Shown: piece after piece, positions 1-64,000 of the stretch
Layout: the number at the start of each line of letters is the position of its first letter
Numbering within the stretch: the stretch's first letter is position 1
IMG/VR virus record: IMGVR_UViG_3300033145_000192
Location: 64,001 to 128,000 of that record
Origin: a virus
Reading direction: 5' to 3' (one strand)
DNA: 64,000 nucleotides
Notes under the pieces: model-generated
Told to the model about the DNA's origin: nothing
Database searches by the model: none
The model's input: only the letters and a program-made list of their open reading frames with translations
Position numbers and translations under genes: made by a program

Positions 1-864
1 AGACCTGTCCCCAATTCCCCACTTGTATTTGTCCCAACTGCAAGTTTCATTGTCTCCAGTGAGCCTGCGCTTATAGTCGTGTCCATACACGTCGGGAAAT
101 CCATTCTTCATAAAATCAACCGCTAACACCTCTGCTGCGTCTCTACATGCGGCAAATCTATTCCTCATTTCAACAGTGGAGAAATTCGTATGTGCTCCAG
201 CGCCATTCCAGTTTCCACCAACGGGCTTGGAGTCTAGCTTAATCGTTACGCCATGATTCTCGGCAATACGATAAAGAAGATAACGAGCCAGCCACAGATG
301 GTCAGATACTATCAGTGGGCTCTCTGGTCCAATCTGGAACTCCCACTGTCCTGGCATTACCTCGGCATTAACGCCAGCTATCATAAGGCTGGCCTTAACG
401 CACGCCGCTAGATGTTCTTCTACAATCTTGCGTCCAAATGCTTCATCTGCCCCAACTCCACAATAGAATGGACCCTGTTGAGCGGGATATCCGCCTTCTG
501 GCCAACCCAATGGAGTGCGGCCACAAAACATAGTATACTCTTGCTCTATGCCAAACAGTGGTTCAAGTCTACTAAAGGAATGATATGTTTTCACCATGCT
601 ATGTCTATAGTTGGTGGCAGACGGAGTCCCAAAATAGTTACATACCTCGCATAGCGCCAATAAGTGTGGCCGACCGCGTAACGGGTCACCAATCACATAG
701 ACTGGTTTTAGAATACAGTCTGATATTGTGCCTTCGGCTTGACCGGTGCTAGAGCCATCGAACGTCCACTCTGGAACATCGTCACTGGTAATAACTCTGG
801 TCTTTGCTCTTAGCTTTGGAACTGGTTTAGTCCCATCAATCCAGATATATTCGACAAATTTCAT
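1..864 (-). CDS. glnII: Glutamine synthetase type II, partial (runs off left edge; not in the ORF track)
   Basis: Manual translation from ATG at 864 (ATGA overlap with upstream stop): MKFVEYIWIDG..LRAKTRV..PEWTFDGSSTGQAEG..SDCILKPV..FGIEQEY..QGPFYCGVGAD..GVNAEVMPGQWEFQIGP..NWNGAGAHTNFST..RRLTG..ET..WGIGDRS. These are diagnostic GSII motifs; 288 open codons to position 1. Confidence 0.93.
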   Translation of the reverse strand, partial: MKFVEYIWIDGTKPVPKLRAKTRVITSDDVPEWTFDGSSTGQAEGTISDCILKPVYVIGDPLRGRPHLLALCEVCNYFGTPSATNYRHSMVKTYHSFSRLEPLFGIEQEYTMFCGRTPLGWPEGGYPAQQGPFYCGVGADEAFGRKIVEEHLAACVKASLMIAGVNAEVMPGQWEFQIGPESPLIVSDHLWLARYLLYRIAENHGVTIKLDSKPVGGNWNGAGAHTNFSTVEMRNRFAACRDAAEVLAVDFMKNGFPDVYGHDYKRRLTGDNETCSWDKYKWGIGDRS

Positions 865-1520
865 ATGATTGCCTTATCTGGAACCTTTCTTTTTTGCTTA
901 GAGGCAACTATAGGCTTGTCGAAAAAGTCCTTTGCGGCCTGCGGGGTCTTTGTAACGATAGCAAAGATTCTATCATCACCCTTCTTCTGAATCCGGTCCC
1001 TGGCCCAGCCCCAGCAATCCTCAATCATAGCGCCCCTTCTGCCGTGTAGCTCTGGACTACAAAGAATGACCTTGCCATCCTTCGGCACCTGATTTAGCAA
1101 CCCGCCGTATGCTGATGGATTCCAACTGCGCAATGGGTCTAGCCAAAACTTCTTACTTCTAGCTCCACCATGACCTCTTACGGATTCATATTCACTTAAT
1201 CTGTCCCAGACGGGCAGCTTCGCTTGGTGGGCATAGTATGCGGATGGATGTGGCACGTCGAACAGGCCAATGAGCTTCGTCCCAAATGCCTTGACAATCT
1301 TCTTAAGCCACTCAACGTCTAGGTTTTGCTTGATATCGACAAAGAACCTTTCGTAGCCAGAATGGTCGAAAATCATGCCTAGTTCGCCTGGCCTTGATTC
1401 GTTTGGCTCGTGAAACGCCCTAATCTTGCCATCGTGACTAATCTGAACATCTATTTCAGCCCCGTATACGCCAATGTTAACGGGCTTCCACTTGTTGACT
1501 CTATGAGCAATTATCTTCAT
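861..1520 (-). CDS. Glycerophosphodiester phosphodiesterase-like (PLC-like TIM barrel) protein
   Basis: MKIIAHR..GAEIDVQISHDGKIRAFHEP matches the GDPD N-terminal AHR / E-x-D / H motifs; likely start at ATG 1520. Confidence 0.6.
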   Translation of the reverse strand: MKIIAHRVNKWKPVNIGVYGAEIDVQISHDGKIRAFHEPNESRPGELGMIFDHSGYERFFVDIKQNLDVEWLKKIVKAFGTKLIGLFDVPHPSAYYAHQAKLPVWDRLSEYESVRGHGGARSKKFWLDPLRSWNPSAYGGLLNQVPKDGKVILCSPELHGRRGAMIEDCWGWARDRIQKKGDDRIFAIVTKTPQAAKDFFDKPIVASKQKRKVPDKAII

Positions 1521-2586
1521 GTCTTTCCTTTTCCTCCAGCATACTCGCCACAATCTCATCGACTGATTCTTCGAGTGTGATTTCTGTTTCGAACCCTAGC
1601 ATATCCCTAGCCTTATTGACTAGTGGGACTCTCTTCTGAACATCGCACTCAAATGGCTTGTCGGAGACATATCTGAAAGGCAACTCTCCGTTGATTCTGG
1701 TCCAAACCATCTTCGCTAACTCCAACACCGATGTCTGTCGCGGACTAGAAAGGTTGAAGTCTTCATTCTGGAGTGGATTCTCCATAGCAAGTCGGATGCC
1801 TCTTGCGATATCCTTGCCATGAGTATAGCAACGAATTTGACTACCGTCTCCTAGAATATGAAGTGGATTCTGGCCAGAAAGGACTTTGTTCACAAGGTCT
1901 GGGAGCACATGGCTCATGCGCAACTTCACGTTGCCACTATAGATTTCCTCTTCTCCAACTGCCTCATCCTCACCAAGCCCAACGCAATTGAATGGCCTTA
2001 CGATTGTGAACGGCAAGCCATACTGCTGCCATGCACCCTTACAGAAATACTCTGATGCGAGCTTCTGGAATCCATATGTGCTATTTGGTGGGCCAAATAC
2101 CTTCTCTGCTCCTTCTGGAGTCGGCCACGGAGGCCAGAACTCAGAAGCCTCAAACAGATGCTTCCACGCCTCATCGGCTCCTTCAAATACCATTGAGGAG
2201 CTAATGACCACGACCTTCTTTATCTTCATCCATTTGTCTTTCCACAACTCAATGGAGGCGTCAAACGTATTTGATAGAATCCGCTCGTTCGTAGATAGTA
2301 GGTCATAGGCATACTTGTGAAAATAGCTAATGCCACCAATCATGGCGGCACATGCAATCACATAGTCTGGATTATGAGTTGAGAAATCAGGAGTCTCTTT
2401 GGACAAGTCCAATTCTACTAGGCGAAAGTTCTCATGGGAGTCATGCTCGCGCTTTACGCGGCCATACTTTGAGAAGTTGTCATAGCCAATGACGCGATAA
2501 CCACGGGCTAGAAGGTCTCGGCACAGGTAGCCGCCGATAAATCCTTGTGACCCAGTAAGTGCAACGGTCTTCATTCTGTTTGTCAT
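1501..2586 (-). CDS. NAD-dependent epimerase/dehydratase (extended SDR), UDP-glucuronate decarboxylase (UXS/ArnA-C)-like
   Basis: TGSQGFIG Rossmann motif, SSSMVF, YGFQK (YxxxK), IVRPFNCVG, GDGSQIRCYTH and DVQKRVP resemble ArnA/UXS decarboxylases. Confidence 0.8.
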   Translation of the reverse strand: MTNRMKTVALTGSQGFIGGYLCRDLLARGYRVIGYDNFSKYGRVKREHDSHENFRLVELDLSKETPDFSTHNPDYVIACAAMIGGISYFHKYAYDLLSTNERILSNTFDASIELWKDKWMKIKKVVVISSSMVFEGADEAWKHLFEASEFWPPWPTPEGAEKVFGPPNSTYGFQKLASEYFCKGAWQQYGLPFTIVRPFNCVGLGEDEAVGEEEIYSGNVKLRMSHVLPDLVNKVLSGQNPLHILGDGSQIRCYTHGKDIARGIRLAMENPLQNEDFNLSSPRQTSVLELAKMVWTRINGELPFRYVSDKPFECDVQKRVPLVNKARDMLGFETEITLEESVDEIVASMLEEKERHEDNCS

Positions 2587-3215
2587 TTTTTATCTCGTAT
2601 TGGCAAATCGGGTTGGCCTGTTTCCATGTAGGAACTGGCTCTAGGCGCGATTCGCTTATAGTTATGATTCATGATTGGGACTGCGTGAAAACACGCTCTA
2701 CAGAAGTCGTCCTTTTTCTCAAAGTCAATGACCTTCTTTATGTTGCCAAACTTGGCATTACTTAACATTCTTCTGAGACCTGCTTGATTTGGGGCCCACC
2801 AACAAGATTCTTCATCAAGAAATGTCATGATTGGACGGTTACCACTCAGATAGAGCTTTGTCTCCAACACAAGAAGTCCCTTCGTTATCCTTCTTAGTCT
2901 AGATAGGAGCGACATAGGATTCTCTACATGATAGAGGACGCCATTACATGAAACAACGTCATATTCCATTATTCGTAGGAATGATTCCGAAAAGATATCA
3001 AGTTGAACAAAGTCAAAGCCAAACTTGGCAATATTCCTTTTCAGACCTTCACATACACACATGTCAATCCCAATGGCGTGTTTTGCACCTCGCCTAAGAG
3101 CCTCTACGCACAGTGAACCATCCCAACAGCCAACCTCACAGAAGGTCTTTCCCTCCATGTCGATAGGCATATTGAATAGCTTCCATTTTTTGCTCAATCC
3201 CGAAACTGTTGTCAT
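2583..3215 (-). CDS. Class I SAM-dependent methyltransferase (CmoB/DUF1698-like)
   Basis: TFCEVGCWDG motif I, AIGID, YDVVSCNGVLYHVENP, GLLVLET. Confidence 0.8.
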   Translation of the reverse strand: MTTVSGLSKKWKLFNMPIDMEGKTFCEVGCWDGSLCVEALRRGAKHAIGIDMCVCEGLKRNIAKFGFDFVQLDIFSESFLRIMEYDVVSCNGVLYHVENPMSLLSRLRRITKGLLVLETKLYLSGNRPIMTFLDEESCWWAPNQAGLRRMLSNAKFGNIKKVIDFEKKDDFCRACFHAVPIMNHNYKRIAPRASSYMETGQPDLPIRDKK

Positions 3216-4018
3216 TTCAGTCTCATGTGCTCAAAAACAGTGGTGCGATAGAGGTCGTTGTCCTTGACTATAGTGCGGAAGATTTGTGCGTCAATGCCTA
3301 ACCCCTCTGCCAGTCTGGCGAAAGCCGCTGTGTCCTTCGGGAGACACACGCCGCCGAAGCCACGGAAATTCTCGTTGCAATCCAGGTAGAGATTTGTCAT
3401 TGTTGGTCGCGCCACAGCCGCGCTTTTAATTTTCGAATAGTCAGCCCCAAGTTTCTGGCATACCTCATAGAAGCCATTGGCAAATATGACCCTCATGGCA
3501 TTGAACACGTTCGAGAAGTATTTGGTCAGTTCTGCCTCTGTTGGAGACATCTTTACGAACTTCTGAGGATAGTGTCCGTGTGCCTCTTTGACCAAATCAA
3601 ACATGTGACTTGCAAACGGCCCGCTAACGCCAATAACACAGACATCATGGTGTTCAGTGAAGTCGCTAATGGCGTGTCGTTCACGCAAGAACTCTGGAAC
3701 AAAACAAATCATCGTTGGAGCGTATGTGTCAACTAGCATCTCTGTAAAGCCAGGAACAGTCGTTGATTTCACAACGATTACGCCCTTATAGTAGATTGCC
3801 ACCAGGTCTTCAATCACCCTTTCGACAATCGACGTATCACATGACCCATCTGCTGACTCCGGGGTCGGAACACAGATAAAGCACACCTCTGTATCTAGAA
3901 CGTCAAGAAGCTGTGTTTCCAGCACAATATCATGGACTCGAACCTCGTGGCCCAATTTCTCCATTCCATATTTCACAGCGCCACCAACCATACCAACGCC
4001 TACAATGCCTACCTTCAT
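3212..4018 (-). CDS. ugd: UDP-glucose/GDP-mannose 6-dehydrogenase family protein (short form)
   Basis: VGIVGVGMVG, FICVPTP, VVKSTTVPG, PEFLRE, EAELTKYFSN, catalytic GFGGVCLPKD. At 268 aa it lacks the usual C-terminal domain. Confidence 0.85.
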   Translation of the reverse strand: MKVGIVGVGMVGGAVKYGMEKLGHEVRVHDIVLETQLLDVLDTEVCFICVPTPESADGSCDTSIVERVIEDLVAIYYKGVIVVKSTTVPGFTEMLVDTYAPTMICFVPEFLRERHAISDFTEHHDVCVIGVSGPFASHMFDLVKEAHGHYPQKFVKMSPTEAELTKYFSNVFNAMRVIFANGFYEVCQKLGADYSKIKSAAVARPTMTNLYLDCNENFRGFGGVCLPKDTAAFARLAEGLGIDAQIFRTIVKDNDLYRTTVFEHMRLK

Positions 4019-4470
4019 TTGTCACCCCTATATAGTTTTCCAGTTAGCTTAGGTCCAAGCTGAACCTCTCTGCCTGTTAGTTTGGACTTTACTCTGTAAC
4101 GACAAGTCCATAGGTCCGTTCTCATATGGTCACTGTGTCCACACTTACAGCACATTACCTGCCACCAGCATGGATGCGATGTCATCACTTCGCCATCTTC
4201 TACTAAGTGATAGCAATGTTCACATTCCGGCTCAGGCTTCGCTTCTACTAGGAGAAGTTCTGGCGACCAAGCGTTGTATTTCGAGGCTAATTCCATTATC
4301 GCAGTAGAATTTTCACAGCCACCAAACCTGCCACAAGTGCTACAAGACCAGCAGGCGTAACATCCGGCCTTTGAATAGACCTTTTTTGGCTCTTCGCAAC
4401 AACATGGAAGGCTAACTTTGCCTGACTCTACGGACCTCATAATTACCTCGATGTCAAAATCATGGCACAA
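4015..4470 (-). CDS. Cys-rich hypothetical protein (several CxxC motifs)
   Basis: CSTCG, CEHC and CCKCG motifs; translationally coupled to its neighbours. Confidence 0.5.
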   Translation of the reverse strand: MCHDFDIEVIMRSVESGKVSLPCCCEEPKKVYSKAGCYACWSCSTCGRFGGCENSTAIMELASKYNAWSPELLLVEAKPEPECEHCYHLVEDGEVMTSHPCWWQVMCCKCGHSDHMRTDLWTCRYRVKSKLTGREVQLGPKLTGKLYRGDK

Positions 4471-5132
4471 TTTCGTTTCATGCCTTTTCCTAGACCTATA
4501 TCTAATTCTTCACTCAATGATACTATTCTCTCTGGACCGACATCGGTATACAGGAGAATATCATGTGTCTTGCCTATTGCCTTCTCAAACAAAAACTTCT
4601 GTTCGCCAGTGCCTTTTCGGTCACTGTATGGAGACTTCATGTCATGGATGAACACTGGTTTTCTAACTTTGCATAGAAAATTGTTCCAGTAGTATTCAGC
4701 CATGTTCCACGAATGTTGGCAGTCAATAACTATCAAGTCAGACGCCTTGCATGCAGATAGAATTCTGTTTTGGAACTTCTTGTTCATTATGTTGCATACG
4801 GTGAACGGGATTTTGTCAAGTCCACCGGACAAGGCACCTTGCTCACTTAGCTCTAGCGAAAACGCACGCACACTGATTCCCATTAGTCGCATCAGTATTG
4901 TGCTTATGCCTACGCCAAACTCTGTTACAGTCTTGGCCCCAATATGTCGTATGTAGCAAGACAAGATATGAAGGTCAAGAGGACACATCGCATCGCCAAT
5001 GAAGAAACCAGGAGTATATGGAATTACGTTACCAATATCAATTAAATTGGCCAAATTCTCATCATGTGGAATCTTGCAACAGCCTGGAACACTAAATGCA
5101 AGCCCCTCCTTTTGTCTTTGGTTAGGCGTCAT
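4443..5132 (-). CDS. Class I SAM-dependent methyltransferase-like (Methyltransf_24-type)
   Basis: TVTEFGVGIST, DLIVIDCQHSW and VFIHD motifs. Confidence 0.55.
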   Translation of the reverse strand: MTPNQRQKEGLAFSVPGCCKIPHDENLANLIDIGNVIPYTPGFFIGDAMCPLDLHILSCYIRHIGAKTVTEFGVGISTILMRLMGISVRAFSLELSEQGALSGGLDKIPFTVCNIMNKKFQNRILSACKASDLIVIDCQHSWNMAEYYWNNFLCKVRKPVFIHDMKSPYSDRKGTGEQKFLFEKAIGKTHDILLYTDVGPERIVSLSEELDIGLGKGMKRNCAMILTSR

Positions 5133-5137
5133 GCTAT

Positions 5138-5725
5138 TTAGCTCCTTAGTGGATTGTTCTTTGCATGCTGAACGATATCTGGGTCAATAACTGCCTCCAG
5201 TGCTTCAACAGTCCCGCCACCAAGGAATTCACACAAGCCACCAAGAACCCCTGCATCCTTCTCTATGACCTTCTGGAATGGCAGTGAGTAAGCCTTGCAT
5301 CTAGTGGATTTCAAGTATCTCTGTGTCTCGTTTTGTATCCTGTTGAACGTCCCACAAATGGCAGGAATTGCCTGCGGCTTCCATCCAGTATACAGCTTAT
5401 TGCCACTAGCAATGCCCTCCTCTGGGTCTCTACTAGTCACAATGACGTGGACATCAAATCCTAGCTTCTGCAAAACAGGTATCCACTGCGCATACAGGTG
5501 AATCAGCTTAACGGCGTCTGCACCCTGCTCCTCTAGCTTTAGAATGGCTGGAGGAATGGCGTGTCTTTGAGCATTACTGAGCGGATTCTCGTTGTAGCCG
5601 CTTCGAAGTCCAAACTCCTGCATCGGATTGCACTCTCCGAAGCTGTAGCCACACGTTTTTACCAACTCGCAAGCTAGCGAAGTCCCACTTCTGCCTGGCC
5701 CGCACACAACAACAAACTTCTTCAT
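5138..5725 (-). CDS. Sulfotransferase family protein
   Basis: VVVCGPGRSGTSL 5'-phosphosulfate-binding loop, NPLS, and VIVTSRDP 3'-phosphate motif; start at 5725 (or 5737). Confidence 0.7.
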   Translation of the reverse strand: MKKFVVVCGPGRSGTSLACELVKTCGYSFGECNPMQEFGLRSGYNENPLSNAQRHAIPPAILKLEEQGADAVKLIHLYAQWIPVLQKLGFDVHVIVTSRDPEEGIASGNKLYTGWKPQAIPAICGTFNRIQNETQRYLKSTRCKAYSLPFQKVIEKDAGVLGGLCEFLGGGTVEALEAVIDPDIVQHAKNNPLRS

Positions 5726-5733
5726 GTCTTCCC

Positions 5734-6468
5734 TCATAGCTTTGTAAAGTATCCATGGCACTGATAGCCGCAATACAATTGACTGATACCCTCTGGCTTG
5801 TCAGCAAAGAACTCATCACAAGCCTTCTTCACTCCAGGCAGCGCATTGAGCACGTTGAGGTTCCTGTAGTTCTTCTTCCTCAACGAACCTAGTGAATCAA
5901 AAACCGGCTTAACGATGACTGGGTCGCAATAGTCATCTACTATGCAAATCCCGCCACTTGAGAGCCTCGGATATACCAACTCAAGCGATTCCATGATTGA
6001 GGTATAGAAGTCACCATCAAGATGGGCGAAAACGATTTCAGATGGAATGTCGCTGTCGGTAATCTCGTTAAACCACATTCTGTGAATAATCGGGTGCCTG
6101 AGCTTGAATTCGTCAAATAGCTCAAATATGTGGGCCTCATCGAACCCCTCTCCAGCTATGAGATGCTTTGGGGCATTCGGATTCGCGGACATTTGTCCTG
6201 CTCGGAATGGCGTATGGCCGTCTTCCGGACGCTTGCCAGGTAGGCCCTCAAACGAGTCGTATAGATGGACTTCTCTGTCGATTTCAAGAACATCAAGCAC
6301 CTTCTGCATGATTCTCGCAGTTTTGCCCCTATGACATCCAAGCTCAACGATATGCCCAGGAATGTTCAGCAACATGACCCTCATCAACAGATGATAGATG
6401 TTCATGGCCTGTTCCATGTTCACCATACCGGATGTCTTGACCATATCTACAATGAAGTTGTTATCCAT
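5734..6468 (-). CDS. tylF: TylF/MycF/NovP-family sugar O-methyltransferase
   Basis: VELGCHRG, HLYDSFEGLP, FAHLDGDFYTS, GGICIVDDY. Confidence 0.88.
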   Translation of the reverse strand: MDNNFIVDMVKTSGMVNMEQAMNIYHLLMRVMLLNIPGHIVELGCHRGKTARIMQKVLDVLEIDREVHLYDSFEGLPGKRPEDGHTPFRAGQMSANPNAPKHLIAGEGFDEAHIFELFDEFKLRHPIIHRMWFNEITDSDIPSEIVFAHLDGDFYTSIMESLELVYPRLSSGGICIVDDYCDPVIVKPVFDSLGSLRKKNYRNLNVLNALPGVKKACDEFFADKPEGISQLYCGYQCHGYFTKL

Positions 6469-7037
6469 TAGTATACCTTGTATCCCTTAATGCTTCCCTG
6501 CTTTGTATCCTCATCACCACCATACAGACATTCAAACCCAAATAATTCCATCTCTCCACATCTTGTGGATTTGGATAGATGCGTTTTATCCTTGTCATAT
6601 CCACTGCCCCAAGGCAAATGAATGATGCATAGTTTCTTTGCAACTATGTCGATGCGCCTGAATGTATCAGCCCATTCGTCTTTGTAGATGTGCTCTGGAC
6701 CGGCAGACCAAAACACAAGGTCAAAGCTATCCTCATCAAACACCTCATCAATCAGCCTTACGTCTCCAGCCACAACGTCTCGTATGTATGGGTTATTCAC
6801 CTTTTTTTCTATGTATTCATCGAATAGCTCTAGTGTGACGAAATCAAGGTCACCAGGAAAAACTTCATCAAGAAAGCGCAACCACCTGATTGAATCAACA
6901 CCTCCATGTATGCCCAAGCCCACATTCAGAATAGACTTGATACCCATATCCTTGACTGCCTCGCGAATTTCGTTCCACCCATAGCCAAGCATGACTTTCT
7001 TCCACTTGTCGAAATCTACCTCTTTTCTCTCAATCAT
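6468..7037 (-). CDS. Class I SAM-dependent methyltransferase-like (paralogue of 10486..11166)
   Basis: SILNVGLG, GDVRLID, FDLVFWSAGPEH, IHLPWG. Confidence 0.65.
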   Translation of the reverse strand: MIERKEVDFDKWKKVMLGYGWNEIREAVKDMGIKSILNVGLGIHGGVDSIRWLRFLDEVFPGDLDFVTLELFDEYIEKKVNNPYIRDVVAGDVRLIDEVFDEDSFDLVFWSAGPEHIYKDEWADTFRRIDIVAKKLCIIHLPWGSGYDKDKTHLSKSTRCGEMELFGFECLYGGDEDTKQGSIKGYKVY

Positions 7038-7728
7038 TATATGCTCCGAAGTATTGCTCGTTCAGACTCAAAATGTCCGATGGTATTGATTTTATTCTTT
7101 CTCTCACTTCTGGAGCCTTATACCTATCCAAAATCTTCATCTTGGACGGATTGGTCCTGAAGTCCAGTTTGTCGAAGCTACTTCCTCCTCCACTCCCCAT
7201 GATGTATTCACGCCCCGCATCTGTAAATGGAACTGAGGCACCAAGCATCGCGCACACCTCTTCGAATATAGTGCGACGATAATCTAAGTCTATATGCCAT
7301 TTCGGAAAGTTCACAGTCACACTTTGGTCACCAAACGTCTTATGTCCAAGTGCGTGAAGAATATAGTCCTTCCATACTGCAAATAGCTTGGAGTGTCCGA
7401 TATTCCCATGTTTGAGAATACTAGCAAAGTGATTTTTGATATCGCGAACCACGATTACACGAGGAAGATTAGGACATGTGGGGGTATCAATCCTGCCCTC
7501 AAGGCCAACTCCTAGGAGATTGATAGGGTCGGCAAGCGGCCTTTTAACGTGTTGCTCTCCGTTCGCATACCACACTTTGAGATGGGCGCTAGGGCCGTAG
7601 TTATTCAAAAACAGTCCGAGCCCTGGGAATTGGCAGAATAACCAGTGAGATACTCCGTGCTGGCCGCACCTGGGATAGCCTAGCACAGCAAGTGATTTCT
7701 TGTGCTCCAGCCCTGCTATCTTGCTCAT
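7030..7728 (-). CDS. Sulfotransferase-like protein
   Basis: VLGYPRCGQHGVSHWL (RSGxHA-type PSB loop variant), VIVVRD..NHFAS, GGGSSFD. Confidence 0.55.
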   Translation of the reverse strand: MSKIAGLEHKKSLAVLGYPRCGQHGVSHWLFCQFPGLGLFLNNYGPSAHLKVWYANGEQHVKRPLADPINLLGVGLEGRIDTPTCPNLPRVIVVRDIKNHFASILKHGNIGHSKLFAVWKDYILHALGHKTFGDQSVTVNFPKWHIDLDYRRTIFEEVCAMLGASVPFTDAGREYIMGSGGGSSFDKLDFRTNPSKMKILDRYKAPEVRERIKSIPSDILSLNEQYFGAYND

Positions 7729-8465
7729 TCTGCCGCCCTCTGCTCAAGGAACTCAAGCACCTTGTTGACGCTAAATTCGATTGACTCGTGCTCTGTGTTG
7801 ATTATCAAATCGGGGCTAGCTGGCTCCTCATAAGGTGCGCTTGGGTGAAATCCCGTAAGGTCCTTAATCTCGCCATCCATTGCTTTTTTATACAGACCCT
7901 TTGGGTCTCGCTTGGCGCACACACCAACCGGGCACTTGACGTAAACCTCGATGTAGTTGTCGCACAACTTTCGCGCATAGTCTCTTTGGCACTTGAATGG
8001 GGAGATGAACGAGGCCAGCACGATATGGTCGATTGCCAGGTAGCTCGCCACATGCACCGCTCGCTTGTTGTTCTCGTCCCTGTCGTCCTTAGAGAATCCA
8101 AGGTGCTTACTAAATGTAGCCCGCGCAACATCTCCGTCAAGGCGCTTGACCTGCAACATCTTTGCCTGTAATTTCGCCGCTATGGCATCTGCTAGAGTCG
8201 TCTTGCCCGACCCACTCAGACCTGTAAACCACACCACAACTCCGTCAGTAGTAACGCATTCACGACCAAAATTCACGCTATTCCACGCCCTTTCATGGAG
8301 ATAATACAACAAGGACTTTACCACCACATCCACTCCTATGAGTGCCGTAGCAATACCCCATGAGCCAGTAATGGCCCCACCGATGATAAAGAGTGCTAAC
8401 GTGGCCCAGAGTCGCCATGAGATTGTTTTGACTATTGACCTTTTGGAAGTTTCAACCATTTCCAC
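7725..8465 (-). CDS. cysC: Adenylyl-sulfate (APS) kinase with N-terminal DUF2061-like membrane domain
   Basis: VVWFTGLSGSGKTT, LDGDVAR, LGFSKDDRDEN, SFISPF, RDPKGLYKKA..GEIK..TG, PYEEP. The N-terminal KRSIVKTISWR..LYYLHERAW is DUF2061-like with two hydrophobic helices. Confidence 0.92.
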   Translation of the reverse strand: MEMVETSKRSIVKTISWRLWATLALFIIGGAITGSWGIATALIGVDVVVKSLLYYLHERAWNSVNFGRECVTTDGVVVWFTGLSGSGKTTLADAIAAKLQAKMLQVKRLDGDVARATFSKHLGFSKDDRDENNKRAVHVASYLAIDHIVLASFISPFKCQRDYARKLCDNYIEVYVKCPVGVCAKRDPKGLYKKAMDGEIKDLTGFHPSAPYEEPASPDLIINTEHESIEFSVNKVLEFLEQRAAE

Positions 8466-9079
8466 TCCTCACATTCCATGCTATATACTTCGTCAATGTG
8501 CTTTATATCCTCTTCACTCAACTCTTTCATATATGCCTTAGTTTCGTAGTAGTGCTTCTTGCGCTCGAACATACCGTTAGAAGTGCGGCCTTTGTAGTGC
8601 TTTGCAATGTCAATGCATATGCCGCCGGAAGTGAGGGGAACTCCATACATTTCAACTATACTTCGAAGAATTTCGCGTGGGTGACCCATCATATCATCGT
8701 GCTGGATGTTAACCCAGTTTGGAACTATCGACTCGATGGTTCTAAACGTCTCTAATACATGATTGCGCATAGCTATCATGTCGCTAAAGTCGAAACCTTC
8801 TACACCCCAAGGCTCACGCATGGCCCGCGTTACGGAAAGCCCGCTCCTGATTACTCCATGCGTTTGACCAGTCATAGAGCAAATCCAAGCCCATATGTTC
8901 TTATGAATGTGTAGGAATAGCGTATCGCTCCAGTCTCTTTCTCTAAGAAACCTCAGATTCACACCATGCTTACTCCCGTGCTTACTCCCAACCTCTATAT
9001 CGAAGTTGGCAGCACATAGTCGTTGAAGTATGTTTGTCCCACTACATTGTAGTCCAAATACCTGGATATACTTAATCAT
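8432..9079 (-). CDS. Sulfotransferase-like protein
   Basis: IQVFGLQCSGTN (variant of GxxRSGTN), GSKHG, HIHKNIWAWICSM; likely start ATG 9079. Confidence 0.55.
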   Translation of the reverse strand: MIKYIQVFGLQCSGTNILQRLCAANFDIEVGSKHGSKHGVNLRFLRERDWSDTLFLHIHKNIWAWICSMTGQTHGVIRSGLSVTRAMREPWGVEGFDFSDMIAMRNHVLETFRTIESIVPNWVNIQHDDMMGHPREILRSIVEMYGVPLTSGGICIDIAKHYKGRTSNGMFERKKHYYETKAYMKELSEEDIKHIDEVYSMECEEWKWLKLPKGQ

Positions 9080-9722
9080 CGCCTTCCGATTCTTCCCGCT
9101 CACCAACCATCTTCTTTGCAAAATCGTAAAGCTTCATATCCCACTCATTGTAGCCAAGCACCAATTCTACGTCCTTCTTAGGAAGGTTTTTCACTTTATG
9201 ATTCTTTGTTTTGTTGTCATGTCCTAATCCACCTAGGCCATAGTCAGCCCTAAGTCGTCTAGCAAGCTTCCCTAGATTATCTGTGAACCCCACATACTTA
9301 ACAAGCTCAAGATTCCTAACTGCATCGTCATAGTGACATTCATGAATGGGCCCATGGTAGAGTAATCCAAGACCACACAGTTGCCGAACAGCCAAATTCT
9401 GCACATTCCAAGCACAAAGCTGCTCCATAAACTCAGCAAGCGGAGGCTTCTTCTTTGGAGCCTTTCTGTAATTATATGCAAACTTACTAAATACTCTTTC
9501 CGCTGGATGACGCAATATGGTTACATACTCACAACTGTCTGGATTATACTGATGAATGCCATATGGAATATGTCCAAGTAGTGCTTTTCTTTTCCGTTTA
9601 CGAGCCATCTCCATTCGTTCTTTCAAGTCGCTTTGATGCGAAACAATCATCGGATTAAGCACACTCATCATGCCTCTTAGTGAAATTCCGCCAGTTTTCG
9701 CTATGTGGATGAAGATAAGCAT
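9072..9722 (-). CDS. Sulfotransferase family 2 protein (carbohydrate sulfotransferase-like)
   Basis: FIHIAKTGGISL, LLGHIPYG, VTILRHPAERVFS are the classic HIPKTGG and R-x-P-x-x-R-x-x-S motifs. Confidence 0.8.
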   Translation of the reverse strand: MLIFIHIAKTGGISLRGMMSVLNPMIVSHQSDLKERMEMARKRKRKALLGHIPYGIHQYNPDSCEYVTILRHPAERVFSKFAYNYRKAPKKKPPLAEFMEQLCAWNVQNLAVRQLCGLGLLYHGPIHECHYDDAVRNLELVKYVGFTDNLGKLARRLRADYGLGGLGHDNKTKNHKVKNLPKKDVELVLGYNEWDMKLYDFAKKMVGEREESEGDD

Positions 9723-10492
9723 TACCTATCTTCTCTCTCCCCACGAACGAAGTGATACGTAATACAGTCACCAACGAGATAGTTTGGAATTCCAGCATGC
9801 TGATATTTGTCATGAATGATGACATCGCCAGTTATCCCACCAACGATTGTGGGCATTGGACCGAACTTCTTCCAGTATTTCCTGTCCTGCAACCAGCTAC
9901 ATCCATCAGTCCTAGGAGGTCCGTTAATCATCCTAGTAGGTTTCTTCCAGTGCTCTAGGCACTCTAGAATGGTATATGGTCCAGGCTTCACTATCTCCTC
10001 ACAAAACTTAACGAACTCGTCTTCCTTGTAGGTGTCATATGTGAGCCCAAAATCGCGGCAAAAATGTCTGGAGCCAGGGTGACTAAGCATGGACTCTACG
10101 GTCTGCGCCTGTAGGATTGCATCTCCTTGGAGGTCGTTGTAGCAATCGAGTATGGTAGCGAACGAACCTGGGAACCAAGTCTGGTCACTTCCACCACGGA
10201 AAACTAGTGGATGCTCGCCAAGTGTGTAGCCCAAGTTCCAACAGTCATAGAGGCGTTTGATGAAAGGCTTGCTCGGGTCCTCGTAGTGTAGATGATACTT
10301 GATGTCATGCTGCTCACAAATAGCAACAAGCTCGTCTGTTACTGCTTGGGGAATCTTCGCATTGTAGTAGATGATGACGTTAAACGTCCACACGTCTCGT
10401 GTAAGTCCAGCGTTGCGTAGGACATTGTCTACATGTCCCCTAAAGAGTCCAGGGTCTCTACCAATAATCGTATAGTAATCCATCGTTAACAT
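9722..10492 (-). CDS. Putative GT-A fold (GT2-like) glycosyltransferase
   Basis: VFRGGSDQTWFPG (DxD-like position), GDVIIHDK..AG and TYHFVRG C-terminal motif; start ATG 10492. Assignment is tentative. Confidence 0.45.
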   Translation of the reverse strand: MLTMDYYTIIGRDPGLFRGHVDNVLRNAGLTRDVWTFNVIIYYNAKIPQAVTDELVAICEQHDIKYHLHYEDPSKPFIKRLYDCWNLGYTLGEHPLVFRGGSDQTWFPGSFATILDCYNDLQGDAILQAQTVESMLSHPGSRHFCRDFGLTYDTYKEDEFVKFCEEIVKPGPYTILECLEHWKKPTRMINGPPRTDGCSWLQDRKYWKKFGPMPTIVGGITGDVIIHDKYQHAGIPNYLVGDCITYHFVRGEREDR

Positions 10493-11166
10493 ACTAATCC
10501 CCGCTTCCAGCCATACATACATGACTGCTTCGTGTCCCTTATTCCAGTATATCTTACCTTAAACCCAAACTGTTCCATTTCATCCCTCATAACGGACCCA
10601 GAAAGGTGCTGGTCTCCCAGTGGGAATTTCTTGTTTTGGTTATTGTCGTATGCCTTACCCCACGGAAGATGGATAACAATAATCTTGCCGAGCTTATCTA
10701 ACTTGGCGAAAGTATCCGCCCACTCATCCCTATTGATATGCTCGGGTCCATGGGACCATAGAATAAGGTCAAATGGTCCTATGTCCAACTCGTCAATCTT
10801 GCGAACATCTCCAAGATGACACTTGTCGATGTATTCTCGGTTTGCTCCCTTGACGGCCCTCATCTTTTTAATTCGGCTCGCAACCAACTCTAGGTTTTCA
10901 AATCTATTTATGTCGAAAAGCCAGTTGTATACCTTGAGCCACTTGATGGTTTCCCCATGCTCTCCCAGTCCCACATTCAGCAACGAATTGATTTCTGGAA
11001 CCGCTGTAGCAATCTCCTTATACATTTCAGCAAACCCCACCCCTTTGCCTATGCCTCTTTTTGGATTAGACTTTGGTGGAAACTTCTTGTGTGCGTTATC
11101 CCAACATTTCGCGAATATCTGAGAGCGCATAAGGATTTTCTTTACTTCTGCCGGGTCTAACAACAT
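10486..11166 (-). CDS. Class I SAM-dependent methyltransferase-like (paralogue of 6468..7037)
   Basis: SLLNVGLG, GDVRKID, FDLILWSHGPEH, IHLPWG; start 11166 after a GGAG RBS, overlapping the wecB 3' end. Confidence 0.65.
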   Translation of the reverse strand: MLLDPAEVKKILMRSQIFAKCWDNAHKKFPPKSNPKRGIGKGVGFAEMYKEIATAVPEINSLLNVGLGEHGETIKWLKVYNWLFDINRFENLELVASRIKKMRAVKGANREYIDKCHLGDVRKIDELDIGPFDLILWSHGPEHINRDEWADTFAKLDKLGKIIVIHLPWGKAYDNNQNKKFPLGDQHLSGSVMRDEMEQFGFKVRYTGIRDTKQSCMYGWKRGLVC

Positions 11167-12316
11167 TGAAATGCTCCAGTATGAATGGGTCAAGTATAGG
11201 AATGGAGCTTCCAAGCTCTACCCTGTTGAAATATCTTCTCTTGCCATCAAGCCTCTTTACAAGGTTCTCGACAATGCGCTCCGAACTCTTACCATCTCCT
11301 AGAGTAAAATCTTCATTGAGCGTGCCAGTCAATGCTAGCTCCGTAGCTTCTTCAATCGCACTACTGTATGGGCTACTCATAAACGTGATGCCAGACTTAA
11401 ATGTCTCTGGCCTTTCTGTTGCTTCTCTCGTTACAACACATGGAGTCCCAAGTAGCGCCGAAACCTCCTGGTTGGTTCCGCTGTCAGTATACTCAATCAT
11501 CGCATTGGCCTCAAGGCGAATGAAATCGAAAAATCCCAATGGAGGCATTGTGTGGAAGTGTTGCGGATACTTGATTCCTAGCTTCTTCAGTCTCGGCATC
11601 TCAATGAGTATTACCGGAATTCCAAGTTTCTTGGTTGTCTCTCCTACAGTTCGGATAATTCCCTCTGCCATTCCCTTTATCTCTACGTGCTCATTCCTAT
11701 GCAACGTCATCAACGCATACTCGCCAGGTTTGCATGGAAGTGGCGCAATTCCCTTGTGCATCCAATCCAATTTATCTCGGTGTTCATTCACCACATCGAC
11801 AATTACATTTCCAACAACCTCAATCCTAGTTGGCTCAACGCCTTCTCTTACTAGGTTAATCTTGTAGTCATGCTGATACACATACAGGATATCACTTACT
11901 CTATCAATCAAAACTCTGTTGCGCTCCTCTGGCATCTTCCAGTTAAAAGAACGCATACCTGCTTCGATGTGTGCGATAGGAATACCCATCTTTAGCGGAG
12001 CTACGCATCCAATAGTGGCGTTCGCATCTCCTAGGAACAAACAAACGTCTGGTTGAAGCTTCTCAAGCTCTTGCCCCAATTGCATAATCAATTGGCTATG
12101 CTGCCCAAAATGACTATCGGCCCTAGTTTGCAACTGAATGTCTGGGCGTGGCACGCCTAACTCATCAAAGAAGATGTCACTCAGATTATGGTCATAGTGC
12201 TGACCTGTATGTAGGAATGTAGCCTCTACGTTTGGATGCTCCTTAAGCAACCTCAAAACAATTGATGTCCTAATGAAATCTGGGCGGATGCCCAGAACTA
12301 CTGCAACCTTGTGCAT
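11096..12316 (-). CDS. wecB: UDP-N-acetylglucosamine 2-epimerase (non-hydrolysing), WecB/FnlC family
   Basis: VLGIRPDFI, HTGQHYD, LGDAN, AHIEAGMRSFNWKMPEERNR, LHRNE, TDSG..QE, RE.TERPE, GDGKSSERI. Confidence 0.92.
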   Translation of the reverse strand: MHKVAVVLGIRPDFIRTSIVLRLLKEHPNVEATFLHTGQHYDHNLSDIFFDELGVPRPDIQLQTRADSHFGQHSQLIMQLGQELEKLQPDVCLFLGDANATIGCVAPLKMGIPIAHIEAGMRSFNWKMPEERNRVLIDRVSDILYVYQHDYKINLVREGVEPTRIEVVGNVIVDVVNEHRDKLDWMHKGIAPLPCKPGEYALMTLHRNEHVEIKGMAEGIIRTVGETTKKLGIPVILIEMPRLKKLGIKYPQHFHTMPPLGFFDFIRLEANAMIEYTDSGTNQEVSALLGTPCVVTREATERPETFKSGITFMSSPYSSAIEEATELALTGTLNEDFTLGDGKSSERIVENLVKRLDGKRRYFNRVELGSSIPILDPFILEHFNVVRPGRSKENPYALSDIREMLG

Positions 12317-12323
12317 TTAACCC

Positions 12324-13172
12324 TCAAATTCGGCGCATATCCCGTTCGTATTCCGCCATCTCTTCTATCATTCCTGCGAAGTCTTGCGGAATAACCAAAT
12401 CATTCAATCCTCTCTCCGTCCTTAGAGAGCGGTTGATACCAATGTCTGTTTCGTGCGGATTTACCTTAATTTCGAACCCGAACTGCCTAATGATTTCTGA
12501 TACCAACTCAAACTTGGTAACATCAGAAGAGAATACGTGAAATAGGCTAGGCTCATACAAGTCTTCAAATATGATGTCATAAATGATGCGCCCCAACTCA
12601 AGTGTCGTCACTCCGTTCCAAACGTGGTTCGTGAACCCGTTTATCTCTTTTCCATCTTGGCTTCTCAGCCACTCCAATAGGCTCCGACTTCTGCCGCCAA
12701 ACTCCGGACCAATGATGCTTGTCCGCAACACCATGCAGTCATCTGGTTCACCCAAACTCTTGGACTTGCCATACGAATCTAATGCATTGTGCTTGTCGGT
12801 TTCCTTGTATTCACCCCTCCAGCCGTCATAGACGCAATCTGTCGTAATGTGAACAATTCTCGTATTTGTTAGTGTTCCCCACGTTGATAGTTGACGCGGG
12901 AAGATAGCATTTGTATAGATAGCATTCGCCACATCCGTAGGATTCGCAAACATTGGCTTAATCGCACCAATGCAGTTGATGACATAATCAACTCTGAACC
13001 CTAGTAGCGTCGAAAGCTTAGTTCCTATCTGATTGAGTGTCCTTGGCTCAATAACCAACGCCTCTCTTCCGTAGGCATTGATATCCATGTAAGTCCCCAC
13101 GGACTTTGACTTGAGCGTATGTTCTACCATATGCCCAAGCATTCCAGTTCGACCCAATATCGCTATCTTCAT
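12324..13172 (-). CDS. rmlD: RmlD-like NDP-4-keto-6-deoxysugar reductase
   Basis: ILGRTGMLG, VINCIG, HITTDCVYDG, YGKSKSLGE, RTSIIGPE. Confidence 0.85.
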   Translation of the reverse strand: MKIAILGRTGMLGHMVEHTLKSKSVGTYMDINAYGREALVIEPRTLNQIGTKLSTLLGFRVDYVINCIGAIKPMFANPTDVANAIYTNAIFPRQLSTWGTLTNTRIVHITTDCVYDGWRGEYKETDKHNALDSYGKSKSLGEPDDCMVLRTSIIGPEFGGRSRSLLEWLRSQDGKEINGFTNHVWNGVTTLELGRIIYDIIFEDLYEPSLFHVFSSDVTKFELVSEIIRQFGFEIKVNPHETDIGINRSLRTERGLNDLVIPQDFAGMIEEMAEYERDMRRI

Positions 13173-13618
13173 CTGTTTTCCACACCAAAGATGATGTTGA
13201 TGTCTTCGTCTGAGACTTTCATTCTGTGGTCGTCCTTCTTCACTTCTTCGAAGCTAAGAGTAGAATAAACGAGCATTCTGGTATCTTCCTCAAGCGTTAC
13301 GGTTCCGTTATACCAACCTGGTGGAATCCAAATAATGCCTGGCTTCCTATCGCTTAGTGTCGCTACTGTAACCTCGGCTGGATTGTCCATCCTTCTGGCT
13401 GCAATCTTGGCTGTCCCCTTAATCACATGGATACCAGTCCAGCCCTTTTTGTGTCCGTGCCATGCACGAATCAGTCCAGAATTCCAATTCTGGATTACGT
13501 AAGTTCTGCTGATATCAAACTGTATCTCGTGGTTTCCGATGTTGTCTACTGGACAGTAAACACTACCTCTATCATCAACATACAATGGAAAGTATACGAC
13601 TTCTGGCTGCCTATCCAC
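13169..13618 (-). CDS. RmlC/FdtA-like cupin sugar epimerase
   Basis: DDRGSV, IRAWHGHK, IWIPPGWYNG cupin motifs. Confidence 0.8.
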   Translation of the reverse strand: MDRQPEVVYFPLYVDDRGSVYCPVDNIGNHEIQFDISRTYVIQNWNSGLIRAWHGHKKGWTGIHVIKGTAKIAARRMDNPAEVTVATLSDRKPGIIWIPPGWYNGTVTLEEDTRMLVYSTLSFEEVKKDDHRMKVSDEDINIIFGVENR

Positions 13619-14573
13619 TCATCACCTCTCCTACATATTGTGCGTTGTGGAATCTCTTGTCCCACACGTCAGCTATTCTGCCCTCATTCATGACCTTAAT
13701 CATTTCAGAGACTCCAGTATGCACTGATATGCCTGCGATAAATCCACTATTCTTCGCCTTGGCATTGTCAACTCTATAGTTTCTCAAGTCCTCAAACTTC
13801 ATATCAGTTCTGGTAATGTCACCCTTACCGGCACACAGAATGATACGTTCTGCTAGGTCAATGATTCTCATGTTCGACCTTGAAAGCACCCATGTTCCAT
13901 TGTCGGGCAACACTGCTGCTTGCGCGAATATCTGGCCAGCATCACGGACATGAAGGAGCGGCCTCCATTGCTCTCCACCGAATACAGTCAACGGCTTACC
14001 TTGCATTACCCTATATGTAAGGATGTTCGCCACAAGGTCGCACCTAATCCTGGCATGCTCGGTGCTCAGACCAAATAGAGTGCCCAGGCGGAAAATCGCG
14101 TGAGATGGAACCTTGCTTACTGCGGCCTCAGCATTTAGCTTTGTCCCTGCATACAAACTAAGAGGATTGGTGGCACTCTCTTCGTCTAAGAGGTCATTGT
14201 TAGCTCCGTAGACGCTGCACGTTGAGGCAAATATCATTCGCACACCGAACTTGGTGCAGAGGTGAGCAATCCTATTGGTTGCCAATTCATTTACATCGAC
14301 CGTGAATGCCTGATTTACCTGACATGCGCCATCGCCAACGATTCCAGCCAAGTGAACTAGTGAGTCGTAATTCTCACTTTTCATACAAAGACGCATGAAG
14401 GTATAGTCAGTGATATCGCCACGAATGAATTTAACACCACGACGCATATACATTCCGCCATACATGAGGTTGTCCAAGACTGTGACCTCGTGACCATCAT
14501 TGACTAGATGTTCAGCAACACAATCTCCAATATATCCCGCCCCACCCGTTATGAGTATCTTAGCCATCTCCAC
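13611..14573 (-). CDS. NAD-dependent epimerase/dehydratase (extended SDR)
   Basis: ILITGGAGYIG, HLAGIVGD, FASTCSVYG, YAGTK, FRLGTLFG, WRPLLHVRD. Confidence 0.88.
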   Translation of the reverse strand: MEMAKILITGGAGYIGDCVAEHLVNDGHEVTVLDNLMYGGMYMRRGVKFIRGDITDYTFMRLCMKSENYDSLVHLAGIVGDGACQVNQAFTVDVNELATNRIAHLCTKFGVRMIFASTCSVYGANNDLLDEESATNPLSLYAGTKLNAEAAVSKVPSHAIFRLGTLFGLSTEHARIRCDLVANILTYRVMQGKPLTVFGGEQWRPLLHVRDAGQIFAQAAVLPDNGTWVLSRSNMRIIDLAERIILCAGKGDITRTDMKFEDLRNYRVDNAKAKNSGFIAGISVHTGVSEMIKVMNEGRIADVWDKRFHNAQYVGEVMSG

Positions 14574-14766
14574 CCGCCTTTATGTGTCGTAGAAAGTAAA
14601 GCGTCTTCCTTGTTGGATAACAGTTCGAAAGTGCCTTCTTGTCAAGGGGTAAACTTATTACACAAACAGGTCCACCACAATAGCAGACCTGTTCGCTTAA
14701 AGGCATTATCTCTTTACAATCAGCACACTCTCTAGCCCAAAAGGTGCTTTCTGAAGAACCATGCAC
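14560..14766 (-). CDS. Small Cys-containing hypothetical protein
   Basis: 68 aa with CADC..CYC; fills the gap between coupled genes. Confidence 0.4.
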   Translation of the reverse strand: MHGSSESTFWARECADCKEIMPLSEQVCYCGGPVCVISLPLDKKALSNCYPTRKTLYFLRHIKAGGDG

Positions 14767-15604
14767 AAATCAAAACTCCTAGTATCTCAAAAACCATAAG
14801 TGGATAGTATGGATTGATGTTAATTGGCTCACTTTGCTCTTCATAGATAAAGGCGAGTCCTCTTTCATCCAAACATGCTTTAATGTCTGCTGCTGGCACA
14901 TACTCGCACCAGTTGGCCAAAGGAACGTCATTTCTGGTTCTCATGTGGAGCATCATCATTCCATTCTCCGTTGGAACCATTAGTCTGATGTTGCCGTGCA
15001 TCTGTCCAAGTCCAAGCCTCGTAACGATTCCAGCGAGTTCTTGGTCCTGACTCCAGATTCCACCTCCACTATTACCTCTCCATACGGCTAGTCCTGCCCT
15101 GGCTAGTCCACCAACATCTGAAGATGCTCGACCTTCTGAAATGTTTGGGTCCGACCCACTAGTGCATCCGATGGCAAATACTCTTTCACCAAACTCAACG
15201 TCTGTTAGATGAATGTCGCTCTCTGGTGGATTTGGAACTTCTAGGACTGCAATGTCGTTGCCAGCATACGTTCCACAAAATACAACGGAAGCGGACTGAA
15301 TGTCTGCCACAGAGCCAAAGAACTCTACATCAAGATTCTTCTCCTCTGGGTCTAGTCGCTCGTTCATGTTGATATCGACACAATGCGCTGCTGTTAGGAT
15401 GTATCCTGTATTAAGTGTTACGCCTGTCCCATAAATCGTTCCTTGTGGGTGTGTCATTGTAACGCGGCACGTTGAGTGATACGCGCCCCACACAGAATCC
15501 TTCACAGCAATGTTTGAGGGCTGTGGCCAGAAGATGACCATTGCGGCAATGAGCCATCCTACTAGAACGGTAAAGGCAGTAAGCAAAAGTGTCTTTCTCA
15601 TCAT
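14732..15604 (-). CDS. Trypsin-like (S1) serine protease with N- and C-terminal transmembrane segments
   Basis: Triad motifs ILTAAHC, NDIAVL and GNSGGG; hydrophobic N-terminus (LLLTAFTVLVGWLIAAMVIFW) and C-terminus (LMVFEILGVLICAWFF then RKH). Confidence 0.8.
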   Translation of the reverse strand: MMRKTLLLTAFTVLVGWLIAAMVIFWPQPSNIAVKDSVWGAYHSTCRVTMTHPQGTIYGTGVTLNTGYILTAAHCVDINMNERLDPEEKNLDVEFFGSVADIQSASVVFCGTYAGNDIAVLEVPNPPESDIHLTDVEFGERVFAIGCTSGSDPNISEGRASSDVGGLARAGLAVWRGNSGGGIWSQDQELAGIVTRLGLGQMHGNIRLMVPTENGMMMLHMRTRNDVPLANWCEYVPAADIKACLDERGLAFIYEEQSEPININPYYPLMVFEILGVLICAWFFRKHLLG

Positions 15605-15605
15605 T

Positions 15606-16346
15606 TCAAACCTTACTAGCTATGGGTAGCTTAAAAACATCGTTGGCTGAATGTAGTGGCAAAGGATAATTAAACCAATCTTGTCTTGACCTCATTACAC
15701 TTAGGCCACGCTCATTGATTAGTCTATCCAGCTTCCATCCATCTTGGCCATGCTTCTTGTATAGCTGATACTTATACAGAATGTCCTCGTCTGAGGCAAA
15801 TCCATAATGAAGTAACTGTAGCTTAGTAAAGCCCTCATTGTCTGTCATACCAATAGGATAATTCGTAAGGTGAAGTCCCTTTTGGACCTTAAACTTCAAT
15901 CCTTCCGGCGGAATACGCCAAAGTCTGTTAAAGACTACATCGTTGTATGAGTTGTCCAGTCTATAGAAACACGGAGAACGCCAAAGGTTGACGGTATGAA
16001 ATGCCCAAGAGTCGAATTCTGCGGTTTCGCACAACTCTCTAACACCTCCGTCTTCACCAGCCTTCTCAACTACCTCATCACAATCAATACGCCAAACCCA
16101 ATCCGCACCCATGTCACGAATCATATCAAGCTGCATCTGCTTGTGTTCTAGTTCATTGGCAAAATCGTTTACTTCTCCCGAGATGACTTCTGCGCCAAAC
16201 TCACGATACACGTCAACAGACTTATCTGTAGAACAATCGTCATAAACACATATGTCATCACAATATCGACTTACGCTTCGTAAACATCTATAGAGGTTTC
16301 CTTGTTCAAGCTCATTGAATGCCTGTATCATTGCTACAATTTTCAT
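15606..16346 (-). CDS. Glycosyltransferase family 2
   Basis: AFNE, YDDCSTD, WVWRIDCDE (DxD), LLHYGF. Confidence 0.8.
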   Translation of the reverse strand: MKIVAMIQAFNELEQGNLYRCLRSVSRYCDDICVYDDCSTDKSVDVYREFGAEVISGEVNDFANELEHKQMQLDMIRDMGADWVWRIDCDEVVEKAGEDGGVRELCETAEFDSWAFHTVNLWRSPCFYRLDNSYNDVVFNRLWRIPPEGLKFKVQKGLHLTNYPIGMTDNEGFTKLQLLHYGFASDEDILYKYQLYKKHGQDGWKLDRLINERGLSVMRSRQDWFNYPLPLHSANDVFKLPIASKV

Positions 16347-17130
16347 TAACTAACTCCACCAGCCTTTTATCATAAACCATGGTAGTGGGTCCATGTGGTC
16401 CAGCATCAAACCACACGGAGCTGATATCAGCCAGTCGCAATGATTCTTCGTCTATAAGACGAGCGAGTGCTCTACCTGATTGGCCATGTTTCCTGTAGTT
16501 GAAATACTTGTCTAGGATAAACGAATCCTTGACAAATCCATAGTGAATCACCTTTAGCTTTGCTGTGTCTCTACCAATTATACCCTTCGGAACCAAGTCT
16601 TGGTGCAATCCTTCTTGCGGCTTGTAGTGTAACTCCGAAGTTAGCCTCCAAAGTCTACAAAATAGACCCTTGTTCCACAGTTCATCCACGCGATAGTATC
16701 GGTCTGTCCTCCACAAGTTGACGTTGAACAGATTGTAGGCTCCACGCTTGGCAGCCTCACACAATTCACGAACGCGCCCCTTCTCGCCTCTAGCTTCGAT
16801 GACCTCATCTACATCGAGCCAGATTACCCAGTCTGTGCCGATTTCTCTGCATTTACTGAGAGCTTCCGCCTTGTGCTCCATTTCGTGCTTAAAATCATTC
16901 TTCTGTCCATGGATGACGTGAATTTCTTTCAGTCTAACACCACACATACTGAGACTTTTCTTACACATCTCAAGATATCCGACACTACCATCAGTCGAGC
17001 AGTCATCATACATAACAAGAGCATCACAGTATTTAGCGATGCTCCTTATGAAACGACTCAAATTGGTCTGCTTGTCCCACCCAGCTTTCGTGTGTTCGTT
17101 GAACATTTGGGCCATACATGTTAGTTTCAT
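16312..17130 (-). CDS. Glycosyltransferase family 2 (tandem paralogue of 15606..16346)
   Basis: MFNE, YDDCSTDGS, WVIWLDVDE, IHYGF. Confidence 0.8.
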   Translation of the reverse strand: MKLTCMAQMFNEHTKAGWDKQTNLSRFIRSIAKYCDALVMYDDCSTDGSVGYLEMCKKSLSMCGVRLKEIHVIHGQKNDFKHEMEHKAEALSKCREIGTDWVIWLDVDEVIEARGEKGRVRELCEAAKRGAYNLFNVNLWRTDRYYRVDELWNKGLFCRLWRLTSELHYKPQEGLHQDLVPKGIIGRDTAKLKVIHYGFVKDSFILDKYFNYRKHGQSGRALARLIDEESLRLADISSVWFDAGPHGPTTMVYDKRLVELVNENCSNDTGIQ

Positions 17131-18056
17131 CTAACCTCTTCCCCTCTTAGTCTTCCCACAATGGTTGCAAGTTTACGAGCATAGAACTCATAGGAAAGAA
17201 AGCCTACGCCAGCCCTGCGGCTGACCGATGGTGCCAGAATGGTATGTAGGATGCTTGCCAATTCATCCGTGGCGTTTGGCGGAAACAGATAGTCCACCGG
17301 AAGGTCTGCACCACACCAGCCGACATTTGCTGCGATGATAGGAATGCCCTTGGCATTTGCCTCAATCACGCTCATTGGGCCGCCCTCCCACAAGGAAGGA
17401 ATTAGGAGGTAGTCAATCTTGTCATACTCTTGGGCGTAGCCTTCTGGATATGACAGGTTTGTATCTCCAAGGTCAGTGACCTCCATGCCAAATGCTTCCA
17501 TCTTTTCAACGACCGGACCCCAGTCATTGCCTACAAAGTGCCACTTGAATGAGTCAAGTATCCACATATGTTTGTCAAGCATCTCTGACATGAAATGGAA
17601 TCCCTTACCCTCATACTTACCACGCTGGAAAATTCCGATAGTGGGCTTCTTCAAGTAGAAACCTTCTGGAATCTCACCAGGGTAAATGAGGTCCATCTTG
17701 GACTCCGGATAGAACTGCTTGAACACATCATAGTATCTAGTGCATTTGTGAACTATGAAATCAAGCTTGAGCCAATGTGGCTGAATGTGCTTTTGGTCAT
17801 TCTCATGTAGATGGGTAAAGTAGCCAATATCAAGAACTGAAGTGGGTCCGCGATAACAGTTCTGGATATCTACGTAGTAATTGGCTGCACAGTCTACCCT
17901 TGGGACATGGGACAATCTCCAGCGAATTCCTTCTTTGATTGTTCCATTATGCGGCTGTCTAGTGTGCAAGTCTTGCCTGTTCCCAGCCTCTACAATTCGT
18001 TCGGCTATCTTCTGAAGAATCCAGCCTGATGATACGGTTACGACATTTATGTGCAT
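17127..18056 (-). CDS. Glycosyltransferase family 4 (GT-B)
   Basis: KGFH, DYLLIPSLWEGGPMSVIEANAKGIPIIAANVG; likely start ATG 18056. Confidence 0.8.
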   Translation of the reverse strand: MHINVVTVSSGWILQKIAERIVEAGNRQDLHTRQPHNGTIKEGIRWRLSHVPRVDCAANYYVDIQNCYRGPTSVLDIGYFTHLHENDQKHIQPHWLKLDFIVHKCTRYYDVFKQFYPESKMDLIYPGEIPEGFYLKKPTIGIFQRGKYEGKGFHFMSEMLDKHMWILDSFKWHFVGNDWGPVVEKMEAFGMEVTDLGDTNLSYPEGYAQEYDKIDYLLIPSLWEGGPMSVIEANAKGIPIIAANVGWCGADLPVDYLFPPNATDELASILHTILAPSVSRRAGVGFLSYEFYARKLATIVGRLRGEEVR

Positions 18057-18072
18057 GATAACCCCGTGTGAG

Positions 18073-18804
18073 CTAGTCGTTTCCAAAAAGCTCTTTTGCA
18101 AGAGCCTTACAATCATCAGCAGCGGACTTTTCTTCTGCCGCCCTGTTTCCAGTAATTTGACCACCATGAACTCTGAATGCTGACAGTATGGAGCCATTGA
18201 CCACAGCAAATTGGGTGTGCTGTGCTGCTCTCACTGTCCAATGGAAGTCTTCACAAATTCTATCCCAGTATGGTCCAGTCTTGTCCCATAGCGCCTTTGT
18301 ATACAAAAACGCCATCCCGACATCGTATCCTTCTATAAGGTCTTTGCCAGTCTGTGGTTGAGCATGTAGAACATCTCGCAGCTTCATGCCATCTTCGCGC
18401 ATGAAACAGAAGTCGCCATAAACAAGCTCAATTGACTCCTCAGCCTTAATCTCAAGCGTTTTCATTGCGTCTACTAGAGTGAGAAGGAAGTGCGGGAAAT
18501 AGATGTTGTCGTCGGAAACCCATGTGCAGTATTTACCGCGTGCTCTTTCGTGACCATGGTTTAGCGCACTGCCAGTGCCACCGTTCTCCTTCTTGTAGTA
18601 GCGCAAGTTGCGGAAAAATGAGAAATGGTCTACGACCTTCTTGGTGTTGTCGGTGCTACCATCATCCACGACAATGATTTCAAAATCGCGGAATGTCTGC
18701 GTGACAAGGCTATTGAGTCCCTGGGCTAAGAACTTCTCTCCATTATACACTGGTAGCACTATGCTGATAAGCGGCTCTTTACTATCTAGTTCTATTGTCT
18801 TCAT
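18073..18804 (-). CDS. Glycosyltransferase family 2
   Basis: ISIVLPVYNGEKFL, IIVVDDGSTD, NGGTGSALNHG, TWVSDDN, EDFHW. Confidence 0.9.
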   Translation of the reverse strand: MKTIELDSKEPLISIVLPVYNGEKFLAQGLNSLVTQTFRDFEIIVVDDGSTDNTKKVVDHFSFFRNLRYYKKENGGTGSALNHGHERARGKYCTWVSDDNIYFPHFLLTLVDAMKTLEIKAEESIELVYGDFCFMREDGMKLRDVLHAQPQTGKDLIEGYDVGMAFLYTKALWDKTGPYWDRICEDFHWTVRAAQHTQFAVVNGSILSAFRVHGGQITGNRAAEEKSAADDCKALAKELFGND

Positions 18805-18805
18805 A

Positions 18806-19828
18806 TCACACCTTAATCACATTGATGAATGGTTTCATTCTTTGCCATGGCCCCATCATAAATAGCACGATAGTTGGTAGTGCCTCTTCGGCATACACAA
18901 AGTCCGTCTTCCAGTCGGCAAACTCCTTGTCCTCATATGTTTCCTCATACTCATCATAAATGGGTAAGCCCTCAACCGGCATGGGATGCAGCCCTGGATA
19001 GGAAAGGATTGTATTGCGCTCCTCTGTGTGCTCCATGAACTCTACGAACTTTTCATCAAACTTATCAGATGCGTTTGTTCCATCTTCCAGGTCAAACTTT
19101 CCAAGCTCTGACTTGTAGAAATCTCTCTTCATCTCATGGAACTTCTTGCCCTTAGCGTGTCCATAATGATAGATGTATAGGTCTACCATTGTGAATCGCT
19201 TTGGCTGATAGCTAGCATCGAAATACGTGCATCTACCATCTGGAGCAGTTACCACTGGATGCGTGTGGTATCTCATGCCTGGCTGGTAACGAATGATTCT
19301 CTGGTGTTGAGGTTGCCATTCTGGATGTGGGGCCTTTACGTGCCTAATGTCTCTGTAGAAATGAAGAAACGTAGGAATAATCTCAGATGCATCGGGACGC
19401 GACTTAATGGCCTCGCGGACCCTATCAATCTCCCCTTCGTGATAGAACTCATCGCAGTCAACAATGAATAGCCATTCGCCTTCCTTTGAGTGGTCTATGA
19501 ACGTCTGCTTTTGTTCTTCAAGGCTCTTAAAGAATCTCTTCGCCTGGAATAGTTCGATTTTGTTATCTGGGTCTGGAAACGCTCGTATGATATCGAGTGT
19601 TCTGTCCGTAGAATGACCTTGCACTGTGCTATCCGGACGGCCCTCAACAGCCCCTTCGACAACTCGGATAATATCAAACTCATCGTAGTTATTCCTTAGA
19701 TTGGCTTCAATCCAACCCTCCTCATTGTGTGCGGCAAGACACTTGACAAGCACTGGTTCATACTTTGGCACATTGACTGTGCTAAGTATCTGTGTCATTT
19801 GCTTTACTGGAACTTGAGGCATGTTCAT
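18806..19828 (-). CDS. Glycosyltransferase family 2
   Basis: AAHNEE, VVEGA..HSTDRT, WLFIVDCDE, IYHYGHAK; start ATG 19828 after GAGGAGG. Confidence 0.75.
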   Translation of the reverse strand: MNMPQVPVKQMTQILSTVNVPKYEPVLVKCLAAHNEEGWIEANLRNNYDEFDIIRVVEGAVEGRPDSTVQGHSTDRTLDIIRAFPDPDNKIELFQAKRFFKSLEEQKQTFIDHSKEGEWLFIVDCDEFYHEGEIDRVREAIKSRPDASEIIPTFLHFYRDIRHVKAPHPEWQPQHQRIIRYQPGMRYHTHPVVTAPDGRCTYFDASYQPKRFTMVDLYIYHYGHAKGKKFHEMKRDFYKSELGKFDLEDGTNASDKFDEKFVEFMEHTEERNTILSYPGLHPMPVEGLPIYDEYEETYEDKEFADWKTDFVYAEEALPTIVLFMMGPWQRMKPFINVIKV

Positions 19829-20925
19829 AGCGCCTCCTCGATTTTCTTCACTGTATTGGCCCACGTAAATTCATTCACAGTATCATTCAAGCCTGGGAAT
19901 CCCATTGCAACTTCGTGGTCTTGCTTAATCTTGTGCGCTCTGCGCATTTGATGGACTAGTTCGTCTACACTGAACTTGCACCAGTTTCCATTACCGTGGA
20001 ACCAAATACCGTCTTGTGCGGATTCCATGCCGTCAGGCTCCACAAGGAGTGAGTTTGCATCATTCAAGAATTCCGTATGGCCACTGTAGTTGGTCGCAAT
20101 ACTAGGCACACCACACGCCATCAACTCTAGAATTTCTAGGTTCCAACCTTCGGCATGAGATGGGAAGACACCAAAGTCTACCTGGTTGAATAGCACCCTC
20201 AATTCCGCTTGCGTGTTCATCCTAGATAGAATCTTGATTTTGCTACCCATCTTAGAAGAGATATACTTCCTCTTCCATTCCTCATTGCCACCAGATGAAC
20301 GCAAGAACGGATTGTCATTCAACATCCATAGCTCTACGTCGTCATCAGGCTCAAATGCCATGTTGAAAGCCTTAAGCAATTCCTCGTGACCCTTTCTCTT
20401 TTCCCACTTTCCAATGTTGATGAAGATTGTAGACTCATGAGTCCAGTATGGACGATGCTTACGAGCTTCTTCGTCACGATAGAAAATCGTTGGGTCAACT
20501 CCTAGAGGGATAACATGGACGGGAATATCGAATTGTAGCGCAGGAGGCGGCGAAGACTGAACAACATCCCTTGCCCATTGCGAGCATACGAAGATGGCAT
20601 TCAAATTCTGAAGGTGATGAAGCTCAATTTCATTGAAAGTATCAAGCTCGAAAATTGGCCAACCGATTCTCTTGCCTGCGCCTGGGAACATATCAAGTTG
20701 GTTCTGGTGCCAGATGCGAATAGATGGAGCCTCCACATTATACGTCCTGGCATTCTTGATGGTTTCATCAATGATTTTCTGGGCGTGTGGGTCTCCACTC
20801 CATTCTGGCTTACCAATCGGCCAATAAGACACAGAGTGTCCAGCGTTGTATAGATGCTTGAGCGTATTGTATCCAACAACTCCATATCCCAATGGATTGG
20901 TAGGCGCTACAAGATTAACGAACAT
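19825..20925 (-). CDS. Glycosyltransferase family 4 (GT-B)
   Basis: FINIGKWEKRKG, FPSHAEGWNLEILELMACGVP.IATNYSG; start ATG 20925. Confidence 0.85.
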   Translation of the reverse strand: MFVNLVAPTNPLGYGVVGYNTLKHLYNAGHSVSYWPIGKPEWSGDPHAQKIIDETIKNARTYNVEAPSIRIWHQNQLDMFPGAGKRIGWPIFELDTFNEIELHHLQNLNAIFVCSQWARDVVQSSPPPALQFDIPVHVIPLGVDPTIFYRDEEARKHRPYWTHESTIFINIGKWEKRKGHEELLKAFNMAFEPDDDVELWMLNDNPFLRSSGGNEEWKRKYISSKMGSKIKILSRMNTQAELRVLFNQVDFGVFPSHAEGWNLEILELMACGVPSIATNYSGHTEFLNDANSLLVEPDGMESAQDGIWFHGNGNWCKFSVDELVHQMRRAHKIKQDHEVAMGFPGLNDTVNEFTWANTVKKIEEAL

Positions 20926-22076
20926 CAGTTCACCTTCTTCCATTGGTTGTAGTATTTCAAGATTGAATCTCTGAGCCTCGGGCCAATTAGCTCATTGCTA
21001 AAGCCCTCAACTCTTTCCCTAGCAGCCGCTTGCATCTTTGGCCACATAGCCCACTCACCAACATCTCTATGCTGCCATAGGTCAAAGGCGTTCCTCATTG
21101 CTGCTTTCAAATCACAAACATGAGGCTCTCTCCAGTTATCAGCGGCGGTATACATAAACTCATGCGGGTGAGGCATATCACAAACTGGACTGCTATTTGA
21201 AGCAACCAGCCAGCCACATTCATGGTTCACGAAGGCGGCAGGGCCAGTGTGGTCTGTAGCAATCACAGGGAGGCCGTAGCCTAATGCATCGAAGTGTGGG
21301 ACTCCCCACCCCTCTCCTCTTGATGGAAGCGCGTAGCAATCCGCAGTGGCATATAGCCTCTCGATGTCTTCGTGGGACATCACTTCATGGATGAGTTTGA
21401 TTGGTGGATAATTCTTAAGACGCAATATCCCCTTCATGGCATTGATAATTGACAGAATTCTATTGTTTTCCTGCACACCATCTTGTGGCCCCATGTAAAC
21501 CTTGAGGATAAGAACTACTGGGTCCTCTCTAGTAAACTCAGTAAAGTATGCCTTTAGAAGTGGGTCCATTCCCTTCTTCTTCGAATACTGCAAGATAGAC
21601 AAAAACTTGAAGCTATCGTCAGCCCCAGGAAGAACGAATGGCTCTACTTTCTTCTTATACTTGGTCATGTTGAACGAGTATGGAACCACTACGATTGGCT
21701 TAACAACACCACTCTTCTGTGCGGCAATTCTGTTCTGTTCAATTGGCACAAGAACCAAGTCCATTTGATTCAGCATATCAACCCACTGCTTAGGAATCCT
21801 ATCGGTTTCCCAGCAGAATGCGTTAATGTTGAACACTCCATCCTTACGCTCAGTCTCGTTTGGCGTAGTTTGCTGAATAACAATGTCTACGTCCTGCGTG
21901 TCCCTGTTCGCAAGTTTCTTCTCACGCTCACTTCTCTTGTATTCTCCACCATCGTATCTTAGGTCTCTGGTGACGAGATGCATTCCAGCAATATCAAGAG
22001 CCCTAACGTAATTCCTGGCAGCTTCAGCATATCCACTGAAGTCCAAAAGTGGGCCCACATATAGAGTTTTAAGCAT
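20925..22076 (-). CDS. Glycosyltransferase family 4 (GT-B)
   Basis: SGYAEAAR, KKKG.DPLLKAY, YALPSRGEGWGVPHFDALGYGLPVIAT. Confidence 0.87.
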   Translation of the reverse strand: MLKTLYVGPLLDFSGYAEAARNYVRALDIAGMHLVTRDLRYDGGEYKRSEREKKLANRDTQDVDIVIQQTTPNETERKDGVFNINAFCWETDRIPKQWVDMLNQMDLVLVPIEQNRIAAQKSGVVKPIVVVPYSFNMTKYKKKVEPFVLPGADDSFKFLSILQYSKKKGMDPLLKAYFTEFTREDPVVLILKVYMGPQDGVQENNRILSIINAMKGILRLKNYPPIKLIHEVMSHEDIERLYATADCYALPSRGEGWGVPHFDALGYGLPVIATDHTGPAAFVNHECGWLVASNSSPVCDMPHPHEFMYTAADNWREPHVCDLKAAMRNAFDLWQHRDVGEWAMWPKMQAAARERVEGFSNELIGPRLRDSILKYYNQWKKVN

Positions 22077-23794
22077 CAGACTATCATCCCCGGCATAGTA
22101 TTTGTGGAAGAAACACCAGTAGATGTATCAACCTCTATGCCTCTAAGAGCCAAGCTCCGTGTCCATCTAACTTCCTCAAACTTGTTCCTGGCATTTACTT
22201 GGTCACGGAAAAACGCCTCAACATTGTCCCTGGGAGTTCCACCCTTAAGACCACTCATCCAGTCATTCATCCCCTTCTCTTCTGGCTCACGACCAAGGAT
22301 GTTCGTGTAACACCATCTGACGAAAAGCTCATCTGAAATATCGCCCGATGGCCTCTTTGCTGTTACTGACTCAAACTTTGGAGGCTTGTCCCAAGTTGCG
22401 CTTCTCTCAAAAAGCTCAATGTCATTGAGGATTCTCTCAATCTTTTCTCCTGTAAGGTCCCACGAATGCATGCGCTCTGCGCAAGCCCTCGCCTGTGTGG
22501 CCAGCTTCTTCCGCTTATTCTCATCAAACGCCAACAGTTCCATCTTGTTAGCCATATCATCAATGTCTGGCAGAGCCCTAATCGCCTCTGTCTCTGCTTC
22601 GTGATATAGACGCTGAACCTTGATTGGCAATCCACCACCATTCTCTACATGGTCTTCCATCGCGGAGTAGTTCTGATACAAGCCAGCAATTCCACAAGCC
22701 TTTGATTCCATGATTGGAAGTCCCCAGCCCTCACAAATGGCCGGATGGACATAAATGTCTATGATATTGAATAGTTCAATCAGGTCTTCTTCCGACACTC
22801 CACTGTGGGTGCTCGGCATATGTGCGGCCATCTTTCCACACTTCCTGCACGCAGTAGCGCCCTGTGGAGTAGATGGAGCAAACCAATGAACATAGACATA
22901 GTCACAAGCATCGCACTTATAGGTGAAGAGCGTGTGTCTTTGAAGATTGAAATGCTGCACCAGATGCGGAATATTCCACCCCATATCTGGCCAACTGGTG
23001 TGGCAGAATAGCGCACTGTGTTGAATCCTGAGAGCATTAAACTCCTTCGCATCCAGCTTACCACCAGCCTGGACCTTCTTCTTAATCCTGGCTATCTTCT
23101 GTGGGGTGACCCACTTCCTGCGCAGTTGTGCATATGCGTGGAACAAGTCTGGATAGAGCTTACGCTTTTGATTTCTCATCACTGTGCCAAACACAAGTAG
23201 GGTTGGCTTAAGAATAAACTTGTCCCTAATCTCCGTGTGTGGAAGTGGCTTCCATACGTCAAGATTGACACCGGGGGAGGTAACGTCTGCCACCTCGATG
23301 CCATCTGCTTCTAGGACACGTTTGCCGTAGCGACTGTATGTTGAGATTGCGTCGGCCTGTTTGAAGATTCCCTTCACCCACTGCTTCTTTTGTGGTTGAG
23401 AATCTACGGTTGGCATTAGATAAAGCTTGAAGTTGCCACGGAATCTGGAAGCCTGTAGGTGTTCTACCATCCAGGGGTCGCGTGGGTCGAAAACAATATC
23501 TGGCTGGAAATCAGCTAGGATTGCATCAATCTTATACTTGCCAAACTGGTTTTGTGGGTGGCTGTCGTAAATCTTCTTCTCGCCCTCGTTTAGCGGAAGA
23601 ATACCATAGAATTTCCATGGCAACTTCTTACTCTCAGGACATACTGGCGGAGCATACGAACCAACTTCTGCAAGTTCATACTTTCCGGTAGCATGGAGCC
23701 TCTTTAGAAGCTCTCGATTGAAGATTGAAAATCCCGTAGCTAGAAAGCTGGCTTCGCCAGATATTAGAATTCTTTTCTTAGTGGGACTCGTCAT
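22076..23794 (-). CDS. Glycosyltransferase family 4 with Zn-ribbon insert and DUF4214-like C-terminal domain
   Basis: RNQKRK, YVHPAICEGWGLPIMESKACG; CDAC..CRKC insert; C-terminal FVRWCYTNILGREPEEKGMNDW. Confidence 0.85.
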   Translation of the reverse strand: MTSPTKKRILISGEASFLATGFSIFNRELLKRLHATGKYELAEVGSYAPPVCPESKKLPWKFYGILPLNEGEKKIYDSHPQNQFGKYKIDAILADFQPDIVFDPRDPWMVEHLQASRFRGNFKLYLMPTVDSQPQKKQWVKGIFKQADAISTYSRYGKRVLEADGIEVADVTSPGVNLDVWKPLPHTEIRDKFILKPTLLVFGTVMRNQKRKLYPDLFHAYAQLRRKWVTPQKIARIKKKVQAGGKLDAKEFNALRIQHSALFCHTSWPDMGWNIPHLVQHFNLQRHTLFTYKCDACDYVYVHWFAPSTPQGATACRKCGKMAAHMPSTHSGVSEEDLIELFNIIDIYVHPAICEGWGLPIMESKACGIAGLYQNYSAMEDHVENGGGLPIKVQRLYHEAETEAIRALPDIDDMANKMELLAFDENKRKKLATQARACAERMHSWDLTGEKIERILNDIELFERSATWDKPPKFESVTAKRPSGDISDELFVRWCYTNILGREPEEKGMNDWMSGLKGGTPRDNVEAFFRDQVNARNKFEEVRWTRSLALRGIEVDTSTGVSSTNTMPGMIV

Positions 23795-24140
23795 GCGCGT
23801 CGTAACTCCATTGCCTTATCCTTAGCAACTCCTCAAGCTCCTCAATAGTCATCTTGTTGCAGCCTAGGAGTTTTTCCTTACCAAACCTTTTAAGCTTCTT
23901 GTATTTGAGCAGTAGGTTGAACACCTGAGAATTCAGTGCAAAGGGCTTATGAAGTTTTGCCAGTTCACGAATCATCTCATTAGTAACGCACCTATACAGA
24001 TAGCCCCTAAGATTGCTCCTAACTGTCCTCTTGTTTTTGAGTCCATTAAGCAATCCTATGTATCCTGCCTGTCGAGCATCTTCCCTTAGCCCCTCTGGGA
24101 TATGCCTTATGGCTACATTGATGATATCCTCGTGGTCCAT
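23778..24140 (-). CDS. Small RNA polymerase sigma-factor-like protein
   Basis: REDARQAGYIGLL..LRGYLYRCVTNEM resembles sigma70 region 2 (D+xQxgyiGL..Y); only 120 aa. Confidence 0.5.
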   Translation of the reverse strand: MDHEDIINVAIRHIPEGLREDARQAGYIGLLNGLKNKRTVRSNLRGYLYRCVTNEMIRELAKLHKPFALNSQVFNLLLKYKKLKRFGKEKLLGCNKMTIEELEELLRIRQWSYDAHDESH

Positions 24141-24158
24141 ATGAACTCCAGTATTAGA

Positions 24159-24184
24159 TTCGGGGCAGCCGAAGCTACCCCGAA
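24159..24184 (-). terminator. Stable C(UUCG)G hairpin downstream of ssb (terminator or processing element)
   Basis: Minus strand TTCGGGGTAGC-TTCG-GCTGCCCCGAA: an 11-bp stem with a UUCG tetraloop; no clean U-tract follows. Confidence 0.55.
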
Positions 24185-24197
24185 CCCCTGTCCTATT

Positions 24198-24638
24198 TCA
24201 GAATGGCAGGTCGCTGCCACCAGCATTTGCTGGCGCTGACGCTGGAGCGGAGTCAGGCTGTGCCTGCCCCTGGCCAGCATCCTGGTTAGCATCCTCGCCG
24301 GGCTTATCCTGACGTGGGCGCTCTGCCTGAATTTCACTGGCGTAAATCTTCAGCTTGCTTCTCTTCTGACCTTCCTTGGAGGTCCACTCGTCAGTCTCAA
24401 GCTGGCCTCTGACCATAACTGGAGTGCCCTTCTTGACGTATTGCGAAGCATAGTCGGCTCTTTGATTCCAAACCTCACAGTCGATATATGTGGCCTTTTC
24501 ATCATATGTGCCATCACGCTTCTTGATTCTACGGTTAGAAACAAGCCTGAATGTGGCAACGCGAGATTCTCCAACGCTCTTCAACTCTACGTCCTTAACT
24601 GCACGCCCTAGGAAACGAACTTCATTGAGGTAAAACAT
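24198..24638 (-). CDS. ssb: Single-stranded DNA-binding protein
   Basis: NEVRFLGR, ATFRLVSNR, DCEVW, KGTPVMVRGQLET..W, acidic tail ending DLPF. Confidence 0.95.
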   Translation of the reverse strand: MFYLNEVRFLGRAVKDVELKSVGESRVATFRLVSNRRIKKRDGTYDEKATYIDCEVWNQRADYASQYVKKGTPVMVRGQLETDEWTSKEGQKRSKLKIYASEIQAERPRQDKPGEDANQDAGQGQAQPDSAPASAPANAGGSDLPF

Positions 24639-24682
24639 TACACTTCTCCTTACAAATATTGAACCAACTACGGTCCATGTGG

Positions 24683-24714
24683 CTTGATTATAGGCTGCTG
24701 AAAATCAAAGTAAA
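24683..24714 (-). promoter_or_regulatory. Putative promoter upstream of ssb (TTTACT-16-TATAAT, -10 continuing as TATAATCAAG)
   Basis: Minus strand TTTACT ttgattttcagcagcc TATAATCAAG, followed by an AAGGAG RBS. Confidence 0.5.
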
Positions 24715-24721
24715 GCCCAAA

Positions 24722-26308
24722 TCAAAGGTGGTCAATTGCCCTGACCAAAAAGCTGTCCCGGTCTTTCTTACCAGTAATCAGCACAGGCTTGCCTTCTTCG
24801 ATAATCCAGCCAATCCTGTTGTAGATACTAGAGAATACCACTACTGAATCAATCATGTAGGTTTCATCAGATACGGTCAGGAAGCACATTTCATTGTGAT
24901 TCTTGTCCTTAATCTTACGAACCTTCTCGATTACGACACCGATACAACCATCGGTCTTGTTTCTAAGTTTGCCCATGTTTTTGAGCTTGATGTTCACTCT
25001 TGGGTTGTAATGGAGGTCTACTAGGCTTCCAGATAGTGGAATACCGAGATAATACTTCTCCCATGCAATGCACATCTTCTTTGGTGTGCCGCCAAGTTCA
25101 CGGGCAACCTCTCCAATTGCTTCCTTGATTCTTGGCTTTCTCGACTTGTTTGGAACCTTTGAATCCATCAGGTTATTCAGGGCCTCATTAAGTGAGGACC
25201 CATCATCTAGCTGACTGAACATAAAGTCTCGCTCACGCTTTGTGAGAATACCGAAGACCTTATACCACGACAAGAGCCTGACTCTGTGTGGTGTCATGTA
25301 GTCTAAAGCACCAGATTTAATCAGTGCTATGACCACACCCTTGTTGACCTTAGTTCCTTCTCCAAATGCCTTTCTGAGAAATTCTACATCTCCCTTTGCA
25401 TCTGCAATCTTCGCTAATGCCTTTAGCGCACTCTTTCCAACTCCCTTGATATGACCAAGGCCAAAGGCTATCGTAGCACCATCAACGATGTCGAAGTCGT
25501 GGTTCAACTTCTTCAGACATGGCGGCTGAACAGTGATATTAAATAGCCTAGCCTCATGCACAAGCTCTTGAATTTCTTCCAACGAATCCTGCTTACTATC
25601 AGAGTTCGTCAACATGGCCTTAAAGAACTGTAGCGGATAGTGGCACTTTGCGTATGCCGTCTTGTAACCAATCATGGCATACGACACACCATGAGATTTA
25701 TTGAAGCCATAGCCACTGAACTTGGAAATCCAGCCAAAGATGGTCTCAGCAATCTCAGGGTCATGCCCTCTAGCTGCGGCTCCAGCAAGGAACTTCTCCT
25801 TTACTATGGCCATCACATCTTCTTTTTTCTTACCAACAGCCTTTCGGGCTACGTCAGCTTCCTTTAGCGAGAACCCAGCAAAGTCGGTGCAGATACGCAT
25901 GATTTGCTCTTGGTAAATCGGCACGCCATTGGTGTCACAAAAGATTGGCTCAAGCACCGGATGAATATATTCCGGCTCCCATTCTCCATTCCGAACTTTG
26001 ATATAGCTGTGGGTGATGGATGAGAACTCACCAGGTTTGTCTGGCTTCTCTCGATACTCGGCCTCAAGACATCCTGGCCTGATAAGCGACACAACGTCAC
26101 TTAGCTCCTCAATGTCTCTAGGCTTTACTTCTCTAGCATACCTCTTTCCAAGGTTACCTTCAAGCTGAAAAACACCCTTTGTGTATCCAGTGCCTATTAG
26201 GTCCCAGGTCGGGCCATCATCAAGAGGAATTTCCGCAAAGTCTAGCTTTGTTTTCTTGGCTTTAAGCGCCAGCGTCTTTTCTCTTCTTTCCTCTGCTTCA
26301 CTTTTCAT
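24722..26308 (-). CDS. dnaE: DNA polymerase III alpha (DnaE), C-terminal half: fingers, HhH, OB
   Basis: IPLDD..T..L..G.TKGVFQLE, RPG, YQEQIM, R+AVGKK, GYGFNKSH..Y, K.HYP, FGLGHIKGVG, C-terminal OB (KDKN..MCFLTVSDET). Confidence 0.93.
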   Translation of the reverse strand: MKSEAEERREKTLALKAKKTKLDFAEIPLDDGPTWDLIGTGYTKGVFQLEGNLGKRYAREVKPRDIEELSDVVSLIRPGCLEAEYREKPDKPGEFSSITHSYIKVRNGEWEPEYIHPVLEPIFCDTNGVPIYQEQIMRICTDFAGFSLKEADVARKAVGKKKEDVMAIVKEKFLAGAAARGHDPEIAETIFGWISKFSGYGFNKSHGVSYAMIGYKTAYAKCHYPLQFFKAMLTNSDSKQDSLEEIQELVHEARLFNITVQPPCLKKLNHDFDIVDGATIAFGLGHIKGVGKSALKALAKIADAKGDVEFLRKAFGEGTKVNKGVVIALIKSGALDYMTPHRVRLLSWYKVFGILTKRERDFMFSQLDDGSSLNEALNNLMDSKVPNKSRKPRIKEAIGEVARELGGTPKKMCIAWEKYYLGIPLSGSLVDLHYNPRVNIKLKNMGKLRNKTDGCIGVVIEKVRKIKDKNHNEMCFLTVSDETYMIDSVVVFSSIYNRIGWIIEEGKPVLITGKKDRDSFLVRAIDHL

Positions 26309-26874
26309 CTATCCTGCTCCCAGCACTTAAAGCACCTTGGTTCATACAATTCGGCACCACCAACAGCAACCTGCTCGGTGCTCCCATCTTTCCTAAATGT
26401 CCTCGTGGCAGCATGGAGCGTTTTACACTCAGCACACACAGCCTTGAGATTTATTATGTTGTCCGCAACTGCTAGGAGAGAAGGCATTGCGCCAAATGGC
26501 CTACCTTCCGAGTCTTGTGACAGTCCAGCACAGATGACCTCGTAACCCCACGAGCATACCATTTTGGATACCAACGTCTCGAAGCTCTTCACGTCAAAGA
26601 ACTGAGCCTCATCGAAGATGATAACGTCTACTGGGTGTGCTGGCTGTATCTTACGAATGATTTCAAAGCATCCACCTGGCTCATCCTTGTTCAAGATAAA
26701 CGCCGGGAACTGGTGTTTGTCATGCGTAAGAATAAGGCTAGCAGACTCATACCTTGTGTCATTTGATGGCTTGAATCCAACCACCATCTTACCAGCGACA
26801 ACATTGGCGAGGGCTAATGAAATCAGCCTAGAAGTCTTCCCCGCGAACATTGGCCCGTTAATGACTGTCAGCAT
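26305..26874 (-). CDS. tdk: Thymidine kinase
   Basis: GPMFAGKTS, IFDEAQFF, AGLSQD..PFG, LKAVCAEC, VGGAELYEPRCFKC. Confidence 0.95.
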   Translation of the reverse strand: MLTVINGPMFAGKTSRLISLALANVVAGKMVVGFKPSNDTRYESASLILTHDKHQFPAFILNKDEPGGCFEIIRKIQPAHPVDVIIFDEAQFFDVKSFETLVSKMVCSWGYEVICAGLSQDSEGRPFGAMPSLLAVADNIINLKAVCAECKTLHAATRTFRKDGSTEQVAVGGAELYEPRCFKCWEQDR

Positions 26875-27092
26875 TACTTCTCTCCAAGTTCCTTACCGTA
26901 TGTCTTCTTGAACCAGTCTCCAGCCCTAACCTTCGGCATACCAAAGGTGGCACCAGGAGCTATAATCCTTCGACATAGTCCAATGCATCTGGAATCTTCG
27001 CAGTTGTATAGAATCTTCGCATCGTGTGACATTGGAAGCTTTAAGCTGTATTTGGCTTTACACCTCTCACACTTGTATACGTAGTTAGGCAC
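26874..27092 (-). CDS. FmdB-like zinc-ribbon protein
   Basis: MPNYVYKCERC..C....C..RRII pattern. Confidence 0.65.
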   Translation of the reverse strand: MPNYVYKCERCKAKYSLKLPMSHDAKILYNCEDSRCIGLCRRIIAPGATFGMPKVRAGDWFKKTYGKELGEK

Positions 27093-27564
27093 AAATTACC
27101 ACCACTTCATATGGAACACCATCGCCAACAATCTTATCGAGACTGACCAGCGCAAGGTGGAACTTCTTCCTGTCTCCACCCTTCTTTACTGTCACATTGG
27201 ATGGTTCAAGAATATACTCGCGCAGCTTGCCTAACTCGAACTTGTAAATGTTCCTAGACTCGCCCGCCGGAACTACATAGTAGACATCGTGTGCCTTGGT
27301 CCCAAGCATACCAGTGAGCTTCTTGCCATTAGAAAGTTCAAAACAAAGGTTTCCGGTCTTCTCAGCCATGACATCGAACTTCACTTCAATGTCTACTGGC
27401 GTGCCATCAAGCCCGTTTGGGTATGACCGAATATCGCCATGCTCCTGTTCCTTCTTGCCCTCAAGTTCATGACACGTAATGTCATTGTCTACGAGGTGGT
27501 CCATCACAATCTCGACTGCTTCCTGTGAAAGTGCTAAGTCTTTCCTAAATGAGTAATGCGCCAT
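27085..27564 (-). CDS. PD-(D/E)XK-like hypothetical nuclease
   Basis: GDI....DIEVK.D...TGNLCFE resembles the D..E-x-K core of restriction-like folds. Confidence 0.45.
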   Translation of the reverse strand: MAHYSFRKDLALSQEAVEIVMDHLVDNDITCHELEGKKEQEHGDIRSYPNGLDGTPVDIEVKFDVMAEKTGNLCFELSNGKKLTGMLGTKAHDVYYVVPAGESRNIYKFELGKLREYILEPSNVTVKKGGDRKKFHLALVSLDKIVGDGVPYEVVVICA

Positions 27565-27579
27565 TTTCAGTGCTCCAAG

Positions 27580-28074
27580 CTATTGTTTTCCTGTGCTTCC
27601 AAATCCACCATCTCCACGAAGCGTTGCATCAAGGTCATCCACTGAAGCAAACATCGCTTGAGGTGCCTTCTTCAAAACAAACTGAGCAATACGCTCATTG
27701 GCTTCAATCGCATACGGCTCTTCGGTGTTGTTGTGCAACAGCACCATGCACGGCCCGCGATAGCCAGAATCAATTGTGCCAGGAGAGTTGGCGACTACAA
27801 TGCCGCGCTTTGCTAGTCCACTCCTAGAACGAACTTGTATCTCCCAGCCCTTCGGGATTGCCATGCGGAAGCCTAGCGAAATTAGCTTTGTTTCTCCAGG
27901 CGCAAGAAAGTATCCGCCCTTTTTAACAATAGCTGAGTTACCACTAGACTGGCCGGTATAGCGTCCAGACTCATTGACTGGGTTCTGGATAGCTCGAACA
28001 TCGGCACCCGCATCTCCAGCATGCTTATACTCTGGCAGACTGCCGCCCTCTAGTTTTACCTTAACCAGTTCCAT
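27580..28074 (-). CDS. dut: Trimeric dUTPase
   Basis: AGADV, RSRSGLA, GTIDSGYRG, RIAQFV, RGDGGFGSTG (motifs I-V); start ATG 28074 after GGAGGAGG. Confidence 0.95.
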   Translation of the reverse strand: MELVKVKLEGGSLPEYKHAGDAGADVRAIQNPVNESGRYTGQSSGNSAIVKKGGYFLAPGETKLISLGFRMAIPKGWEIQVRSRSGLAKRGIVVANSPGTIDSGYRGPCMVLLHNNTEEPYAIEANERIAQFVLKKAPQAMFASVDDLDATLRGDGGFGSTGKQ

Positions 28075-29854
28075 TGATTTCCTCCTCCATGTCACCGAGC
28101 ACGTCCATAGTTTTGAGACCAAGGACATCCATTTTAACGTATCCCATACCATCAAGAGTCTCACCATCATACTCGGTGATTTTGACCTTGTCCTTCGTGT
28201 CCCACCTTAGCGGAACGCCACCATTCTCGAATGGCTCATCGGAAATAATCAAACCAGCGGCATGCTTGCCTCTACTCTTCTGGCAACCTTGTAGTTTCTT
28301 AGCAATCCTAAATAGCCTCGGATGCTTCTTTTCGTATTCCTGTAGTCTCTCAGAGTTCTCTAGTGCCTTCTCGATTGTCTTTGCCTTGAGACCAACCAAA
28401 CGTGTCATTACGTTGGCGTCCTCAAAGCTCATTCCATTCTTCCCTAGCACCTTCGCAACGTCCTTCAGCACTGCCTTTGGCATCAGTCTATTGAACGTGA
28501 CCATCTGGGCAACCCTATCCTCACCGAACCTATCTCGGATGTAGTTGATTACCTTTCCACGATTCTTCTTAGAGAAGTCCATGTCGATGTCAGCAAGTGA
28601 GCCCTTACGCCCAGCGTTGTAGAACCTTTCCCAAATCAAACCGAATTTAATCGGCTCAATCTCGGTGATGCTCAAGCAATAAGACACCAGAGAGCCAGCA
28701 GCACTACCTCTGCCTGGTCCCACCGAAATCCCCTCACTGCGAGCCCAACTAACAATGTCCCAAACAATGAGGAAATAGTCGGCCAGCCCCGCGTCTTTGA
28801 TGTCGGCCATCTCTTTTGCGATGCGAGCCTGGTATACTTCTGACGCATCTCCCAGTCTATGTCCGAATACCATCCCATAGCCATCCTCCACTAGTTTTTC
28901 TAAATACTGGAATGAATCGAAACGGATATCTGGAATGAATGCATACTTCGGTAGATGCATCTTCTTCTCAATCTCAACGTCCCCGATTCTATCTACGACC
29001 TCAAGGGTAGCCTCTAGTTCATGTTGAAGCAGACTGGTCATCCTCTGCTCGTTGTTCTCTGTGGTTAGAGGCTCGCCAAGAATATGGTGAGCATCCTTCA
29101 GCCAATACTCTCGTGTTGAGTAGTATGGACGGAATCCACGGCCCTTTCCATATCCGATTGGAGTATCAAACGTGTGGCCAGTTCTGATTGCCCAAATGCC
29201 CTCGTGTGCCTCTACGTCTTCTTTGTCGATGTAATGGGAATCAATCGTTCCAACGCACTTCATATCCAGCTTACGACCCATTAGACGCAATGCCTGGTTA
29301 ACTTCCGGCTGGACATCTAGTCCACCGTCTTGAACTTCTAGGTAGAGTCTATCACCGAAAATCCCTCTGAGCATGACGAGATTCTTCATTGCCTCGTCGA
29401 AGTCCTTCTCAGCTAGGTTGTAAGGCACGATTCCCTTAAGGCAGCCGGTCAGACAGATGATGCCATCCGAGTGAAGGGTAAGGTCTTTGTAGTCGATGCG
29501 CGGCACGTAGTAGAACTTCTCGTTCGCCTTCGTCGTTAGCTTCTTTATGTTAATCCAGCCTTCTGCATTCATTGCTAGAAGAACTAGGTGGTGGGCCAAC
29601 CTTTTCTTGTCGGCCCTAGACTGCTCTGCATCAGCGACCATATAGAACTCAGATGCGAAGATTGGCTTAATCCCCTGCTTCTTGCACTCTCTGAAGAACT
29701 CAGGAACTCCAGCGATTGTGCCGTGGTCAGTAAGTGCAATTGCCTTATGACCAAACTCCAATGCTCGCTTAACAAGCTGTGGAATCTTGGCAATAGCGTC
29801 GAGTTCGCTATAAGTGCTGTGAGTGTGGAGGTGGGCCATTTCAACTTTTTTCAT
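28061..29854 (-). CDS. dnaE: DNA polymerase III alpha (DnaE), N-terminal half: PHP and catalytic palm
   Basis: HLHTHSTYS, TDHG, HHLVLLA, DSHY (PHP); GPGRGSAAGSLVSY, ERF.N, ADIDMDF and VKMDVLGL supply the three catalytic Asp. Confidence 0.95.
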   Translation of the reverse strand: MKKVEMAHLHTHSTYSELDAIAKIPQLVKRALEFGHKAIALTDHGTIAGVPEFFRECKKQGIKPIFASEFYMVADAEQSRADKKRLAHHLVLLAMNAEGWINIKKLTTKANEKFYYVPRIDYKDLTLHSDGIICLTGCLKGIVPYNLAEKDFDEAMKNLVMLRGIFGDRLYLEVQDGGLDVQPEVNQALRLMGRKLDMKCVGTIDSHYIDKEDVEAHEGIWAIRTGHTFDTPIGYGKGRGFRPYYSTREYWLKDAHHILGEPLTTENNEQRMTSLLQHELEATLEVVDRIGDVEIEKKMHLPKYAFIPDIRFDSFQYLEKLVEDGYGMVFGHRLGDASEVYQARIAKEMADIKDAGLADYFLIVWDIVSWARSEGISVGPGRGSAAGSLVSYCLSITEIEPIKFGLIWERFYNAGRKGSLADIDMDFSKKNRGKVINYIRDRFGEDRVAQMVTFNRLMPKAVLKDVAKVLGKNGMSFEDANVMTRLVGLKAKTIEKALENSERLQEYEKKHPRLFRIAKKLQGCQKSRGKHAAGLIISDEPFENGGVPLRWDTKDKVKITEYDGETLDGMGYVKMDVLGLKTMDVLGDMEEEINGTG

Positions 29855-30077
29855 TTTTCAACACCTTAAATCTTACTTCTATCTCTGAGTCATCTAAGAA
29901 TAGCGGCTCTGTGTGCCATGCTGGAGTCTCTAGGCAATTATCATAGGTTACGCCAGCCAGCTTGTAACCGTTGATTACTCGTCTGGCTGTGTTTGCGTAT
30001 ATCCAAATGTTATGCCACTCACTCGTCAGTCTGAACAGGTATCTCGGGTGTGTATTCACCGCCCCTGTGGATTTCAT
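29841..30077 (-). CDS. Hypothetical protein (start uncertain)
   Basis: Fills the gap between the nuclease and dnaE-N; no recognisable motif. Confidence 0.35.
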   Translation of the reverse strand: MKSTGAVNTHPRYLFRLTSEWHNIWIYANTARRVINGYKLAGVTYDNCLETPAWHTEPLFLDDSEIEVRFKVLKNEKS

Positions 30078-31116
30078 TGTGCCCCCTACAAGCGTAAGTC
30101 ATTTTGTCTACACTGTTTATCCTCACTGCGTCGGGATTTTCTACCCGCAGACCGCCGTGACAAGGGTTCTCGTCTCCTTCCATCCTACATGAGATAATAG
30201 GTAGACTGAATTGTCTGTCAACGGTGAATTTATTACGAATCTTGCCACACGCTTCCCACCCGATGCAATAGTTGCAAAGCCAACTCTTTATCCTGAGAGG
30301 GTTTACGTTTCTCGTGATTTGATTCCAGTTGTTCTTGAGACTTTTAACCGTCAGTTCGTTCATCTCTGTTGTGATTGGAACTGTGACTGGACCTTTTCTC
30401 AGGAACCACAAGGTAACAAGGACGTATTTGTATTGAGGGTATAGCTGAGAGATAATCTTGCCATACAGCCTAACCTGTGGGTCCTTGTAAGCTGCCGCAT
30501 AGCTCATCGCCCTGCCGCCAGTCTTGTAGTCAACGACCTCAATCGTGTCGGCATCCTCTTCAACTGCTAGGTCAAGGAAGGCCCGAAGCGGAATTCCATC
30601 TATCTCGCCATCGAACTTGAGTTCTACGCCCAATATCTTCTTCTTGAAATCTCCATCCTTATTGCGGTTCAAGACCTGGCAATCCTTCGACTTGATGGCA
30701 CCTTCGACTAGAGCAAGGTCATCATCGTAGTTGACACGAGGACATCCATCAACAATGCCCACTGGGACTGACAAAATAGAACATTCGCCACCCTTGGTCA
30801 TGTGCGGACAAAGTTCACAGTTCTTCGCTTGTGGGTAAGGGTCTCCACGCTCAGGCTTTCGGTCGTCCAGAAGCCAGAGGCGATGCTCGACATAGTAGTC
30901 ACGCAGCGTTTTTACGTAATCAATTTCGGCATTCTCTTCTTTCCCGAGAACCGCATTTACCCACTGCTCAAGCACCTCATGAACGGCAGAGCCCTTGTGA
31001 GTATAGATGTTTCCCTTCCTGGTCTCAGGAATCTTGAGATGATACTCGATAAAGTATTTCATCTCACATTGCTTGTTTGTCTTGATTCTAGAAGCACTTG
31101 CTGCTGACATATCCAT
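30019..31116 (-). CDS. PD-(D/E)XK exonuclease, Cas4/AddB-like with Fe-S cysteines
   Basis: N-terminal KQC..KY, KGSAVHEVLE, LRAFLDL..EVVDYKTG, QVRLY, C-terminal CNYCIGWEAC. Confidence 0.8.
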   Translation of the reverse strand: MDMSAASASRIKTNKQCEMKYFIEYHLKIPETRKGNIYTHKGSAVHEVLEQWVNAVLGKEENAEIDYVKTLRDYYVEHRLWLLDDRKPERGDPYPQAKNCELCPHMTKGGECSILSVPVGIVDGCPRVNYDDDLALVEGAIKSKDCQVLNRNKDGDFKKKILGVELKFDGEIDGIPLRAFLDLAVEEDADTIEVVDYKTGGRAMSYAAAYKDPQVRLYGKIISQLYPQYKYVLVTLWFLRKGPVTVPITTEMNELTVKSLKNNWNQITRNVNPLRIKSWLCNYCIGWEACGKIRNKFTVDRQFSLPIISCRMEGDENPCHGGLRVENPDAVRINSVDKMTYACRGHNEIHRGGEYTPEIPVQTDE

Positions 31117-31161
31117 TGTTATGTTTCTCCTAACCTATCCTGCATAGTTCCCGCGCCGACC

Positions 31162-31776
31162 TCAACTATTAGTTCCGAAAACTGCTGGGCAGTGCGCCCT
31201 CAATGTTTCCTGAGCATCATTCATAATCTCTTGAATCTGCGGGTGAGCCCTTGGATTCTCTGACGTTCGGAGAGAGAACACATGGAGCCATTCTCTAAAG
31301 TTGCACGTCATCACTATTTCCGTCTTAAGACAGTTCGGCAAAACCGAGCGAGCTATCTGTGGTGACTCACCTATCTGGAGTAGCATCAAGTAGGCAGCTT
31401 CGGCCTGCTCACATGCATTCTTCCAGACACTAGCACCGTCTTCTGTTTGTAGTGGCGGCTCAATAAACTTGACCTGTCCACCGAACTTTGTCTTGCCATA
31501 GTTGCAGTAACGAGTGCTCTCCTGGCTGTATGCTGCAAGTCTATGACGCACCATCTCGTGTGTAACTCCTCTGTCACACACAAACCTAAAGGAAGCAGAG
31601 CCATGCTCAAGAACTGACCAGTGCCCCATGTCCTTAATCTTCTTGACAAACTTGACTGCGGAGCTAGGAGTAATCTTGTCTTCCGATTTGTAACAAGTCC
31701 TACCGGCGGCTTCAATCACTTGTTCGGGATTAGGTGTTATCCATACCAATGTAGCAGATGGTTTCACTATTAACAT
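31162..31776 (-). CDS. thyX: FAD-dependent thymidylate synthase
   Basis: AGRTCY, GHWSVLEH, HEMVRHR..SQESTRY, ARSVLPN, N.REW.H, AHPQI. Confidence 0.95.
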   Translation of the reverse strand: MLIVKPSATLVWITPNPEQVIEAAGRTCYKSEDKITPSSAVKFVKKIKDMGHWSVLEHGSASFRFVCDRGVTHEMVRHRLAAYSQESTRYCNYGKTKFGGQVKFIEPPLQTEDGASVWKNACEQAEAAYLMLLQIGESPQIARSVLPNCLKTEIVMTCNFREWLHVFSLRTSENPRAHPQIQEIMNDAQETLRAHCPAVFGTNS

Positions 31777-32408
31777 GTCGATTCCTTTGTAAAGGGGTCC
31801 TTTGCATTAGGATGCTTGTCAACGATGGCAGCAGCCTTTTTATTAAACTCTGCTAGGAGTTCAATTGGTAGCGACGGTGGCCTGTCGTCAACCCACTTCT
31901 TTACCATCATAGCATCCCGGAGAACCATAAGGCTAGCAATCGCCTTAATAATGTGGTTCAGTCCGCTGTCTGGGTCAATGTCCTGGCCAAAGTCCCACCA
32001 TGCGGTGAGATGTCTAAATGCTGCATCGTGATATACAGAGGCCCTTACGCCCTTAATTCTATAGTTGTGCCTACCATACTTTCTCGCACCTTCAAGCATT
32101 GCTAGGCCAAGCTCCAGCATCACACCATTGGATACTGTGCTAATCGGAGCCTTCCTGACACCAACTGCATCCTTCGGATTTGTGTCCTTGATGCTTTGCG
32201 ACAACTTGGAATCCCTCATCTCCTTGATGGTTGGTGCGTTCCGCTTATTCTCTTCAATCATCTCTTTACGAGCATGCTCGAATTCTTCCGCAGACATCTG
32301 TGGACCTCCACCAAGACACATAGGAATATCTTCATCGTTGTTCACGGGGCCAGGAAGGTCCCTATCCTTCTTCCATCCATACTCACCGTGGGTAAGACCG
32401 TCGCCCAT
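31770..32408 (-). CDS. dATP/dGTP diphosphohydrolase domain protein (DUF5664-like)
   Basis: NPKDAVG..K, AMLEGARKYGRHNY, DAAFRHL.AW, D.DSGLNH. Confidence 0.8.
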   Translation of the reverse strand: MGDGLTHGEYGWKKDRDLPGPVNNDEDIPMCLGGGPQMSAEEFEHARKEMIEENKRNAPTIKEMRDSKLSQSIKDTNPKDAVGVRKAPISTVSNGVMLELGLAMLEGARKYGRHNYRIKGVRASVYHDAAFRHLTAWWDFGQDIDPDSGLNHIIKAIASLMVLRDAMMVKKWVDDRPPSLPIELLAEFNKKAAAIVDKHPNAKDPFTKESTC

Positions 32409-32986
32409 TATACCAACTCCTCAGCTTCAAGGAACTCAGACCAATCGCACACTCTGGTAAACCAGCCTAGCGAATCGTCTAGCTTTCTGTTGTAGGGCGC
32501 GTCCATGCAATACACGGTAGCCCTTGTTCCAGTAGTGATTTGCTCGACAGTCTTCGGACTGTCATCAATGAATACGTCCACGCCAAGCTCTTGAATGATT
32601 GGGGCCTTATTTCCCTTGGCAAAGATGATGTTGGCCTTTGGAAAGCCAGCTTCTTCGATAGCATCAATCGTGTCTTGTCTGGCATACTCTGGCCTATTTG
32701 TGATGAACACAATCTCGTGACCAGCAGCGACAATGATGTCTAGGGCAGCCAGCGTCCCTGGCAGAATTTCTAAGTTCCTGTAGCCATGGCCAGCCATACC
32801 AAACCTATCGAACTCTTTCCAGAAAGTAGCTTCTGATAGTCCGTCAATGCACTCATGCCAATAGTATGATGTAATCTCTTCATACTTATACTCAACGCCA
32901 CATGTCCTTTGGAGCCATGCGCCGAACAAACTCATGAAGTCGAAACAAACACCATCCAGGTCAACTCCGTATCTCTTCTTTGACAT
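32408..32986 (-). CDS. 5'(3')-deoxyribonucleotidase, HAD family (NT5C-like)
   Basis: GVDLDGV, FITNR, FIDDSP, PYNR. Confidence 0.85.
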   Translation of the reverse strand: MSKKRYGVDLDGVCFDFMSLFGAWLQRTCGVEYKYEEITSYYWHECIDGLSEATFWKEFDRFGMAGHGYRNLEILPGTLAALDIIVAAGHEIVFITNRPEYARQDTIDAIEEAGFPKANIIFAKGNKAPIIQELGVDVFIDDSPKTVEQITTGTRATVYCMDAPYNRKLDDSLGWFTRVCDWSEFLEAEELV

Positions 32987-33983
32987 TGAAAGCCTCTCTT
33001 ATTTCCTCAGTCGTCAAATCCCCTATGTCATTTCTGCCTTCTGGCAAACTGACGACTTCCACATCGAAAAAGTTACTTGCAGTCTTGACTGCCGCGTGCA
33101 TTCCACTAATGCCTGCTGCATCGTTATCTAGGGCAAGCCTTAGTTTGAAAGCCTGCACGTTCATCAAAATCTGCATCTGCTCGTTGTATAGCGTTTTTCC
33201 TAAGACAGCGACAGAATTTCTAACACCCGCATCTTCTAGGCGAAGAACATCAAGCGGGCCTTCACAAACAATGACCTCGCTCAAATCCCTAATGTGGTCC
33301 TTTGCCCTGTCAATGTTAAATAGGTTGTGCTTCGCATCGTAGTCTCTGCTGTGCAACCACTTGGGAGTGTTGCGGGCCTTCCAGTCTTCATAGAGAGTCC
33401 TGCCGGTAAAGCCGACAATCTCTCCATCTATATTGCGAATTGGGAACACCACCCTATTTGACATATACTTACCAGTGCTTTGGCCAACCCCCACATGGTA
33501 TTCTTCGACAATCTCTCTGGAGAATCCTCGCTCTTCTTCAAGATATCCGTGATATTGTAGCGACGACAAACACGTCTCGGGATAAACTTGCTTCCTGCTC
33601 TTTGTCCTCCTTGCCTTGACAACGAATTCTCGGTTCTGTCTTTCATCTCTAATCTTCCTCAATTCCTCTGGGGAGATATCTAGATTTACAAACCCCTTCA
33701 CGTATTCTATTGCTTCGACAAACGAATAGCTCTTCAGCGCCTTAACTAAACCGAAGATATCGGCATCATACTTGGTATGGCAGTGACGAGAAAAGCACGA
33801 CCAGATACAGCGGTCAACGTGCCAACTCCAAGAGTCGTGTCTACTGCTCCCATGAACAGGGCACGGCCCGGTTAGAGAATGATATCTGTCCCTGTATTCC
33901 ACACCGAGGTCATCCAGAATCTCATGTATCTTAGCTGCTGCAAGGTCTTTGATTACTTTAATGGTTTCACTGTCTGCAAACAT
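32961..33983 (-). CDS. dnaG: DNA primase (Zn finger plus Toprim)
   Basis: CPVH..WSCFSRHC Zn finger, RVVFPIRN..GEIVGFTGR, PKW, VCEGPLD, LALDNDAAG, NDIGD; start ATG 33983. Confidence 0.9.
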   Translation of the reverse strand: MFADSETIKVIKDLAAAKIHEILDDLGVEYRDRYHSLTGPCPVHGSSRHDSWSWHVDRCIWSCFSRHCHTKYDADIFGLVKALKSYSFVEAIEYVKGFVNLDISPEELRKIRDERQNREFVVKARRTKSRKQVYPETCLSSLQYHGYLEEERGFSREIVEEYHVGVGQSTGKYMSNRVVFPIRNIDGEIVGFTGRTLYEDWKARNTPKWLHSRDYDAKHNLFNIDRAKDHIRDLSEVIVCEGPLDVLRLEDAGVRNSVAVLGKTLYNEQMQILMNVQAFKLRLALDNDAAGISGMHAAVKTASNFFDVEVVSLPEGRNDIGDLTTEEIREAFNVKEEIRS

Positions 33984-34023
33984 TTTTAGCCTCAAGTCCT
34001 TTAGAAGTTAAGTCAAGTCCCGA

Positions 34024-35493
34024 CTATTCCTCCCTCGTGTCTCCTAGAAGAGTTGGTGTCTCTTCGTCATTCAGTCTGTCGCGAATCTGTCTGAGGTTCT
34101 GAATACTAGCAGTAATCTCTGAGTTCCTCTTGTCTTCCTTCAACCTGCACGAGCTTCGGTCGAAGTGGAAGTTAATCCAATCATCATAGTCATGCCCTGG
34201 ACCGTGGCGAGCGAGAATGACCTTCGCCATGTGGTCACCTCTCTGGGTGCCGTCCAGTTCAATCTCTTCAGGTCTCTTCTTTCTGAACAGTGTCAATGAG
34301 TCAAGATTATGACTGATTCTATCAGAACCGGCGATTGTGGATACGCTGTCCACCTTCAGTGCTTCGCGATTCAACTGTCCGAATACGAGAATTGGAATGT
34401 TCTCCTGAACTGCTAGGTCATGTAGCGCCGAGATTAGGAATCCCAGCATTTGCCACTCTGCTGCGTTCTTGAGGTCCTTCGGGTTGGACAGCTTGACATA
34501 ATCATACACGACCAGGCATCTTGGCGTTGGGCCTTTCGAACGACCAACATTTCTCCTGACGAACTTGCGAACTACTGGTATGACGTGATTAACACTTCGG
34601 CCAGCGATGTTCTTGTAGAAGAATGGTGCGTCCTTCACCTTTGCGAAGGCTTCCTTGAGTAGCTCAATTTGGTCTGGCTTTGACTTCCATGTTCCGCTCT
34701 CGATTACATCGAACGGGATGCCAGTGAGTAGCGAGCAAATCCTCATCTGTTGGTCACGAAGCAGTAGCTCGGAATCCAGATACAGGACCGGCAATTTGCC
34801 GAAGTCTGCGCTACCCTCTATGGCGACCATAGCCCCAGCATGTGCAGCGATTTGTGATTTACCAGCCTTAGCTCTGGCGAAAATACCAGTGACGGTTCCA
34901 TTCTTGATTCCGCCACAGTCTCTCTGCCATCTCTTGAAGCCGATGTCTAGCGACTGAACGAAGTCCCCATCAGCAAAGCTCTGAATGGTCTCCTCAAATG
35001 TATCTGCTAGGTTCTCTACGTCCTCCTGTCCTTCGTCTATATACTTGATGGTCTTGAAGACATTGTCCTCTACCATGTTCCTAAGTTCGAGTGGACTTCC
35101 ACTGAAGCTCTCGATGTCATCCTTTAGATAATCAAACGTGCCTATCATCTGACGCTTGATGGATGCCATCTTAATAGCGCCAACATGCTTCATTATCGCT
35201 TCGGGATTGATTGAATCTCTAGTGGCTTCTAGCGCCTCAATAAGCGCACCATTTTGTGTAGCTCCCAAGAAATCCTTCAGGCCCTTCTCTTCAGCCTTGC
35301 TAATCAGGACGTAGCTGTCCAGTTTTGTAGATGGGTCTTCGGTGACAATATCACGCATCAGCCCATAAATCATCTGGTTGCCATTGTTAGTGAAGTCATC
35401 TACGTCTAGAATGTCGTCTACTAAAAGCAGCGTATCAGGCTGCTTCAGTAGTATTGCCAATACCGCTCTCTCAGCCCCTATCGCTTGAAGCAT
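34024..35493 (-). CDS. dnaB: Replicative DNA helicase, DnaB-like
   Basis: AERAVL, Walker A ARAKAGKS, LYLDSE, VVYDYVKL, FGQLNR, GSDRI, LARHGP; start ATG 35493 after GGAGG. Confidence 0.9.
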   Translation of the reverse strand: MLQAIGAERAVLAILLKQPDTLLLVDDILDVDDFTNNGNQMIYGLMRDIVTEDPSTKLDSYVLISKAEEKGLKDFLGATQNGALIEALEATRDSINPEAIMKHVGAIKMASIKRQMIGTFDYLKDDIESFSGSPLELRNMVEDNVFKTIKYIDEGQEDVENLADTFEETIQSFADGDFVQSLDIGFKRWQRDCGGIKNGTVTGIFARAKAGKSQIAAHAGAMVAIEGSADFGKLPVLYLDSELLLRDQQMRICSLLTGIPFDVIESGTWKSKPDQIELLKEAFAKVKDAPFFYKNIAGRSVNHVIPVVRKFVRRNVGRSKGPTPRCLVVYDYVKLSNPKDLKNAAEWQMLGFLISALHDLAVQENIPILVFGQLNREALKVDSVSTIAGSDRISHNLDSLTLFRKKRPEEIELDGTQRGDHMAKVILARHGPGHDYDDWINFHFDRSSCRLKEDKRNSEITASIQNLRQIRDRLNDEETPTLLGDTREE

Positions 35494-35851
35494 CGTATGC
35501 CCTCCATTTGGCTTCCCGGACCTTGCGGTCATAAATCTTCTTGTAAAGGTCTATCTTGACCTTAACGGCTTCCGTGAATGGTTTTATTTGATTCAACTTG
35601 ACACGTTCATTCTTGTCGCCATTGAACTGGACACGAGAAAATATCTGGCCCATCTCGGCGTTAAGGAATGTGTAGTATCCGTCTAAAATTACCAGATGCT
35701 CACCGAACTCATCAAGTGACATGCTGCTAATGTCTACTCCAGTTAGGTTCATTGCCTTAGCAATTGGGTCGCTTTCTGGTCGTGATACGAATTGAAAGCC
35801 CACTTTGCTTCTCCACGTCGATATGTGATTTCTAAGTTCTTCACTTGTCAT
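35471..35851 (-). CDS. Hypothetical protein (helical)
   Basis: 126-aa ORF with RBS, coupled to the helicase gene. Confidence 0.55.
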   Translation of the reverse strand: MTSEELRNHISTWRSKVGFQFVSRPESDPIAKAMNLTGVDISSMSLDEFGEHLVILDGYYTFLNAEMGQIFSRVQFNGDKNERVKLNQIKPFTEAVKVKIDLYKKIYDRKVREAKWRAYDASSDRG

Positions 35852-35896
35852 GCTGCATCTCCTTGCCGTGGATGATTGGGCGAGTCAATTGGAGAG

Positions 35897-36295
35897 TCAA
35901 GGCAGCAGATTTATTATGTTTTCTCTGTCCTCGCCCCACTCGATTTCTATGAGGGTGATTTTGTTTATTTCGCACCACTCCTTCTTTCGCTTGTCCCTGC
36001 CCTGAGATGCCTTGAACGCGGCCTTGTCGTGATGGAAGAACGGGTTGAATGTGTGGTGTTGCGAACCCTGGACTTCAATTGCTAGGAGTCTTCTAGGGAG
36101 AAAGAAGTCTAGCGACAATCCCTCGCCCTTACAGGGGAACTCCTCTAAGATGATGTCGGTCGGATATGTCTCATCGAGGATTTCACCCACCTCGCTTTGA
36201 AACAGTCCCCGACCTTCACCCGCCTCTTTGCGCGGCCACCTGGACGGACGAATGTCTATCTTGTGTTCGCGGCCTCTTGTGTCAAAAAATCGCAC
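35897..36295 (-). CDS. DUF559/Vsr-like endonuclease
   Basis: LSLDFFLP...AIEVQGSQH...FH..DKRKKEWC...ITLIEI. Confidence 0.65.
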   Translation of the reverse strand: MRFFDTRGREHKIDIRPSRWPRKEAGEGRGLFQSEVGEILDETYPTDIILEEFPCKGEGLSLDFFLPRRLLAIEVQGSQHHTFNPFFHHDKAAFKASQGRDKRKKEWCEINKITLIEIEWGEDRENIINLLP

Positions 36296-36300
36296 AGCAC

Positions 36301-37338
36301 TTAGTCAGCAAGAAGTTCTTTGGTTTGCTTGATGATTCCATCTCTAAACTCCTTGTTGTTCCTAATTAGGTCCAACATAAATGCTTCGCGCTTCCTGACT
36401 CCCTCTGGATTCTCCTCGTTAACGAGGGTATACCAGCCCTTGTTGTAGTCAATGATACATAGGTCTCTAGCTAACTGTAGTAGGTCGAGTCCCTTGTCAA
36501 TTCCATGACCATACATAATCGGAACTGATACTTCCCTAAATGGCCTAGCCATGTTGTTCTTCATAACACGACAAATGGTCATCTGGCCAACGATATCACC
36601 CTTAGCATCCTTGATGAGATGAGAGTTCAGTCTCTTCAGCCTAACGATTTGTGATGCCATGTCACCAACAGCCTTACCACCCTTCTTGGTGTCACCAGAG
36701 GCGTAGGGATTTAGATTGGATGTCAGGTGAGAGATAAACAGGATGGTGCAGCGGTTTCTTTCCGCTGGACCAAGCGTCTTTCTGACCATCTTCCAACACA
36801 AGCGAGCTACCAATCCCATTGTTTGCTTCTCTGCACCCTCTGCATCCTCAACTTCTGGAAGCATGGCAGTGATGCTATCAAACACAACGAGACAGCCTGG
36901 GACCTCCGTTACGCACTTATGGACCATGTTTACCGCTTCTTCGCCGGTATCTGGTCTAATACGCACGAACATCTTTCTGGCCTCAGCCTTCTTCAGTCCA
37001 CGAATCATATTGATTTGGGACTCACGCAGCTTACGCTCAACATCGAAATAGAATACTGGCTTGCCCATCTGAATGGCATTTGCCGCAACTTCTAGAGCGA
37101 ATGTGCTCTTGCCAGTTGAGTGGTCACCGTAGATTTCATTAGCGGACCCTTCGATGAACGGAACACCGAGGGCCCAATCTAGCTTGACGGAACCAGTAGA
37201 AATGGACGCAAGGTCGCCGTCCTTGATGTCTGGTCCGACACAGACTTTGCCGGACCACTCCTTGAAAATGCTCTCCTGAAAGCCAATGATATCCTCAAGG
37301 CTTAGGGGCTTAGTGCTTAGGTCTTTTTTCTTCGCCAT
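36301..37338 (-). CDS. recA: RecA/UvsX-like recombinase
   Basis: ISTGS..LDWALG, EIYGDHSTGKST, FDVE, VVFDSI.AM, LFISH, GGKA, KNNM..PF. Confidence 0.9.
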   Translation of the reverse strand: MAKKKDLSTKPLSLEDIIGFQESIFKEWSGKVCVGPDIKDGDLASISTGSVKLDWALGVPFIEGSANEIYGDHSTGKSTFALEVAANAIQMGKPVFYFDVERKLRESQINMIRGLKKAEARKMFVRIRPDTGEEAVNMVHKCVTEVPGCLVVFDSITAMLPEVEDAEGAEKQTMGLVARLCWKMVRKTLGPAERNRCTILFISHLTSNLNPYASGDTKKGGKAVGDMASQIVRLKRLNSHLIKDAKGDIVGQMTICRVMKNNMARPFREVSVPIMYGHGIDKGLDLLQLARDLCIIDYNKGWYTLVNEENPEGVRKREAFMLDLIRNNKEFRDGIIKQTKELLAD

Positions 37339-37724
37339 TAAGAGTCTGCTCTGGCGTCAATCTTGAGTCTCTTGGCTCTCAGTTTCTTGCTGCCTGTATC
37401 AAGTAGGGTGGACAGCGGAATATCGAACTGCTCTGCCATAAGGAATGCCACGTTAATGACATCTCCCAACTCTTCTGTCATGCGGCCTAGTGGCGAAACA
37501 CCGGCATCGCGGAGCTTCTTTACCTTCCTGCGGCTACCCTGTTGTGCCAGGATGGCCTCAGAAAGCTCGCCAACCTCTTCTGACAACTTCGTCATGTAAT
37601 ACAGCTTGTTGTTTGGCCTATGGCGGTTCTTCCTGTAGGTCTCAAGCTCATCAATGTATGTGGCCATGTGAAGGGCGGTCTTGGTCTTTTCCTCTAGGTT
37701 GGGCTTAAATGCTTCGTTTCTCAT
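37338..37724 (-). CDS. MazG-like nucleotide pyrophosphohydrolase
   Basis: KLSEEVGELSEAI..EELGDV (ExxE..ExxD). Confidence 0.85.
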   Translation of the reverse strand: MRNEAFKPNLEEKTKTALHMATYIDELETYRKNRHRPNNKLYYMTKLSEEVGELSEAILAQQGSRRKVKKLRDAGVSPLGRMTEELGDVINVAFLMAEQFDIPLSTLLDTGSKKLRAKRLKIDARADS

Positions 37725-38157
37725 TCGAGAACTCCTCTAATCTTTCAAATAGCCCCAGTGGCTTCGGGGCCGGTTTTCTATCTGTTCTAAGGTCATCAAC
37801 ATCTTCAGCTACTTCTGGTTTCACTGGGGATGTGTCTTTTAATTCTGCCAGTCGTTCTTTCCTTTCCTTAATCCGTTGAAGCAAGAACTCCACCTTGGCG
37901 TAATCGGTCCAGGTGGTGATATGATTTTCCATGGCAATCAAAAGCACAGCAGGCTCGCCGTATTTCTTGATGAATTTACGGCAAGCCTGTATTTCTCGAC
38001 GGTATCGGAATTTGTATCTGTGTGTTTGCCAGAATTTGGCTGGAAGGCGTAGCCCGTGATTGTCTCGCAAGAACGCAAGCTCTACAAGGTAATTGGAGCA
38101 GTCCTGCTTTGTTCCGGGCGTGCTCAGGGAATTGAATCTAGCTTTTCTTTTCGCCAT
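37705..38157 (-). CDS. Hypothetical protein, first gene of the replication operon
   Basis: 150-aa ORF with an AAGGAG RBS directly downstream of the promoter. Confidence 0.6.
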   Translation of the reverse strand: MAKRKARFNSLSTPGTKQDCSNYLVELAFLRDNHGLRLPAKFWQTHRYKFRYRREIQACRKFIKKYGEPAVLLIAMENHITTWTDYAKVEFLLQRIKERKERLAELKDTSPVKPEVAEDVDDLRTDRKPAPKPLGLFERLEEFSNEKRSI

Positions 38158-38217
38158 TTGCTTTCTCCTTCAGTCTGCACGCTTTGTTTTCGCTCTACGC
38201 TTGTTCCCACTAGAAGT

Positions 38218-38246
38218 AGTATAGTGCGAAGAAGCCGATGGGTCAA
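38218..38246 (-). promoter_or_regulatory. Sigma70-type promoter for the replication operon
   Basis: Minus strand TTGACC-17 nt-TATACT at the structural/replication module boundary. Confidence 0.75.
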
Positions 38247-38253
38247 GGCTGAA

Positions 38254-40920
38254 TCAATCACCGAAGGTTACTAGCCCTCCAGCAGCCTTTCCGCCTTCCT
38301 TCAATCCCATTCCCTGATTGCCGTCAGTGCCCTGTAGGCCAATCTCAGGACGAGGCTGAGTCGTGCCCTCTGGGTTAGTGTCATCGCTAGGTCCAGTATC
38401 ACTGCCAGTTCCGCCACTTGTGCTCTTACCAGAGCTTCCGCCCTTACACGTAATGAGCTTTGGCTTACCGGAACATGGGTCGTGAAGCAGGATAATGCCG
38501 CAGTCGGGTGGGTCTGGAGGTGGAACTTTAGGTTCTCTTGGAACGGTGCCAGGAGTTTGGCCTCCACCGGCCACTGACCCAGGCCCACTCTTACCGCCGC
38601 CTGTAGTAGAACCACCTCCGGTATCAGGTGGGTCATCTGGAGTATCGGTTCCACCCTTACCAGTTCCTCCGCCAGTGCTAGCATCTTGCTCAACTGTAGG
38701 AGCGGTGGCTGTTGTTGGTGTTACCGATGTTGCACCAAGCTCATTTAGCTGTTCGTTAATAGCACCGACTGTTTCAGCAGTGGCATCGTTAAATGCACCA
38801 GCTAGGCCATTCAGTGCTGCCTGTTGTTTCTTATGACCTTCACCGACAGCGTCATCAACATCCTTTGGAGTGGCAAAACCATCTTGGCCATTAACGAGTC
38901 CGATATCATCAATGCCACCATCTCCACCAGTTAGCTCATTGACCAATGAATCGAGTGCCGCCTTATTCTTCTTGCAACAATCCTCTGCACTCTCCTGTGC
39001 TTCCTTATCACCTCCAAGTGCATTTTCGGCATCGTCAAGTGCTTCATCTGCGTTTGCGTTTGCTTCCTCTTGCTGGTCCTTTGCAGCCTTCTCCTCATCA
39101 GTTGGATGTGGTGGACCAGCCTTTCCTTGCTCGTCTTCCCAATCCTTCTTAGCATCTTCTGCTTCCTGCTGGCCCTCTCTCGCTTCCTCAACCGTATCGG
39201 TCGCAGTCGCTCTAGCAGCTTCAGCGGTTTCTTGTGCAGCATCATCTACTCTCTGTGCTGCATCCTTCTTTGCTCTAGCATCTGCCGATGTTTCGCCAGC
39301 TTCGGCCAAAGCAGCTTCAGCATCTCTCGCATCTCTTCTCGCGTTCATTCTATCAGCGGAACTCAAATCCTGGTCCGCAGCCCTCGCTTCAGCATCATTT
39401 AGTGCTGCATGAGCGGTTTCAACTGCATCATATGCCTCAGAATATTCTGCATTAGCATCTGCTAGGTCATCTGATGTTTCGTTAGCATAATCAGTGGCGG
39501 TCTTTACGGTATCCAAAGCCTCTTCAACTTTGAATAGGTCTTGTCCGTATTCAGCCTGCTTCAGCCACGCTTCATCCTTTGCTGAATCAAGTGCTTCATT
39601 TCCACTGTCACCAATGGCATCAATCGAGTCAGCAGCCTCACTTACCTCTTCGGCCACGTCACCCATCTTCGCTGCGGCACCTCCTAGTTTCCCTGGGTCG
39701 TTTGTTCCGCCCTTTGCAAAACCGTGGAGCTTTAGAATCAACTCACATACTTCGCAAATCTTACGAGCAAGCGAGATGTCATTAGTGAATGTGCGGTCCC
39801 AATAAATCTTCTCGGTTCCGCTACAGATGTCGTGCTGGACTACTGGAGACCATACGCCACCTTCGAACTTCATCTCTCCAATGATATCTACCTTTGGATT
39901 GTATGGGTTCTTGGTGAAGTTAATTGGACCGTCCCTGGTCATATCCATATGGAACCAGACTTCAGTCTTAAGTTCGATGGTAGACATGGATGTGGTTTCG
40001 CTACCGCATGTTACTGGACAGGTTGGAGTTCTGTGAATGAGGAATATATCAGCCATCGCGCCAGCACACTTATAGTCGTCATCATACCACTTGTGAAGCA
40101 GGGTGGTGCAAATCTCAGCAGATGTAATCCTGTCTGTGTTATCTCCAATGACACCAGCAAAGTCGCAAGTTTTTCTTACCCACCAGGCTTGCTCTAGGCG
40201 ACCCTTCAAAAATGGGAATCCACACGTAGTATCTGAATTTGTCGCAAAGACAAGTGTCCCTTCGTTCTTCCAGCTTAGTGGCTGGTCAACGATTAGGTCA
40301 TTGAATGCTCTCCAGCAATGTCTCTTGCTGTCCCATCGCATATCAACTGGGCCAAACTTCCAGCTTGAAGCGTCTAGCTTGTGCTCATCGTCATTTTTTC
40401 GTTTATCCACTGGGTCTGGGTCAGTTGGTCGTATACCAATTGACTTGCCCCAGCCAGCCATTTGAATAGGCCCACGCACACCAATACTACGCACCTCGTC
40501 GTAATTGGATACCTTCGCCTCACCCCTAGCAGTCTTTACCTTGTTCTTCGAAACCAGAAATTGAATTTGTTGATTTCCACCCGGACTCTCATAGAGATTA
40601 AGATTCTCTCCAGTCGGGATTCCAGCAAATGCACCACCAAGGTCAGCAGCATTCCATGCTGCACTAGTCATCTCCCAGCCAGGAAGGAGCGTGAGGAAGG
40701 AGTCCATAGATGCGCCAAATGTCGCGCCCCATGCATCGTCACTATAACCAAATGCTCCAGGTGGAGTTGGCGTAATAAGCATAGGAGGGCCATCTAGGGT
40801 TTTCTTGCCATTAGACGTTCCAGTTACCCTACTAGCCTCTTGGCCAGAAAGTGCGTATGTCTGGATTGGATAGTTCTTTTTCTTTAGCCTATCCTTATTC
40901 CTTACTTCTTTCCTAGTCAA
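38254..40920 (-). CDS. Putative virion tail-tip protein with acidic coiled coil and Gly/Thr/Pro-rich tail
   Basis: Last gene of the tail module; likely TTG start at 40920 after GGAGG; long A/D/E-rich helical segment followed by G/T/P low complexity. Confidence 0.5.
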   Translation of the reverse strand: MTRKEVRNKDRLKKKNYPIQTYALSGQEASRVTGTSNGKKTLDGPPMLITPTPPGAFGYSDDAWGATFGASMDSFLTLLPGWEMTSAAWNAADLGGAFAGIPTGENLNLYESPGGNQQIQFLVSKNKVKTARGEAKVSNYDEVRSIGVRGPIQMAGWGKSIGIRPTDPDPVDKRKNDDEHKLDASSWKFGPVDMRWDSKRHCWRAFNDLIVDQPLSWKNEGTLVFATNSDTTCGFPFLKGRLEQAWWVRKTCDFAGVIGDNTDRITSAEICTTLLHKWYDDDYKCAGAMADIFLIHRTPTCPVTCGSETTSMSTIELKTEVWFHMDMTRDGPINFTKNPYNPKVDIIGEMKFEGGVWSPVVQHDICSGTEKIYWDRTFTNDISLARKICEVCELILKLHGFAKGGTNDPGKLGGAAAKMGDVAEEVSEAADSIDAIGDSGNEALDSAKDEAWLKQAEYGQDLFKVEEALDTVKTATDYANETSDDLADANAEYSEAYDAVETAHAALNDAEARAADQDLSSADRMNARRDARDAEAALAEAGETSADARAKKDAAQRVDDAAQETAEAARATATDTVEEAREGQQEAEDAKKDWEDEQGKAGPPHPTDEEKAAKDQQEEANANADEALDDAENALGGDKEAQESAEDCCKKNKAALDSLVNELTGGDGGIDDIGLVNGQDGFATPKDVDDAVGEGHKKQQAALNGLAGAFNDATAETVGAINEQLNELGATSVTPTTATAPTVEQDASTGGGTGKGGTDTPDDPPDTGGGSTTGGGKSGPGSVAGGGQTPGTVPREPKVPPPDPPDCGIILLHDPCSGKPKLITCKGGSSGKSTSGGTGSDTGPSDDTNPEGTTQPRPEIGLQGTDGNQGMGLKEGGKAAGGLVTFGD

Positions 40921-43219
40921 AGCTACCTGCTCCTCCGGAGGTTGCAGAAGTGTTGGAACTTCCACGACCACCAAGCTGTCTTGAAATCGTTGTTCTGTGT
41001 CTTTCGATGAACTCAACCGTATTCTGAGGTAGAGTTCTAGCCCCACCTCTTCTAGCGAACAAACTGAGCGAAGCTAGTTCCCCTCTACTAAGTTCACCGA
41101 AGCGCCTCAAGAAGCTAGAAAGCCTATACGTGGTTGTTACCTGGCCTTGCAAGCCAATTGAGATGTCGTTAATGTTTGAGTTCTGACCAATTGATTCACC
41201 GATTGAGTAAAGCGGGAAGCCTTCAATCGTAACATCTGCACTCTCTACAGTCTTCACTTTGCTTGACGAGTTGTCAACCTTAAGTTGCATAGCATCGAGC
41301 ATTACAGTAAAGCCACCAAACTCCCATGGAGCAAAGCCATCATCCTGTGTGATGTCAAGACGACCCTGTGAATCCTTGTCGATGTTACTGGCAAACACTG
41401 GTCCATATCTCGTAAACCTAGACCTAGTAGGGACATAGACATACACTGGCTGATATACCTTGGCATGGACTTCAGAATATGCTCCCTCTGTGCCATGCAT
41501 ATGTCCACGCATTTGACGTGTAGACTTGGCTTCGTCTCTAGTAGAACCAAACATTGTCTTGTGTGTTGTTCCTGTCGCACCAGATTCGATTTCTTCGGGA
41601 ATTTCCTGTGTTTCTGGGATGTAGTAAATGACTGGATTGTCAATCTTAACAATGTTTCCTTCTTCAATTGTAGCAGATACATACAGCTTGTTGTTCTTGA
41701 TGATATAGTCTGCCTTGTCTGCTTGAGTAAGCTGCTCATCAATATCAAACTGAGTCCTTAGTTCGAGTGGCAATGCCTGGGCTGCGTTCTCGCCCTTACC
41801 AAAAGCAAAGTAGCCACCAAATCCTACTACTCCACCAGGAGGAGGTGGAACTGTAAGCGCACCGCTATCCTCATACTGAACGTATGCACGAGTCTTGCCT
41901 TGACTGTTTCTAAAGTATTCGTTCGGGTCATTGTTGCCAGAGACGGTGTCCACGGTCCATGCGGCCTCAATGTAGTCAACATCTACTGCTTGCTGGAACA
42001 AGAATCTTTTGCCGTAAGTGGCTTCAGCAGCACCCTTTAGCTTTTCGTATATCTTGCCCTTCTTTGCAAAGTCCTCATCACTCTCTTCCAGTGCATCAAC
42101 ATCGACACCATTTTGAGTCTTTACGTCTGCACTGCTATCGCCGGTTACAGTAGGCTTTGCATTTAGACTCGACAAGCTGTAGCGAGAAAAATCCCCATTG
42201 GTCTTAACCCAATACTGCCAACCATCCTTTGTCCCCAATACAATCCTCATTTCCGCCTCGGTCATGAAGTATTTATTTGAGCCACCTTCATCAGACAGGT
42301 CAATTGGGTTGTTTGCCGCGCCAGTGATATTTAGTTGTCTCATCTGCTCTAGTGGAGCACCATACAGAACGGCACAAGCCAATTCGTTCCTAAGCTCATA
42401 TCCTCTTTTGGCACTGAGAATCAATCCAGAATGCGCTGCCAGGAAGTCATCTAGGGACAAATCTACATTATCGAATCTGCGGTCAATGACGTGAATCGTT
42501 ACATCAATGACATCGTCGGTCTTATTTCTCTCAGACGTGACATACCAATCAAAGGCGTAGCGTTGTGCAAGCTCCTGAACGAAATCCGCAAGAGACAATA
42601 GATTGGAGTTAATGCGGTGGCCAGTATCAACTGCTGCCGAAACCTCATCTAGATTGAACCTATACCTCTCACCGAATGCCTTTGGAACAATCGACGTTAC
42701 TTTGAACTCCCAGCCAACATCTGTAACTATGCCTCCAGTAAATGTCTTAGCAATCTTCTCATATGTCATTCCAGACTGGTTCCATCCAGACAGGTTGATT
42801 CCACTATTGTCGTAGTCGTCATATGCGCCAAACACATCGGCCAACGAACATCCAGTTTCATCTACTTCCTCTACTGCATTCCTGAAACCAGGAGCGATAA
42901 TCATTGGGATACTCTGCATAATCTCGCGTGGGTCTGAAACATTTACAGTAATCGCCCTGCCGGAGATATTTCTGACATCCTCATCATATCCAGTTACTAT
43001 ACCAGTGAATCTGAACCTAGAGCCAACCTGAATGGTAGTATATTCGCCCATCGCTGGTGCAGAAAATGTTACTTGTGGAGTGACATTTAAGTCCTCAACC
43101 AAAGTGACTTGGCATGAACTTGGTGACTGTTGTAAGCCAAGGCTTGATGAAACATGTATGACATATGCTCCGTAGAGCGTTACCGGATTGCCACCCAATC
43201 CTAAATCAGTAGCCGTCAT
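40913..43219 (-). CDS. Putative tail hub/baseplate-like structural protein
   Basis: Position downstream of the tape measure; beta-rich; VSSSLG....SSCQVTLVED N-terminus. Confidence 0.45.
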   Translation of the reverse strand: MTATDLGLGGNPVTLYGAYVIHVSSSLGLQQSPSSCQVTLVEDLNVTPQVTFSAPAMGEYTTIQVGSRFRFTGIVTGYDEDVRNISGRAITVNVSDPREIMQSIPMIIAPGFRNAVEEVDETGCSLADVFGAYDDYDNSGINLSGWNQSGMTYEKIAKTFTGGIVTDVGWEFKVTSIVPKAFGERYRFNLDEVSAAVDTGHRINSNLLSLADFVQELAQRYAFDWYVTSERNKTDDVIDVTIHVIDRRFDNVDLSLDDFLAAHSGLILSAKRGYELRNELACAVLYGAPLEQMRQLNITGAANNPIDLSDEGGSNKYFMTEAEMRIVLGTKDGWQYWVKTNGDFSRYSLSSLNAKPTVTGDSSADVKTQNGVDVDALEESDEDFAKKGKIYEKLKGAAEATYGKRFLFQQAVDVDYIEAAWTVDTVSGNNDPNEYFRNSQGKTRAYVQYEDSGALTVPPPPGGVVGFGGYFAFGKGENAAQALPLELRTQFDIDEQLTQADKADYIIKNNKLYVSATIEEGNIVKIDNPVIYYIPETQEIPEEIESGATGTTHKTMFGSTRDEAKSTRQMRGHMHGTEGAYSEVHAKVYQPVYVYVPTRSRFTRYGPVFASNIDKDSQGRLDITQDDGFAPWEFGGFTVMLDAMQLKVDNSSSKVKTVESADVTIEGFPLYSIGESIGQNSNINDISIGLQGQVTTTYRLSSFLRRFGELSRGELASLSLFARRGGARTLPQNTVEFIERHRTTISRQLGGRGSSNTSATSGGAGSFD

Positions 43220-43228
43220 TTACTTCTC

Positions 43229-45187
43229 CTATAGGTATAGCCACGAAACACTGCGCGTGAACACATTGGTTTGTCTGTTGAAACCGTAAGTGTCGGCAAT
43301 TTTGAATACCGCCGAGGATTCTGGCTTTTCACCTCTTGAATCATCAGTTGGTGTGTTGTTGATGATTATGTTCGATTCAGCCAAGCCTATATCTATTAGC
43401 AAGTTGCTATTTGTTGTGCTTCTTGTGCATGCATCTGTCTGTGTTTTCATCGTGAAGTTGATTGTCAATTGCTTTTGTTTTCCTGTAACCGTTTCTTGGT
43501 CCTGAAGAATCGGTCCACTAGCCTTGCCAGGGACTTGCATAACAGCAACTACGCTAGCTGGCAGCGTGTAGCTGACATCAATAGTTTCCTTCACAATGTT
43601 CTCGTTTTGTGTTAGGAATCTACTAGTGTAAGTCCTGCCATATGTGATTGTTCCGCCGAACTGATTATAGCCAAATGACCTTGACACTGGTTCGCTCAAT
43701 ACGCATGTTCCGGTTGGGACAATCTGCGCTACACGAGACGCAATAAGCGGCTCAACAGTTCCGTAGTATGCACCAGATGCATTTGCGAACCTGACACTGC
43801 TCTTTGTTCCGGTTTCTACTCCGTGGCCCTGGACCGTTCCATTGATAGTAACGGATGTTTCTGAAGAATCGGTCTGTTGCTGTCTGGATACCTCGTATGT
43901 TTCCGTCCATAGTGCAGTCGTTTGGTCCACGAATGCACGAGTTAGACTGAAGCTCTTAACCGCATCATCTCTTTGTGTGCTGACACTCATAAGGTTGCCA
44001 GACAATGATGCTGAGAATTCTGGCGTTGCGGAGTCAATTGGATAGTTATTCGCAAAACAGTATTGAACAACGGGTTCAATCGTAGCTGTGCTACCACGTC
44101 TAATTTGTGCAGATGTCGTTACGGTCTGAACAACGCTTCCATCTGCTCCTCGTTCTATGGACCTCGAAATAGAACGACCTTCGATGTCATCTCCGGATGG
44201 AATTGTGACAATCGTATACTGGATAGTTCCAGCGAATCTGTTATCTGTTCTAGCTTTGCTACCAATTCCTGTAGTTTCTCCGAATCCAATTGCAGGACTA
44301 ATTGTATTATCGAAAGCACTTACTGCATTTGCATACTTATCAAACGTAGTGTCGCCATATCCTTGAATGGAACCATTGACACTTAGAGTTTCTACTAGGG
44401 CCTCATTGGCGTCAAGCTCCCAAGAATGCTCGATTGTCCTGTCGTCCTTGTAGTTTCCAGAGGCAAGAATCCACGTCTCTGTTATGTCATACGCACCAGC
44501 GGTTAAATCACTATTCTCCTGCAACAAATGGTTGTAGTGCGATAGTGTGTTCACGTCCACCATAGCCTGGACATATGGCGCAACGACGAACGCGGCCTGT
44601 GTTTTGTCTAGCCCAACCCTGGTTAGAACAAAGTCCTTTGCGTTCTGGTTTGCTGTCTTGTTGAGTGATGGCTCGCTAAATCCTATGGCGTTTACTGTAT
44701 GCACAACTGAGACTGTATCGTCTATCTCTTGGTTGAATGCCCATGTCTCGTTGTATTCTCTTACCTTCTGGTTGAGTGAGAAGTCCTCCTCGAACTCAAA
44801 AATTACATTATACTTCCTGTGATGGACAATTTGGCTTTCCTCAAAGCTAAGGGACATAACCTTTGGCTTTATCGAAATGACTGGATAGCCGCTGGCATCA
44901 ACAATTAGCAAGTCCCCGTAATCCTCTGAGAGAGCGGAGTTTAGCTGGTCGCTCTTTCTGTCTAGAAGTTCAATGCATGATGCAGCATCTTGAACACCAG
45001 ATAGTGCTGGCATATCAGGAAGCAAGTATCCATTGAAGGTTAGAGTTGTAACGGCTCCAAGCCTAGTATCAGCAGTCTTTAGATATTCCTTAGACTCTGC
45101 TAGGAGAGGAACTGGTTCAAAGCAATATGTCGCACCATCGGATACCCTTGTGTAGAACATCCTTGTGCCTGAGTTGAAATCAACCAC
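43229..45187 (-). CDS. Putative distal tail structural protein
   Basis: Position in the tail module; repeated Thr/Ser-rich beta modules (..ETW, VNG.IQG.G occurs twice). Confidence 0.45.
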   Translation of the reverse strand: MVDFNSGTRMFYTRVSDGATYCFEPVPLLAESKEYLKTADTRLGAVTTLTFNGYLLPDMPALSGVQDAASCIELLDRKSDQLNSALSEDYGDLLIVDASGYPVISIKPKVMSLSFEESQIVHHRKYNVIFEFEEDFSLNQKVREYNETWAFNQEIDDTVSVVHTVNAIGFSEPSLNKTANQNAKDFVLTRVGLDKTQAAFVVAPYVQAMVDVNTLSHYNHLLQENSDLTAGAYDITETWILASGNYKDDRTIEHSWELDANEALVETLSVNGSIQGYGDTTFDKYANAVSAFDNTISPAIGFGETTGIGSKARTDNRFAGTIQYTIVTIPSGDDIEGRSISRSIERGADGSVVQTVTTSAQIRRGSTATIEPVVQYCFANNYPIDSATPEFSASLSGNLMSVSTQRDDAVKSFSLTRAFVDQTTALWTETYEVSRQQQTDSSETSVTINGTVQGHGVETGTKSSVRFANASGAYYGTVEPLIASRVAQIVPTGTCVLSEPVSRSFGYNQFGGTITYGRTYTSRFLTQNENIVKETIDVSYTLPASVVAVMQVPGKASGPILQDQETVTGKQKQLTINFTMKTQTDACTRSTTNSNLLIDIGLAESNIIINNTPTDDSRGEKPESSAVFKIADTYGFNRQTNVFTRSVSWLYL

Positions 45188-45198
45188 TTTGTCTCTCC

Positions 45199-48100
45199 TT
45201 ATACTTCATCGTTGAAGCAAGTAGTTGGAAGAGTATACGTTGGAATTGATACCAGAGGAACTGTGCCATGAGAGCCGCAGATTCCATCTTGAACACCAAA
45301 CAAGACTCCGTTAATTTGACTGTTAGGTGCTTGAGCACCAACCATGAACGAGTTGATAGAGCCACTGCCAATTCCGCTGATACCAGCTATGTATCCGTTA
45401 ATCTCTTCCGTTGCAAATCCCTGTATGTATCCGTTTATGTTACCAGAACCAAATTCTGCACCCTTCAGATATGCAAAGACTTCAGAAAGTTCCTTACTGT
45501 TTACATACCCGTTAATTGCCCCACTCACGCCAGTATTGAACAAGAACCCCTTGATGTATCCGCTAGGTCTTCCTTGACAAACGGCCATGTATGCGTGAAT
45601 TGAGCCTTGGCCCTCTACTCCGCTTATGTATGCATGTATGATGCCTGTGACGCTGGCAAATGACTTCATGTATCCAAGGATGTTACCAGAGCCGCCGTAT
45701 CCTCGAACATATGCATTGATTTCTTCGTATGACCCAGGTGGACCATAGACGTATGCGTTGATTGTTCCGCTCGCCATGCCTCCATTTAAGAAGCCGTTGA
45801 TTACTCCGCTATCTGTTACCCAGGCTCCTGCAACGTAGCCATCAATTGTTCCAGTTATCGAGCCTGAGCTATACGCTCCAGCGTATCCATAAATTTGCGA
45901 TTGCTTATTACCAAGAAGGTATGCACAAATTGAGGATATATCTCCAGACTGAACAGCGACATATGTGTTGATAGAACCTGTTGGATACGAGACTAAACCA
46001 GAGCCTCCAAGGACATACCCTTGAATCTTTCCTTCAGCGGGGCCCAACATGTATCCATGAATGTTGGAGTAGGCATTTGGTTGACCTTCCATATAGCCAT
46101 GGAAGAACGGGAAGAACATATAAGCAGACGTATATCCAAGAACATTCTGATGTATGGCCTTATGAAGCGTTCCATAGATTCCAGTCGGTGTCGTATATGA
46201 ATTCTCTCCTGTGATAAAACCATTGATGGTTGGCGTAGGAGGTGCATCAATTCCTCGGACATTATCAATCCATACAATTCCTCTTTCCCCCGCACTGGTG
46301 CGAGGTGGGTTTACGGTTCCTCTCTTGTAGACCCATTTTATTGTATTAAGTCCGGTTGGCACCGCAAAGCTGACATTATACCAGTCACATTGGCTCATGA
46401 AACAATTGCCTTGAGCCCAATAGTTGACTACCTCGGTTTCTGCACCAGCGTAATCGGTATGGAAGATTTTGAAATAGTCGTCCTCCGGACCACCCATGGT
46501 TCCAGAACCCAACATGTCATATCTTACATCAAATCCGATTGTCCTTCCTGGGTCTCCATTCTCGTTGAACTCGTTCTCCGCAACATGAACATCGACTTCT
46601 AGGATACCTGATGTTCCTAGCGGTGCGCCGACAGTTCTGCCACGCAACGTCGTTGGGTGTTGCCAGCCAGATTCAACTGTTCGCATAACAAAGCCATCAT
46701 AGCGACCTTGTGCAGCTTGATTAAATACTCCACCCTCCTGTAGTCCCTTCTGTGGTGGAAGTGTGGTTAGTCTACTTGTGCGAGACATGTCTCCACTAGC
46801 GCGGACAAACCAGTTCCAGTCTCCGGAACGTCTCCACCCTGGAGGAACCTCTCCTTCCCTGAATGACCTGAAAGTTTCTGTGATTGTTCTGACGACTGGT
46901 TGGGCGACATCGAATCTTCGCGTCCATGCAAGCCAATCTGCACCGGCTTCTTTGCCAGTTAGCCATTCTCCCTTTGTGGTATGTGGTCCATAAACTCGGA
47001 TTTGTCTGAATGAGTGGCCAAATGTGCTAGTCCATTGATACTTCAAATACTTACACACAAATGCTTCCATGTGCCAATTCTGATGTATAGAGTCGTCTCT
47101 TAGAGGCAAACTCCTATCTGCTGTGATTTTTGATATAGCCTTATCGCTTTTTGTTCCAGTATCATCGGCAACTTGCGCAAACACAGTTCGATAATCGACA
47201 TCATCTAGGGATGCAAGAAGGTGATAATCTCCAAGTGTTGCAGACAGCGAACCACGCTGAAATAGCAATTCTGCCCTAGTGATAACTACTGGTTTGGAGA
47301 ATTCAATAATGAGCCAGTCATTAGTATTTACGTTAAGCGAAGTGGTAATATCATCGTCGAACAACTTCCAGGCTGGTTCATCATCAAAGATGCCCATTCC
47401 ATGTCTGGCAATACCAGTGAAGATTGGGTTTGTGCCAGATGGTGGCTGTGTAAGCATAAACTCATAGCTTGGTAGCGCGAAAGGCCCAGTGGCTCTAACT
47501 GATTTATCATAGTCCCAGCAGACTAGCTTTGCTGTTCCAGACGGAGAAACAGAATCTCCTAGTGTAGCAATAAGCTCTGGCTTTGGGCAGCCCTGTGTTT
47601 GGTCAACAGGGTGATGTAGTGCCTGGAAGCCTCTCCAGAATAGCTGGAACTTATGTCCCTTTTCTCTAATGTCGCATCCACAGTTGTCCGTCCATGCCAT
47701 TGCTTCAGACACTAGGCCAGATGCAGGCTGAGATAGTTCGGATATTCTCCATCCTGTAAATGAAGTTGTGTTAGTAACGCCACCCTTAGTGTTCTGGCAT
47801 TCGGGCGTAATCTTCATTCTTGAAATGCGCTGAACGCCATTGCCGTCTAGGTCTTGGAAGTAGACGTGCATTACGCCTTTTTCATTACACCAGGAGATGT
47901 CCGTATTTGTTCCTCCGATTGTCCTCCTGTTTTTGTTCAGGTATGCACCAGCCACTCCGGGAATACCAGAGGCAACACCCCACAGGGGCCACCCTTCCGG
48001 TGCTCTCCTGCGCGTTCCCTGCGTTCCAACATATGTGCTGTCCATACGAGCGAAGAACGAGCCATTGCCCATAGGTTCGCTGCCGTGACAGTAACATTCA

Positions 48101-48987
48101 ATTCCACTTACATTTGGAACGATAACTGGCCAGTTGTATCCTACGTCTGGGTCTGTTGGGATAGTTCCGCTACACCATGACATGCCTGGACCATATGGAT
48201 ATAGCCCACTTCCTTGGTTGGTAGCCAGTGGAGCGCCAGCGCCCGTCTTAGTTTCATTCCATCCGCCCCAGAATCCCCATCCGCGAGTAGCGTATGCAAT
48301 TGTTCCACTAGTAGATGTCCACGATAGGGACACAACGCGATTTGATGGGAACGAAGCGTGAGTGTGGCCCCAGATTGGATAGCCGCCATCTTCGCCTGGC
48401 TGCGGAACGCCCCATGCAGTAGCGACTCCAGCGTCCTTCTTTGGATTTGACTTGAAGTCTCCACCGGCAGTTCTTCCTAGATACCAACATTCAATGGTGT
48501 TGGCTACGGTCTTAACAGCCATGCGGACTGCCGGGAATGACGTGCTGATATCAGACGACATTGGACCAGCACTCCATAGCAGTGAGCCCATCATTCCACT
48601 AGGGCCTGCTGCTGGAGATGTCTCGAATGAAACTCTGCCATCGCCCACAGTAAGGTCCCAGCCTTCGCCTACCTTCTTTGCGAACTTATAGCAGCCAGAG
48701 CTAGCATACTGGAATAGACAGTGGATGTTACCCTTATTGTCCATCACTGTATCGAAGTTATCTGCCTGAGAGAAGTCGTCACACGAGAATAGGAACTTTG
48801 CATCGTCCCAGGTAACTCCAGAGTCAGCAGACCTTACATAATCAACCTCATAGTTGCCAGAGGCATATGCCAGGAATACTTCTCCAGAGTTGGGGTCTTG
48901 CCAAAAGGCCCTTCCCCACGATGGCAGACTTATCCCTGGGACGTTTGTCACGCCTGCTGTTGCTTTAATAAGGTTTGAGTAAGCCAT
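45199..48987 (-). CDS. Tail fibre/receptor-binding-like protein (Asp-box, discoidin-like domain, C-terminal beta repeats)
   Basis: RSADSGVTW Asp-box; WKLFDD..WLIIEFSKPVVIT..LLASLDD..Y is F5/8-like; more than 20 I-x-[GA]-Y-x-x-G repeats. Confidence 0.55.
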   Translation of the reverse strand: MAYSNLIKATAGVTNVPGISLPSWGRAFWQDPNSGEVFLAYASGNYEVDYVRSADSGVTWDDAKFLFSCDDFSQADNFDTVMDNKGNIHCLFQYASSGCYKFAKKVGEGWDLTVGDGRVSFETSPAAGPSGMMGSLLWSAGPMSSDISTSFPAVRMAVKTVANTIECWYLGRTAGGDFKSNPKKDAGVATAWGVPQPGEDGGYPIWGHTHASFPSNRVVSLSWTSTSGTIAYATRGWGFWGGWNETKTGAGAPLATNQGSGLYPYGPGMSWCSGTIPTDPDVGYNWPVIVPNVSGIECYCHGSEPMGNGSFFARMDSTYVGTQGTRRRAPEGWPLWGVASGIPGVAGAYLNKNRRTIGGTNTDISWCNEKGVMHVYFQDLDGNGVQRISRMKITPECQNTKGGVTNTTSFTGWRISELSQPASGLVSEAMAWTDNCGCDIREKGHKFQLFWRGFQALHHPVDQTQGCPKPELIATLGDSVSPSGTAKLVCWDYDKSVRATGPFALPSYEFMLTQPPSGTNPIFTGIARHGMGIFDDEPAWKLFDDDITTSLNVNTNDWLIIEFSKPVVITRAELLFQRGSLSATLGDYHLLASLDDVDYRTVFAQVADDTGTKSDKAISKITADRSLPLRDDSIHQNWHMEAFVCKYLKYQWTSTFGHSFRQIRVYGPHTTKGEWLTGKEAGADWLAWTRRFDVAQPVVRTITETFRSFREGEVPPGWRRSGDWNWFVRASGDMSRTSRLTTLPPQKGLQEGGVFNQAAQGRYDGFVMRTVESGWQHPTTLRGRTVGAPLGTSGILEVDVHVAENEFNENGDPGRTIGFDVRYDMLGSGTMGGPEDDYFKIFHTDYAGAETEVVNYWAQGNCFMSQCDWYNVSFAVPTGLNTIKWVYKRGTVNPPRTSAGERGIVWIDNVRGIDAPPTPTINGFITGENSYTTPTGIYGTLHKAIHQNVLGYTSAYMFFPFFHGYMEGQPNAYSNIHGYMLGPAEGKIQGYVLGGSGLVSYPTGSINTYVAVQSGDISSICAYLLGNKQSQIYGYAGAYSSGSITGTIDGYVAGAWVTDSGVINGFLNGGMASGTINAYVYGPPGSYEEINAYVRGYGGSGNILGYMKSFASVTGIIHAYISGVEGQGSIHAYMAVCQGRPSGYIKGFLFNTGVSGAINGYVNSKELSEVFAYLKGAEFGSGNINGYIQGFATEEINGYIAGISGIGSGSINSFMVGAQAPNSQINGVLFGVQDGICGSHGTVPLVSIPTYTLPTTCFNDEV

Positions 48988-51900
48988 TAGCCGCCTCCGT
49001 TACCACCTGTATTTGGAAAATCACCAGGAGAAATCATGCCTGCCTTAATAAGTGGTGCCGCTATCTTCATAATCTGCTGTCTAATCATCTCCACTGTTGC
49101 CTTATCATCAAAGTGCTTTGCCAATTGTTCAGTCAACTGTCTTGCAAATTCATCACCACTGATTGCATTTCCAACGCTGATTTCAATATCGTGCTTCATC
49201 TTGGGCACATCAATGAAAATCTTCGAGCCCTCTAGCTCTGCGTTAATCTTTTCTCCAAATACCGTGCCCCAGTTACTTATGTCCTTGAATGTGATGTCGT
49301 TTGCTTCTTTCCATGCTTCTCTGATTGTTGTATTTAGTCTCTCCATGGCTTCTGGAGTAAACAGGTCGAAGTTCTTCGTAATTGAATCAATCTTCTCGAT
49401 GATTTGCTTGTTCGTGTCTTGGCCACGGCTGATTCCTTCATTCAGTCTGCCAATTGACTCAGCGAATCCTTCAGTCAATATCCTCTGCATATTACGCGCA
49501 GCATCTTCCGATACCTTCGTGGTGTTATTACTCAACTGCTCAGAAAGCTTCAAGAACTTGTCAACTGCATCGGCAGCCTGACCCTTTGTCTTGATGCCTC
49601 TAGCTACATCACCAAATCCCTGTGAACCTAGAAGCTGTCTTGTTCTTTCAACATTGATATGTCTACGTCCACGCTTGCCTTCGCCACGAACACCCTTTAG
49701 GTCCTTGACAAACGAGGTATCTCTTCCGCCTCTTTGTTGTAGTAGTCCTCTAAAGCTACTCTCAACGGCTTCCTTGCCACCTTCCTGTGCCATTAGGTGC
49801 TTGTAAATTGCGCGTCCTTGTCCACGCTTGCCGCCCCCATGAACCTTGAGACTTTGACGCTTCAGCCTTCTTAGCAGATTACGCTGCTCTCTAGTTCCTC
49901 CGCTATCCGAAATCTTACGCTCAAGCTCCTTTATGCGTGGGTCAATTAGTCTAACTCCTCCACCTCCGATGGTAGGACGAACTGTTTTCTGTAGCCTTGA
50001 CAAGACTCCACCCATACCCTGCTTGAATTGTCCACCACCCATTCCGCCAGGAGCAGTTAGGGCACCAATTCCACTTGGCCTCTTACCCATTCCAGTGATT
50101 TCTCCAAGGACCCTTGCGAATTCCTTGAGCTTCGGAGTGGCTTCATCCATACTGCCAGCCAATTTATCAGTAGAGCCCTTCAGCTTCTCCTTCTTAGGGT
50201 CAACTGCGGGTAGGTCTCCAATTGTGCCACTAGAGATGATTCCCTGAACATAGTCGATGGTTTCCTTGGTTGCAGTCTTATTCCTGATGTCCTTCATCAT
50301 CTTCTGGATTCCAGCAACGGTTTCCATTTCCTTCTTGTAGCTGGCCTTTCTCTTCTCATCTCTCTCTGGGTCTCTCTTATAGCCGGAGTCTCTGAAGTCT
50401 TGCTGCAATTGGCCTCTTACATCCCACTGCTTGTGCCTGAAGCCCTTAAGTGCCTCCCATACCTTCTCACTTCCCTTTACTCTACCCTCTGGACCAAGTA
50501 TTTTACCATACGCTGCTGTGGTGAGTCTAGCACGGTTAAGTGCATCAATACCGGTCTTTAGCTTGTCCATGTCTGTAGTAAGCTGGGCTCTAGAACCCTG
50601 TAGCGCCTTGATAATATCGGTCCTTTGCTGCATTGCAATCTGAGCATCTAGGGACGCAACCTTCAATAGCTGCTGCTGAATGTTGGCATCGAACTCGTCT
50701 ATTGCGATAATCCTGTCTTGCTTTTCCTTAATCTGCTTCTGGATTTCTGCGATGCGAGCGGCTTCCTTCTCTCTCTGCTTTCCAATCTTTTCTGGTGAGA
50801 ATATCTGTAGTTGACTGAATAGCTGTAGTAGCTCCTTATTGCCAACTCCACTTACTAGCTCTGGTCCACCAAATCTATCTTGTGACTGCATACCCTGAAG
50901 GACACGAAGTAGGACTTGGCTGCCGCCCTGCTCCCTTACTCTCTTGATTCTGCCACCAAGCTGTCCCAGCCCCTCCTTACCAACACCCTTGATACCGCTA
51001 ACAAAGGCTTTGGCCAGGTTCATGTTCTTGATAGCTTCTTTGAACTTATCTGGACTTTCGAGAAGTAGACGGCCAAACTCAGCCTGCTGATTACGCCTTT
51101 GGGCATATAGCTGATTTTCCTGCTGCATACGCGTTTGGAGAGCGCCTATTTGCTGCTGTAGGGCGACCTTTCTAATCTCTATTTCGCGCTGAGTGCTCCT
51201 TACTCTAAGTTCTACATCGGAACGTAGTTCGGCTGCGGCCTGCCTTTCATTAGCAAGCTTGAATCTGATAAGTCCTGTTTCTTCGTCAACAACCGTTTGG
51301 TTTGCCTTAACGCCTGCTACCTTGATTGCCTTAGATAGCGCACCTATCATTTGACCTAGGCCAGCAGTTCCGCCAACGCCTGGACCAACAGTTCCAAGCT
51401 GCCTACCGGCTCCATGCTGGATAGCAGCCAATTGCTGCGCGGCTCCACGCCTGATTTCAGTTAGTCTACGCTCTACGCTTGCACCACTGGTCTCAAGTAG
51501 CTGTAGTTGCTTACCTGACATGTCAGAGATTTTCTTAACAAGCGCACTGCCTATGGTGGCAAATACTGAAGCTAGTCTTTCCTGTGCTCCTATTACATTT
51601 TCGAACGCACCAGCAGCATTAGAAGCGGCCTCTTCCCATGCCTGAATCTGGTCGAGTGTCTTGTCCTTAGACCACTCTACCATATCCATTTGGGCCTTCA
51701 TCTCAGCCGCTAGCATATTGTGCTTGGCGTCCTCAATTTGCTTCGCAGTCTTCTTACTGCTAGCCTGAAGACGCTTGGCTTCTTCGCTACTCTCAGCCGT
51801 AGTTGAATCTAGTAGTCCCTTTTGTATCGTCAACGACTCAATTTGTCTCTTGAATTCACCCTTGTCAAACTTTAGAGTAGCGCCGATTGCACTTCTGCCA

Positions 51901-54767
51901 CCAACACCAGCCATCATTCCCTGTTGAATTACACTTCGCTGCTTCGCAAGGTTATTGTCTTCCTCTTGGATACGTAGGATGCGCTCTAGAACAACGAGTC
52001 TTTCTTGTTCTACTTCCGCCATTTTTCCTACGGTTTCAAATCCAAGCTGCTTCAACTTGGCATACTTAGATTCCATTGCTTTTCTGAGGGTTACCTGATA
52101 GGCTGCGTCAGCTTCGCCCTCGGCAATTTGCAAGCCTATACGCTCAATGTCCTTAAGGATTTTGGCTCTTCGTTTTGCAGCATCTACCGCAGCAGCCGCC
52201 CTTTCGGCGTCATTCTTTGCTTCCTTAGCAACCTGCTGTCTAGTAGTAAGTTCGGCCTTTAGCTCCTCTAGCCTTTGCTTCTGTTGCCCAGTTAGACGGT
52301 CACCGTCCTTTACCTGGGCATTCATCCACTTGAATAGCGCCTTTGCCTTAGCTACTCCTGGGTCCTTGTTTTCAATTGCAGTTAGTTTATCTAGCTGCTC
52401 TTGTGTAGCTTCGCCACTGGCCTCAATTACCCTCAATCTTTCGATTTCGGCAGTTGGCTTAATCATTCTTCTGGCTTGCTTGACGAGTTGTAGTGACTCT
52501 CCTATCTTCTTAAGGTCATTTGCCTTCTTTGTAGCTTCATCGAATTGTTCCTCATACTTACCAATGGCGAACCCAAAGCCTGCTCCAACGGCAGCACCAA
52601 CAATGGCTCCGATAGGTCCACCAAGCATAGCGCCCATACCAGCGCCTCTGGCGGCTTCTCCTAGGCCCTTACCTAGTCCCTTACCTGCGGACTTGGATAC
52701 AGTTTCTTCTAGAGGACCAGAGATAGCAGTAAGCGCCATACCAGCGACCATACTGCCCATACCTGGCATCATCCTGCCCATACCAGAGCCCATGCCACCA
52801 AAGCGGCTAGCAATGCCACGACCAGCGCCAGCAACTCCACGGCCTGCCATTCTGGCACCAAAGCCGCCAACCTGTCCTGCTCCTCTTAGGAAACCACCAG
52901 CCCTGCTGCCCATAACAGCACCACCGGCTCTTCGTCCAACGTCAGCTACTCTTCCTCCGACTGCACCAAAGCCACCAGCGATACGGCTACCAAATCCGCC
53001 AACGGCACTCATGCCACGACCGAGTGTGCTTCTCTGTCTCTGCATAGCTCCTAGGCCAGTAGCCATTGGGGCTTGTGCTCCAATTGCTGCGCCACCCATT
53101 GTTCTGGCAGATTGTGCTACCTTGTTGCTAAGGTTTTGAATACCTACGCCAAGCCTACTCTTGTTAATCTTGTCTGCTGTGGAACTAACACTGGCCCCAA
53201 AGGACTTAAGTGGCTGCTTGACATTCTTATTGAAATCACCCGCTCTACTCTTGTCAAAGTCCGCAGAACGAGCCAGTGCTCTCTTCGTGATATCAGCCTG
53301 TGCTCCAGTGCTGGCACGAGTTGTTAGCCTTTCTCCACTGCGCATAATGGCAGAGGTTGGGTCACCAGTTACGGTTTGGCCTCTGCGTCTCATGGCAGAA
53401 AGCTTGCTTGCAGCCCTCTGTGTTGGAGATACAGTGTGTCCAGCCTGTGACCTTAGTGCGACTCTCATAGGGTCGTTAGCTGGCATTGATGATAGTTGTC
53501 TCATACCAGGAGTTGTCATTGCTGGCATTGGCATTGGCATGCCTGGCATTGGTGCCATCATACCTGGTAGTGGTGTAAGTCCACCTCTTACCTTCTTCAA
53601 TGCCTCTGTGGATTGCCACTGCCTCATTCCTGCTAGAGCTGGATATTGCATTGGCATTGTTCTGTCTGCACCAGCGCCGATACTGCGAAGACCTCCTCTT
53701 ACTCCTTGAAGTGCGGAAACCTGTCCAGCAATTGGCGCACCCTGTCCGACTCTCGTTGGTCTTCCGGCAAACATGTTTCCACGAACATTCGGTCCACCGA
53801 ACCACGCCTTTGTTGCTTTGGATGCAGTAGATGCTGGGGCATTAGGATGCATAGGCTGTGAGTATGGCAACATACTCTGTCTTCTTTGTTGCCTCTGCAT
53901 GCCCAGGACTTCTCTATCCTGACGCCTATAGTTTAGGTTTCCAGGTGCGCTTCCTAGTGGACGACCAGCCATTTGCCTTGTTGGCGTTCCTGCTGGCTGT
54001 AGTCTACTACTTGCCTTACCCGTGAAGAATACTCTTGTTCCTAGTGACGCAGAGCTAGCTGGAGCCTTTGGGTCTAGGTGTGAAGGTAGACGTGGGCCCT
54101 GCATTGCCCCAGTTGTTGGGAATGTTCTAGTAGCTCTTGTTGTTCCGGACCTTAGCATTGCGGAGCTTACCGCTGGGGAAAGACCTCTTCCTCCCATATT
54201 TCTGGCAACTGCCGCTTCTCTTGCAAAGTCTCTTCCAGTTCCTAGGCCAGAGAGTTGGAGCTTCCTTTGTCCACCCCACGATGCACCCTCGATTTGTCCA
54301 CCACTTCTAGTAGGACCTATTCTGCGTCTACCACCTAGAGGAAGTGTTGGTAGAGGGAGTTGTCGTTGTCCAGCAGCGGCAAGGAAATCCTTTGAATAAC
54401 CAGAACTGCCAGGACTAAGTAGACGACCACCCACTCCGGGATGTTGGCCACCACCACCAAGCCATCCTCTTGTAAAGCCGGGACTAGGTAGCTGACCACC
54501 TTGGGCACTTGGAATTGGACCCAACATGCCACCGGCAGGACCACGGGTTCCGCCTGCTCCTGGGAGTCGTGCAGTTCCAGCAGTAAATCTTCTGAAGTCA
54601 CGACCGGCAATTAGTGACCCGCCGCCACCACCGATGAAAGGTCCAGCGCCAAATCCTGCTCTACCGGCTCCAGCAGCGCCACCGCCGCCTCCACCTCTTC
54701 CACCGCCTCCACCGCGATAATGCCGCCTCTTACCATACCGGCTGGTCCACCAGCGGCAGATATTCTT
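48987..54767 (-). CDS. Tape measure protein, downstream reading frame
   Basis: Frame open from 54767 (after TAG 54770-54768) through ATG 54527 to 48987; Gly/Arg/Met-rich, then a long A/Q/K/E helical region. Confidence 0.7.
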   Translation of the reverse strand, partial: KNICRWWTSRYGKRRHYRGGGGGRGGGGGGAAGAGRAGFGAGPFIGGGGGSLIAGRDFRRFTAGTARLPGAGGTRGPAGGMLGPIPSAQGGQLPSPGFTRGWLGGGGQHPGVGGRLLSPGSSGYSKDFLAAAGQRQLPLPTLPLGGRRRIGPTRSGGQIEGASWGGQRKLQLSGLGTGRDFAREAAVARNMGGRGLSPAVSSAMLRSGTTRATRTFPTTGAMQGPRLPSHLDPKAPASSASLGTRVFFTGKASSRLQPAGTPTRQMAGRPLGSAPGNLNYRRQDREVLGMQRQQRRQSMLPYSQPMHPNAPASTASKATKAWFGGPNVRGNMFAGRPTRVGQGAPIAGQVSALQGVRGGLRSIGAGADRTMPMQYPALAGMRQWQSTEALKKVRGGLTPLPGMMAPMPGMPMPMPAMTTPGMRQLSSMPANDPMRVALRSQAGHTVSPTQRAASKLSAMRRRGQTVTGDPTSAIMRSGERLTTRASTGAQADITKRALARSADFDKSRAGDFNKNVKQPLKSFGASVSSTADKINKSRLGVGIQNLSNKVAQSARTMGGAAIGAQAPMATGLGAMQRQRSTLGRGMSAVGGFGSRIAGGFGAVGGRVADVGRRAGGAVMGSRAGGFLRGAGQVGGFGARMAGRGVAGAGRGIASRFGGMGSGMGRMMPGMGSMVAGMALTAISGPLEETVSKSAGKGLGKGLGEAARGAGMGAMLGGPIGAIVGAAVGAGFGFAIGKYEEQFDEATKKANDLKKIGESLQLVKQARRMIKPTAEIERLRVIEASGEATQEQLDKLTAIENKDPGVAKAKALFKWMNAQVKDGDRLTGQQKQRLEELKAELTTRQQVAKEAKNDAERAAAAVDAAKRRAKILKDIERIGLQIAEGEADAAYQVTLRKAMESKYAKLKQLGFETVGKMAEVEQERLVVLERILRIQEEDNNLAKQRSVIQQGMMAGVGGRSAIGATLKFDKGEFKRQIESLTIQKGLLDSTTAESSEEAKRLQASSKKTAKQIEDAKHNMLAAEMKAQMDMVEWSKDKTLDQIQAWEEAASNAAGAFENVIGAQERLASVFATIGSALVKKISDMSGKQLQLLETSGASVERRLTEIRRGAAQQLAAIQHGAGRQLGTVGPGVGGTAGLGQMIGALSKAIKVAGVKANQTVVDEETGLIRFKLANERQAAAELRSDVELRVRSTQREIEIRKVALQQQIGALQTRMQQENQLYAQRRNQQAEFGRLLLESPDKFKEAIKNMNLAKAFVSGIKGVGKEGLGQLGGRIKRVREQGGSQVLLRVLQGMQSQDRFGGPELVSGVGNKELLQLFSQLQIFSPEKIGKQREKEAARIAEIQKQIKEKQDRIIAIDEFDANIQQQLLKVASLDAQIAMQQRTDIIKALQGSRAQLTTDMDKLKTGIDALNRARLTTAAYGKILGPEGRVKGSEKVWEALKGFRHKQWDVRGQLQQDFRDSGYKRDPERDEKRKASYKKEMETVAGIQKMMKDIRNKTATKETIDYVQGIISSGTIGDLPAVDPKKEKLKGSTDKLAGSMDEATPKLKEFARVLGEITGMGKRPSGIGALTAPGGMGGGQFKQGMGGVLSRLQKTVRPTIGGGGVRLIDPRIKELERKISDSGGTREQRNLLRRLKRQSLKVHGGGKRGQGRAIYKHLMAQEGGKEAVESSFRGLLQQRGGRDTSFVKDLKGVRGEGKRGRRHINVERTRQLLGSQGFGDVARGIKTKGQAADAVDKFLKLSEQLSNNTTKVSEDAARNMQRILTEGFAESIGRLNEGISRGQDTNKQIIEKIDSITKNFDLFTPEAMERLNTTIREAWKEANDITFKDISNWGTVFGEKINAELEGSKIFIDVPKMKHDIEISVGNAISGDEFARQLTEQLAKHFDDKATVEMIRQQIMKIAAPLIKAGMISPGDFPNTGGNGGG

Positions 54768-56368
54768 CTAGAGCCAGATTCGATTACTCTTTGCTGCCCA
54801 ATGATGTCATTGAGGGCTGCGGAAACTTCCTTGACTGACCTTACTGAATCTCTCAAGCCTGCTACGAAATTCCATACGGCCCTTACAATCGTAACGCCGA
54901 TTGTTATTCCAATCGCAGTAAGTATTGTCGAGTTACTAGCAATGAGACCTATCGTAGACTTGAATCCATCTACCATGGCTGTAGCGCCAGAAATCACCAT
55001 CTTCAAGAAGGTTCGCGTTTCTTCAGAGTTTACTAGAGAAACGAACGCTGCCTTAAGTCTGTTGATAGAACCCTGAAGACTGTTAGCCAAGTCCTCATTC
55101 TTACGCATTACGGCAATCGTGCTTTCGACTGCGAACTTGACTCTCTCCTCTTCATCACCAAACTTCTCAACGGACTCTCTTAGTTTGTCGATGTTTAGGG
55201 CGTAGGCAAGTGTCTGTTCGATGTTTCTACCACCAAAAGCTCGCGCCAACTGCTCGGAGATAGCGGTTCCAGCAGTATCACGGATTCTCTCTAGGATATC
55301 TAGGATGACTGTTAGTCCCTTGATTTGGCCGCTAGATGGGTCAATGACCTCAATGCCACTGATTTCCTTAATCATCTTCTGGTTCTTTGCGGCGAATGTA
55401 ACCATTCTCCTAAGACCAGTTGATAGGCGGCTTACGCTAGCACCAGTTACGTTGAAGCCTGTGGCGATGAATGCCATAGTCTGGTCTAGGTTAATGTTTT
55501 GAACATTCCTGAAAGCCGAACCGACTCTACGCGTTGCCTCCATCAATTCCTTGGCGTTAGCAATGGTCCTACTGGACGTGGCAGCTAGCTGGCTAGAAAT
55601 CTTGGTGAAGATGCCCATTTCCGTAGAGGCATCCTTGGCCACACCGATGTATTGGAGCTTAATGGCTGTAAGGCTACGAACGGCATCGGTAGCACTCAAT
55701 AGTCCATCCTCAAGACGAACTAGAGTCGTTACGGCATTTAGGAACTCGCTACTTGCGGTAGCCGTAGAGGAGCCCAGCTTTGTTGTCACTCCAATTAGTT
55801 GTTGACCAACACGAGCGGTCGTTAGAACGGCGTCAGTAACATCATCTAGGGAAAGACCAAGTTTCCTAGAAGTATTGATGATTAGGTTGATACCTGCCGA
55901 AGTCTTCTTTGCTTCAGACCCTAGCTTTGCGAATGCCTTTGCCGTTGTTCCCAGTCCTGCCATTGCATCAGAAAGTCCCGCAACATCACGCGTAAGACCT
56001 TTGGTTGCTTTACTTGTTTCAATGAATACGCGGCCTCCACCAGCGAAGAAAGATAGCCTGCGAGCCTGAGTATCAAGCTTGATGATTTGCTGAACAGCAG
56101 ACTTTAGCGCACCAATAGTAGCGAAGATGGCGGCGGCTGGAGCAGTCCAAGCCATTAGCCTCTTGGCAGCAAACTGGACCTGTCTACCAAACTGGAACGC
56201 ATTAGACGTTCCTTGCTTGATAGCCTTGTTCAAGTTTACCTGGTTTTTGGTTACTCTATCAATCAGTCTAGAGCTTTGGCCCATGAATATCCTGTTGATA
56301 TCCATTTGGGCTCTTTTAATTGATGATGGAGTGATGCCAACACTAAATTGAATGTCATCTCTGGGCAT
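54611..56368 (-). CDS. Tape measure protein, N-terminal frame (TP901/PhageMin_Tail-like)
   Basis: Follows tube and chaperones; LSLDDVTDAVLTTAR..ELMEATRRVGSAF..LDQTMAFIA..STGLRRM is a typical TMP core. Confidence 0.8.
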   Translation of the reverse strand: MPRDDIQFSVGITPSSIKRAQMDINRIFMGQSSRLIDRVTKNQVNLNKAIKQGTSNAFQFGRQVQFAAKRLMAWTAPAAAIFATIGALKSAVQQIIKLDTQARRLSFFAGGGRVFIETSKATKGLTRDVAGLSDAMAGLGTTAKAFAKLGSEAKKTSAGINLIINTSRKLGLSLDDVTDAVLTTARVGQQLIGVTTKLGSSTATASSEFLNAVTTLVRLEDGLLSATDAVRSLTAIKLQYIGVAKDASTEMGIFTKISSQLAATSSRTIANAKELMEATRRVGSAFRNVQNINLDQTMAFIATGFNVTGASVSRLSTGLRRMVTFAAKNQKMIKEISGIEVIDPSSGQIKGLTVILDILERIRDTAGTAISEQLARAFGGRNIEQTLAYALNIDKLRESVEKFGDEEERVKFAVESTIAVMRKNEDLANSLQGSINRLKAAFVSLVNSEETRTFLKMVISGATAMVDGFKSTIGLIASNSTILTAIGITIGVTIVRAVWNFVAGLRDSVRSVKEVSAALNDIIGQQRVIESGSRRISAAGGPAGMVRGGIIAVEAVEEVEAAVALLEPVEQDLALDLSSVVAAGH

Positions 56369-56382
56369 TTAATTCTCCTACG

Positions 56383-56428
56383 AAAAAAGACCATGTGCGC
56401 AGTTAATTATCTGAGCAACATGGCCTTT
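56383..56428 (-). terminator. Rho-independent terminator-like hairpin immediately upstream of the tape measure RBS
   Basis: Minus strand AAAGGCCATGT.GC.CAG-loop-CTG.GCACATGGTCTTT followed by a T-run. Confidence 0.65.
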
Positions 56429-56450
56429 AGTTTAGTCCGTTTGAGAGGAT

Positions 56451-57230
56451 TTAGTCTTTGGATGCAGCCTTCTTTTTTCTCTTCTTAGCCTTTTTAGGCT
56501 TTGCTTCTGGTTCCGGTTCATCAGCTTCGGCCTCTACTTCTGCCTCTGCTTCTGCTTCTTTTGCTGCTTCTTCTGCTTCTATCTTTACTCGTTCTTCCTC
56601 GGCCACTCGTTCTGAATAGGCTGTTAGCCACCTGTTCTCAGAATAGATTTGGCTAAGGTCGCTTGGAAGCTCTTCACCCATGGTGACCTCTAGGGATGCG
56701 ATTACCGTCTCCATATAGGAGTCCCTAGCTGCCTGCTCCTCGGCACGACTTTTGAAATCCTCTACACTCTTATATACACGAGAACCAGTTGTCTTGTGAT
56801 AGATACATTGGGTAACCAGGAATTGGTTACGCTCTTCTCCACCAACAGATTCACATGTGTTCTCGGCAATAGAGACAATGGGGTCGTTATGATTCTGGAG
56901 TTCGGTTCTAAGCACAACAAGCTCTTCACAGATAGCCTTTGCTGCTTCATCCCCAAGCTCTTCTTCTCCATCCTTCAGTTTGGCTTCTAGATTTCCAATC
57001 TGGAGTTGGAGCACTGCTGCCTCACGCTCCTTATCGTCATCCCAAATGCCACGCTCACGTAGAATCTTTTCTACCTCAACGCTGGTCAGGATGCCATCCC
57101 TAAAGCATTTCGAGAATGTCTTTTTGAAAATCAACTCTGCCGCGTTAAGCGAACCTTGACTTGGTGGACGGAATTCCAAAACCAAATCGTTTCCATTCTC
57201 ATCCTTCGTGGTGAAAACCCTAATCCTCAT
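56451..57230 (-). CDS. Putative tail assembly chaperone (short paralogue)
   Basis: Lies between tube and TMP; aligns by eye with the N-terminal half of 57541..58740; acidic/basic tail. Confidence 0.5.
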   Translation of the reverse strand: MRIRVFTTKDENGNDLVLEFRPPSQGSLNAAELIFKKTFSKCFRDGILTSVEVEKILRERGIWDDDKEREAAVLQLQIGNLEAKLKDGEEELGDEAAKAICEELVVLRTELQNHNDPIVSIAENTCESVGGEERNQFLVTQCIYHKTTGSRVYKSVEDFKSRAEEQAARDSYMETVIASLEVTMGEELPSDLSQIYSENRWLTAYSERVAEEERVKIEAEEAAKEAEAEAEVEAEADEPEPEAKPKKAKKRKKKAASKD

Positions 57231-57241
57231 CCTATCCTCCG

Positions 57242-57541
57242 TTATTCTGGTGGCGGGATAATCTTGAAATCAATGTGATAGTTCAAGAACTCAATGTTGT
57301 ATTGATTATCCAACTCAGATTCCATGTTCCGAATTTGGTCGTTACCAATATTCAATATCTTAGACCTCAGCTTCCTGAAGGTCTCCTCTTCCAGTGCTCC
57401 GTCTGCCCTCTCTTTATCAAGGGCATCTAGAACTCCTACATAAATACGTTTCATCTTGTGACGGACGCTAGCCTTCAACTTCTTCTTGGACTTGTCAGAC
57501 CAATTGTCTGTTTTTTTCTCGATGTGTTTACCAAGCCTCAT
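57242..57541 (-). CDS. Hypothetical protein
   Basis: 99-aa ORF, TGATG-coupled to the upstream gene. Confidence 0.55.
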   Translation of the reverse strand: MRLGKHIEKKTDNWSDKSKKKLKASVRHKMKRIYVGVLDALDKERADGALEEETFRKLRSKILNIGNDQIRNMESELDNQYNIEFLNYHIDFKIIPPPE

Positions 57542-58740
57542 CAGATTGTCCCTCCTGGGAACTGCTTGAAGGCGTTCCGACCACCTTGTCGCCCGCCTCG
57601 TCGTTGTCCACCACGGCTCTTCTTATCCAAAACAGCATCGGTAGAACCGATTATTCTTCGCGCACCACGATTGTTTCGTGAACGCAAGTCCTTTTCGTTC
57701 AATACCTTCTTATCTCGGATATGACCAAGCTCCTTCATTTTGAACTTACGAGTATTAGGTGAGTTTAACTCATCAACAACGGCTGTGTCTGGTGCGTTAG
57801 GGTTGATGTCCGGGTTGGTTACGATGAACACTTCACCGTGTCGTGCTACCTCTTGCGATACCTTAACGCCACGTCCGACATCTTCTCTAGTTCCAGAAGT
57901 CCTAGACTTTCTCTTCTTGCGTTGCTTATCTTGCACCTCGAACCAAGCATCCAATTTAGCATCATTTTCAATCACCTCCTCTGGTGGAGGCTCTGGAGAT
58001 TCGTATACAGAGTCATATACCTGACTCCAGTATAGTAGATTTTGTTGGTCATTGTCCAACTCAATAATCGGTTTTCCAAACAAACTATCTATGTTGCTCT
58101 TTGCACCATTCCACCTAAAGCGCCAGTGGGAACTTCTAGCAACCTCTCTTGTTTCACTAATAGGAACAGTGGTATCTTCGGCTAACGCAATTATCAACCC
58201 ACCAATTAGAGTTATATCGGTTTCGTTTAGGAAATCGTCCCACGTTTCCCATAACCTCTTGTCGTTCTCATCATACGATAAGCAGTAGGCTAGTGCAAGA
58301 CTTCTGACTTCTTCTGCATATACTTCTGCCGAAGCGGCAAACATCGACCGCTTCTTTTGTTCTAGTTCTTTTAGTGCGCGGCCTTGGGCTTCAATAACCT
58401 TGGCAGTTCTCTTGAAAACTCTTGAATTCTTCTTCGCACCTGTGATTTCTTCCCCAAGCTCCTTGATGCGCTTTTTGGACCGCTTAATGGCATCGTCCTC
58501 ATGTGGACCCCATAGCTCTCGCTCATTTAGAATTCGCTTAAGCTCAAAGCGACCCAAAACACCAGTAGACATAGCTTCCTTGAGCGCCTTATCATAAATG
58601 AAAGACACAAAGCCTTTTTGTCTACTATTTGGGGATTTGAGTATGACAATCTTTTTCTTGCCATATTCATTTTCGATGTAATTATACCTGGAGCCCCACG
58701 TAATCCTAGCAATCCTATCCTCAATCTCCTCTGGAGACAC
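57541..58740 (-). CDS. Putative tail assembly chaperone (long paralogue)
   Basis: GTG start after GGGGG; shares the G+L..E..+IL.ER.+W motif with 56451..57230 and has an extra C-terminal domain. Confidence 0.5.
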   Translation of the reverse strand: MSPEEIEDRIARITWGSRYNYIENEYGKKKIVILKSPNSRQKGFVSFIYDKALKEAMSTGVLGRFELKRILNERELWGPHEDDAIKRSKKRIKELGEEITGAKKNSRVFKRTAKVIEAQGRALKELEQKKRSMFAASAEVYAEEVRSLALAYCLSYDENDKRLWETWDDFLNETDITLIGGLIIALAEDTTVPISETREVARSSHWRFRWNGAKSNIDSLFGKPIIELDNDQQNLLYWSQVYDSVYESPEPPPEEVIENDAKLDAWFEVQDKQRKKRKSRTSGTREDVGRGVKVSQEVARHGEVFIVTNPDINPNAPDTAVVDELNSPNTRKFKMKELGHIRDKKVLNEKDLRSRNNRGARRIIGSTDAVLDKKSRGGQRRGGRQGGRNAFKQFPGGTI

Positions 58741-58758
58741 ACCACCCCCTTATAGGGT

Positions 58759-58781
58759 AAAGGGGCGAGCAAGCCCGCCCC
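58759..58781 (-). terminator. Terminator-like hairpin after the tail tube gene
   Basis: Minus strand GGGGCGGG-CTTG-CTCGCCCC followed by TTT. Confidence 0.6.
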
Positions 58782-58802
58782 AGACCTTTCCTTAACCAGA
58801 CC

Positions 58803-59960
58803 TTATAGGAACACCTCGTGCGAGATTGTCAAATCGTTGAAGGTGCTGTAGTTGTAAGTCACGCTCATGTTGTCGCCACCAGCTTCTCCACCCGTTAGGT
58901 CGATAGACTGCAAACGACTCTTGTTTCCAAGGTTAATCCTCAAACCCTCGCAGAGCTTGATGATGATTTCCTGGTCAGCAGTGTTCTCGGCTACAACGCA
59001 GTTCACTGCCTCGTAGGAGATAGCATCGACCAAGTCACCCTGGGAAGTAATTGCCTCAATGGCGCACGTTACCTCAACTGGATAGGAAACATACTTGAAG
59101 AACGGACGCTTGGAGCCAAGCTCAAAGATGTCCTCACGTCCAAGGTCACAGGAAATTGTGATGCCCTGAATGTGCTCGCTGATGTTTGTCAATGTTCCGG
59201 ACGCACTGACGCCAGGAATATCGGTTGGTAGGCGAGATACAACTAGGTCGAAGCCTTCGCGTCTTTCGACACCAGAACCGATTGTCGTAGCGGACTCACC
59301 ACCACTCGTTGTGAATGGAGTAATTCCACCAGGATTAGGAGCCAAGATACCACTTGGGTAACCTAGCTGCGTCTGCGTGCTTCCACCATCTCCAACACCG
59401 CTACCTCTTAGTAGGTTAGTTGGAAGTGGGTCTCCACCCTCAAAGTTGGACCAAATCTTGTCATTACCAACTAGGGTGACAGACTCGGTGAAGTTTCCGT
59501 CAACTGGGAACGAGTAGTTGATGGAGCTTAGATACATACCGGAACCGTATGCCATAGATAGTGGCGTTCCAATTGCGCTCGTCTGAGTATCCGCATAGAT
59601 AGGAACGGCAATGTCTGCTCTATAGCTGGCAGTTCTCCCGATAAGAGTCGAAGTTCCACGAGGACCAGTAGTCATGAACCATAGAGGCTTAGTTCCATCA
59701 AGAACCTTCTCAATGGTGAACTCAATCTCTGGCTCAAGCTCTACATACTCGTATAGCTGGATTTGACCAAGCTGGAATACTTGTTCGAAGTTGAATGTCG
59801 TTGTCATTCCAACGGACTGAACGCCGCGTGGGATATCCCAGCGGCCAGAAGGAGCAACGTCAACTCCTGCGATAAGTGGAACTACTTCGTTTGTGGGTGT
59901 AGTCCCATTTTCCTTAATTGCTACACTGTGAATAGCGTAGAATACTCTATTGTTAGGCAT
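58803..59960 (-). CDS. Major tail (tube) protein, putative
   Basis: Position between neck genes and TMP, strong RBS, own promoter and terminator; GVQSVGMTTTFNFEQVFQLGQ and DLGREDIFELG duplicated tube-type motifs. Confidence 0.65.
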   Translation of the reverse strand: MPNNRVFYAIHSVAIKENGTTPTNEVVPLIAGVDVAPSGRWDIPRGVQSVGMTTTFNFEQVFQLGQIQLYEYVELEPEIEFTIEKVLDGTKPLWFMTTGPRGTSTLIGRTASYRADIAVPIYADTQTSAIGTPLSMAYGSGMYLSSINYSFPVDGNFTESVTLVGNDKIWSNFEGGDPLPTNLLRGSGVGDGGSTQTQLGYPSGILAPNPGGITPFTTSGGESATTIGSGVERREGFDLVVSRLPTDIPGVSASGTLTNISEHIQGITISCDLGREDIFELGSKRPFFKYVSYPVEVTCAIEAITSQGDLVDAISYEAVNCVVAENTADQEIIIKLCEGLRINLGNKSRLQSIDLTGGEAGGDNMSVTYNYSTFNDLTISHEVFL

Positions 59961-60009
59961 TTTCTACTCCCTCCGAATTAGGACTGCTGATGTCTAAAAC
60001 CACTGGCTA

Positions 60010-60019
60010 CTTGATTATA
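60010..60019 (-). promoter_or_regulatory. Putative -10 element TATAATCAAG upstream of the tail tube gene
   Basis: Identical 10-mer to the one upstream of ssb; no canonical -35. Confidence 0.4.
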
Positions 60020-60029
60020 CACCAAACAC

Positions 60030-60950
60030 CTAAAAGTTCGGATATACTCTAGCATTAAAATTGACTCTGGTGCGCTCTATCTCAAACAAAGGCATATCCT
60101 TCGTCGGACCAGTTTGGTCTAGATAGATTCGTCTCCAAAAATATTGGCCATTCACATCAGCCAAGGTTGAGTAAGTTGTGAAATTTGGATTGCGTTCCCC
60201 TCTACTTAAGAGTGGATATTGAGCCGTATTGAAGTCGATTCCAACGAGCACTTGTCTTTGTTCATCCGCAAGGATATCCTCAATCATATCCCTTTGGAAA
60301 TCATCGTGTGCCCATACATGGAATACACCAAAATAATCGGCAACTAGTGACCTCCAACCGAGTTCGTATCCAAACGACGTTCTGGTCAATATATCAATGA
60401 ATACGGCAGGAAGCGTCCTTGTATCTGATGTAGGATAACTCTCTACACCAGTTTGGGCCGGGTTATCTTTCATCGAAGTCTCTATTTGCAATGGCATGTT
60501 TTCATTATTGAATGCATTGGCGAAATCAACAGTGACTTCTTTGAATGAGTAGTTTGCTTGAACAACTGGGCTGCCCGTTAGTGGACTATCGAAAATCACT
60601 CTTCCATTTGGAAAATCAATTATGTGCGCGTATGTCCCAGTTGTCTGTGTCGTCTGATAAAACGTCCCGTCTACTATAACACCAGAAGAGACAACCGGAG
60701 GCGAGATAATTCCGGATTCGATAGGAATGATACCGCTCTCATAGACCCAGCCTTTGTATGGACTTTGGAACACAGTTCCGTCAACAGGAAATGTGGGGTC
60801 TTGGGATGGCATCAAACGACTTATGTCATTTCCATACACATCCGTAGTTCCAGATGCAATAGTGGTGAAGAGTCCATGTCTGAGGAATAGGTCATTTAGC
60901 CACAACTCAAGGTTTGACTTTAGCAATGCTTTCTTGCCCATTGTAGCCAT
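60030..60950 (-). CDS. Putative tail terminator/completion protein
   Basis: Directly upstream of the tube gene; LPAVFID..ELG..RDMIEDIL terminator-like core. Confidence 0.45.
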   Translation of the reverse strand: MATMGKKALLKSNLELWLNDLFLRHGLFTTIASGTTDVYGNDISRLMPSQDPTFPVDGTVFQSPYKGWVYESGIIPIESGIISPPVVSSGVIVDGTFYQTTQTTGTYAHIIDFPNGRVIFDSPLTGSPVVQANYSFKEVTVDFANAFNNENMPLQIETSMKDNPAQTGVESYPTSDTRTLPAVFIDILTRTSFGYELGWRSLVADYFGVFHVWAHDDFQRDMIEDILADEQRQVLVGIDFNTAQYPLLSRGERNPNFTTYSTLADVNGQYFWRRIYLDQTGPTKDMPLFEIERTRVNFNARVYPNF

Positions 60951-61591
60951 TATGCACCCCTCCTAGGTATAATCTTGGCACCGCGAGACTTAATTGCTCT
61001 AACGGCGTCAGCACGAACCTCGTCCATTGTGTCTAGTAGCCTCATCACCTTCGGTAGAAATACCCATAGACCGCCTCGAATCATTATGCCAGCACCAGTT
61101 CTCGACGTTTTTGGAATCGGCTGATGTGCGCTGAACCTTGCACCAACAACAGTCTGACCATCAATGAACCACTCCATCCATGGGATATTGGTGAAGATTG
61201 TATTTGATACTTCGATATTGCATTCTGGTGCATCAAACCATCTATCAGTATTTAGCTTTATCGAAACAGTTCCATTTCCTCCTATACCAGCAACAACTTT
61301 TATCGTCATGACTGTTGTAGGATGTTTTGGAGATAGCAATTTCCATGCAGCTTGGGTCTTGTCACGCCTAATCGCGCCCCCCATTCCGATACCCAACTGT
61401 GCAGCCTCATCGTCTGTTGGAATGAATCTCTCCTTATTTCTGGTTATAGTTCGGTCAACAGAATCTTCTACATATGGCTGTAGGTTTGCGAAGTTGTTCT
61501 TGAATTTTCTACGAACGAGTTGCCCAAAAAGACTCTTGGCCTTTTCTACTGTTCCTCGCACGATTTTGAATTCAATAAGTCTTTCAGCCAC
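60950..61591 (-). CDS. Putative neck/tail-completion protein
   Basis: Position in the neck operon; likely GTG start overlapping the upstream TAG; IPWMEW..G and SRTGAGIM motifs. Confidence 0.4.
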   Translation of the reverse strand: MAERLIEFKIVRGTVEKAKSLFGQLVRRKFKNNFANLQPYVEDSVDRTITRNKERFIPTDDEAAQLGIGMGGAIRRDKTQAAWKLLSPKHPTTVMTIKVVAGIGGNGTVSIKLNTDRWFDAPECNIEVSNTIFTNIPWMEWFIDGQTVVGARFSAHQPIPKTSRTGAGIMIRGGLWVFLPKVMRLLDTMDEVRADAVRAIKSRGAKIIPRRGA

Positions 61592-62109
61592 TACTTGTCC
61601 ATCTTTCTCCATGTAGCTTGAACATAATAGACGGTTCCACCAAATGCACGCTTCTCTAGGTCTCCAATTAGCTTGTAGTTCTCTCCATCTATAGTTGCTC
61701 CAATGCACTTCTGCAAATGCACATATGACGCAATAACCGTCTTTGTAATCAAGACGCGCTGAGATATTCTTCCTGCTGGAGTATCCTGTCCACCACTATC
61801 GGCACTCTCTAGCTTCATCTCTTCATGGCGGATATTTGCAGTATATGAGGTTTGCCTTTGCTCTAGCATGAACCCCTCGCCCTTACAGGCTCCACAAATA
61901 CCACCAGTGGCGCTCATGTGTTTCTTATAGGTCGAGTTGTATCTACACGAACCTACACATGCAGACTTTAGTGGCGGAAGGTGAAGCGTAATCGCTCTTC
62001 CTCCTTGCATTATGGTATCCATAGCAATGCGCCACTTTGTCTTCAAACTAGACATCAAGTTAGGCATCGAATTGCCGTGAAAGCCTTCGCCATTAGTAAT
62101 TACGCCCAT
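61591..62109 (-). CDS. Putative head-closure protein with Zn-finger insert
   Basis: CxxxC..CGAC.GEG insert; C-terminal IDGENY..IGD stopper-like beta strands. Confidence 0.45.
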   Translation of the reverse strand: MGVITNGEGFHGNSMPNLMSSLKTKWRIAMDTIMQGGRAITLHLPPLKSACVGSCRYNSTYKKHMSATGGICGACKGEGFMLEQRQTSYTANIRHEEMKLESADSGGQDTPAGRISQRVLITKTVIASYVHLQKCIGATIDGENYKLIGDLEKRAFGGTVYYVQATWRKMDK

Positions 62110-62117
62110 GACAACTC

Positions 62118-62498
62118 CTAGTAGATAAGTCTGCCTATAGTGCCACTCATGTTATACAGGTTTATCGCCTCCTTGAGTTCGGCACACGGACTATTCATGC
62201 TATCAAAGAATGAGCCACGCGCTACGGATTGGCCACGGGTGTCGAGCTTCTGCTCACCGTCCACTGCAAGAAGCCCAGCAGTGCCGTCTGTTAATTCCTG
62301 CTGGAATTCTCTAGAGGCTATCATGCACTCTGCCTGGAGAAGAACGATGTCTTCCAGGTCGTCATTGTCAGGCGACATGACGCCGCTTGCATTTACGGTT
62401 GTCTGATTTGTTGTGCCGGTCAAGTGTAGCCGACGATTTACTCGTCTTGATGCCTTCTGCAAGATGGCAACTAGCACGGCATTTGTGAAACGGGCCAT
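62118..62498 (-). CDS. Putative head-tail adaptor protein
   Basis: Small helical protein (ILQKASRRVN..IVLLQAECMIA) with a strong GGAGGAGG RBS at the start of the neck operon. Confidence 0.45.
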   Translation of the reverse strand: MARFTNAVLVAILQKASRRVNRRLHLTGTTNQTTVNASGVMSPDNDDLEDIVLLQAECMIASREFQQELTDGTAGLLAVDGEQKLDTRGQSVARGSFFDSMNSPCAELKEAINLYNMSGTIGRLIY

Positions 62499-62573
62499 AT
62501 CTTCCTCCTCCTGCGATAGAGTCTTAGAATATCATACACTTATCTGGGGTGTAAGACATGAGCCACATTCTAT

Positions 62574-63998
62574 TTAGAAGTTTGTGCCGTAATATGGGGC
62601 GTTTTCGGTCACCGCATCATCTGCCCTTGAGTAGTAAATCCAAATTCTAGCATCCCTGAATGGTTCACCACCAGCCTTTGCCCTGAACTGATACCCACGG
62701 TCATCAATAACTTCATTCTCATTGATGAGTCCAACCTGCCAAAATTGTAGTCCACTACCAATGTGATTTGTTAGGTCCGTAATAGCGATGTCATTTAGAT
62801 ATTCGGGAGCCCAGTTAAGAGTCTGAGCGTGGTTTGAATATCTTTTGAATTCCAATCCACTGCCTATTTCTGTGAACGAAGTCCATGGGTCAGAACCAGA
62901 AACTTCGCACCAAATACCACCCAATCTGGTCCAATCCAGTGCATTGTAAACACTTACGTTATATGTCTCAAATAGAATCTTGGTGATATTAGCATTGTCT
63001 GGCAGTTCAGTGATATCAAAAATGCAAGCAGAACGATACAGAACAGTGGCATCCCTGCCGACAAACTCGGAGGCATCAGCATCCCACCTGTTACCAATGT
63101 CGTAACTCGTAGTATGCACTCCAGTTATGACTGTTAGGTGGTCAAGTCCCTCGTCCCATGGACCGTCAACGAAGTCGTCAGTAGTATTTACTTCGAACGT
63201 ATGGTCATAGCTCTTGTGAGCAGCAGTATTTTGTAGAACCAAGCACACACCAAAGCGGTCTGTTTCATCATCATTAACTACGCTGAATATCGCATTGTCT
63301 ACTGTCGTAGCCAACTTCAGTCCTGTGCCTAGAAATGCGGCTTCTTCCTGTGAGTGCGCAGGGTGCGTGTCTGAATCATCATTGCTTTGTGGAAGACGAC
63401 AGAATTGTCCAGCATAATACTCAAGTGGCAATAGTCCATATTCAATAGCCGCACCAGCCACAAGACAGTCAATCTGACAACGATATTCTCCTTGTGGCCA
63501 TTCTACGCCTGGAAGACCAGACATACTTACTGCATCATATGCAACTCCACCAACTGCTGCGGGAACCGTAAGAGCCTTGGTTCTTTCTGTAATACTGTCG
63601 GCATGTTTTGTGATGTATTCTGTATAGATGCCAGTATGCGCTGAAACACCAGCAGCATATGTTCCACCACGAATATACATGGTCATTGTTCCGCTAGGAA
63701 CGCTATACCTTCCTTGTGAGCGTTGGCCCAGCAATTTTCCAGTTACATCAAGCTCTGATTCTGGAAGATGCTCAGTCCACTGTCTCCAGCTTATCTCCTC
63801 TGTTGCTCCATCGTGTGTAGAAAGCAACTCATTGTCATCAACTTGCTTACCGTGACGAATCAATTCAGGAGCAGGAAGCTTGAAATCAGTCCACTTTTTG
63901 AATATAGTTTTTTCTGGAATGCCACTTTTTGTAAGTCTAGCAACAGCCTTTTCTTCAGCATAGACTACACGCGACTGATTGGTATTGATTGCTCCACC
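62574..63998 (-). CDS. Putative virion decoration protein, partial (frame open to the right edge), DNRLRE/CBM96-like C-terminus
   Basis: The frame continues upstream of 63863 (GGAINTNQSRVVYAEE..). YRSACIFDITELPDNANITKI..RIWIYY resembles a DNRLRE-type domain. Confidence 0.45.
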   Translation of the reverse strand, partial: GGAINTNQSRVVYAEEKAVARLTKSGIPEKTIFKKWTDFKLPAPELIRHGKQVDDNELLSTHDGATEEISWRQWTEHLPESELDVTGKLLGQRSQGRYSVPSGTMTMYIRGGTYAAGVSAHTGIYTEYITKHADSITERTKALTVPAAVGGVAYDAVSMSGLPGVEWPQGEYRCQIDCLVAGAAIEYGLLPLEYYAGQFCRLPQSNDDSDTHPAHSQEEAAFLGTGLKLATTVDNAIFSVVNDDETDRFGVCLVLQNTAAHKSYDHTFEVNTTDDFVDGPWDEGLDHLTVITGVHTTSYDIGNRWDADASEFVGRDATVLYRSACIFDITELPDNANITKILFETYNVSVYNALDWTRLGGIWCEVSGSDPWTSFTEIGSGLEFKRYSNHAQTLNWAPEYLNDIAITDLTNHIGSGLQFWQVGLINENEVIDDRGYQFRAKAGGEPFRDARIWIYYSRADDAVTENAPYYGTNF

Positions 63999-64000
63999 AA

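Follow-up and report, generated by a model that had tools for sequence, protein, structure and literature searches.

Does a phage that carries a long run of sugar-activating and glycan-tailoring genes assemble a glycan of its own and, if so, on what? The question is raised by the window analysed here, a 64,000-nucleotide stretch of an uncultured virus genome (IMGVR_UViG_3300033145_000192). The genome is complete (177,375 bp, 114-bp terminal repeat, CheckV completeness 100) and holds TerL, portal, MCP and tape-measure-like genes; it belongs to a genuine phage. The glycan block extends over about 28.4 kb of the minus strand, starting at window position 23794 and reaching a point about 4.6 kb outside the window, ahead of its first base (genome position 59366), so that the "23-kb operon" of a preliminary description made from the letters alone does start at 23794 but continues beyond window base 1. 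Every gene is on the minus strand, and at 30 of 33 junctions the neighbouring genes overlap or leave a gap of no more than 7 nt. Immediately upstream lie the replication genes (SSB, split DnaE, exonuclease, DnaB and UvsX), which bears out both the co-oriented, tightly coupled run and the position directly downstream of phage replication genes that had been described. The stop of a small sigma gene overlaps the start of the first glycosyltransferase (GT) gene, and the sigma gene has the same position in two relatives (L154 and L157). The part of the block outside the window encodes, by Pfam, an NTP-transferase, an unknown 303-aa protein, a HAD protein, a mannose-6-P-isomerase-type cupin and a GDP-mannose 4,6-dehydratase (GMD). 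Features within the window are as follows (ST, sulfotransferase).

23778-24140, minus: small sigma-70 region-2 protein (Pfam Sigma70_r2 1.3e-6)
22076-23794, minus: hallmark GT-B (GT4), first block gene, with zinc-ribbon insert (CxxC...CxxC) and C-terminal DUF4214 (Pfam)
20925-22076, minus: GT-B (GT4) (Glycos_transf_1 3.5e-14)
19825-20943, minus: GT-B (GT4) (Glycos_transf_1 9.3e-17)
18806-19864, minus: GT-A-like, weak GT2 matches (Glyco_tranf_2_4 7e-5)
18073-18804, minus: GT-A (GT2) (Glycos_transf_2 7e-28)
17127-18209, minus: GT-B (Glyco_trans_1_4 1.4e-9)
16312-17130 and 15606-16346, minus: GT-A paralogue pair (Pfam; blastp 43% identical, 7e-60)
14732-15604, minus: S1 (trypsin-like) serine peptidase (Trypsin_2 5.6e-12; TAAHC and GNSGG motifs)
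13611-14573, minus: SDR, 4-oxidase-like (Pfam; best PDB match 6VO6)
13169-13618, minus: cupin, 3,5-epimerase-like (Pfam)
12324-13172, minus: RmlD-like 4-reductase (Pfam; matches RmlD homologues)
11096-12316, minus: UDP-GlcNAc 2-epimerase (Pfam)
10486-11214, minus: methyltransferase-like, weak; paralogue of 6468-7037 (blastp 45% identity, 1.5e-38)
9722-10522, minus: fifth GT-A-fold transferase, GT2-like (ESM Atlas structure, TM 0.72-0.79 to GT2 clusters)
9072-9722, minus: ST (Pfam)
8432-9121, minus: ST (Pfam)
7725-8465, minus: APS kinase with N-terminal DUF2061 (Pfam 7e-52)
7030-7728, minus: ST-fold protein (ESM Atlas fold)
6468-7037, minus: methyltransferase-like, weak (weak Methyltransf_11, E 0.02)
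5734-6468, minus: TylF-type O-methyltransferase, firm (Pfam)
5138-5773, minus: ST-like (weak Pfam 0.08; PAPS-binding motifs GPGRSGTS and SRDP)
4443-5132, minus: methyltransferase-like (motif only)
4015-4470, minus: Cys-rich protein (sequence)
3212-4018, minus: UGDH-like, C-terminally short (Pfam; PDB sequence search)
2583-3215, minus: methyltransferase, firm (Pfam)
1501-2586, minus: SDR, UXS/ArnA-like (Pfam; PDB sequence search)
861-1559, minus: protein of unknown type (sequence)
1-864, continuing 125 nt beyond the window start, minus: type-II glutamine synthetase (1e-121 to PDB 4BAX)

Nine GTs are encoded in the block, four of GT-B and five of GT-A fold, precisely the numbers given in the preliminary description; eight are recognised by Pfam, and the fifth GT-A (9722-10522), which has no Pfam match, by its ESM Atlas fold. 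The latter belongs to a family of 182 homologues, mostly viral, without a Pfam model. The hallmark GT has at least 1,338 homologues, found on 165-183-kb contigs; the best 120 share its architecture, cysteines C294, C297, C316 and C319 are invariant, and four homologues contain inteins. Its model (pLDDT 89) best matches B736L of chlorovirus NY-2A among PDB entries (3OY2, E 9.5e-19) at 14% identity, a predicted likeness that is structural and no evidence of orthology, and GT4 fold matches also include the small-acceptor enzymes MshA, BshA and sucrose-phosphate synthase. The GT-A-like protein at 18806-19864 shows 61-89% conservation in relatives, among PDB sequences chondroitin synthase K4CP comes nearest to the GT2 at 18073-18804, in a match confined to the N-terminal 100 aa, and the listed TTG start of the GT-B at 17127-18209 is probably too far upstream.

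The accompanying enzymes largely agree with what had been described. Six nucleotide-sugar enzymes are found by Pfam in the window (SDR, cupin, RmlD-like, UDP-GlcNAc 2-epimerase, UGDH-like and SDR), the GDP-mannose branch lying outside it; the short UGDH-like form is kept in relatives at 263-281 aa. The APS kinase and four ST-like genes are also confirmed, the latter by Pfam (two), Atlas fold (one) and weak Pfam plus motifs (one), while two of the five reported methyltransferases are firm and the other three weak or motif-based. The 5'-phosphosulfate-binding loop and 3'-phosphate-binding R...S motif of PAPS sulfotransferases are present (Pfam, motifs and folds), with G12, K13, G15, S16, R90 and S98 invariant in the sulfotransferase alignment (A2), and we predict that the ST-fold genes encode PAPS-dependent sulfotransferases. 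The DUF2061 of the APS kinase is a two-helix membrane anchor. The S1 peptidase, missing from the earlier gene list, has transmembrane (TM) helices at both its N- and C-terminal sides and a catalytic domain predicted from hydropathy to lie outside the cytoplasm; it occupies the same spot in seven relatives (L010, L011, L086, L087, L154, L157 and the P0028 contig).

The complete genome has no match to an initiating phosphoglycosyltransferase (Bac_transf/WbaP or Glycos_transf_4/WecA; controls matched in 10/14 and 12/14 genomes), nor to Polysacc_synt or ABC2_membrane (controls matched). None of its genuine ORFs has more than two TM segments, and no ORF in the cluster loci of ten relatives has three or more. 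The reported absence of Wzx/Wzy, an ABC exporter and an initiating phosphoglycosyltransferase thus extends to the whole genome, and flippase or polymerase genes elsewhere, which the preliminary description had said would undo its reading, were not found. With sugar enzymes and GTs present but no phosphoglycosyltransferase, flippase/polymerase or ABC-2 permease, the block is not a Wzx/Wzy- or ABC-dependent polysaccharide locus.

Many uncultured phages of 165-183 kb share this synteny, and at least nine independent contigs, of differing samples and sources, have the gene order joined to the phage genes for DnaE, SSB and sigma; the block marks out a widespread clade of phages, in which it is conserved. 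Its content differs among relatives, with sulfation genes present or absent and a PEP mutase in one relative, as fits an exposed, diversifying surface structure. Inteins typically sit in indispensable phage genes, and the clade-wide conservation of the first GT together with its intein-bearing copies suggests that the pathway matters for propagation and is not accessory. The autonomous glycosylation system in a bacteriophage that had been proposed is upheld as a conserved soluble-enzyme pathway in a genuine phage.

Our preferred reading, to which we give somewhat less than an even chance, is a conserved cytoplasmic phage pathway whose glycan is built on a cytoplasmic acceptor, with structural proteins favoured, to give a polyanionic, methylated virion coat. 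The phage would make its own activated sugars through a GDP-mannose/GDP-6-deoxyhexose branch, a UDP-GlcNAc 2-epimerase branch, the 4-oxidase/3,5-epimerase/4-reductase trio and the UDP-sugar dehydrogenase and decarboxylase-like pair; the nine soluble GTs would join these into a heteroglycan, which would then receive O-methyl groups and sulfate, the latter from PAPS that the phage APS kinase makes from host APS. Because the phage has no genes of its own for lipid-carrier initiation, flipping, polymerisation or export, the glycan would most likely be placed directly on a cytoplasmic acceptor, with phage structural proteins favoured; the phage enzymes could in principle also draw on lipid-carrier and export enzymes of the host. 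We infer from the genes the chemistry of this glycan, its being a single product shared by all of the enzymes and, above all, its acceptor.

The balance shifts to virion decoration because of where some ST-fold genes are placed. Genome-wide there are seven, four in the block and three outside, and two of these three belong to the head and packaging module. One, between the portal and MCP genes (NKWYS 2.6e-11, a family annotated as capsular-polysaccharide), keeps its position in a relative (L158), and the top 50 structural matches of its AF2 model are all PAPS sulfotransferases (Z 8.2-9.7); the second, a paralogue of 5138-5773, is just upstream of the TerS-like, ERCC4 and TerL genes. This placement is circumstantial, since morons also insert in structural modules. 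Hints against a virion target are that the GT block adjoins the replication genes and is about 40 kb from the head genes, that the APS kinase is anchored and that the S1 protease faces outward. The structural proteins show neither a Ser/Thr-rich tract nor an evident glycosylation tail.

The membrane-tethered protease and anchored APS kinase keep host-envelope remodelling as a rival, albeit a rather unlikely one. Soluble phage GTs, STs and methyltransferases would act at the inner membrane face on a host lipid-linked intermediate, begun by a host WecA- or WbaP-type enzyme and exported by a host flippase or ABC transporter, with changes to receptors (superinfection exclusion), the sheath or the biofilm matrix as the effect. 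The conservation of the outward-facing peptidase within the block, the fusion of the APS kinase to DUF2061, the capsular annotation of NKWYS and the GT2 at 18073-18804, closest in sequence to chondroitin and heparosan synthases, favour this account, which is also the published reading of cyanophage and pelagimyophage clusters (PMC1079782, PMC7029224, PMC12801897). It has to contend with the lack of any phosphoglycosyltransferase, flippase, polymerase or ABC permease in the complete genome and of polytopic proteins there or in the ten related loci, with ST-fold genes within the head and packaging module, and with nine GTs that imply a de novo structure to be accepted by host flippases and ligases. 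Known phage serotype-conversion modules carry their own membrane components, unlike the block, which is no Gtr-type module: the genome has no match to a tyrosine integrase (Phage_integrase), making a lysogenic-conversion role unlikely, and no polytopic membrane proteins. Were the host envelope nevertheless the target, the block would amount to a large remodelling toolkit, without export genes, carried by a lytic phage, and its mechanism would still want explaining.

Less probable again is some other product: a sulfated, methylated oligosaccharide that is free or linked to a small molecule, a glycolipid or glycosylated host proteins, acting inside the cell or released at lysis, for example as decoy, matrix or signal. 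All of the enzymes are soluble with no evident acceptor, and the small-acceptor fold matches of the GT4 enzymes would suit such a product; conservation across the clade, the intein-bearing hallmark GT and the STs of the morphogenesis module better fit particle production, and we know of no precedent for a free or small-molecule-linked phage glycan.

Glycosylation of modified phage DNA bases, evading restriction, is highly improbable. The block does directly follow replication genes, and phage GTs that decorate 5hmC are known (bioRxiv 10.1101/2023.12.21.572611), but the genome lacks a ThyA-family hydroxymethylase (PF00303) and a C5 DNA methyltransferase (PF00145), both matched in controls, and nine GTs, seven STs and several O-methyltransferases far exceed any known DNA glycan; the phage also has several complete nucleotide-sugar pathways. 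The DNA target that the preliminary description kept as an alternative is weakened by these two absences; Tet/JBP (PF12851) had no match in the genome, nor in any control genome. Misassembly of a host polysaccharide locus into a phage contig, also raised there, is ruled out by synteny in the at least nine independent contigs and by GC content and strand skew that are uniform over the junction.

The literature already describes large glycan clusters in aquatic phages that are lytic: P-SSM2 has 24 'LPS' genes (PMC1079782), S-SCSM2R has 22 cell-wall genes, 13 GTs among them (PMC12801897), and pelagimyophage host-recognition clusters are GT-rich (PMC7029224). Presenting a giant-virus-scale system in a bacteriophage as novel was therefore an overstatement, and what is new here is the three ST-fold genes outside the block. 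Cyanomyophages (P-SSM2, S-SCSM1 and S-SCSM2R) and pelagimyophages resemble our phage in being lytic and aquatic, with at least 20 sugar-nucleotide and GT genes whose function is read from genes alone. They are T4-like with clusters in a tail-fibre island, whereas our phage, with a DnaE-type split polymerase, a TerL less than 29% identical to that of any cultured phage and a block behind replication genes, falls outside the T4-like 'LPS'/HRC clusters; it further differs in its PAPS supply gene, its seven ST-fold genes and its hallmark GT, 9722-type GT-A and sulfotransferase 8432, for which tblastn found no match in 50,697 GenBank phage records.

Closer to the preferred virion reading, mycobacteriophage soluble GTs without export genes decorate capsid and tail-tube proteins that are made in the cytoplasm, with a virion glycoprotein demonstrated by mass spectrometry (Freeman et al. 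2023, Cell Host Microbe, as described in PMC12619734). The block shares phage-encoded soluble GTs and a lack of export machinery with these phages; there the glycoprotein is demonstrated, whereas here the acceptor is a proposal. The mycobacteriophage systems reportedly have few GT genes, two to four, and no sulfation. Chlorovirus capsid glycans are made in the cytoplasm by soluble viral GTs and methyltransferases (PMC4691112), and giant-virus glycosylation clusters vary clade by clade (PMC4691112, PMC10117803). Giant viruses (chlorovirus Vp54 N-glycans, Megavirinae fibrils) share with the block their own nucleotide-sugar pathways including GMD, soluble GTs and O-methyltransferases, and B736L is the solved structure that the hallmark GT most resembles, but they are eukaryotic Nucleocytoviricota, whereas ours is a tailed phage. 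Bacterial sulfated polysaccharide loci, as in Vibrio sp. KMM 8419 (sulfated capsule; PMC11641403) and cyanobacterial sulfated EPS, likewise cluster GTs with PAPS-dependent sulfotransferases but also carry genes for initiation, for flippase/polymerase or for ABC export, all of which are missing here.

That this uncultured ~165-185-kb clade coats its own virions with a cytoplasm-made sulfated, O-methylated heteroglycan, perhaps phosphonylated in some members, using STs encoded in the head-morphogenesis module, is a tentative proposal, more doubtful than not. To our knowledge, viral enzymes have not been reported to make sulfated glycans. If true, the proposal would mean the first sulfated glycoconjugate from virus-encoded machinery and would give virions a polyanionic surface of a new kind; were the glycan carried by the particle, complex self-made glycans would be common to giant viruses and tailed phages, the latter adding sulfation, which alters surface charge, adhesion to mucus or exopolymer and recognition by grazers or antibodies. 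Several families that GenBank phage records lack are common among uncultured viruses (the DUF4214 GT4, the 9722-type GT-A, the short UGDH-like/SDR pair and viral sulfotransferases without Pfam matches), and current annotation therefore under-counts viral glycobiology. The ST-like gene at 5138-5773 has no counterpart among the 301 Anaerolineae genomes searched, and GMD similarity gives a weak hint of a Chloroflexota host.

The preliminary description placed at the start of the window a 23-kb operon for a glycan made by the phage itself. The block is real, but it runs about 4.6 kb past the window start, to a total of about 28.4 kb, or 16% of the phage genome. It is as tightly packed as proposed (30 of 33 junctions overlapping or at most 7 nt apart), and Pfam, structure-based look-ups and motifs agree on four GT-B and five GT-A-fold glycosyltransferases (GTs) and six nucleotide-sugar enzymes. 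The APS kinase is likewise secure (7e-52), and all four sulfotransferase-fold proteins were recovered: Pfam identifies two, the fold a third, and a weak Pfam match together with both PAPS-binding motifs the fourth. The claim of five methyltransferases stands in part: two are firm, but the others comprise two weak paralogues and one motif-only candidate. The main block genes are:

Window 22076-23794, minus strand: first block gene (the hallmark GT), a GT4 of 572 aa that carries a zinc-ribbon insert and a DUF4214 domain
Window 14732-15604, minus strand: trypsin-like S1 peptidase between the GT sub-block (window 15606-23794) and the sugar sub-block, missing from the preliminary description
Window 9722-10522, minus strand: fifth GT-A, no Pfam match, predicted fold GT2-like (TM 0.72-0.79)
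Window 8432-9121, minus strand: sulfotransferase
Window 5138-5773, minus strand: sulfotransferase-like gene
Genome 63875-64864 (L004:13875-14864, phage genome segment; overlaps window 1-864), minus strand: type-II glutamine synthetase, 1e-121 to PDB 4BAX
Beyond the window start, minus strand: NTP-transferase, conserved unknown, HAD enzyme, mannose-6-phosphate-isomerase-type cupin and GDP-mannose 4,6-dehydratase (GMD; 5e-124)

The glutamine synthetase is a genuine eukaryote/actinomycete-type enzyme, so that a reading as a glutamine-synthetase-like amidoligase was rejected; its role may be to provide glutamine for making amino sugars, or it may belong to nitrogen metabolism independently of the glycan. 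The S1 peptidase has a transmembrane helix at both its N-terminal and C-terminal ends and intact His and Ser motifs. The unknown at 861-1559 and a 303-aa protein had no matches in PDB sequence searches, and PHROGs gave no useful match for the block unknowns.

The window is part of one contig of 177,375 bp with a 114-bp direct terminal repeat, classed as DTR in IMG/VR with a CheckV completeness of 100%. All credible window genes are encoded on the minus strand, and neither GC content nor GC skew changes across the window. Along the direction of transcription, ribonucleotide reductase, large terminase, portal and major head protein (genome 131641-132645) are followed by proteins of tail-fibre-like and of giant tape-measure-like or tail type, then by a UvsX-like recombinase, DnaB helicase and exonuclease, then by a split DnaE-type Pol III alpha, SSB and a small sigma-70 region-2 protein, and last by the glycan block. 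Four small ORFs separate the polymerase halves (window 24722-26308 and 28061-29854, minus strand), of which the N-terminal ORF holds the PHP/core part and the C-terminal one the finger/HHH part, and the split is kept in the distant relatives L154 and L157. No tyrosine integrase was found in the phage genome. Megablast of 24 kb against GenBank phages returned no matches, and tblastn against the same phages found only distant relatives for DnaE and less than 29% TerL identity to any cultured phage. The terminal repeat, full completeness, lack of a tyrosine integrase and lack of a close cultured phage together indicate a real, complete and probably virulent phage of an undescribed lineage. Promoter and terminator scans gave counts no higher than shuffled expectation, and no sequencing runs were listed for a 9-kb stretch.

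The possibility that the block is a misassembled host locus is not borne out, as its synteny recurs in independent relatives. In IMG/VR relatives with polymerases 63-93% identical, the GT block again comes immediately after the polymerase, SSB and sigma genes, and the full layout (GTs, peptidase, SDR/cupin/reductase/2-epimerase, 9722-type GT, short UGDH-like gene, SDR, NTP-transferase, HAD, cupin and GMD) is kept in two contigs, one from ENA (168,636 bp) and one from Logan (170,628 bp). In L154 (180,647 bp) and L157 the block order recurs at about 52% identity, running primase, ThyX, DnaE-N, dUTPase, DnaE-C, SSB, sigma, GT(DUF4214), GT1, GT1, GT2s and trypsin-like peptidase, with the SDR/cupin/reductase run following where the retrieved locus extends that far. 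The S1 peptidase is kept in every relative at the border of the GT and sugar sub-blocks. At least 1,338 homologues of the hallmark GT exist; the top 120 share its architecture at 47-88% identity, and at least 11 homologues lie on contigs of 165-183 kb. From this recurring synteny and these many homologues we conclude that the block is an ancient core trait of a large clade of uncultured phages. Four homologues (P0134, P0180, P0200 and P0237) contain inteins (Hint, Intein_splicing, LAGLIDADG), which is unusual in a glycosyltransferase and suggests that the gene is indispensable.

Block content varies within the clade. The SDR/epimerase run is missing from one close relative, another shows no APS kinase within reach, and in the 168.6-kb relative the GT block is headed by a PEP mutase, an enzyme of phosphonate biosynthesis (L087:1-976), which suggests phosphonate decoration instead of, or besides, sulfate in some members. 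Other viral backbones carry modules of the block as well, for instance beside a family-B polymerase on a Tara Oceans contig; these modules are the 9722-type GT-A, the pair of short UGDH-like and SDR genes, the oxidase/epimerase/reductase trio, the 2-epimerase and methyltransferases. The APS-kinase query of IMG/VR retrieved mostly stand-alone DUF2061 genes rather than syntenic clusters; this two-helix domain forms the N-terminal 68 aa of the APS kinase (window 7725-7930), and as a small stand-alone gene it occurs in more than 60 IMG/VR contigs (L015-L085), sometimes adjoining GMD or UGDH genes.

The reported lack of export machinery extends from the window to the whole complete genome. Bac_transf, Glycos_transf_4 (WecA/MraY), Polysacc_synt (Wzx) and ABC2_membrane had no matches there, in searches positive in 10-14 of 14 control genomes. 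By a genome-wide hydropathy scan, genuine ORFs have at most two membrane-spanning segments; the few ORFs with three to five are antisense shadows of well-supported genes. The phage genome also has no ATP sulfurylase, so its APS kinase must use host APS.

Three further sulfotransferase-fold genes lie in the rest of the genome, bringing the genome-wide total to seven:

Genome 27760-28785: second NKWYS-type gene
Genome 134775-135512: between portal and head proteins; Pfam NKWYS 2.6e-11, weak Sulfotransfer_1
Genome 141981-142616: just upstream of TerS-like, ERCC4 and TerL; GAPRTGTS loop; paralogue of block gene 5138-5773 (5e-17)

The protein encoded between portal and head proteins has the invariant GKxGS loop and an R...S motif, and all of the top 50 structural matches to its AlphaFold model (pLDDT 79) are PAPS sulfotransferases (Z 8.2-9.7, 160-194 residues aligned); the gene's position is kept in the relative L158 at 72% identity. 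The count of seven, with two of the genes inside the morphogenesis/packaging module, gives the strongest hint so far that sulfation has to do with the particle. Against decoration of the virion count the lack of Ser/Thr-rich or tailed acceptor candidates among the phage proteins and the roughly 40 kb between the GT block and the head genes.

Clusters of this type have been read as remodelling of the host surface (PMC1079782, PMC7029224, PMC12801897), and this published view is fitted by the membrane anchoring of the APS kinase through DUF2061 and by the S1 peptidase, predicted to face outward from the membrane, both of which also count against the virion. However, initiation, flipping and export would then fall to the host, for a glycan assembled by nine transferases foreign to it, and whereas known conversion modules carry their own membrane components, the sampled viral loci bearing block modules all lack polytopic membrane proteins. 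DNA glycosylation is a weak candidate, as neither a ThyA-family hydroxymethylase nor a C5 methyltransferase was found in the genome and the pathway's scale far exceeds known DNA glycans; Tet/JBP likewise had no matches in the phage genome, in a search whose control was also silent.

Decoration of the virion, which we favour, has a structural parallel. Chlorovirus NY-2A B736L (3OY2; E 9.5e-19, TM 0.79 by target) is the nearest match to the model of the hallmark GT (pLDDT 89). B736L is a GT4 that binds GDP-sugars and is believed to work on the capsid glycan (PMC4691112), although at 14% identity the modelled likeness is one of fold, not orthology.

As to the glycan itself, the GMD, cupin, NTP-transferase and HAD genes would yield GDP-mannose-derived 6-deoxyhexoses. 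The SDR closest to PDB 6VO6, a cupin and an RmlD-like reductase look like a 4-oxidation/3,5-epimerisation/4-reduction trio with an L-configured product; UDP-L-FucNAc synthesis (FnlABC/CapEFG) by this run and the 2-epimerase was rejected, the SDR not being of Polysacc_synt_2/CapE type. The 2-epimerase would give a ManNAc-type sugar, and the short UGDH-like and UXS/ArnA-like SDR genes suggest a uronic acid, perhaps decarboxylated to a pentose. Sulfate and O-methyl groups would complete an acidic, partly capped heteroglycan. A weak DHH/DHHA1 phosphoesterase is encoded elsewhere (L001:16491-17567, plus strand); NrnA-type enzymes hydrolyse pAp, a by-product of sulfotransferases, and it could, speculatively, support heavy sulfation.

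Lytic aquatic phages with large GT and sugar clusters have been known since 2005, and mycobacteriophages and giant viruses are proven to glycosylate their virions. Viral sulfotransferases and cysC genes found in isolation have been described as auxiliary, with an unclear role (PMC10580990; bioRxiv 10.1101/2020.02.13.942896). What is distinctive here is the combination of a first GT that defines the clade and can bear inteins, a gene for PAPS supply, seven sulfotransferase-fold genes, of which some lie in the head module, and the proven absence of export genes from a complete genome. Of 50,697 GenBank phage records, five match the APS kinase, and there is no match to the hallmark GT, the 9722-type GT-A or sulfotransferase 8432.

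Regarding the host, the nearest bacterial GMD homologues are mostly from Chloroflexota (Anaerolineae, Caldilineae; 60-65% identity). The sulfotransferase-like gene 5138-5773 had no match in 301 Anaerolineae genomes, and the hallmark GT gave only generic GT4 matches in three Chloroflexota genomes.

Several further features were noted. Pfam and PHROGs gave the large tail proteins only a weak discoidin match and weak tape-measure matches; tail-region proteins of 652, 1262 (the weak discoidin match excepted) and 1846 aa have no family match, nor do two ORFs of 930 and 768 aa (window 38254-43219, minus strand) that overlap by about 130 nt when their starts are taken as listed. The genome carries about 43 tRNA genes that serve most amino acids (L002:3699-18950 and L003:695-9252; genome about 23.7-49.3 kb), together with a tmRNA call whose tag peptide is atypical, a translation toolkit of unusual size for a phage of 177 kb. 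The early region encodes a PARP-like protein (L001:5135-6403, plus strand) with WGR, PARP regulatory and PARP catalytic domains (9e-26), and two adjoining saccharopine-dehydrogenase-like genes (L002:9547-12425, plus strand) possibly serve polyamine or homospermidine-type metabolism.

Follow-up and report, generated by a model that had tools for sequence, protein, structure and literature searches.

Results

Gene content of the locus

The sequence analyzed here (64,000 nucleotides; the window) belongs to a large uncultured phage with a complete genome of 177 kb, whose host is likewise uncultured. We observed a block of seven minus-strand genes at positions 5138-9722, consisting of a DUF2061::APS kinase (CysC) fusion, four sulfotransferases (ST-A to ST-D) and two interleaved methyltransferases (Table 1). 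Reading along the minus strand from 9722 to 5138, the order is ST-D, ST-C, the fusion, ST-B, the methyltransferase at 6468-7037, the TylF-like methyltransferase and ST-A. Neighboring genes either share 1-34 nt or have 5-8 nt between them; the fusion gene overlaps the upstream gene, ST-C, and shares 4 nt with the downstream gene, ST-B. A preliminary description had listed the kinase, four sulfotransferase-like genes and their four loop motifs, all of which we found where it had placed them. Its block of four sulfotransferases stands in that all four are present and belong to different families; however, it left out the two methyltransferases inside the block and a fifth sulfotransferase, a paralog of ST-A that lies outside the window (genome positions 141981-142616).

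Table 1. Features of the sulfation block and the surrounding island (positions in the window)
Feature	Position	Strand	Basis or remark
Co-directional glycan island	1..23794	-	profile matches; sulfation block lies inside (~23-kb operon)
ST-A, small sulfotransferase, 195 aa	5138..5725	-	loop GPGRSGTS (canonical); invariant SRxxxExxxS
TylF-like sugar O-methyltransferase	5734..6468	-	PF05711, E 2.9e-24
Probable SAM-dependent methyltransferase	6468..7037	-	paralog of 10486-11166
ST-B, orphan sulfotransferase-fold protein	7030..7728	-	loop G-x-P-R-[SC]-G-Q-H (here GYPRCGQH)
DUF2061::APS kinase (CysC) fusion	7725..8465	-	likely ATG at 8459
APS kinase catalytic domain (residues 75-223)	7797..8243	-	PF01583, E 7.4e-52
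DUF2061 domain (residues 11-62)	8280..8435	-	PF09834, 57.8 bits vs cut-off 23.1
ST-C, divergent Sulfotransfer_3/1-like family	8432..9079	-	loop GLQCSGTN
ST-D, carbohydrate-type sulfotransferase (Sulfotransfer_2 / heparan-sulfate 6-O-sulfotransferase-like)	9072..9722	-	5'-PSB HIAKTGG; 3'-PB LRHPAERVFS

The surrounding island encodes ~9 glycosyltransferases, several methyltransferases, one trypsin-like peptidase and a set of nucleotide-sugar enzymes (UDP-GlcNAc 2-epimerase, RmlB/C/D-like proteins, a UDP-sugar dehydrogenase and a Gmd-like protein). We saw no exporter, initiating transferase or lipid carrier enzyme within it, and a hydropathy scan of the island proteins found hydrophobic segments only in DUF2061 and the trypsin-like peptidase. 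The methyltransferase at 6468-7037 has no Pfam match; its Atlas neighbors are viral Methyltransf_11 clusters (score 0.95, a lead only), and homologs were found in the related contigs L074, L075 and L078.

The APS kinase is fused to a predicted membrane domain

The fusion named in the preliminary description was borne out by both of its domains. The kinase part scored 175.9 bits against PF01583 (cut-off 21.1) and 199.1 bits against TIGR00455 (cut-off 138.7), and the fusion protein matched the solved APS kinase 8a8h with an E value of 2e-41. The motifs GLSGSGKTT, RLDGDV, FISPF and RDPKGLYKKA can be read in the translation and align to the solved enzyme; as far as the sequence tells, the APS kinase looks intact.

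For DUF2061, hydropathy and an alignment of phage and bacterial copies point to a pair of helices, hydrophobic or amphipathic, and TWR and LYYLHERxW are the motifs conserved between the copies. One 19-residue hydropathy window reaches 1.63 on the Kyte-Doolittle scale, and the family bears the name "predicted membrane protein". DUF2061 is only a predicted membrane domain, and the membrane anchoring of the kinase given in the preliminary description is at most a possibility. The bacterial copies also conserve Asp, Glu, Lys and HER residues in or beside the helices, and because polar motifs are conserved, DUF2061 may do more than serve as an anchor.

The four flanking proteins are probable sulfotransferases of four different families

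Each flanking protein was placed among solved sulfotransferases by fold or profile search. ST-D belongs to a carbohydrate-sulfating family: it scored 22.2 bits against PF03567 (cut-off 22) over residues 2-201, and a profile built from ST-D and two phage homologs matched the heparan-sulfate 6-O-sulfotransferase structure 5T03 (E 4.6e-10) with both loop motifs aligned.

ST-C scored 27.4-27.8 bits against PF13469 (cut-off 27) and has 151 relatives; among 33 aligned members, 14 matched Sulfotransfer_3 and 10 matched Sulfotransfer_1. The family profile matched SULT7A1, TPST1 and the CurM sulfotransferase with E values of 3.5e-5 (SULT7A1) to 2.6e-4. An invariant KH aligns with the TH of SULT, which holds the catalytic His, and the 3'-PB Ser (S67) is nearly invariant. 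Neither Lys nor Arg occurs in the 5'-PSB loop of ST-C or of its six closest relatives; loops in this clade read GLQ[CT]SGTN, GLHCSGTN or GLYGSGTN, and more distant relatives have an Arg (GERCSGTN, GLQRSGTN).

ST-A had no Pfam match at E 0.01. It has 25 homologs, and R99 and S107 are invariant across 24 sequences. Its predicted model (pLDDT 86) was closest to the OLS and CurM sulfotransferase domains and TPST (Z 11.8-12.2; OLS, Z 12.2 over 172 residues), and nucleotide monophosphate (NMP) kinases followed at Z 10-10.8, a margin of only ~1.4 Z. BFVD neighbors are annotated sulfotransferases of phages and giant viruses. The basic residue in the 5'-PSB loop, the Arg and Ser of the 3'-PB and the predicted fold all point to the sulfotransferase superfamily.

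ST-B, which directly follows the kinase gene here and in two relatives, had only six homologs (35-74% identical) and no Pfam match, and its sequence profile reached none of the sulfotransferase families. In a structure search with the predicted model (pLDDT 72), all Foldseek matches listed and the best 50 VIA matches were sulfotransferases; the best VIA match had Z 11.4 over 187 residues (rmsd 3.6), and an Atlas search gave TM scores of 0.61-0.67 to Sulfotransfer_3/1 clusters. The loop Arg and a 3'-PB-like motif, RDIKNxxAS, are invariant; at the end of the loop, however, QH replaces the usual TT (PR[SC]GQH vs PKxGTT). We therefore agree with the preliminary description that two of the PAPS loops, those of ST-C and ST-B, are non-canonical.

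An NMP or other nucleotide kinase identity was also considered for the four flanking proteins and rejected: the position of the Walker-A lysine is taken by T in ST-A and ST-C and by Q in ST-B, and ST-D has a different loop. The earlier suggestion of P-loop kinases for the variant-loop proteins is not supported. A kinase role is unlikely for ST-B and ST-C since neither has the Walker-A lysine, and the best 50 folds of ST-B and the profile matches of ST-C (SULT, TPST and CurM) are sulfotransferases.

The phage lacks other genes for sulfate activation

As described before, the window has no gene for ATP sulfurylase, and a search of the complete genome with PF01747 and PF01507 (covering Sat, CysD and PAPS reductase) gave no match at E ≤ 1, with positive controls detected. 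The PAP phosphatase CysQ (PF00459) was likewise without a match in the complete genome. The module is not self-contained, contrary to the earlier claim. With no sulfurylase in the genome, APS most likely comes from the host, which makes the earlier proposal of host APS as the kinase substrate a likely one.

A HxGH mini-nucleotidyltransferase (NadM-like), a candidate sulfurylase, adjoins the kinase gene in L074, L075, L077, L078, L079 and L001 (phmmer E 1e-28 to 1e-30) and is absent from the complete genome of the present phage (tblastn best E 0.19). The sole PF01467 gene here is an RfaE-II-like HxGH nucleotidyltransferase ~47 kb away (genome 22611-23240).

The arrangement recurs in other phages and in Bacteroidota

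Viral sequences show the co-occurrence of DUF2061-cysC and sulfotransferases envisaged in the preliminary description. Five syntenic phage contigs (16-169 kb) keep the island, in which DUF2061::CysC is joined by one or two of the sulfotransferase families found here, and an unrelated viral contig, L002, brings together an APS kinase, DUF2061, two sulfotransferase-like ORFs and Gmd. Chance does not account for the arrangement, since all five syntenic contigs place members of these families next to the kinase. These five relatives share the whole glycan island and, like L001, have DUF2061, APS kinase and sulfotransferases, but unlike the present phage they and L001 carry the HxGH nucleotidyltransferase. 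More sulfotransferases are found here than in any relative examined, and neither ST-C nor ST-D had a match among 50,697 deposited phage records.

CysC and DUF2061 are also recurrent partners in Bacteroidota, and CysD is present in 71 of 80 cellular loci. In Winogradskyella sp. HB-48 (locus L105), the order is RmlD-Gmd-epimerase-CysQ-DUF2061-CysC-CysD-CysN-Sulfotransfer_3-Wzx. Such polysaccharide loci resemble the phage locus in coupling DUF2061 to an APS kinase, with a sulfotransferase adjacent and nucleotide-sugar genes nearby in the locus. However, they have CysDN, CysQ and a flippase, and they mostly encode DUF2061 as an ORF of its own, frequently as two copies in tandem, whereas the phage has a fused gene and four or five sulfotransferases without a sulfurylase, PAP phosphatase or exporter.

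Discussion

A PAPS-making kinase and four sulfotransferases lie inside a sugar-chain operon, so we reasoned that sulfation of a phage-designed glycan is probable. We favor, with some confidence, the reading that the locus supplies the sulfation steps of a cytoplasmic pathway, encoded by the phage, for an O-methylated glycan. DUF2061::CysC would phosphorylate APS, most likely made by the host, to PAPS; the four sulfotransferases would draw on PAPS to sulfate different positions or residues in the oligo- or polysaccharide built by the island glycosyltransferases, and the interleaved methyltransferases would add O-methyl groups to it. That PAPS feeds these enzymes, that the island glycan is the acceptor and that APS derives from the host is what we infer from this gene content. 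As final acceptor, virion proteins and a host envelope glycan are both conceivable.

Other acceptors were weighed against a glycan. The sulfotransferases might act on protein tyrosines of the phage or host or on small molecules, or might carry out a transient activating sulfation in which sulfate serves as a leaving group, as with CurM, OLS and SgdX2, so that the product is unsulfated. The best structural matches of ST-A and ST-B are TPST1/2, the CurM and OLS sulfotransferase domains and cytosolic SULTs; they thus include protein-tyrosine and polyketide "activating" sulfotransferases and not sugar enzymes, and the 195-aa "activating sulfotransferase" SgdX2 matches ST-A with Z 10.3. However, matches with Z 10-12 and 10-17% identity do not reveal the substrate by their rank. 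ST-D matches a carbohydrate sulfotransferase, the five genes sit within a sugar operon beside sugar O-methyltransferases, and the bacterial counterpart loci are polysaccharide loci, all of which leave these alternatives unlikely. A role of the kinase gene as an assimilatory auxiliary metabolic gene, boosting host sulfate assimilation to cysteine and having sulfotransferases as accidental neighbors, is in our view highly improbable. Phages with sulfur-assimilation genes such as cysH do exist, but PAPS reductase is absent from the complete genome, the kinase gene overlaps sulfotransferase genes on both sides, and sulfotransferases accompany it in 5/5 relatives.

Whether every member of the set is a PAPS-dependent catalyst bears on the glycan reading as well. 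With the basic 5'-PSB residue lost in the ST-C clade and QH in place of TT in ST-B, one or both proteins could, on their sequences, be weak, inactive or differently specific. A stronger version, in which ST-C and/or ST-B are inactive scaffolds, acceptor-binding subunits or users of another donor, draws on the same loops (although distant ST-C relatives keep the Arg), but seems quite unlikely to us: the 3'-PB Ser motif is retained in both proteins, ST-C still has the His that lines up with the catalytic His of SULT, and ST-B still has its loop Arg, with motifs invariant at 35-74% identity.

Dedicated PAPS supply joined to a sulfotransferase is found in rhizobial NodPQ/NodH, mycobacterial CysDNC/Stf0 and Xanthomonas RaxPQ/RaxST. 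As in the phage, a pathway-specific APS kinase stands beside a PAPS-consuming sulfotransferase; unlike the phage locus, these non-viral systems include a sulfurylase and have one sulfotransferase each, and to our knowledge none has DUF2061. Judging by this comparison, the logic is already known in bacteria and is a proposed one in phages. Virus-encoded cytoplasmic glycosylation of virions is established for chlorovirus capsid glycans (with O-methylated sugars), mimivirus fibrils and mycobacteriophage capsids and tails. These viruses likewise use many soluble glycosyltransferases, sugar-nucleotide enzymes and methyltransferases without export machinery; we know of no report of sulfation of their glycans.

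The preliminary description fairly called sulfation poorly described in phages: sulfotransferase genes are annotated in many phages, and their function was called unclear in 2023 (PMC10580990). Annotated viral examples (Synechococcus phage S-SCSM1, Xanthomonas phage FoX4, Hokovirus; PHROG 3347) share the fold seen here but are mostly single genes, whereas four families stand here with a donor-making kinase in a glycan operon.

A wider reading is tentative, and we hold it to be rather doubtful as a whole: that a large environmental phage clade makes a multiply sulfated, O-methylated glycan, possibly its own virion coat, with its own soluble enzymes only; that DUF2061 is not a passive anchor but works with APS kinase as an unrecognized functional subunit, in pathways common to Bacteroidota and phages that make PAPS for glycans; and that the present phage gave up a candidate sulfurylase and lives on host APS. 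DUF2061 is in any case singled out as a conserved APS kinase partner whose role is approachable in culturable Flavobacteriaceae, and for enzymology the locus provides four compact sulfotransferases as candidates, each from a different family and two of them carrying unusual PAPS loops. Marine and other environmental phages commonly carry sulfotransferase genes, and the locus ties such genes to a donor-making kinase and a full glycan pathway. Overall, our analysis offers a concrete, testable role for them, in which they would make a phage-directed sulfated glycan.

A glycan gene island with a probable sulfation block

The source record (177,375 bp, with direct terminal repeats and rated 100% complete), of which the window comprises bases 64001-128000, is that of a tailed phage. 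Window genes include a DnaE-type polymerase split over two ORFs, which cover successive portions of a single PHROG profile and lie ~1.7 kb apart with three small ORFs between them, as well as a DnaB helicase, a UvsX-like recombinase, and an exonuclease. Just past the window are the genes for a major head protein, a portal, a large terminase, and a ribonucleotide reductase. Nearly all plausible genes of the window are on the minus strand, and no tRNA was found in it.

A co-directional glycan island, which continues for a few kb past the window start, encloses the probable sulfation block. It encodes about nine glycosyltransferases (GT2 and GT4), a UDP-GlcNAc 2-epimerase, RmlB-, RmlC/FdtA-, and RmlD-like enzymes, a UDP-sugar dehydrogenase, a Gmd-like dehydratase, further methyltransferases, a trypsin-like serine peptidase, and a glutamine-synthetase-like ligase. 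A simple scan of hydropathy across the island proteins picked out hydrophobic segments in DUF2061 and the peptidase alone, and the island Pfam matches included no flippase, polymerase, or ABC exporter. The peptidase has its hydrophobic segments at both ends and keeps the same island position in four of five syntenic phage contigs (L074, L075, L077, L078, and L079, hereafter the relatives), being missing from the short L077 contig. The gene immediately upstream of the first glycosyltransferase encodes a 120 aa protein that matches sigma-70 region 2, possibly a phage-encoded sigma factor serving the island. A cysteine-rich island protein of 151 aa with many CxxC pairs, conserved in L074, has no family match. 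Neither has a 266 aa island protein encoded directly upstream of ST-D, the first of four sulfotransferase-like proteins (ST-A to ST-D) that flank the kinase; this 266 aa protein is strongly conserved (E 1e-131 to 1e-150) in L074, L075, and L078 and may be a GT-A-like transferase.

Coordinates of the features discussed (window positions unless a contig or the genome is named)
Feature	Position	Strand	Remarks
Glycan island	1-23794	-	continues past window start
Seven-gene block	5138-9722	-	
ST-D	9722-9072	-	first in transcription order; loop HIAKTGG
ST-C	9079-8432	-	second; loop GLQCSGTN
DUF2061::APS kinase	8465/8459-7725	-	third
ST-B	7728-7030	-	fourth; loop GYPRCGQH
Methyltransferase-like protein	7037-6468	-	fifth
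TylF-like O-methyltransferase	6468-5734	-	sixth
ST-A	5725-5138	-	seventh; loop GPGRSGTS
Cysteine-rich protein	4015-4470	-	island
266 aa protein	9722-10522	-	island
Trypsin-like peptidase	14732-15604	-	island
Sigma-70 region-2 protein	23778-24140	-	
DnaE-type ORFs	24722-26308; 28061-29854	-	
Fifth sulfotransferase-like gene	L085:13981-14616 (genome 141981-142616)		loop GAPRTGTS
RfaE-II-like protein	L166:1321-1950 (genome 22611-23240)	+	
Mini-enzyme, L074	L074:8719-9129		contig has ST-C + ST-A
Mini-enzyme, L075	L075:9036-9464		contig has ST-A
Mini-enzyme, L077	L077:6779-7189		contig has ST-D + ST-B
Mini-enzyme, L078	L078:9534-10004		contig has ST-A
Mini-enzyme, L079	L079:8837-9409		contig has ST-D + ST-B
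Mini-enzyme, L001	L001:10882-11346		just after APS kinase

Within the seven-gene block, adjacent genes share 1 to 34 nt or leave gaps of 5-8 nt, so the block is very probably translated as one unit. Consensus scans of positions 1-20000 gave shuffle-level counts of both promoter-like sites (37 versus 32 +/- 6 in shuffles) and terminator-like sites (12 versus 14 +/- 4) and were uninformative on operon structure. A DNA-level search of deposited phages returned no match to the block.

The APS kinase is linked to DUF2061

Judged by its sequence, the assignment of the third protein as an APS kinase (CysC) is secure. The fusion scored 175.9 bits against PF01583 and 199 bits against TIGR00455 (cut-off 138.7), it matched the solved APS kinase 8a8h with an E of 2e-41, and the P-loop GLSGSGKTT is present together with the LDGD, ISPF, and DPKGLYKKA motifs. 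Such kinases are rare among deposited phages, occurring in five of 50,697 records, one of which is a Salmonella contig. DUF2061 matches residues 11-62 (57.8 bits), with strongly conserved polar motifs TWR and LYYLHERxW; it is a putative, unproven membrane anchor, and our literature search found no paper on its function.

We also scanned cellular genomes, one per species, and recovered 80 loci chosen by similarity to the fusion. The cellular homologues all share ~35-48% identity with it and do not pinpoint the host. About 65 of the 80 loci are from Bacteroidota. In ~70 loci, cysC is directly preceded by a DUF2061 ORF, and in six the two are fused; CysD occurs in 71 of the 80, CysN in 68, and CysQ in 55. 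Winogradskyella sp. HB-48, for example, has RmlD, Gmd, epimerase, CysQ, DUF2061 (tandem), CysC, CysD, CysN, sulfotransferase, and Wzx-like flippase, in that order. Mostly in Bacteroidota, DUF2061 is a recurrent neighbor or fusion partner of cysC in cysQ-DUF2061-cysC-cysDN operons (L086-L165 and G001-G085), whereas some Proteobacteria have it after a CysN-CysC fusion.

Since these loci had been picked by similarity to the fusion, we additionally examined 81 evenly sampled genomes of the same class as the Bacteroidota loci. Ten contained DUF2061: adjacent or fused to an APS kinase in four, within 4 kb of it in one, far apart in one, on a different contig in two, and with no kinase in the remaining two. 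The link between DUF2061 and APS kinase is thus frequent, not obligatory. Stand-alone DUF2061 ORFs (~65-150 aa) are widespread in IMG/VR contigs L003-L073, often 0.3-2 kb from a P-loop ORF of ~145-175 aa with weak APS kinase likeness (E 1e-7 to 1e-11).

Four flanking proteins, probable sulfotransferases each of a separate family

ST-D is barely above the Sulfotransfer_2 cut-off (22.2 bits versus 22) and is the sole one of the four with a PHROGs match, a weak one to Gal-3-O-sulfotransferase. A profile of ST-D and two phage homologues matched the heparan-sulfate 6-O-sulfotransferase 5T03 (E 4.6e-10), in an alignment that pairs the 5'-PSB loop and the 3'-PB motif alike. ST-C is marginally above the Sulfotransfer_3 cut-off, and a search of 1.84 billion representatives turned up 151 relatives; among 33 members that were aligned, Sulfotransfer_3 is matched by 14 and Sulfotransfer_1 by 10. 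The family profile matches SULT7A1, TPST1, the CurM sulfotransferase domain, and entry 2zq5, which we take to be Stf1 (deposited as 'putative uncharacterized protein'), and its invariant Lys-His aligns to the catalytic His of SULT. Protein searches of deposited phages with ST-C and ST-D gave no match.

ST-A and ST-B belong to small families (25 and 6 clusters) and had no Pfam, NCBIfam, or PHROG match; NCBIfam gave nothing for ST-C or ST-D either. PDB searches with ST-A and ST-B, by single sequence or small profile, returned chance matches only, so structure prediction was needed. The AlphaFold model of ST-A (pLDDT 86) was nearest to the OLS and CurM sulfotransferase domains and TPST (Z 11.8-12.2 over ~172 residues), followed by NMP kinases and MiaA (Z 10-10.8). 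For ST-B (pLDDT 72), sulfotransferases made up all Foldseek matches listed and 50 of 50 VIA-align rows (best Z 11.4, 187 residues), and an ESM Atlas structure search agreed with this fold. Both families keep a 3'-PB-like Arg...Ser motif, SRxxxExxxS in ST-A and RDIKNxxAS in ST-B. An IMG/VR pattern scan confirmed no relative of ST-B, and the ST-B and ST-C profiles showed no detectable relationship (hhalign probability 0.7%).

The preliminary description had counted two PAPS loops as non-canonical and had suggested that their enzymes might be P-loop kinases. We reject the kinase alternative because the Walker-A lysine is missing in all four proteins. The view of the loops held in part. The 5'-PSB loop of ST-C, like those of its six closest relatives, has neither Lys nor Arg (more distant relatives have GERCSGTN or GLQRSGTN), and in ST-B, Gln-His replaces the terminal Thr-Thr but the Arg is retained.

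A fifth sulfotransferase-like gene (211 aa) lies outside the window, between the terminase and ribonucleotide reductase genes and far from the glycan island. Its product and ST-A are paralogues (hhalign probability 98.8%).

Viral relatives and the source of APS

The fusion architecture is common: among the best 120 clusters, at least 85 combine PF09834 with PF01583, and several DUF2061::CysC clusters share long contigs with ST-A or ST-B homologues. Around the kinase, the island of the five relatives (16-169 kb) corresponds gene for gene to that of this phage. Each relative encodes the fusion together with one or two of the sulfotransferase families present here. Compared with them, this phage has the largest set, with four plus the fifth. 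In this phage, L077, and L079, the kinase gene is followed directly by an overlapping ST-B gene. An unrelated, low-GC viral contig, L002, encodes an APS kinase, a DUF2061 ORF, two ORFs with PRTGNS/PRSASS loops, and Gmd.

The preliminary description had noted no ATP sulfurylase in the window, and this extends to the complete genome, from which Sat (PF01747), CysD/PAPS reductase (PF01507), and CysQ (PF00459) are all absent, with positive controls. All five relatives encode a candidate sulfurylase at most ~900 bp upstream of the kinase, and directly adjoining it in L077 and L078: a small HxGH nucleotidyltransferase (the mini-enzyme; 136-190 aa, phmmer E 1e-28 to 1e-30) with a sub-threshold NadM-like family match. 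Another viral contig, L001, also combines DUF2061, a small HxGH nucleotidyltransferase, and APS kinase, and PF01467-PF01583 fusions exist. We found no mini-enzyme in this genome (best tblastn E 0.19). Its sole PF01467 gene, ~47 kb away in another gene block, encodes an RfaE-domain-II-like or cytidylyltransferase-like HxGH nucleotidyltransferase. This protein is an unlikely, though conceivable, hidden sulfurylase, as its likeness to the mini-enzyme is confined to the HxGH region (31% identity over 78 residues, pairwise E 0.002). The absence of the mini-enzyme strengthens the reading that the phage would use host APS, and it makes 'self-contained', as the module had been called, the wrong word.

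Comparison with known sulfation loci

In bacteria, a dedicated PAPS supply beside a sulfotransferase is well known. Annotated sulfotransferase genes occur in many phages and giant viruses (PHROG 3347), and our literature search found no paper that ties phage sulfotransferases to an APS kinase; their function in phages was called unclear in 2023 (PMC10580990). Unlike the bacterial loci, the probable phage sulfation branch has dropped the sulfurylase and the PAP phosphatase and shows no exporter; its acceptor might be a virion protein or the host envelope. Overall, its gene content indicates that the locus is a phage glycan operon with a probable sulfation branch, in which the DUF2061-linked kinase appears to have been kept and the sulfotransferases multiplied.
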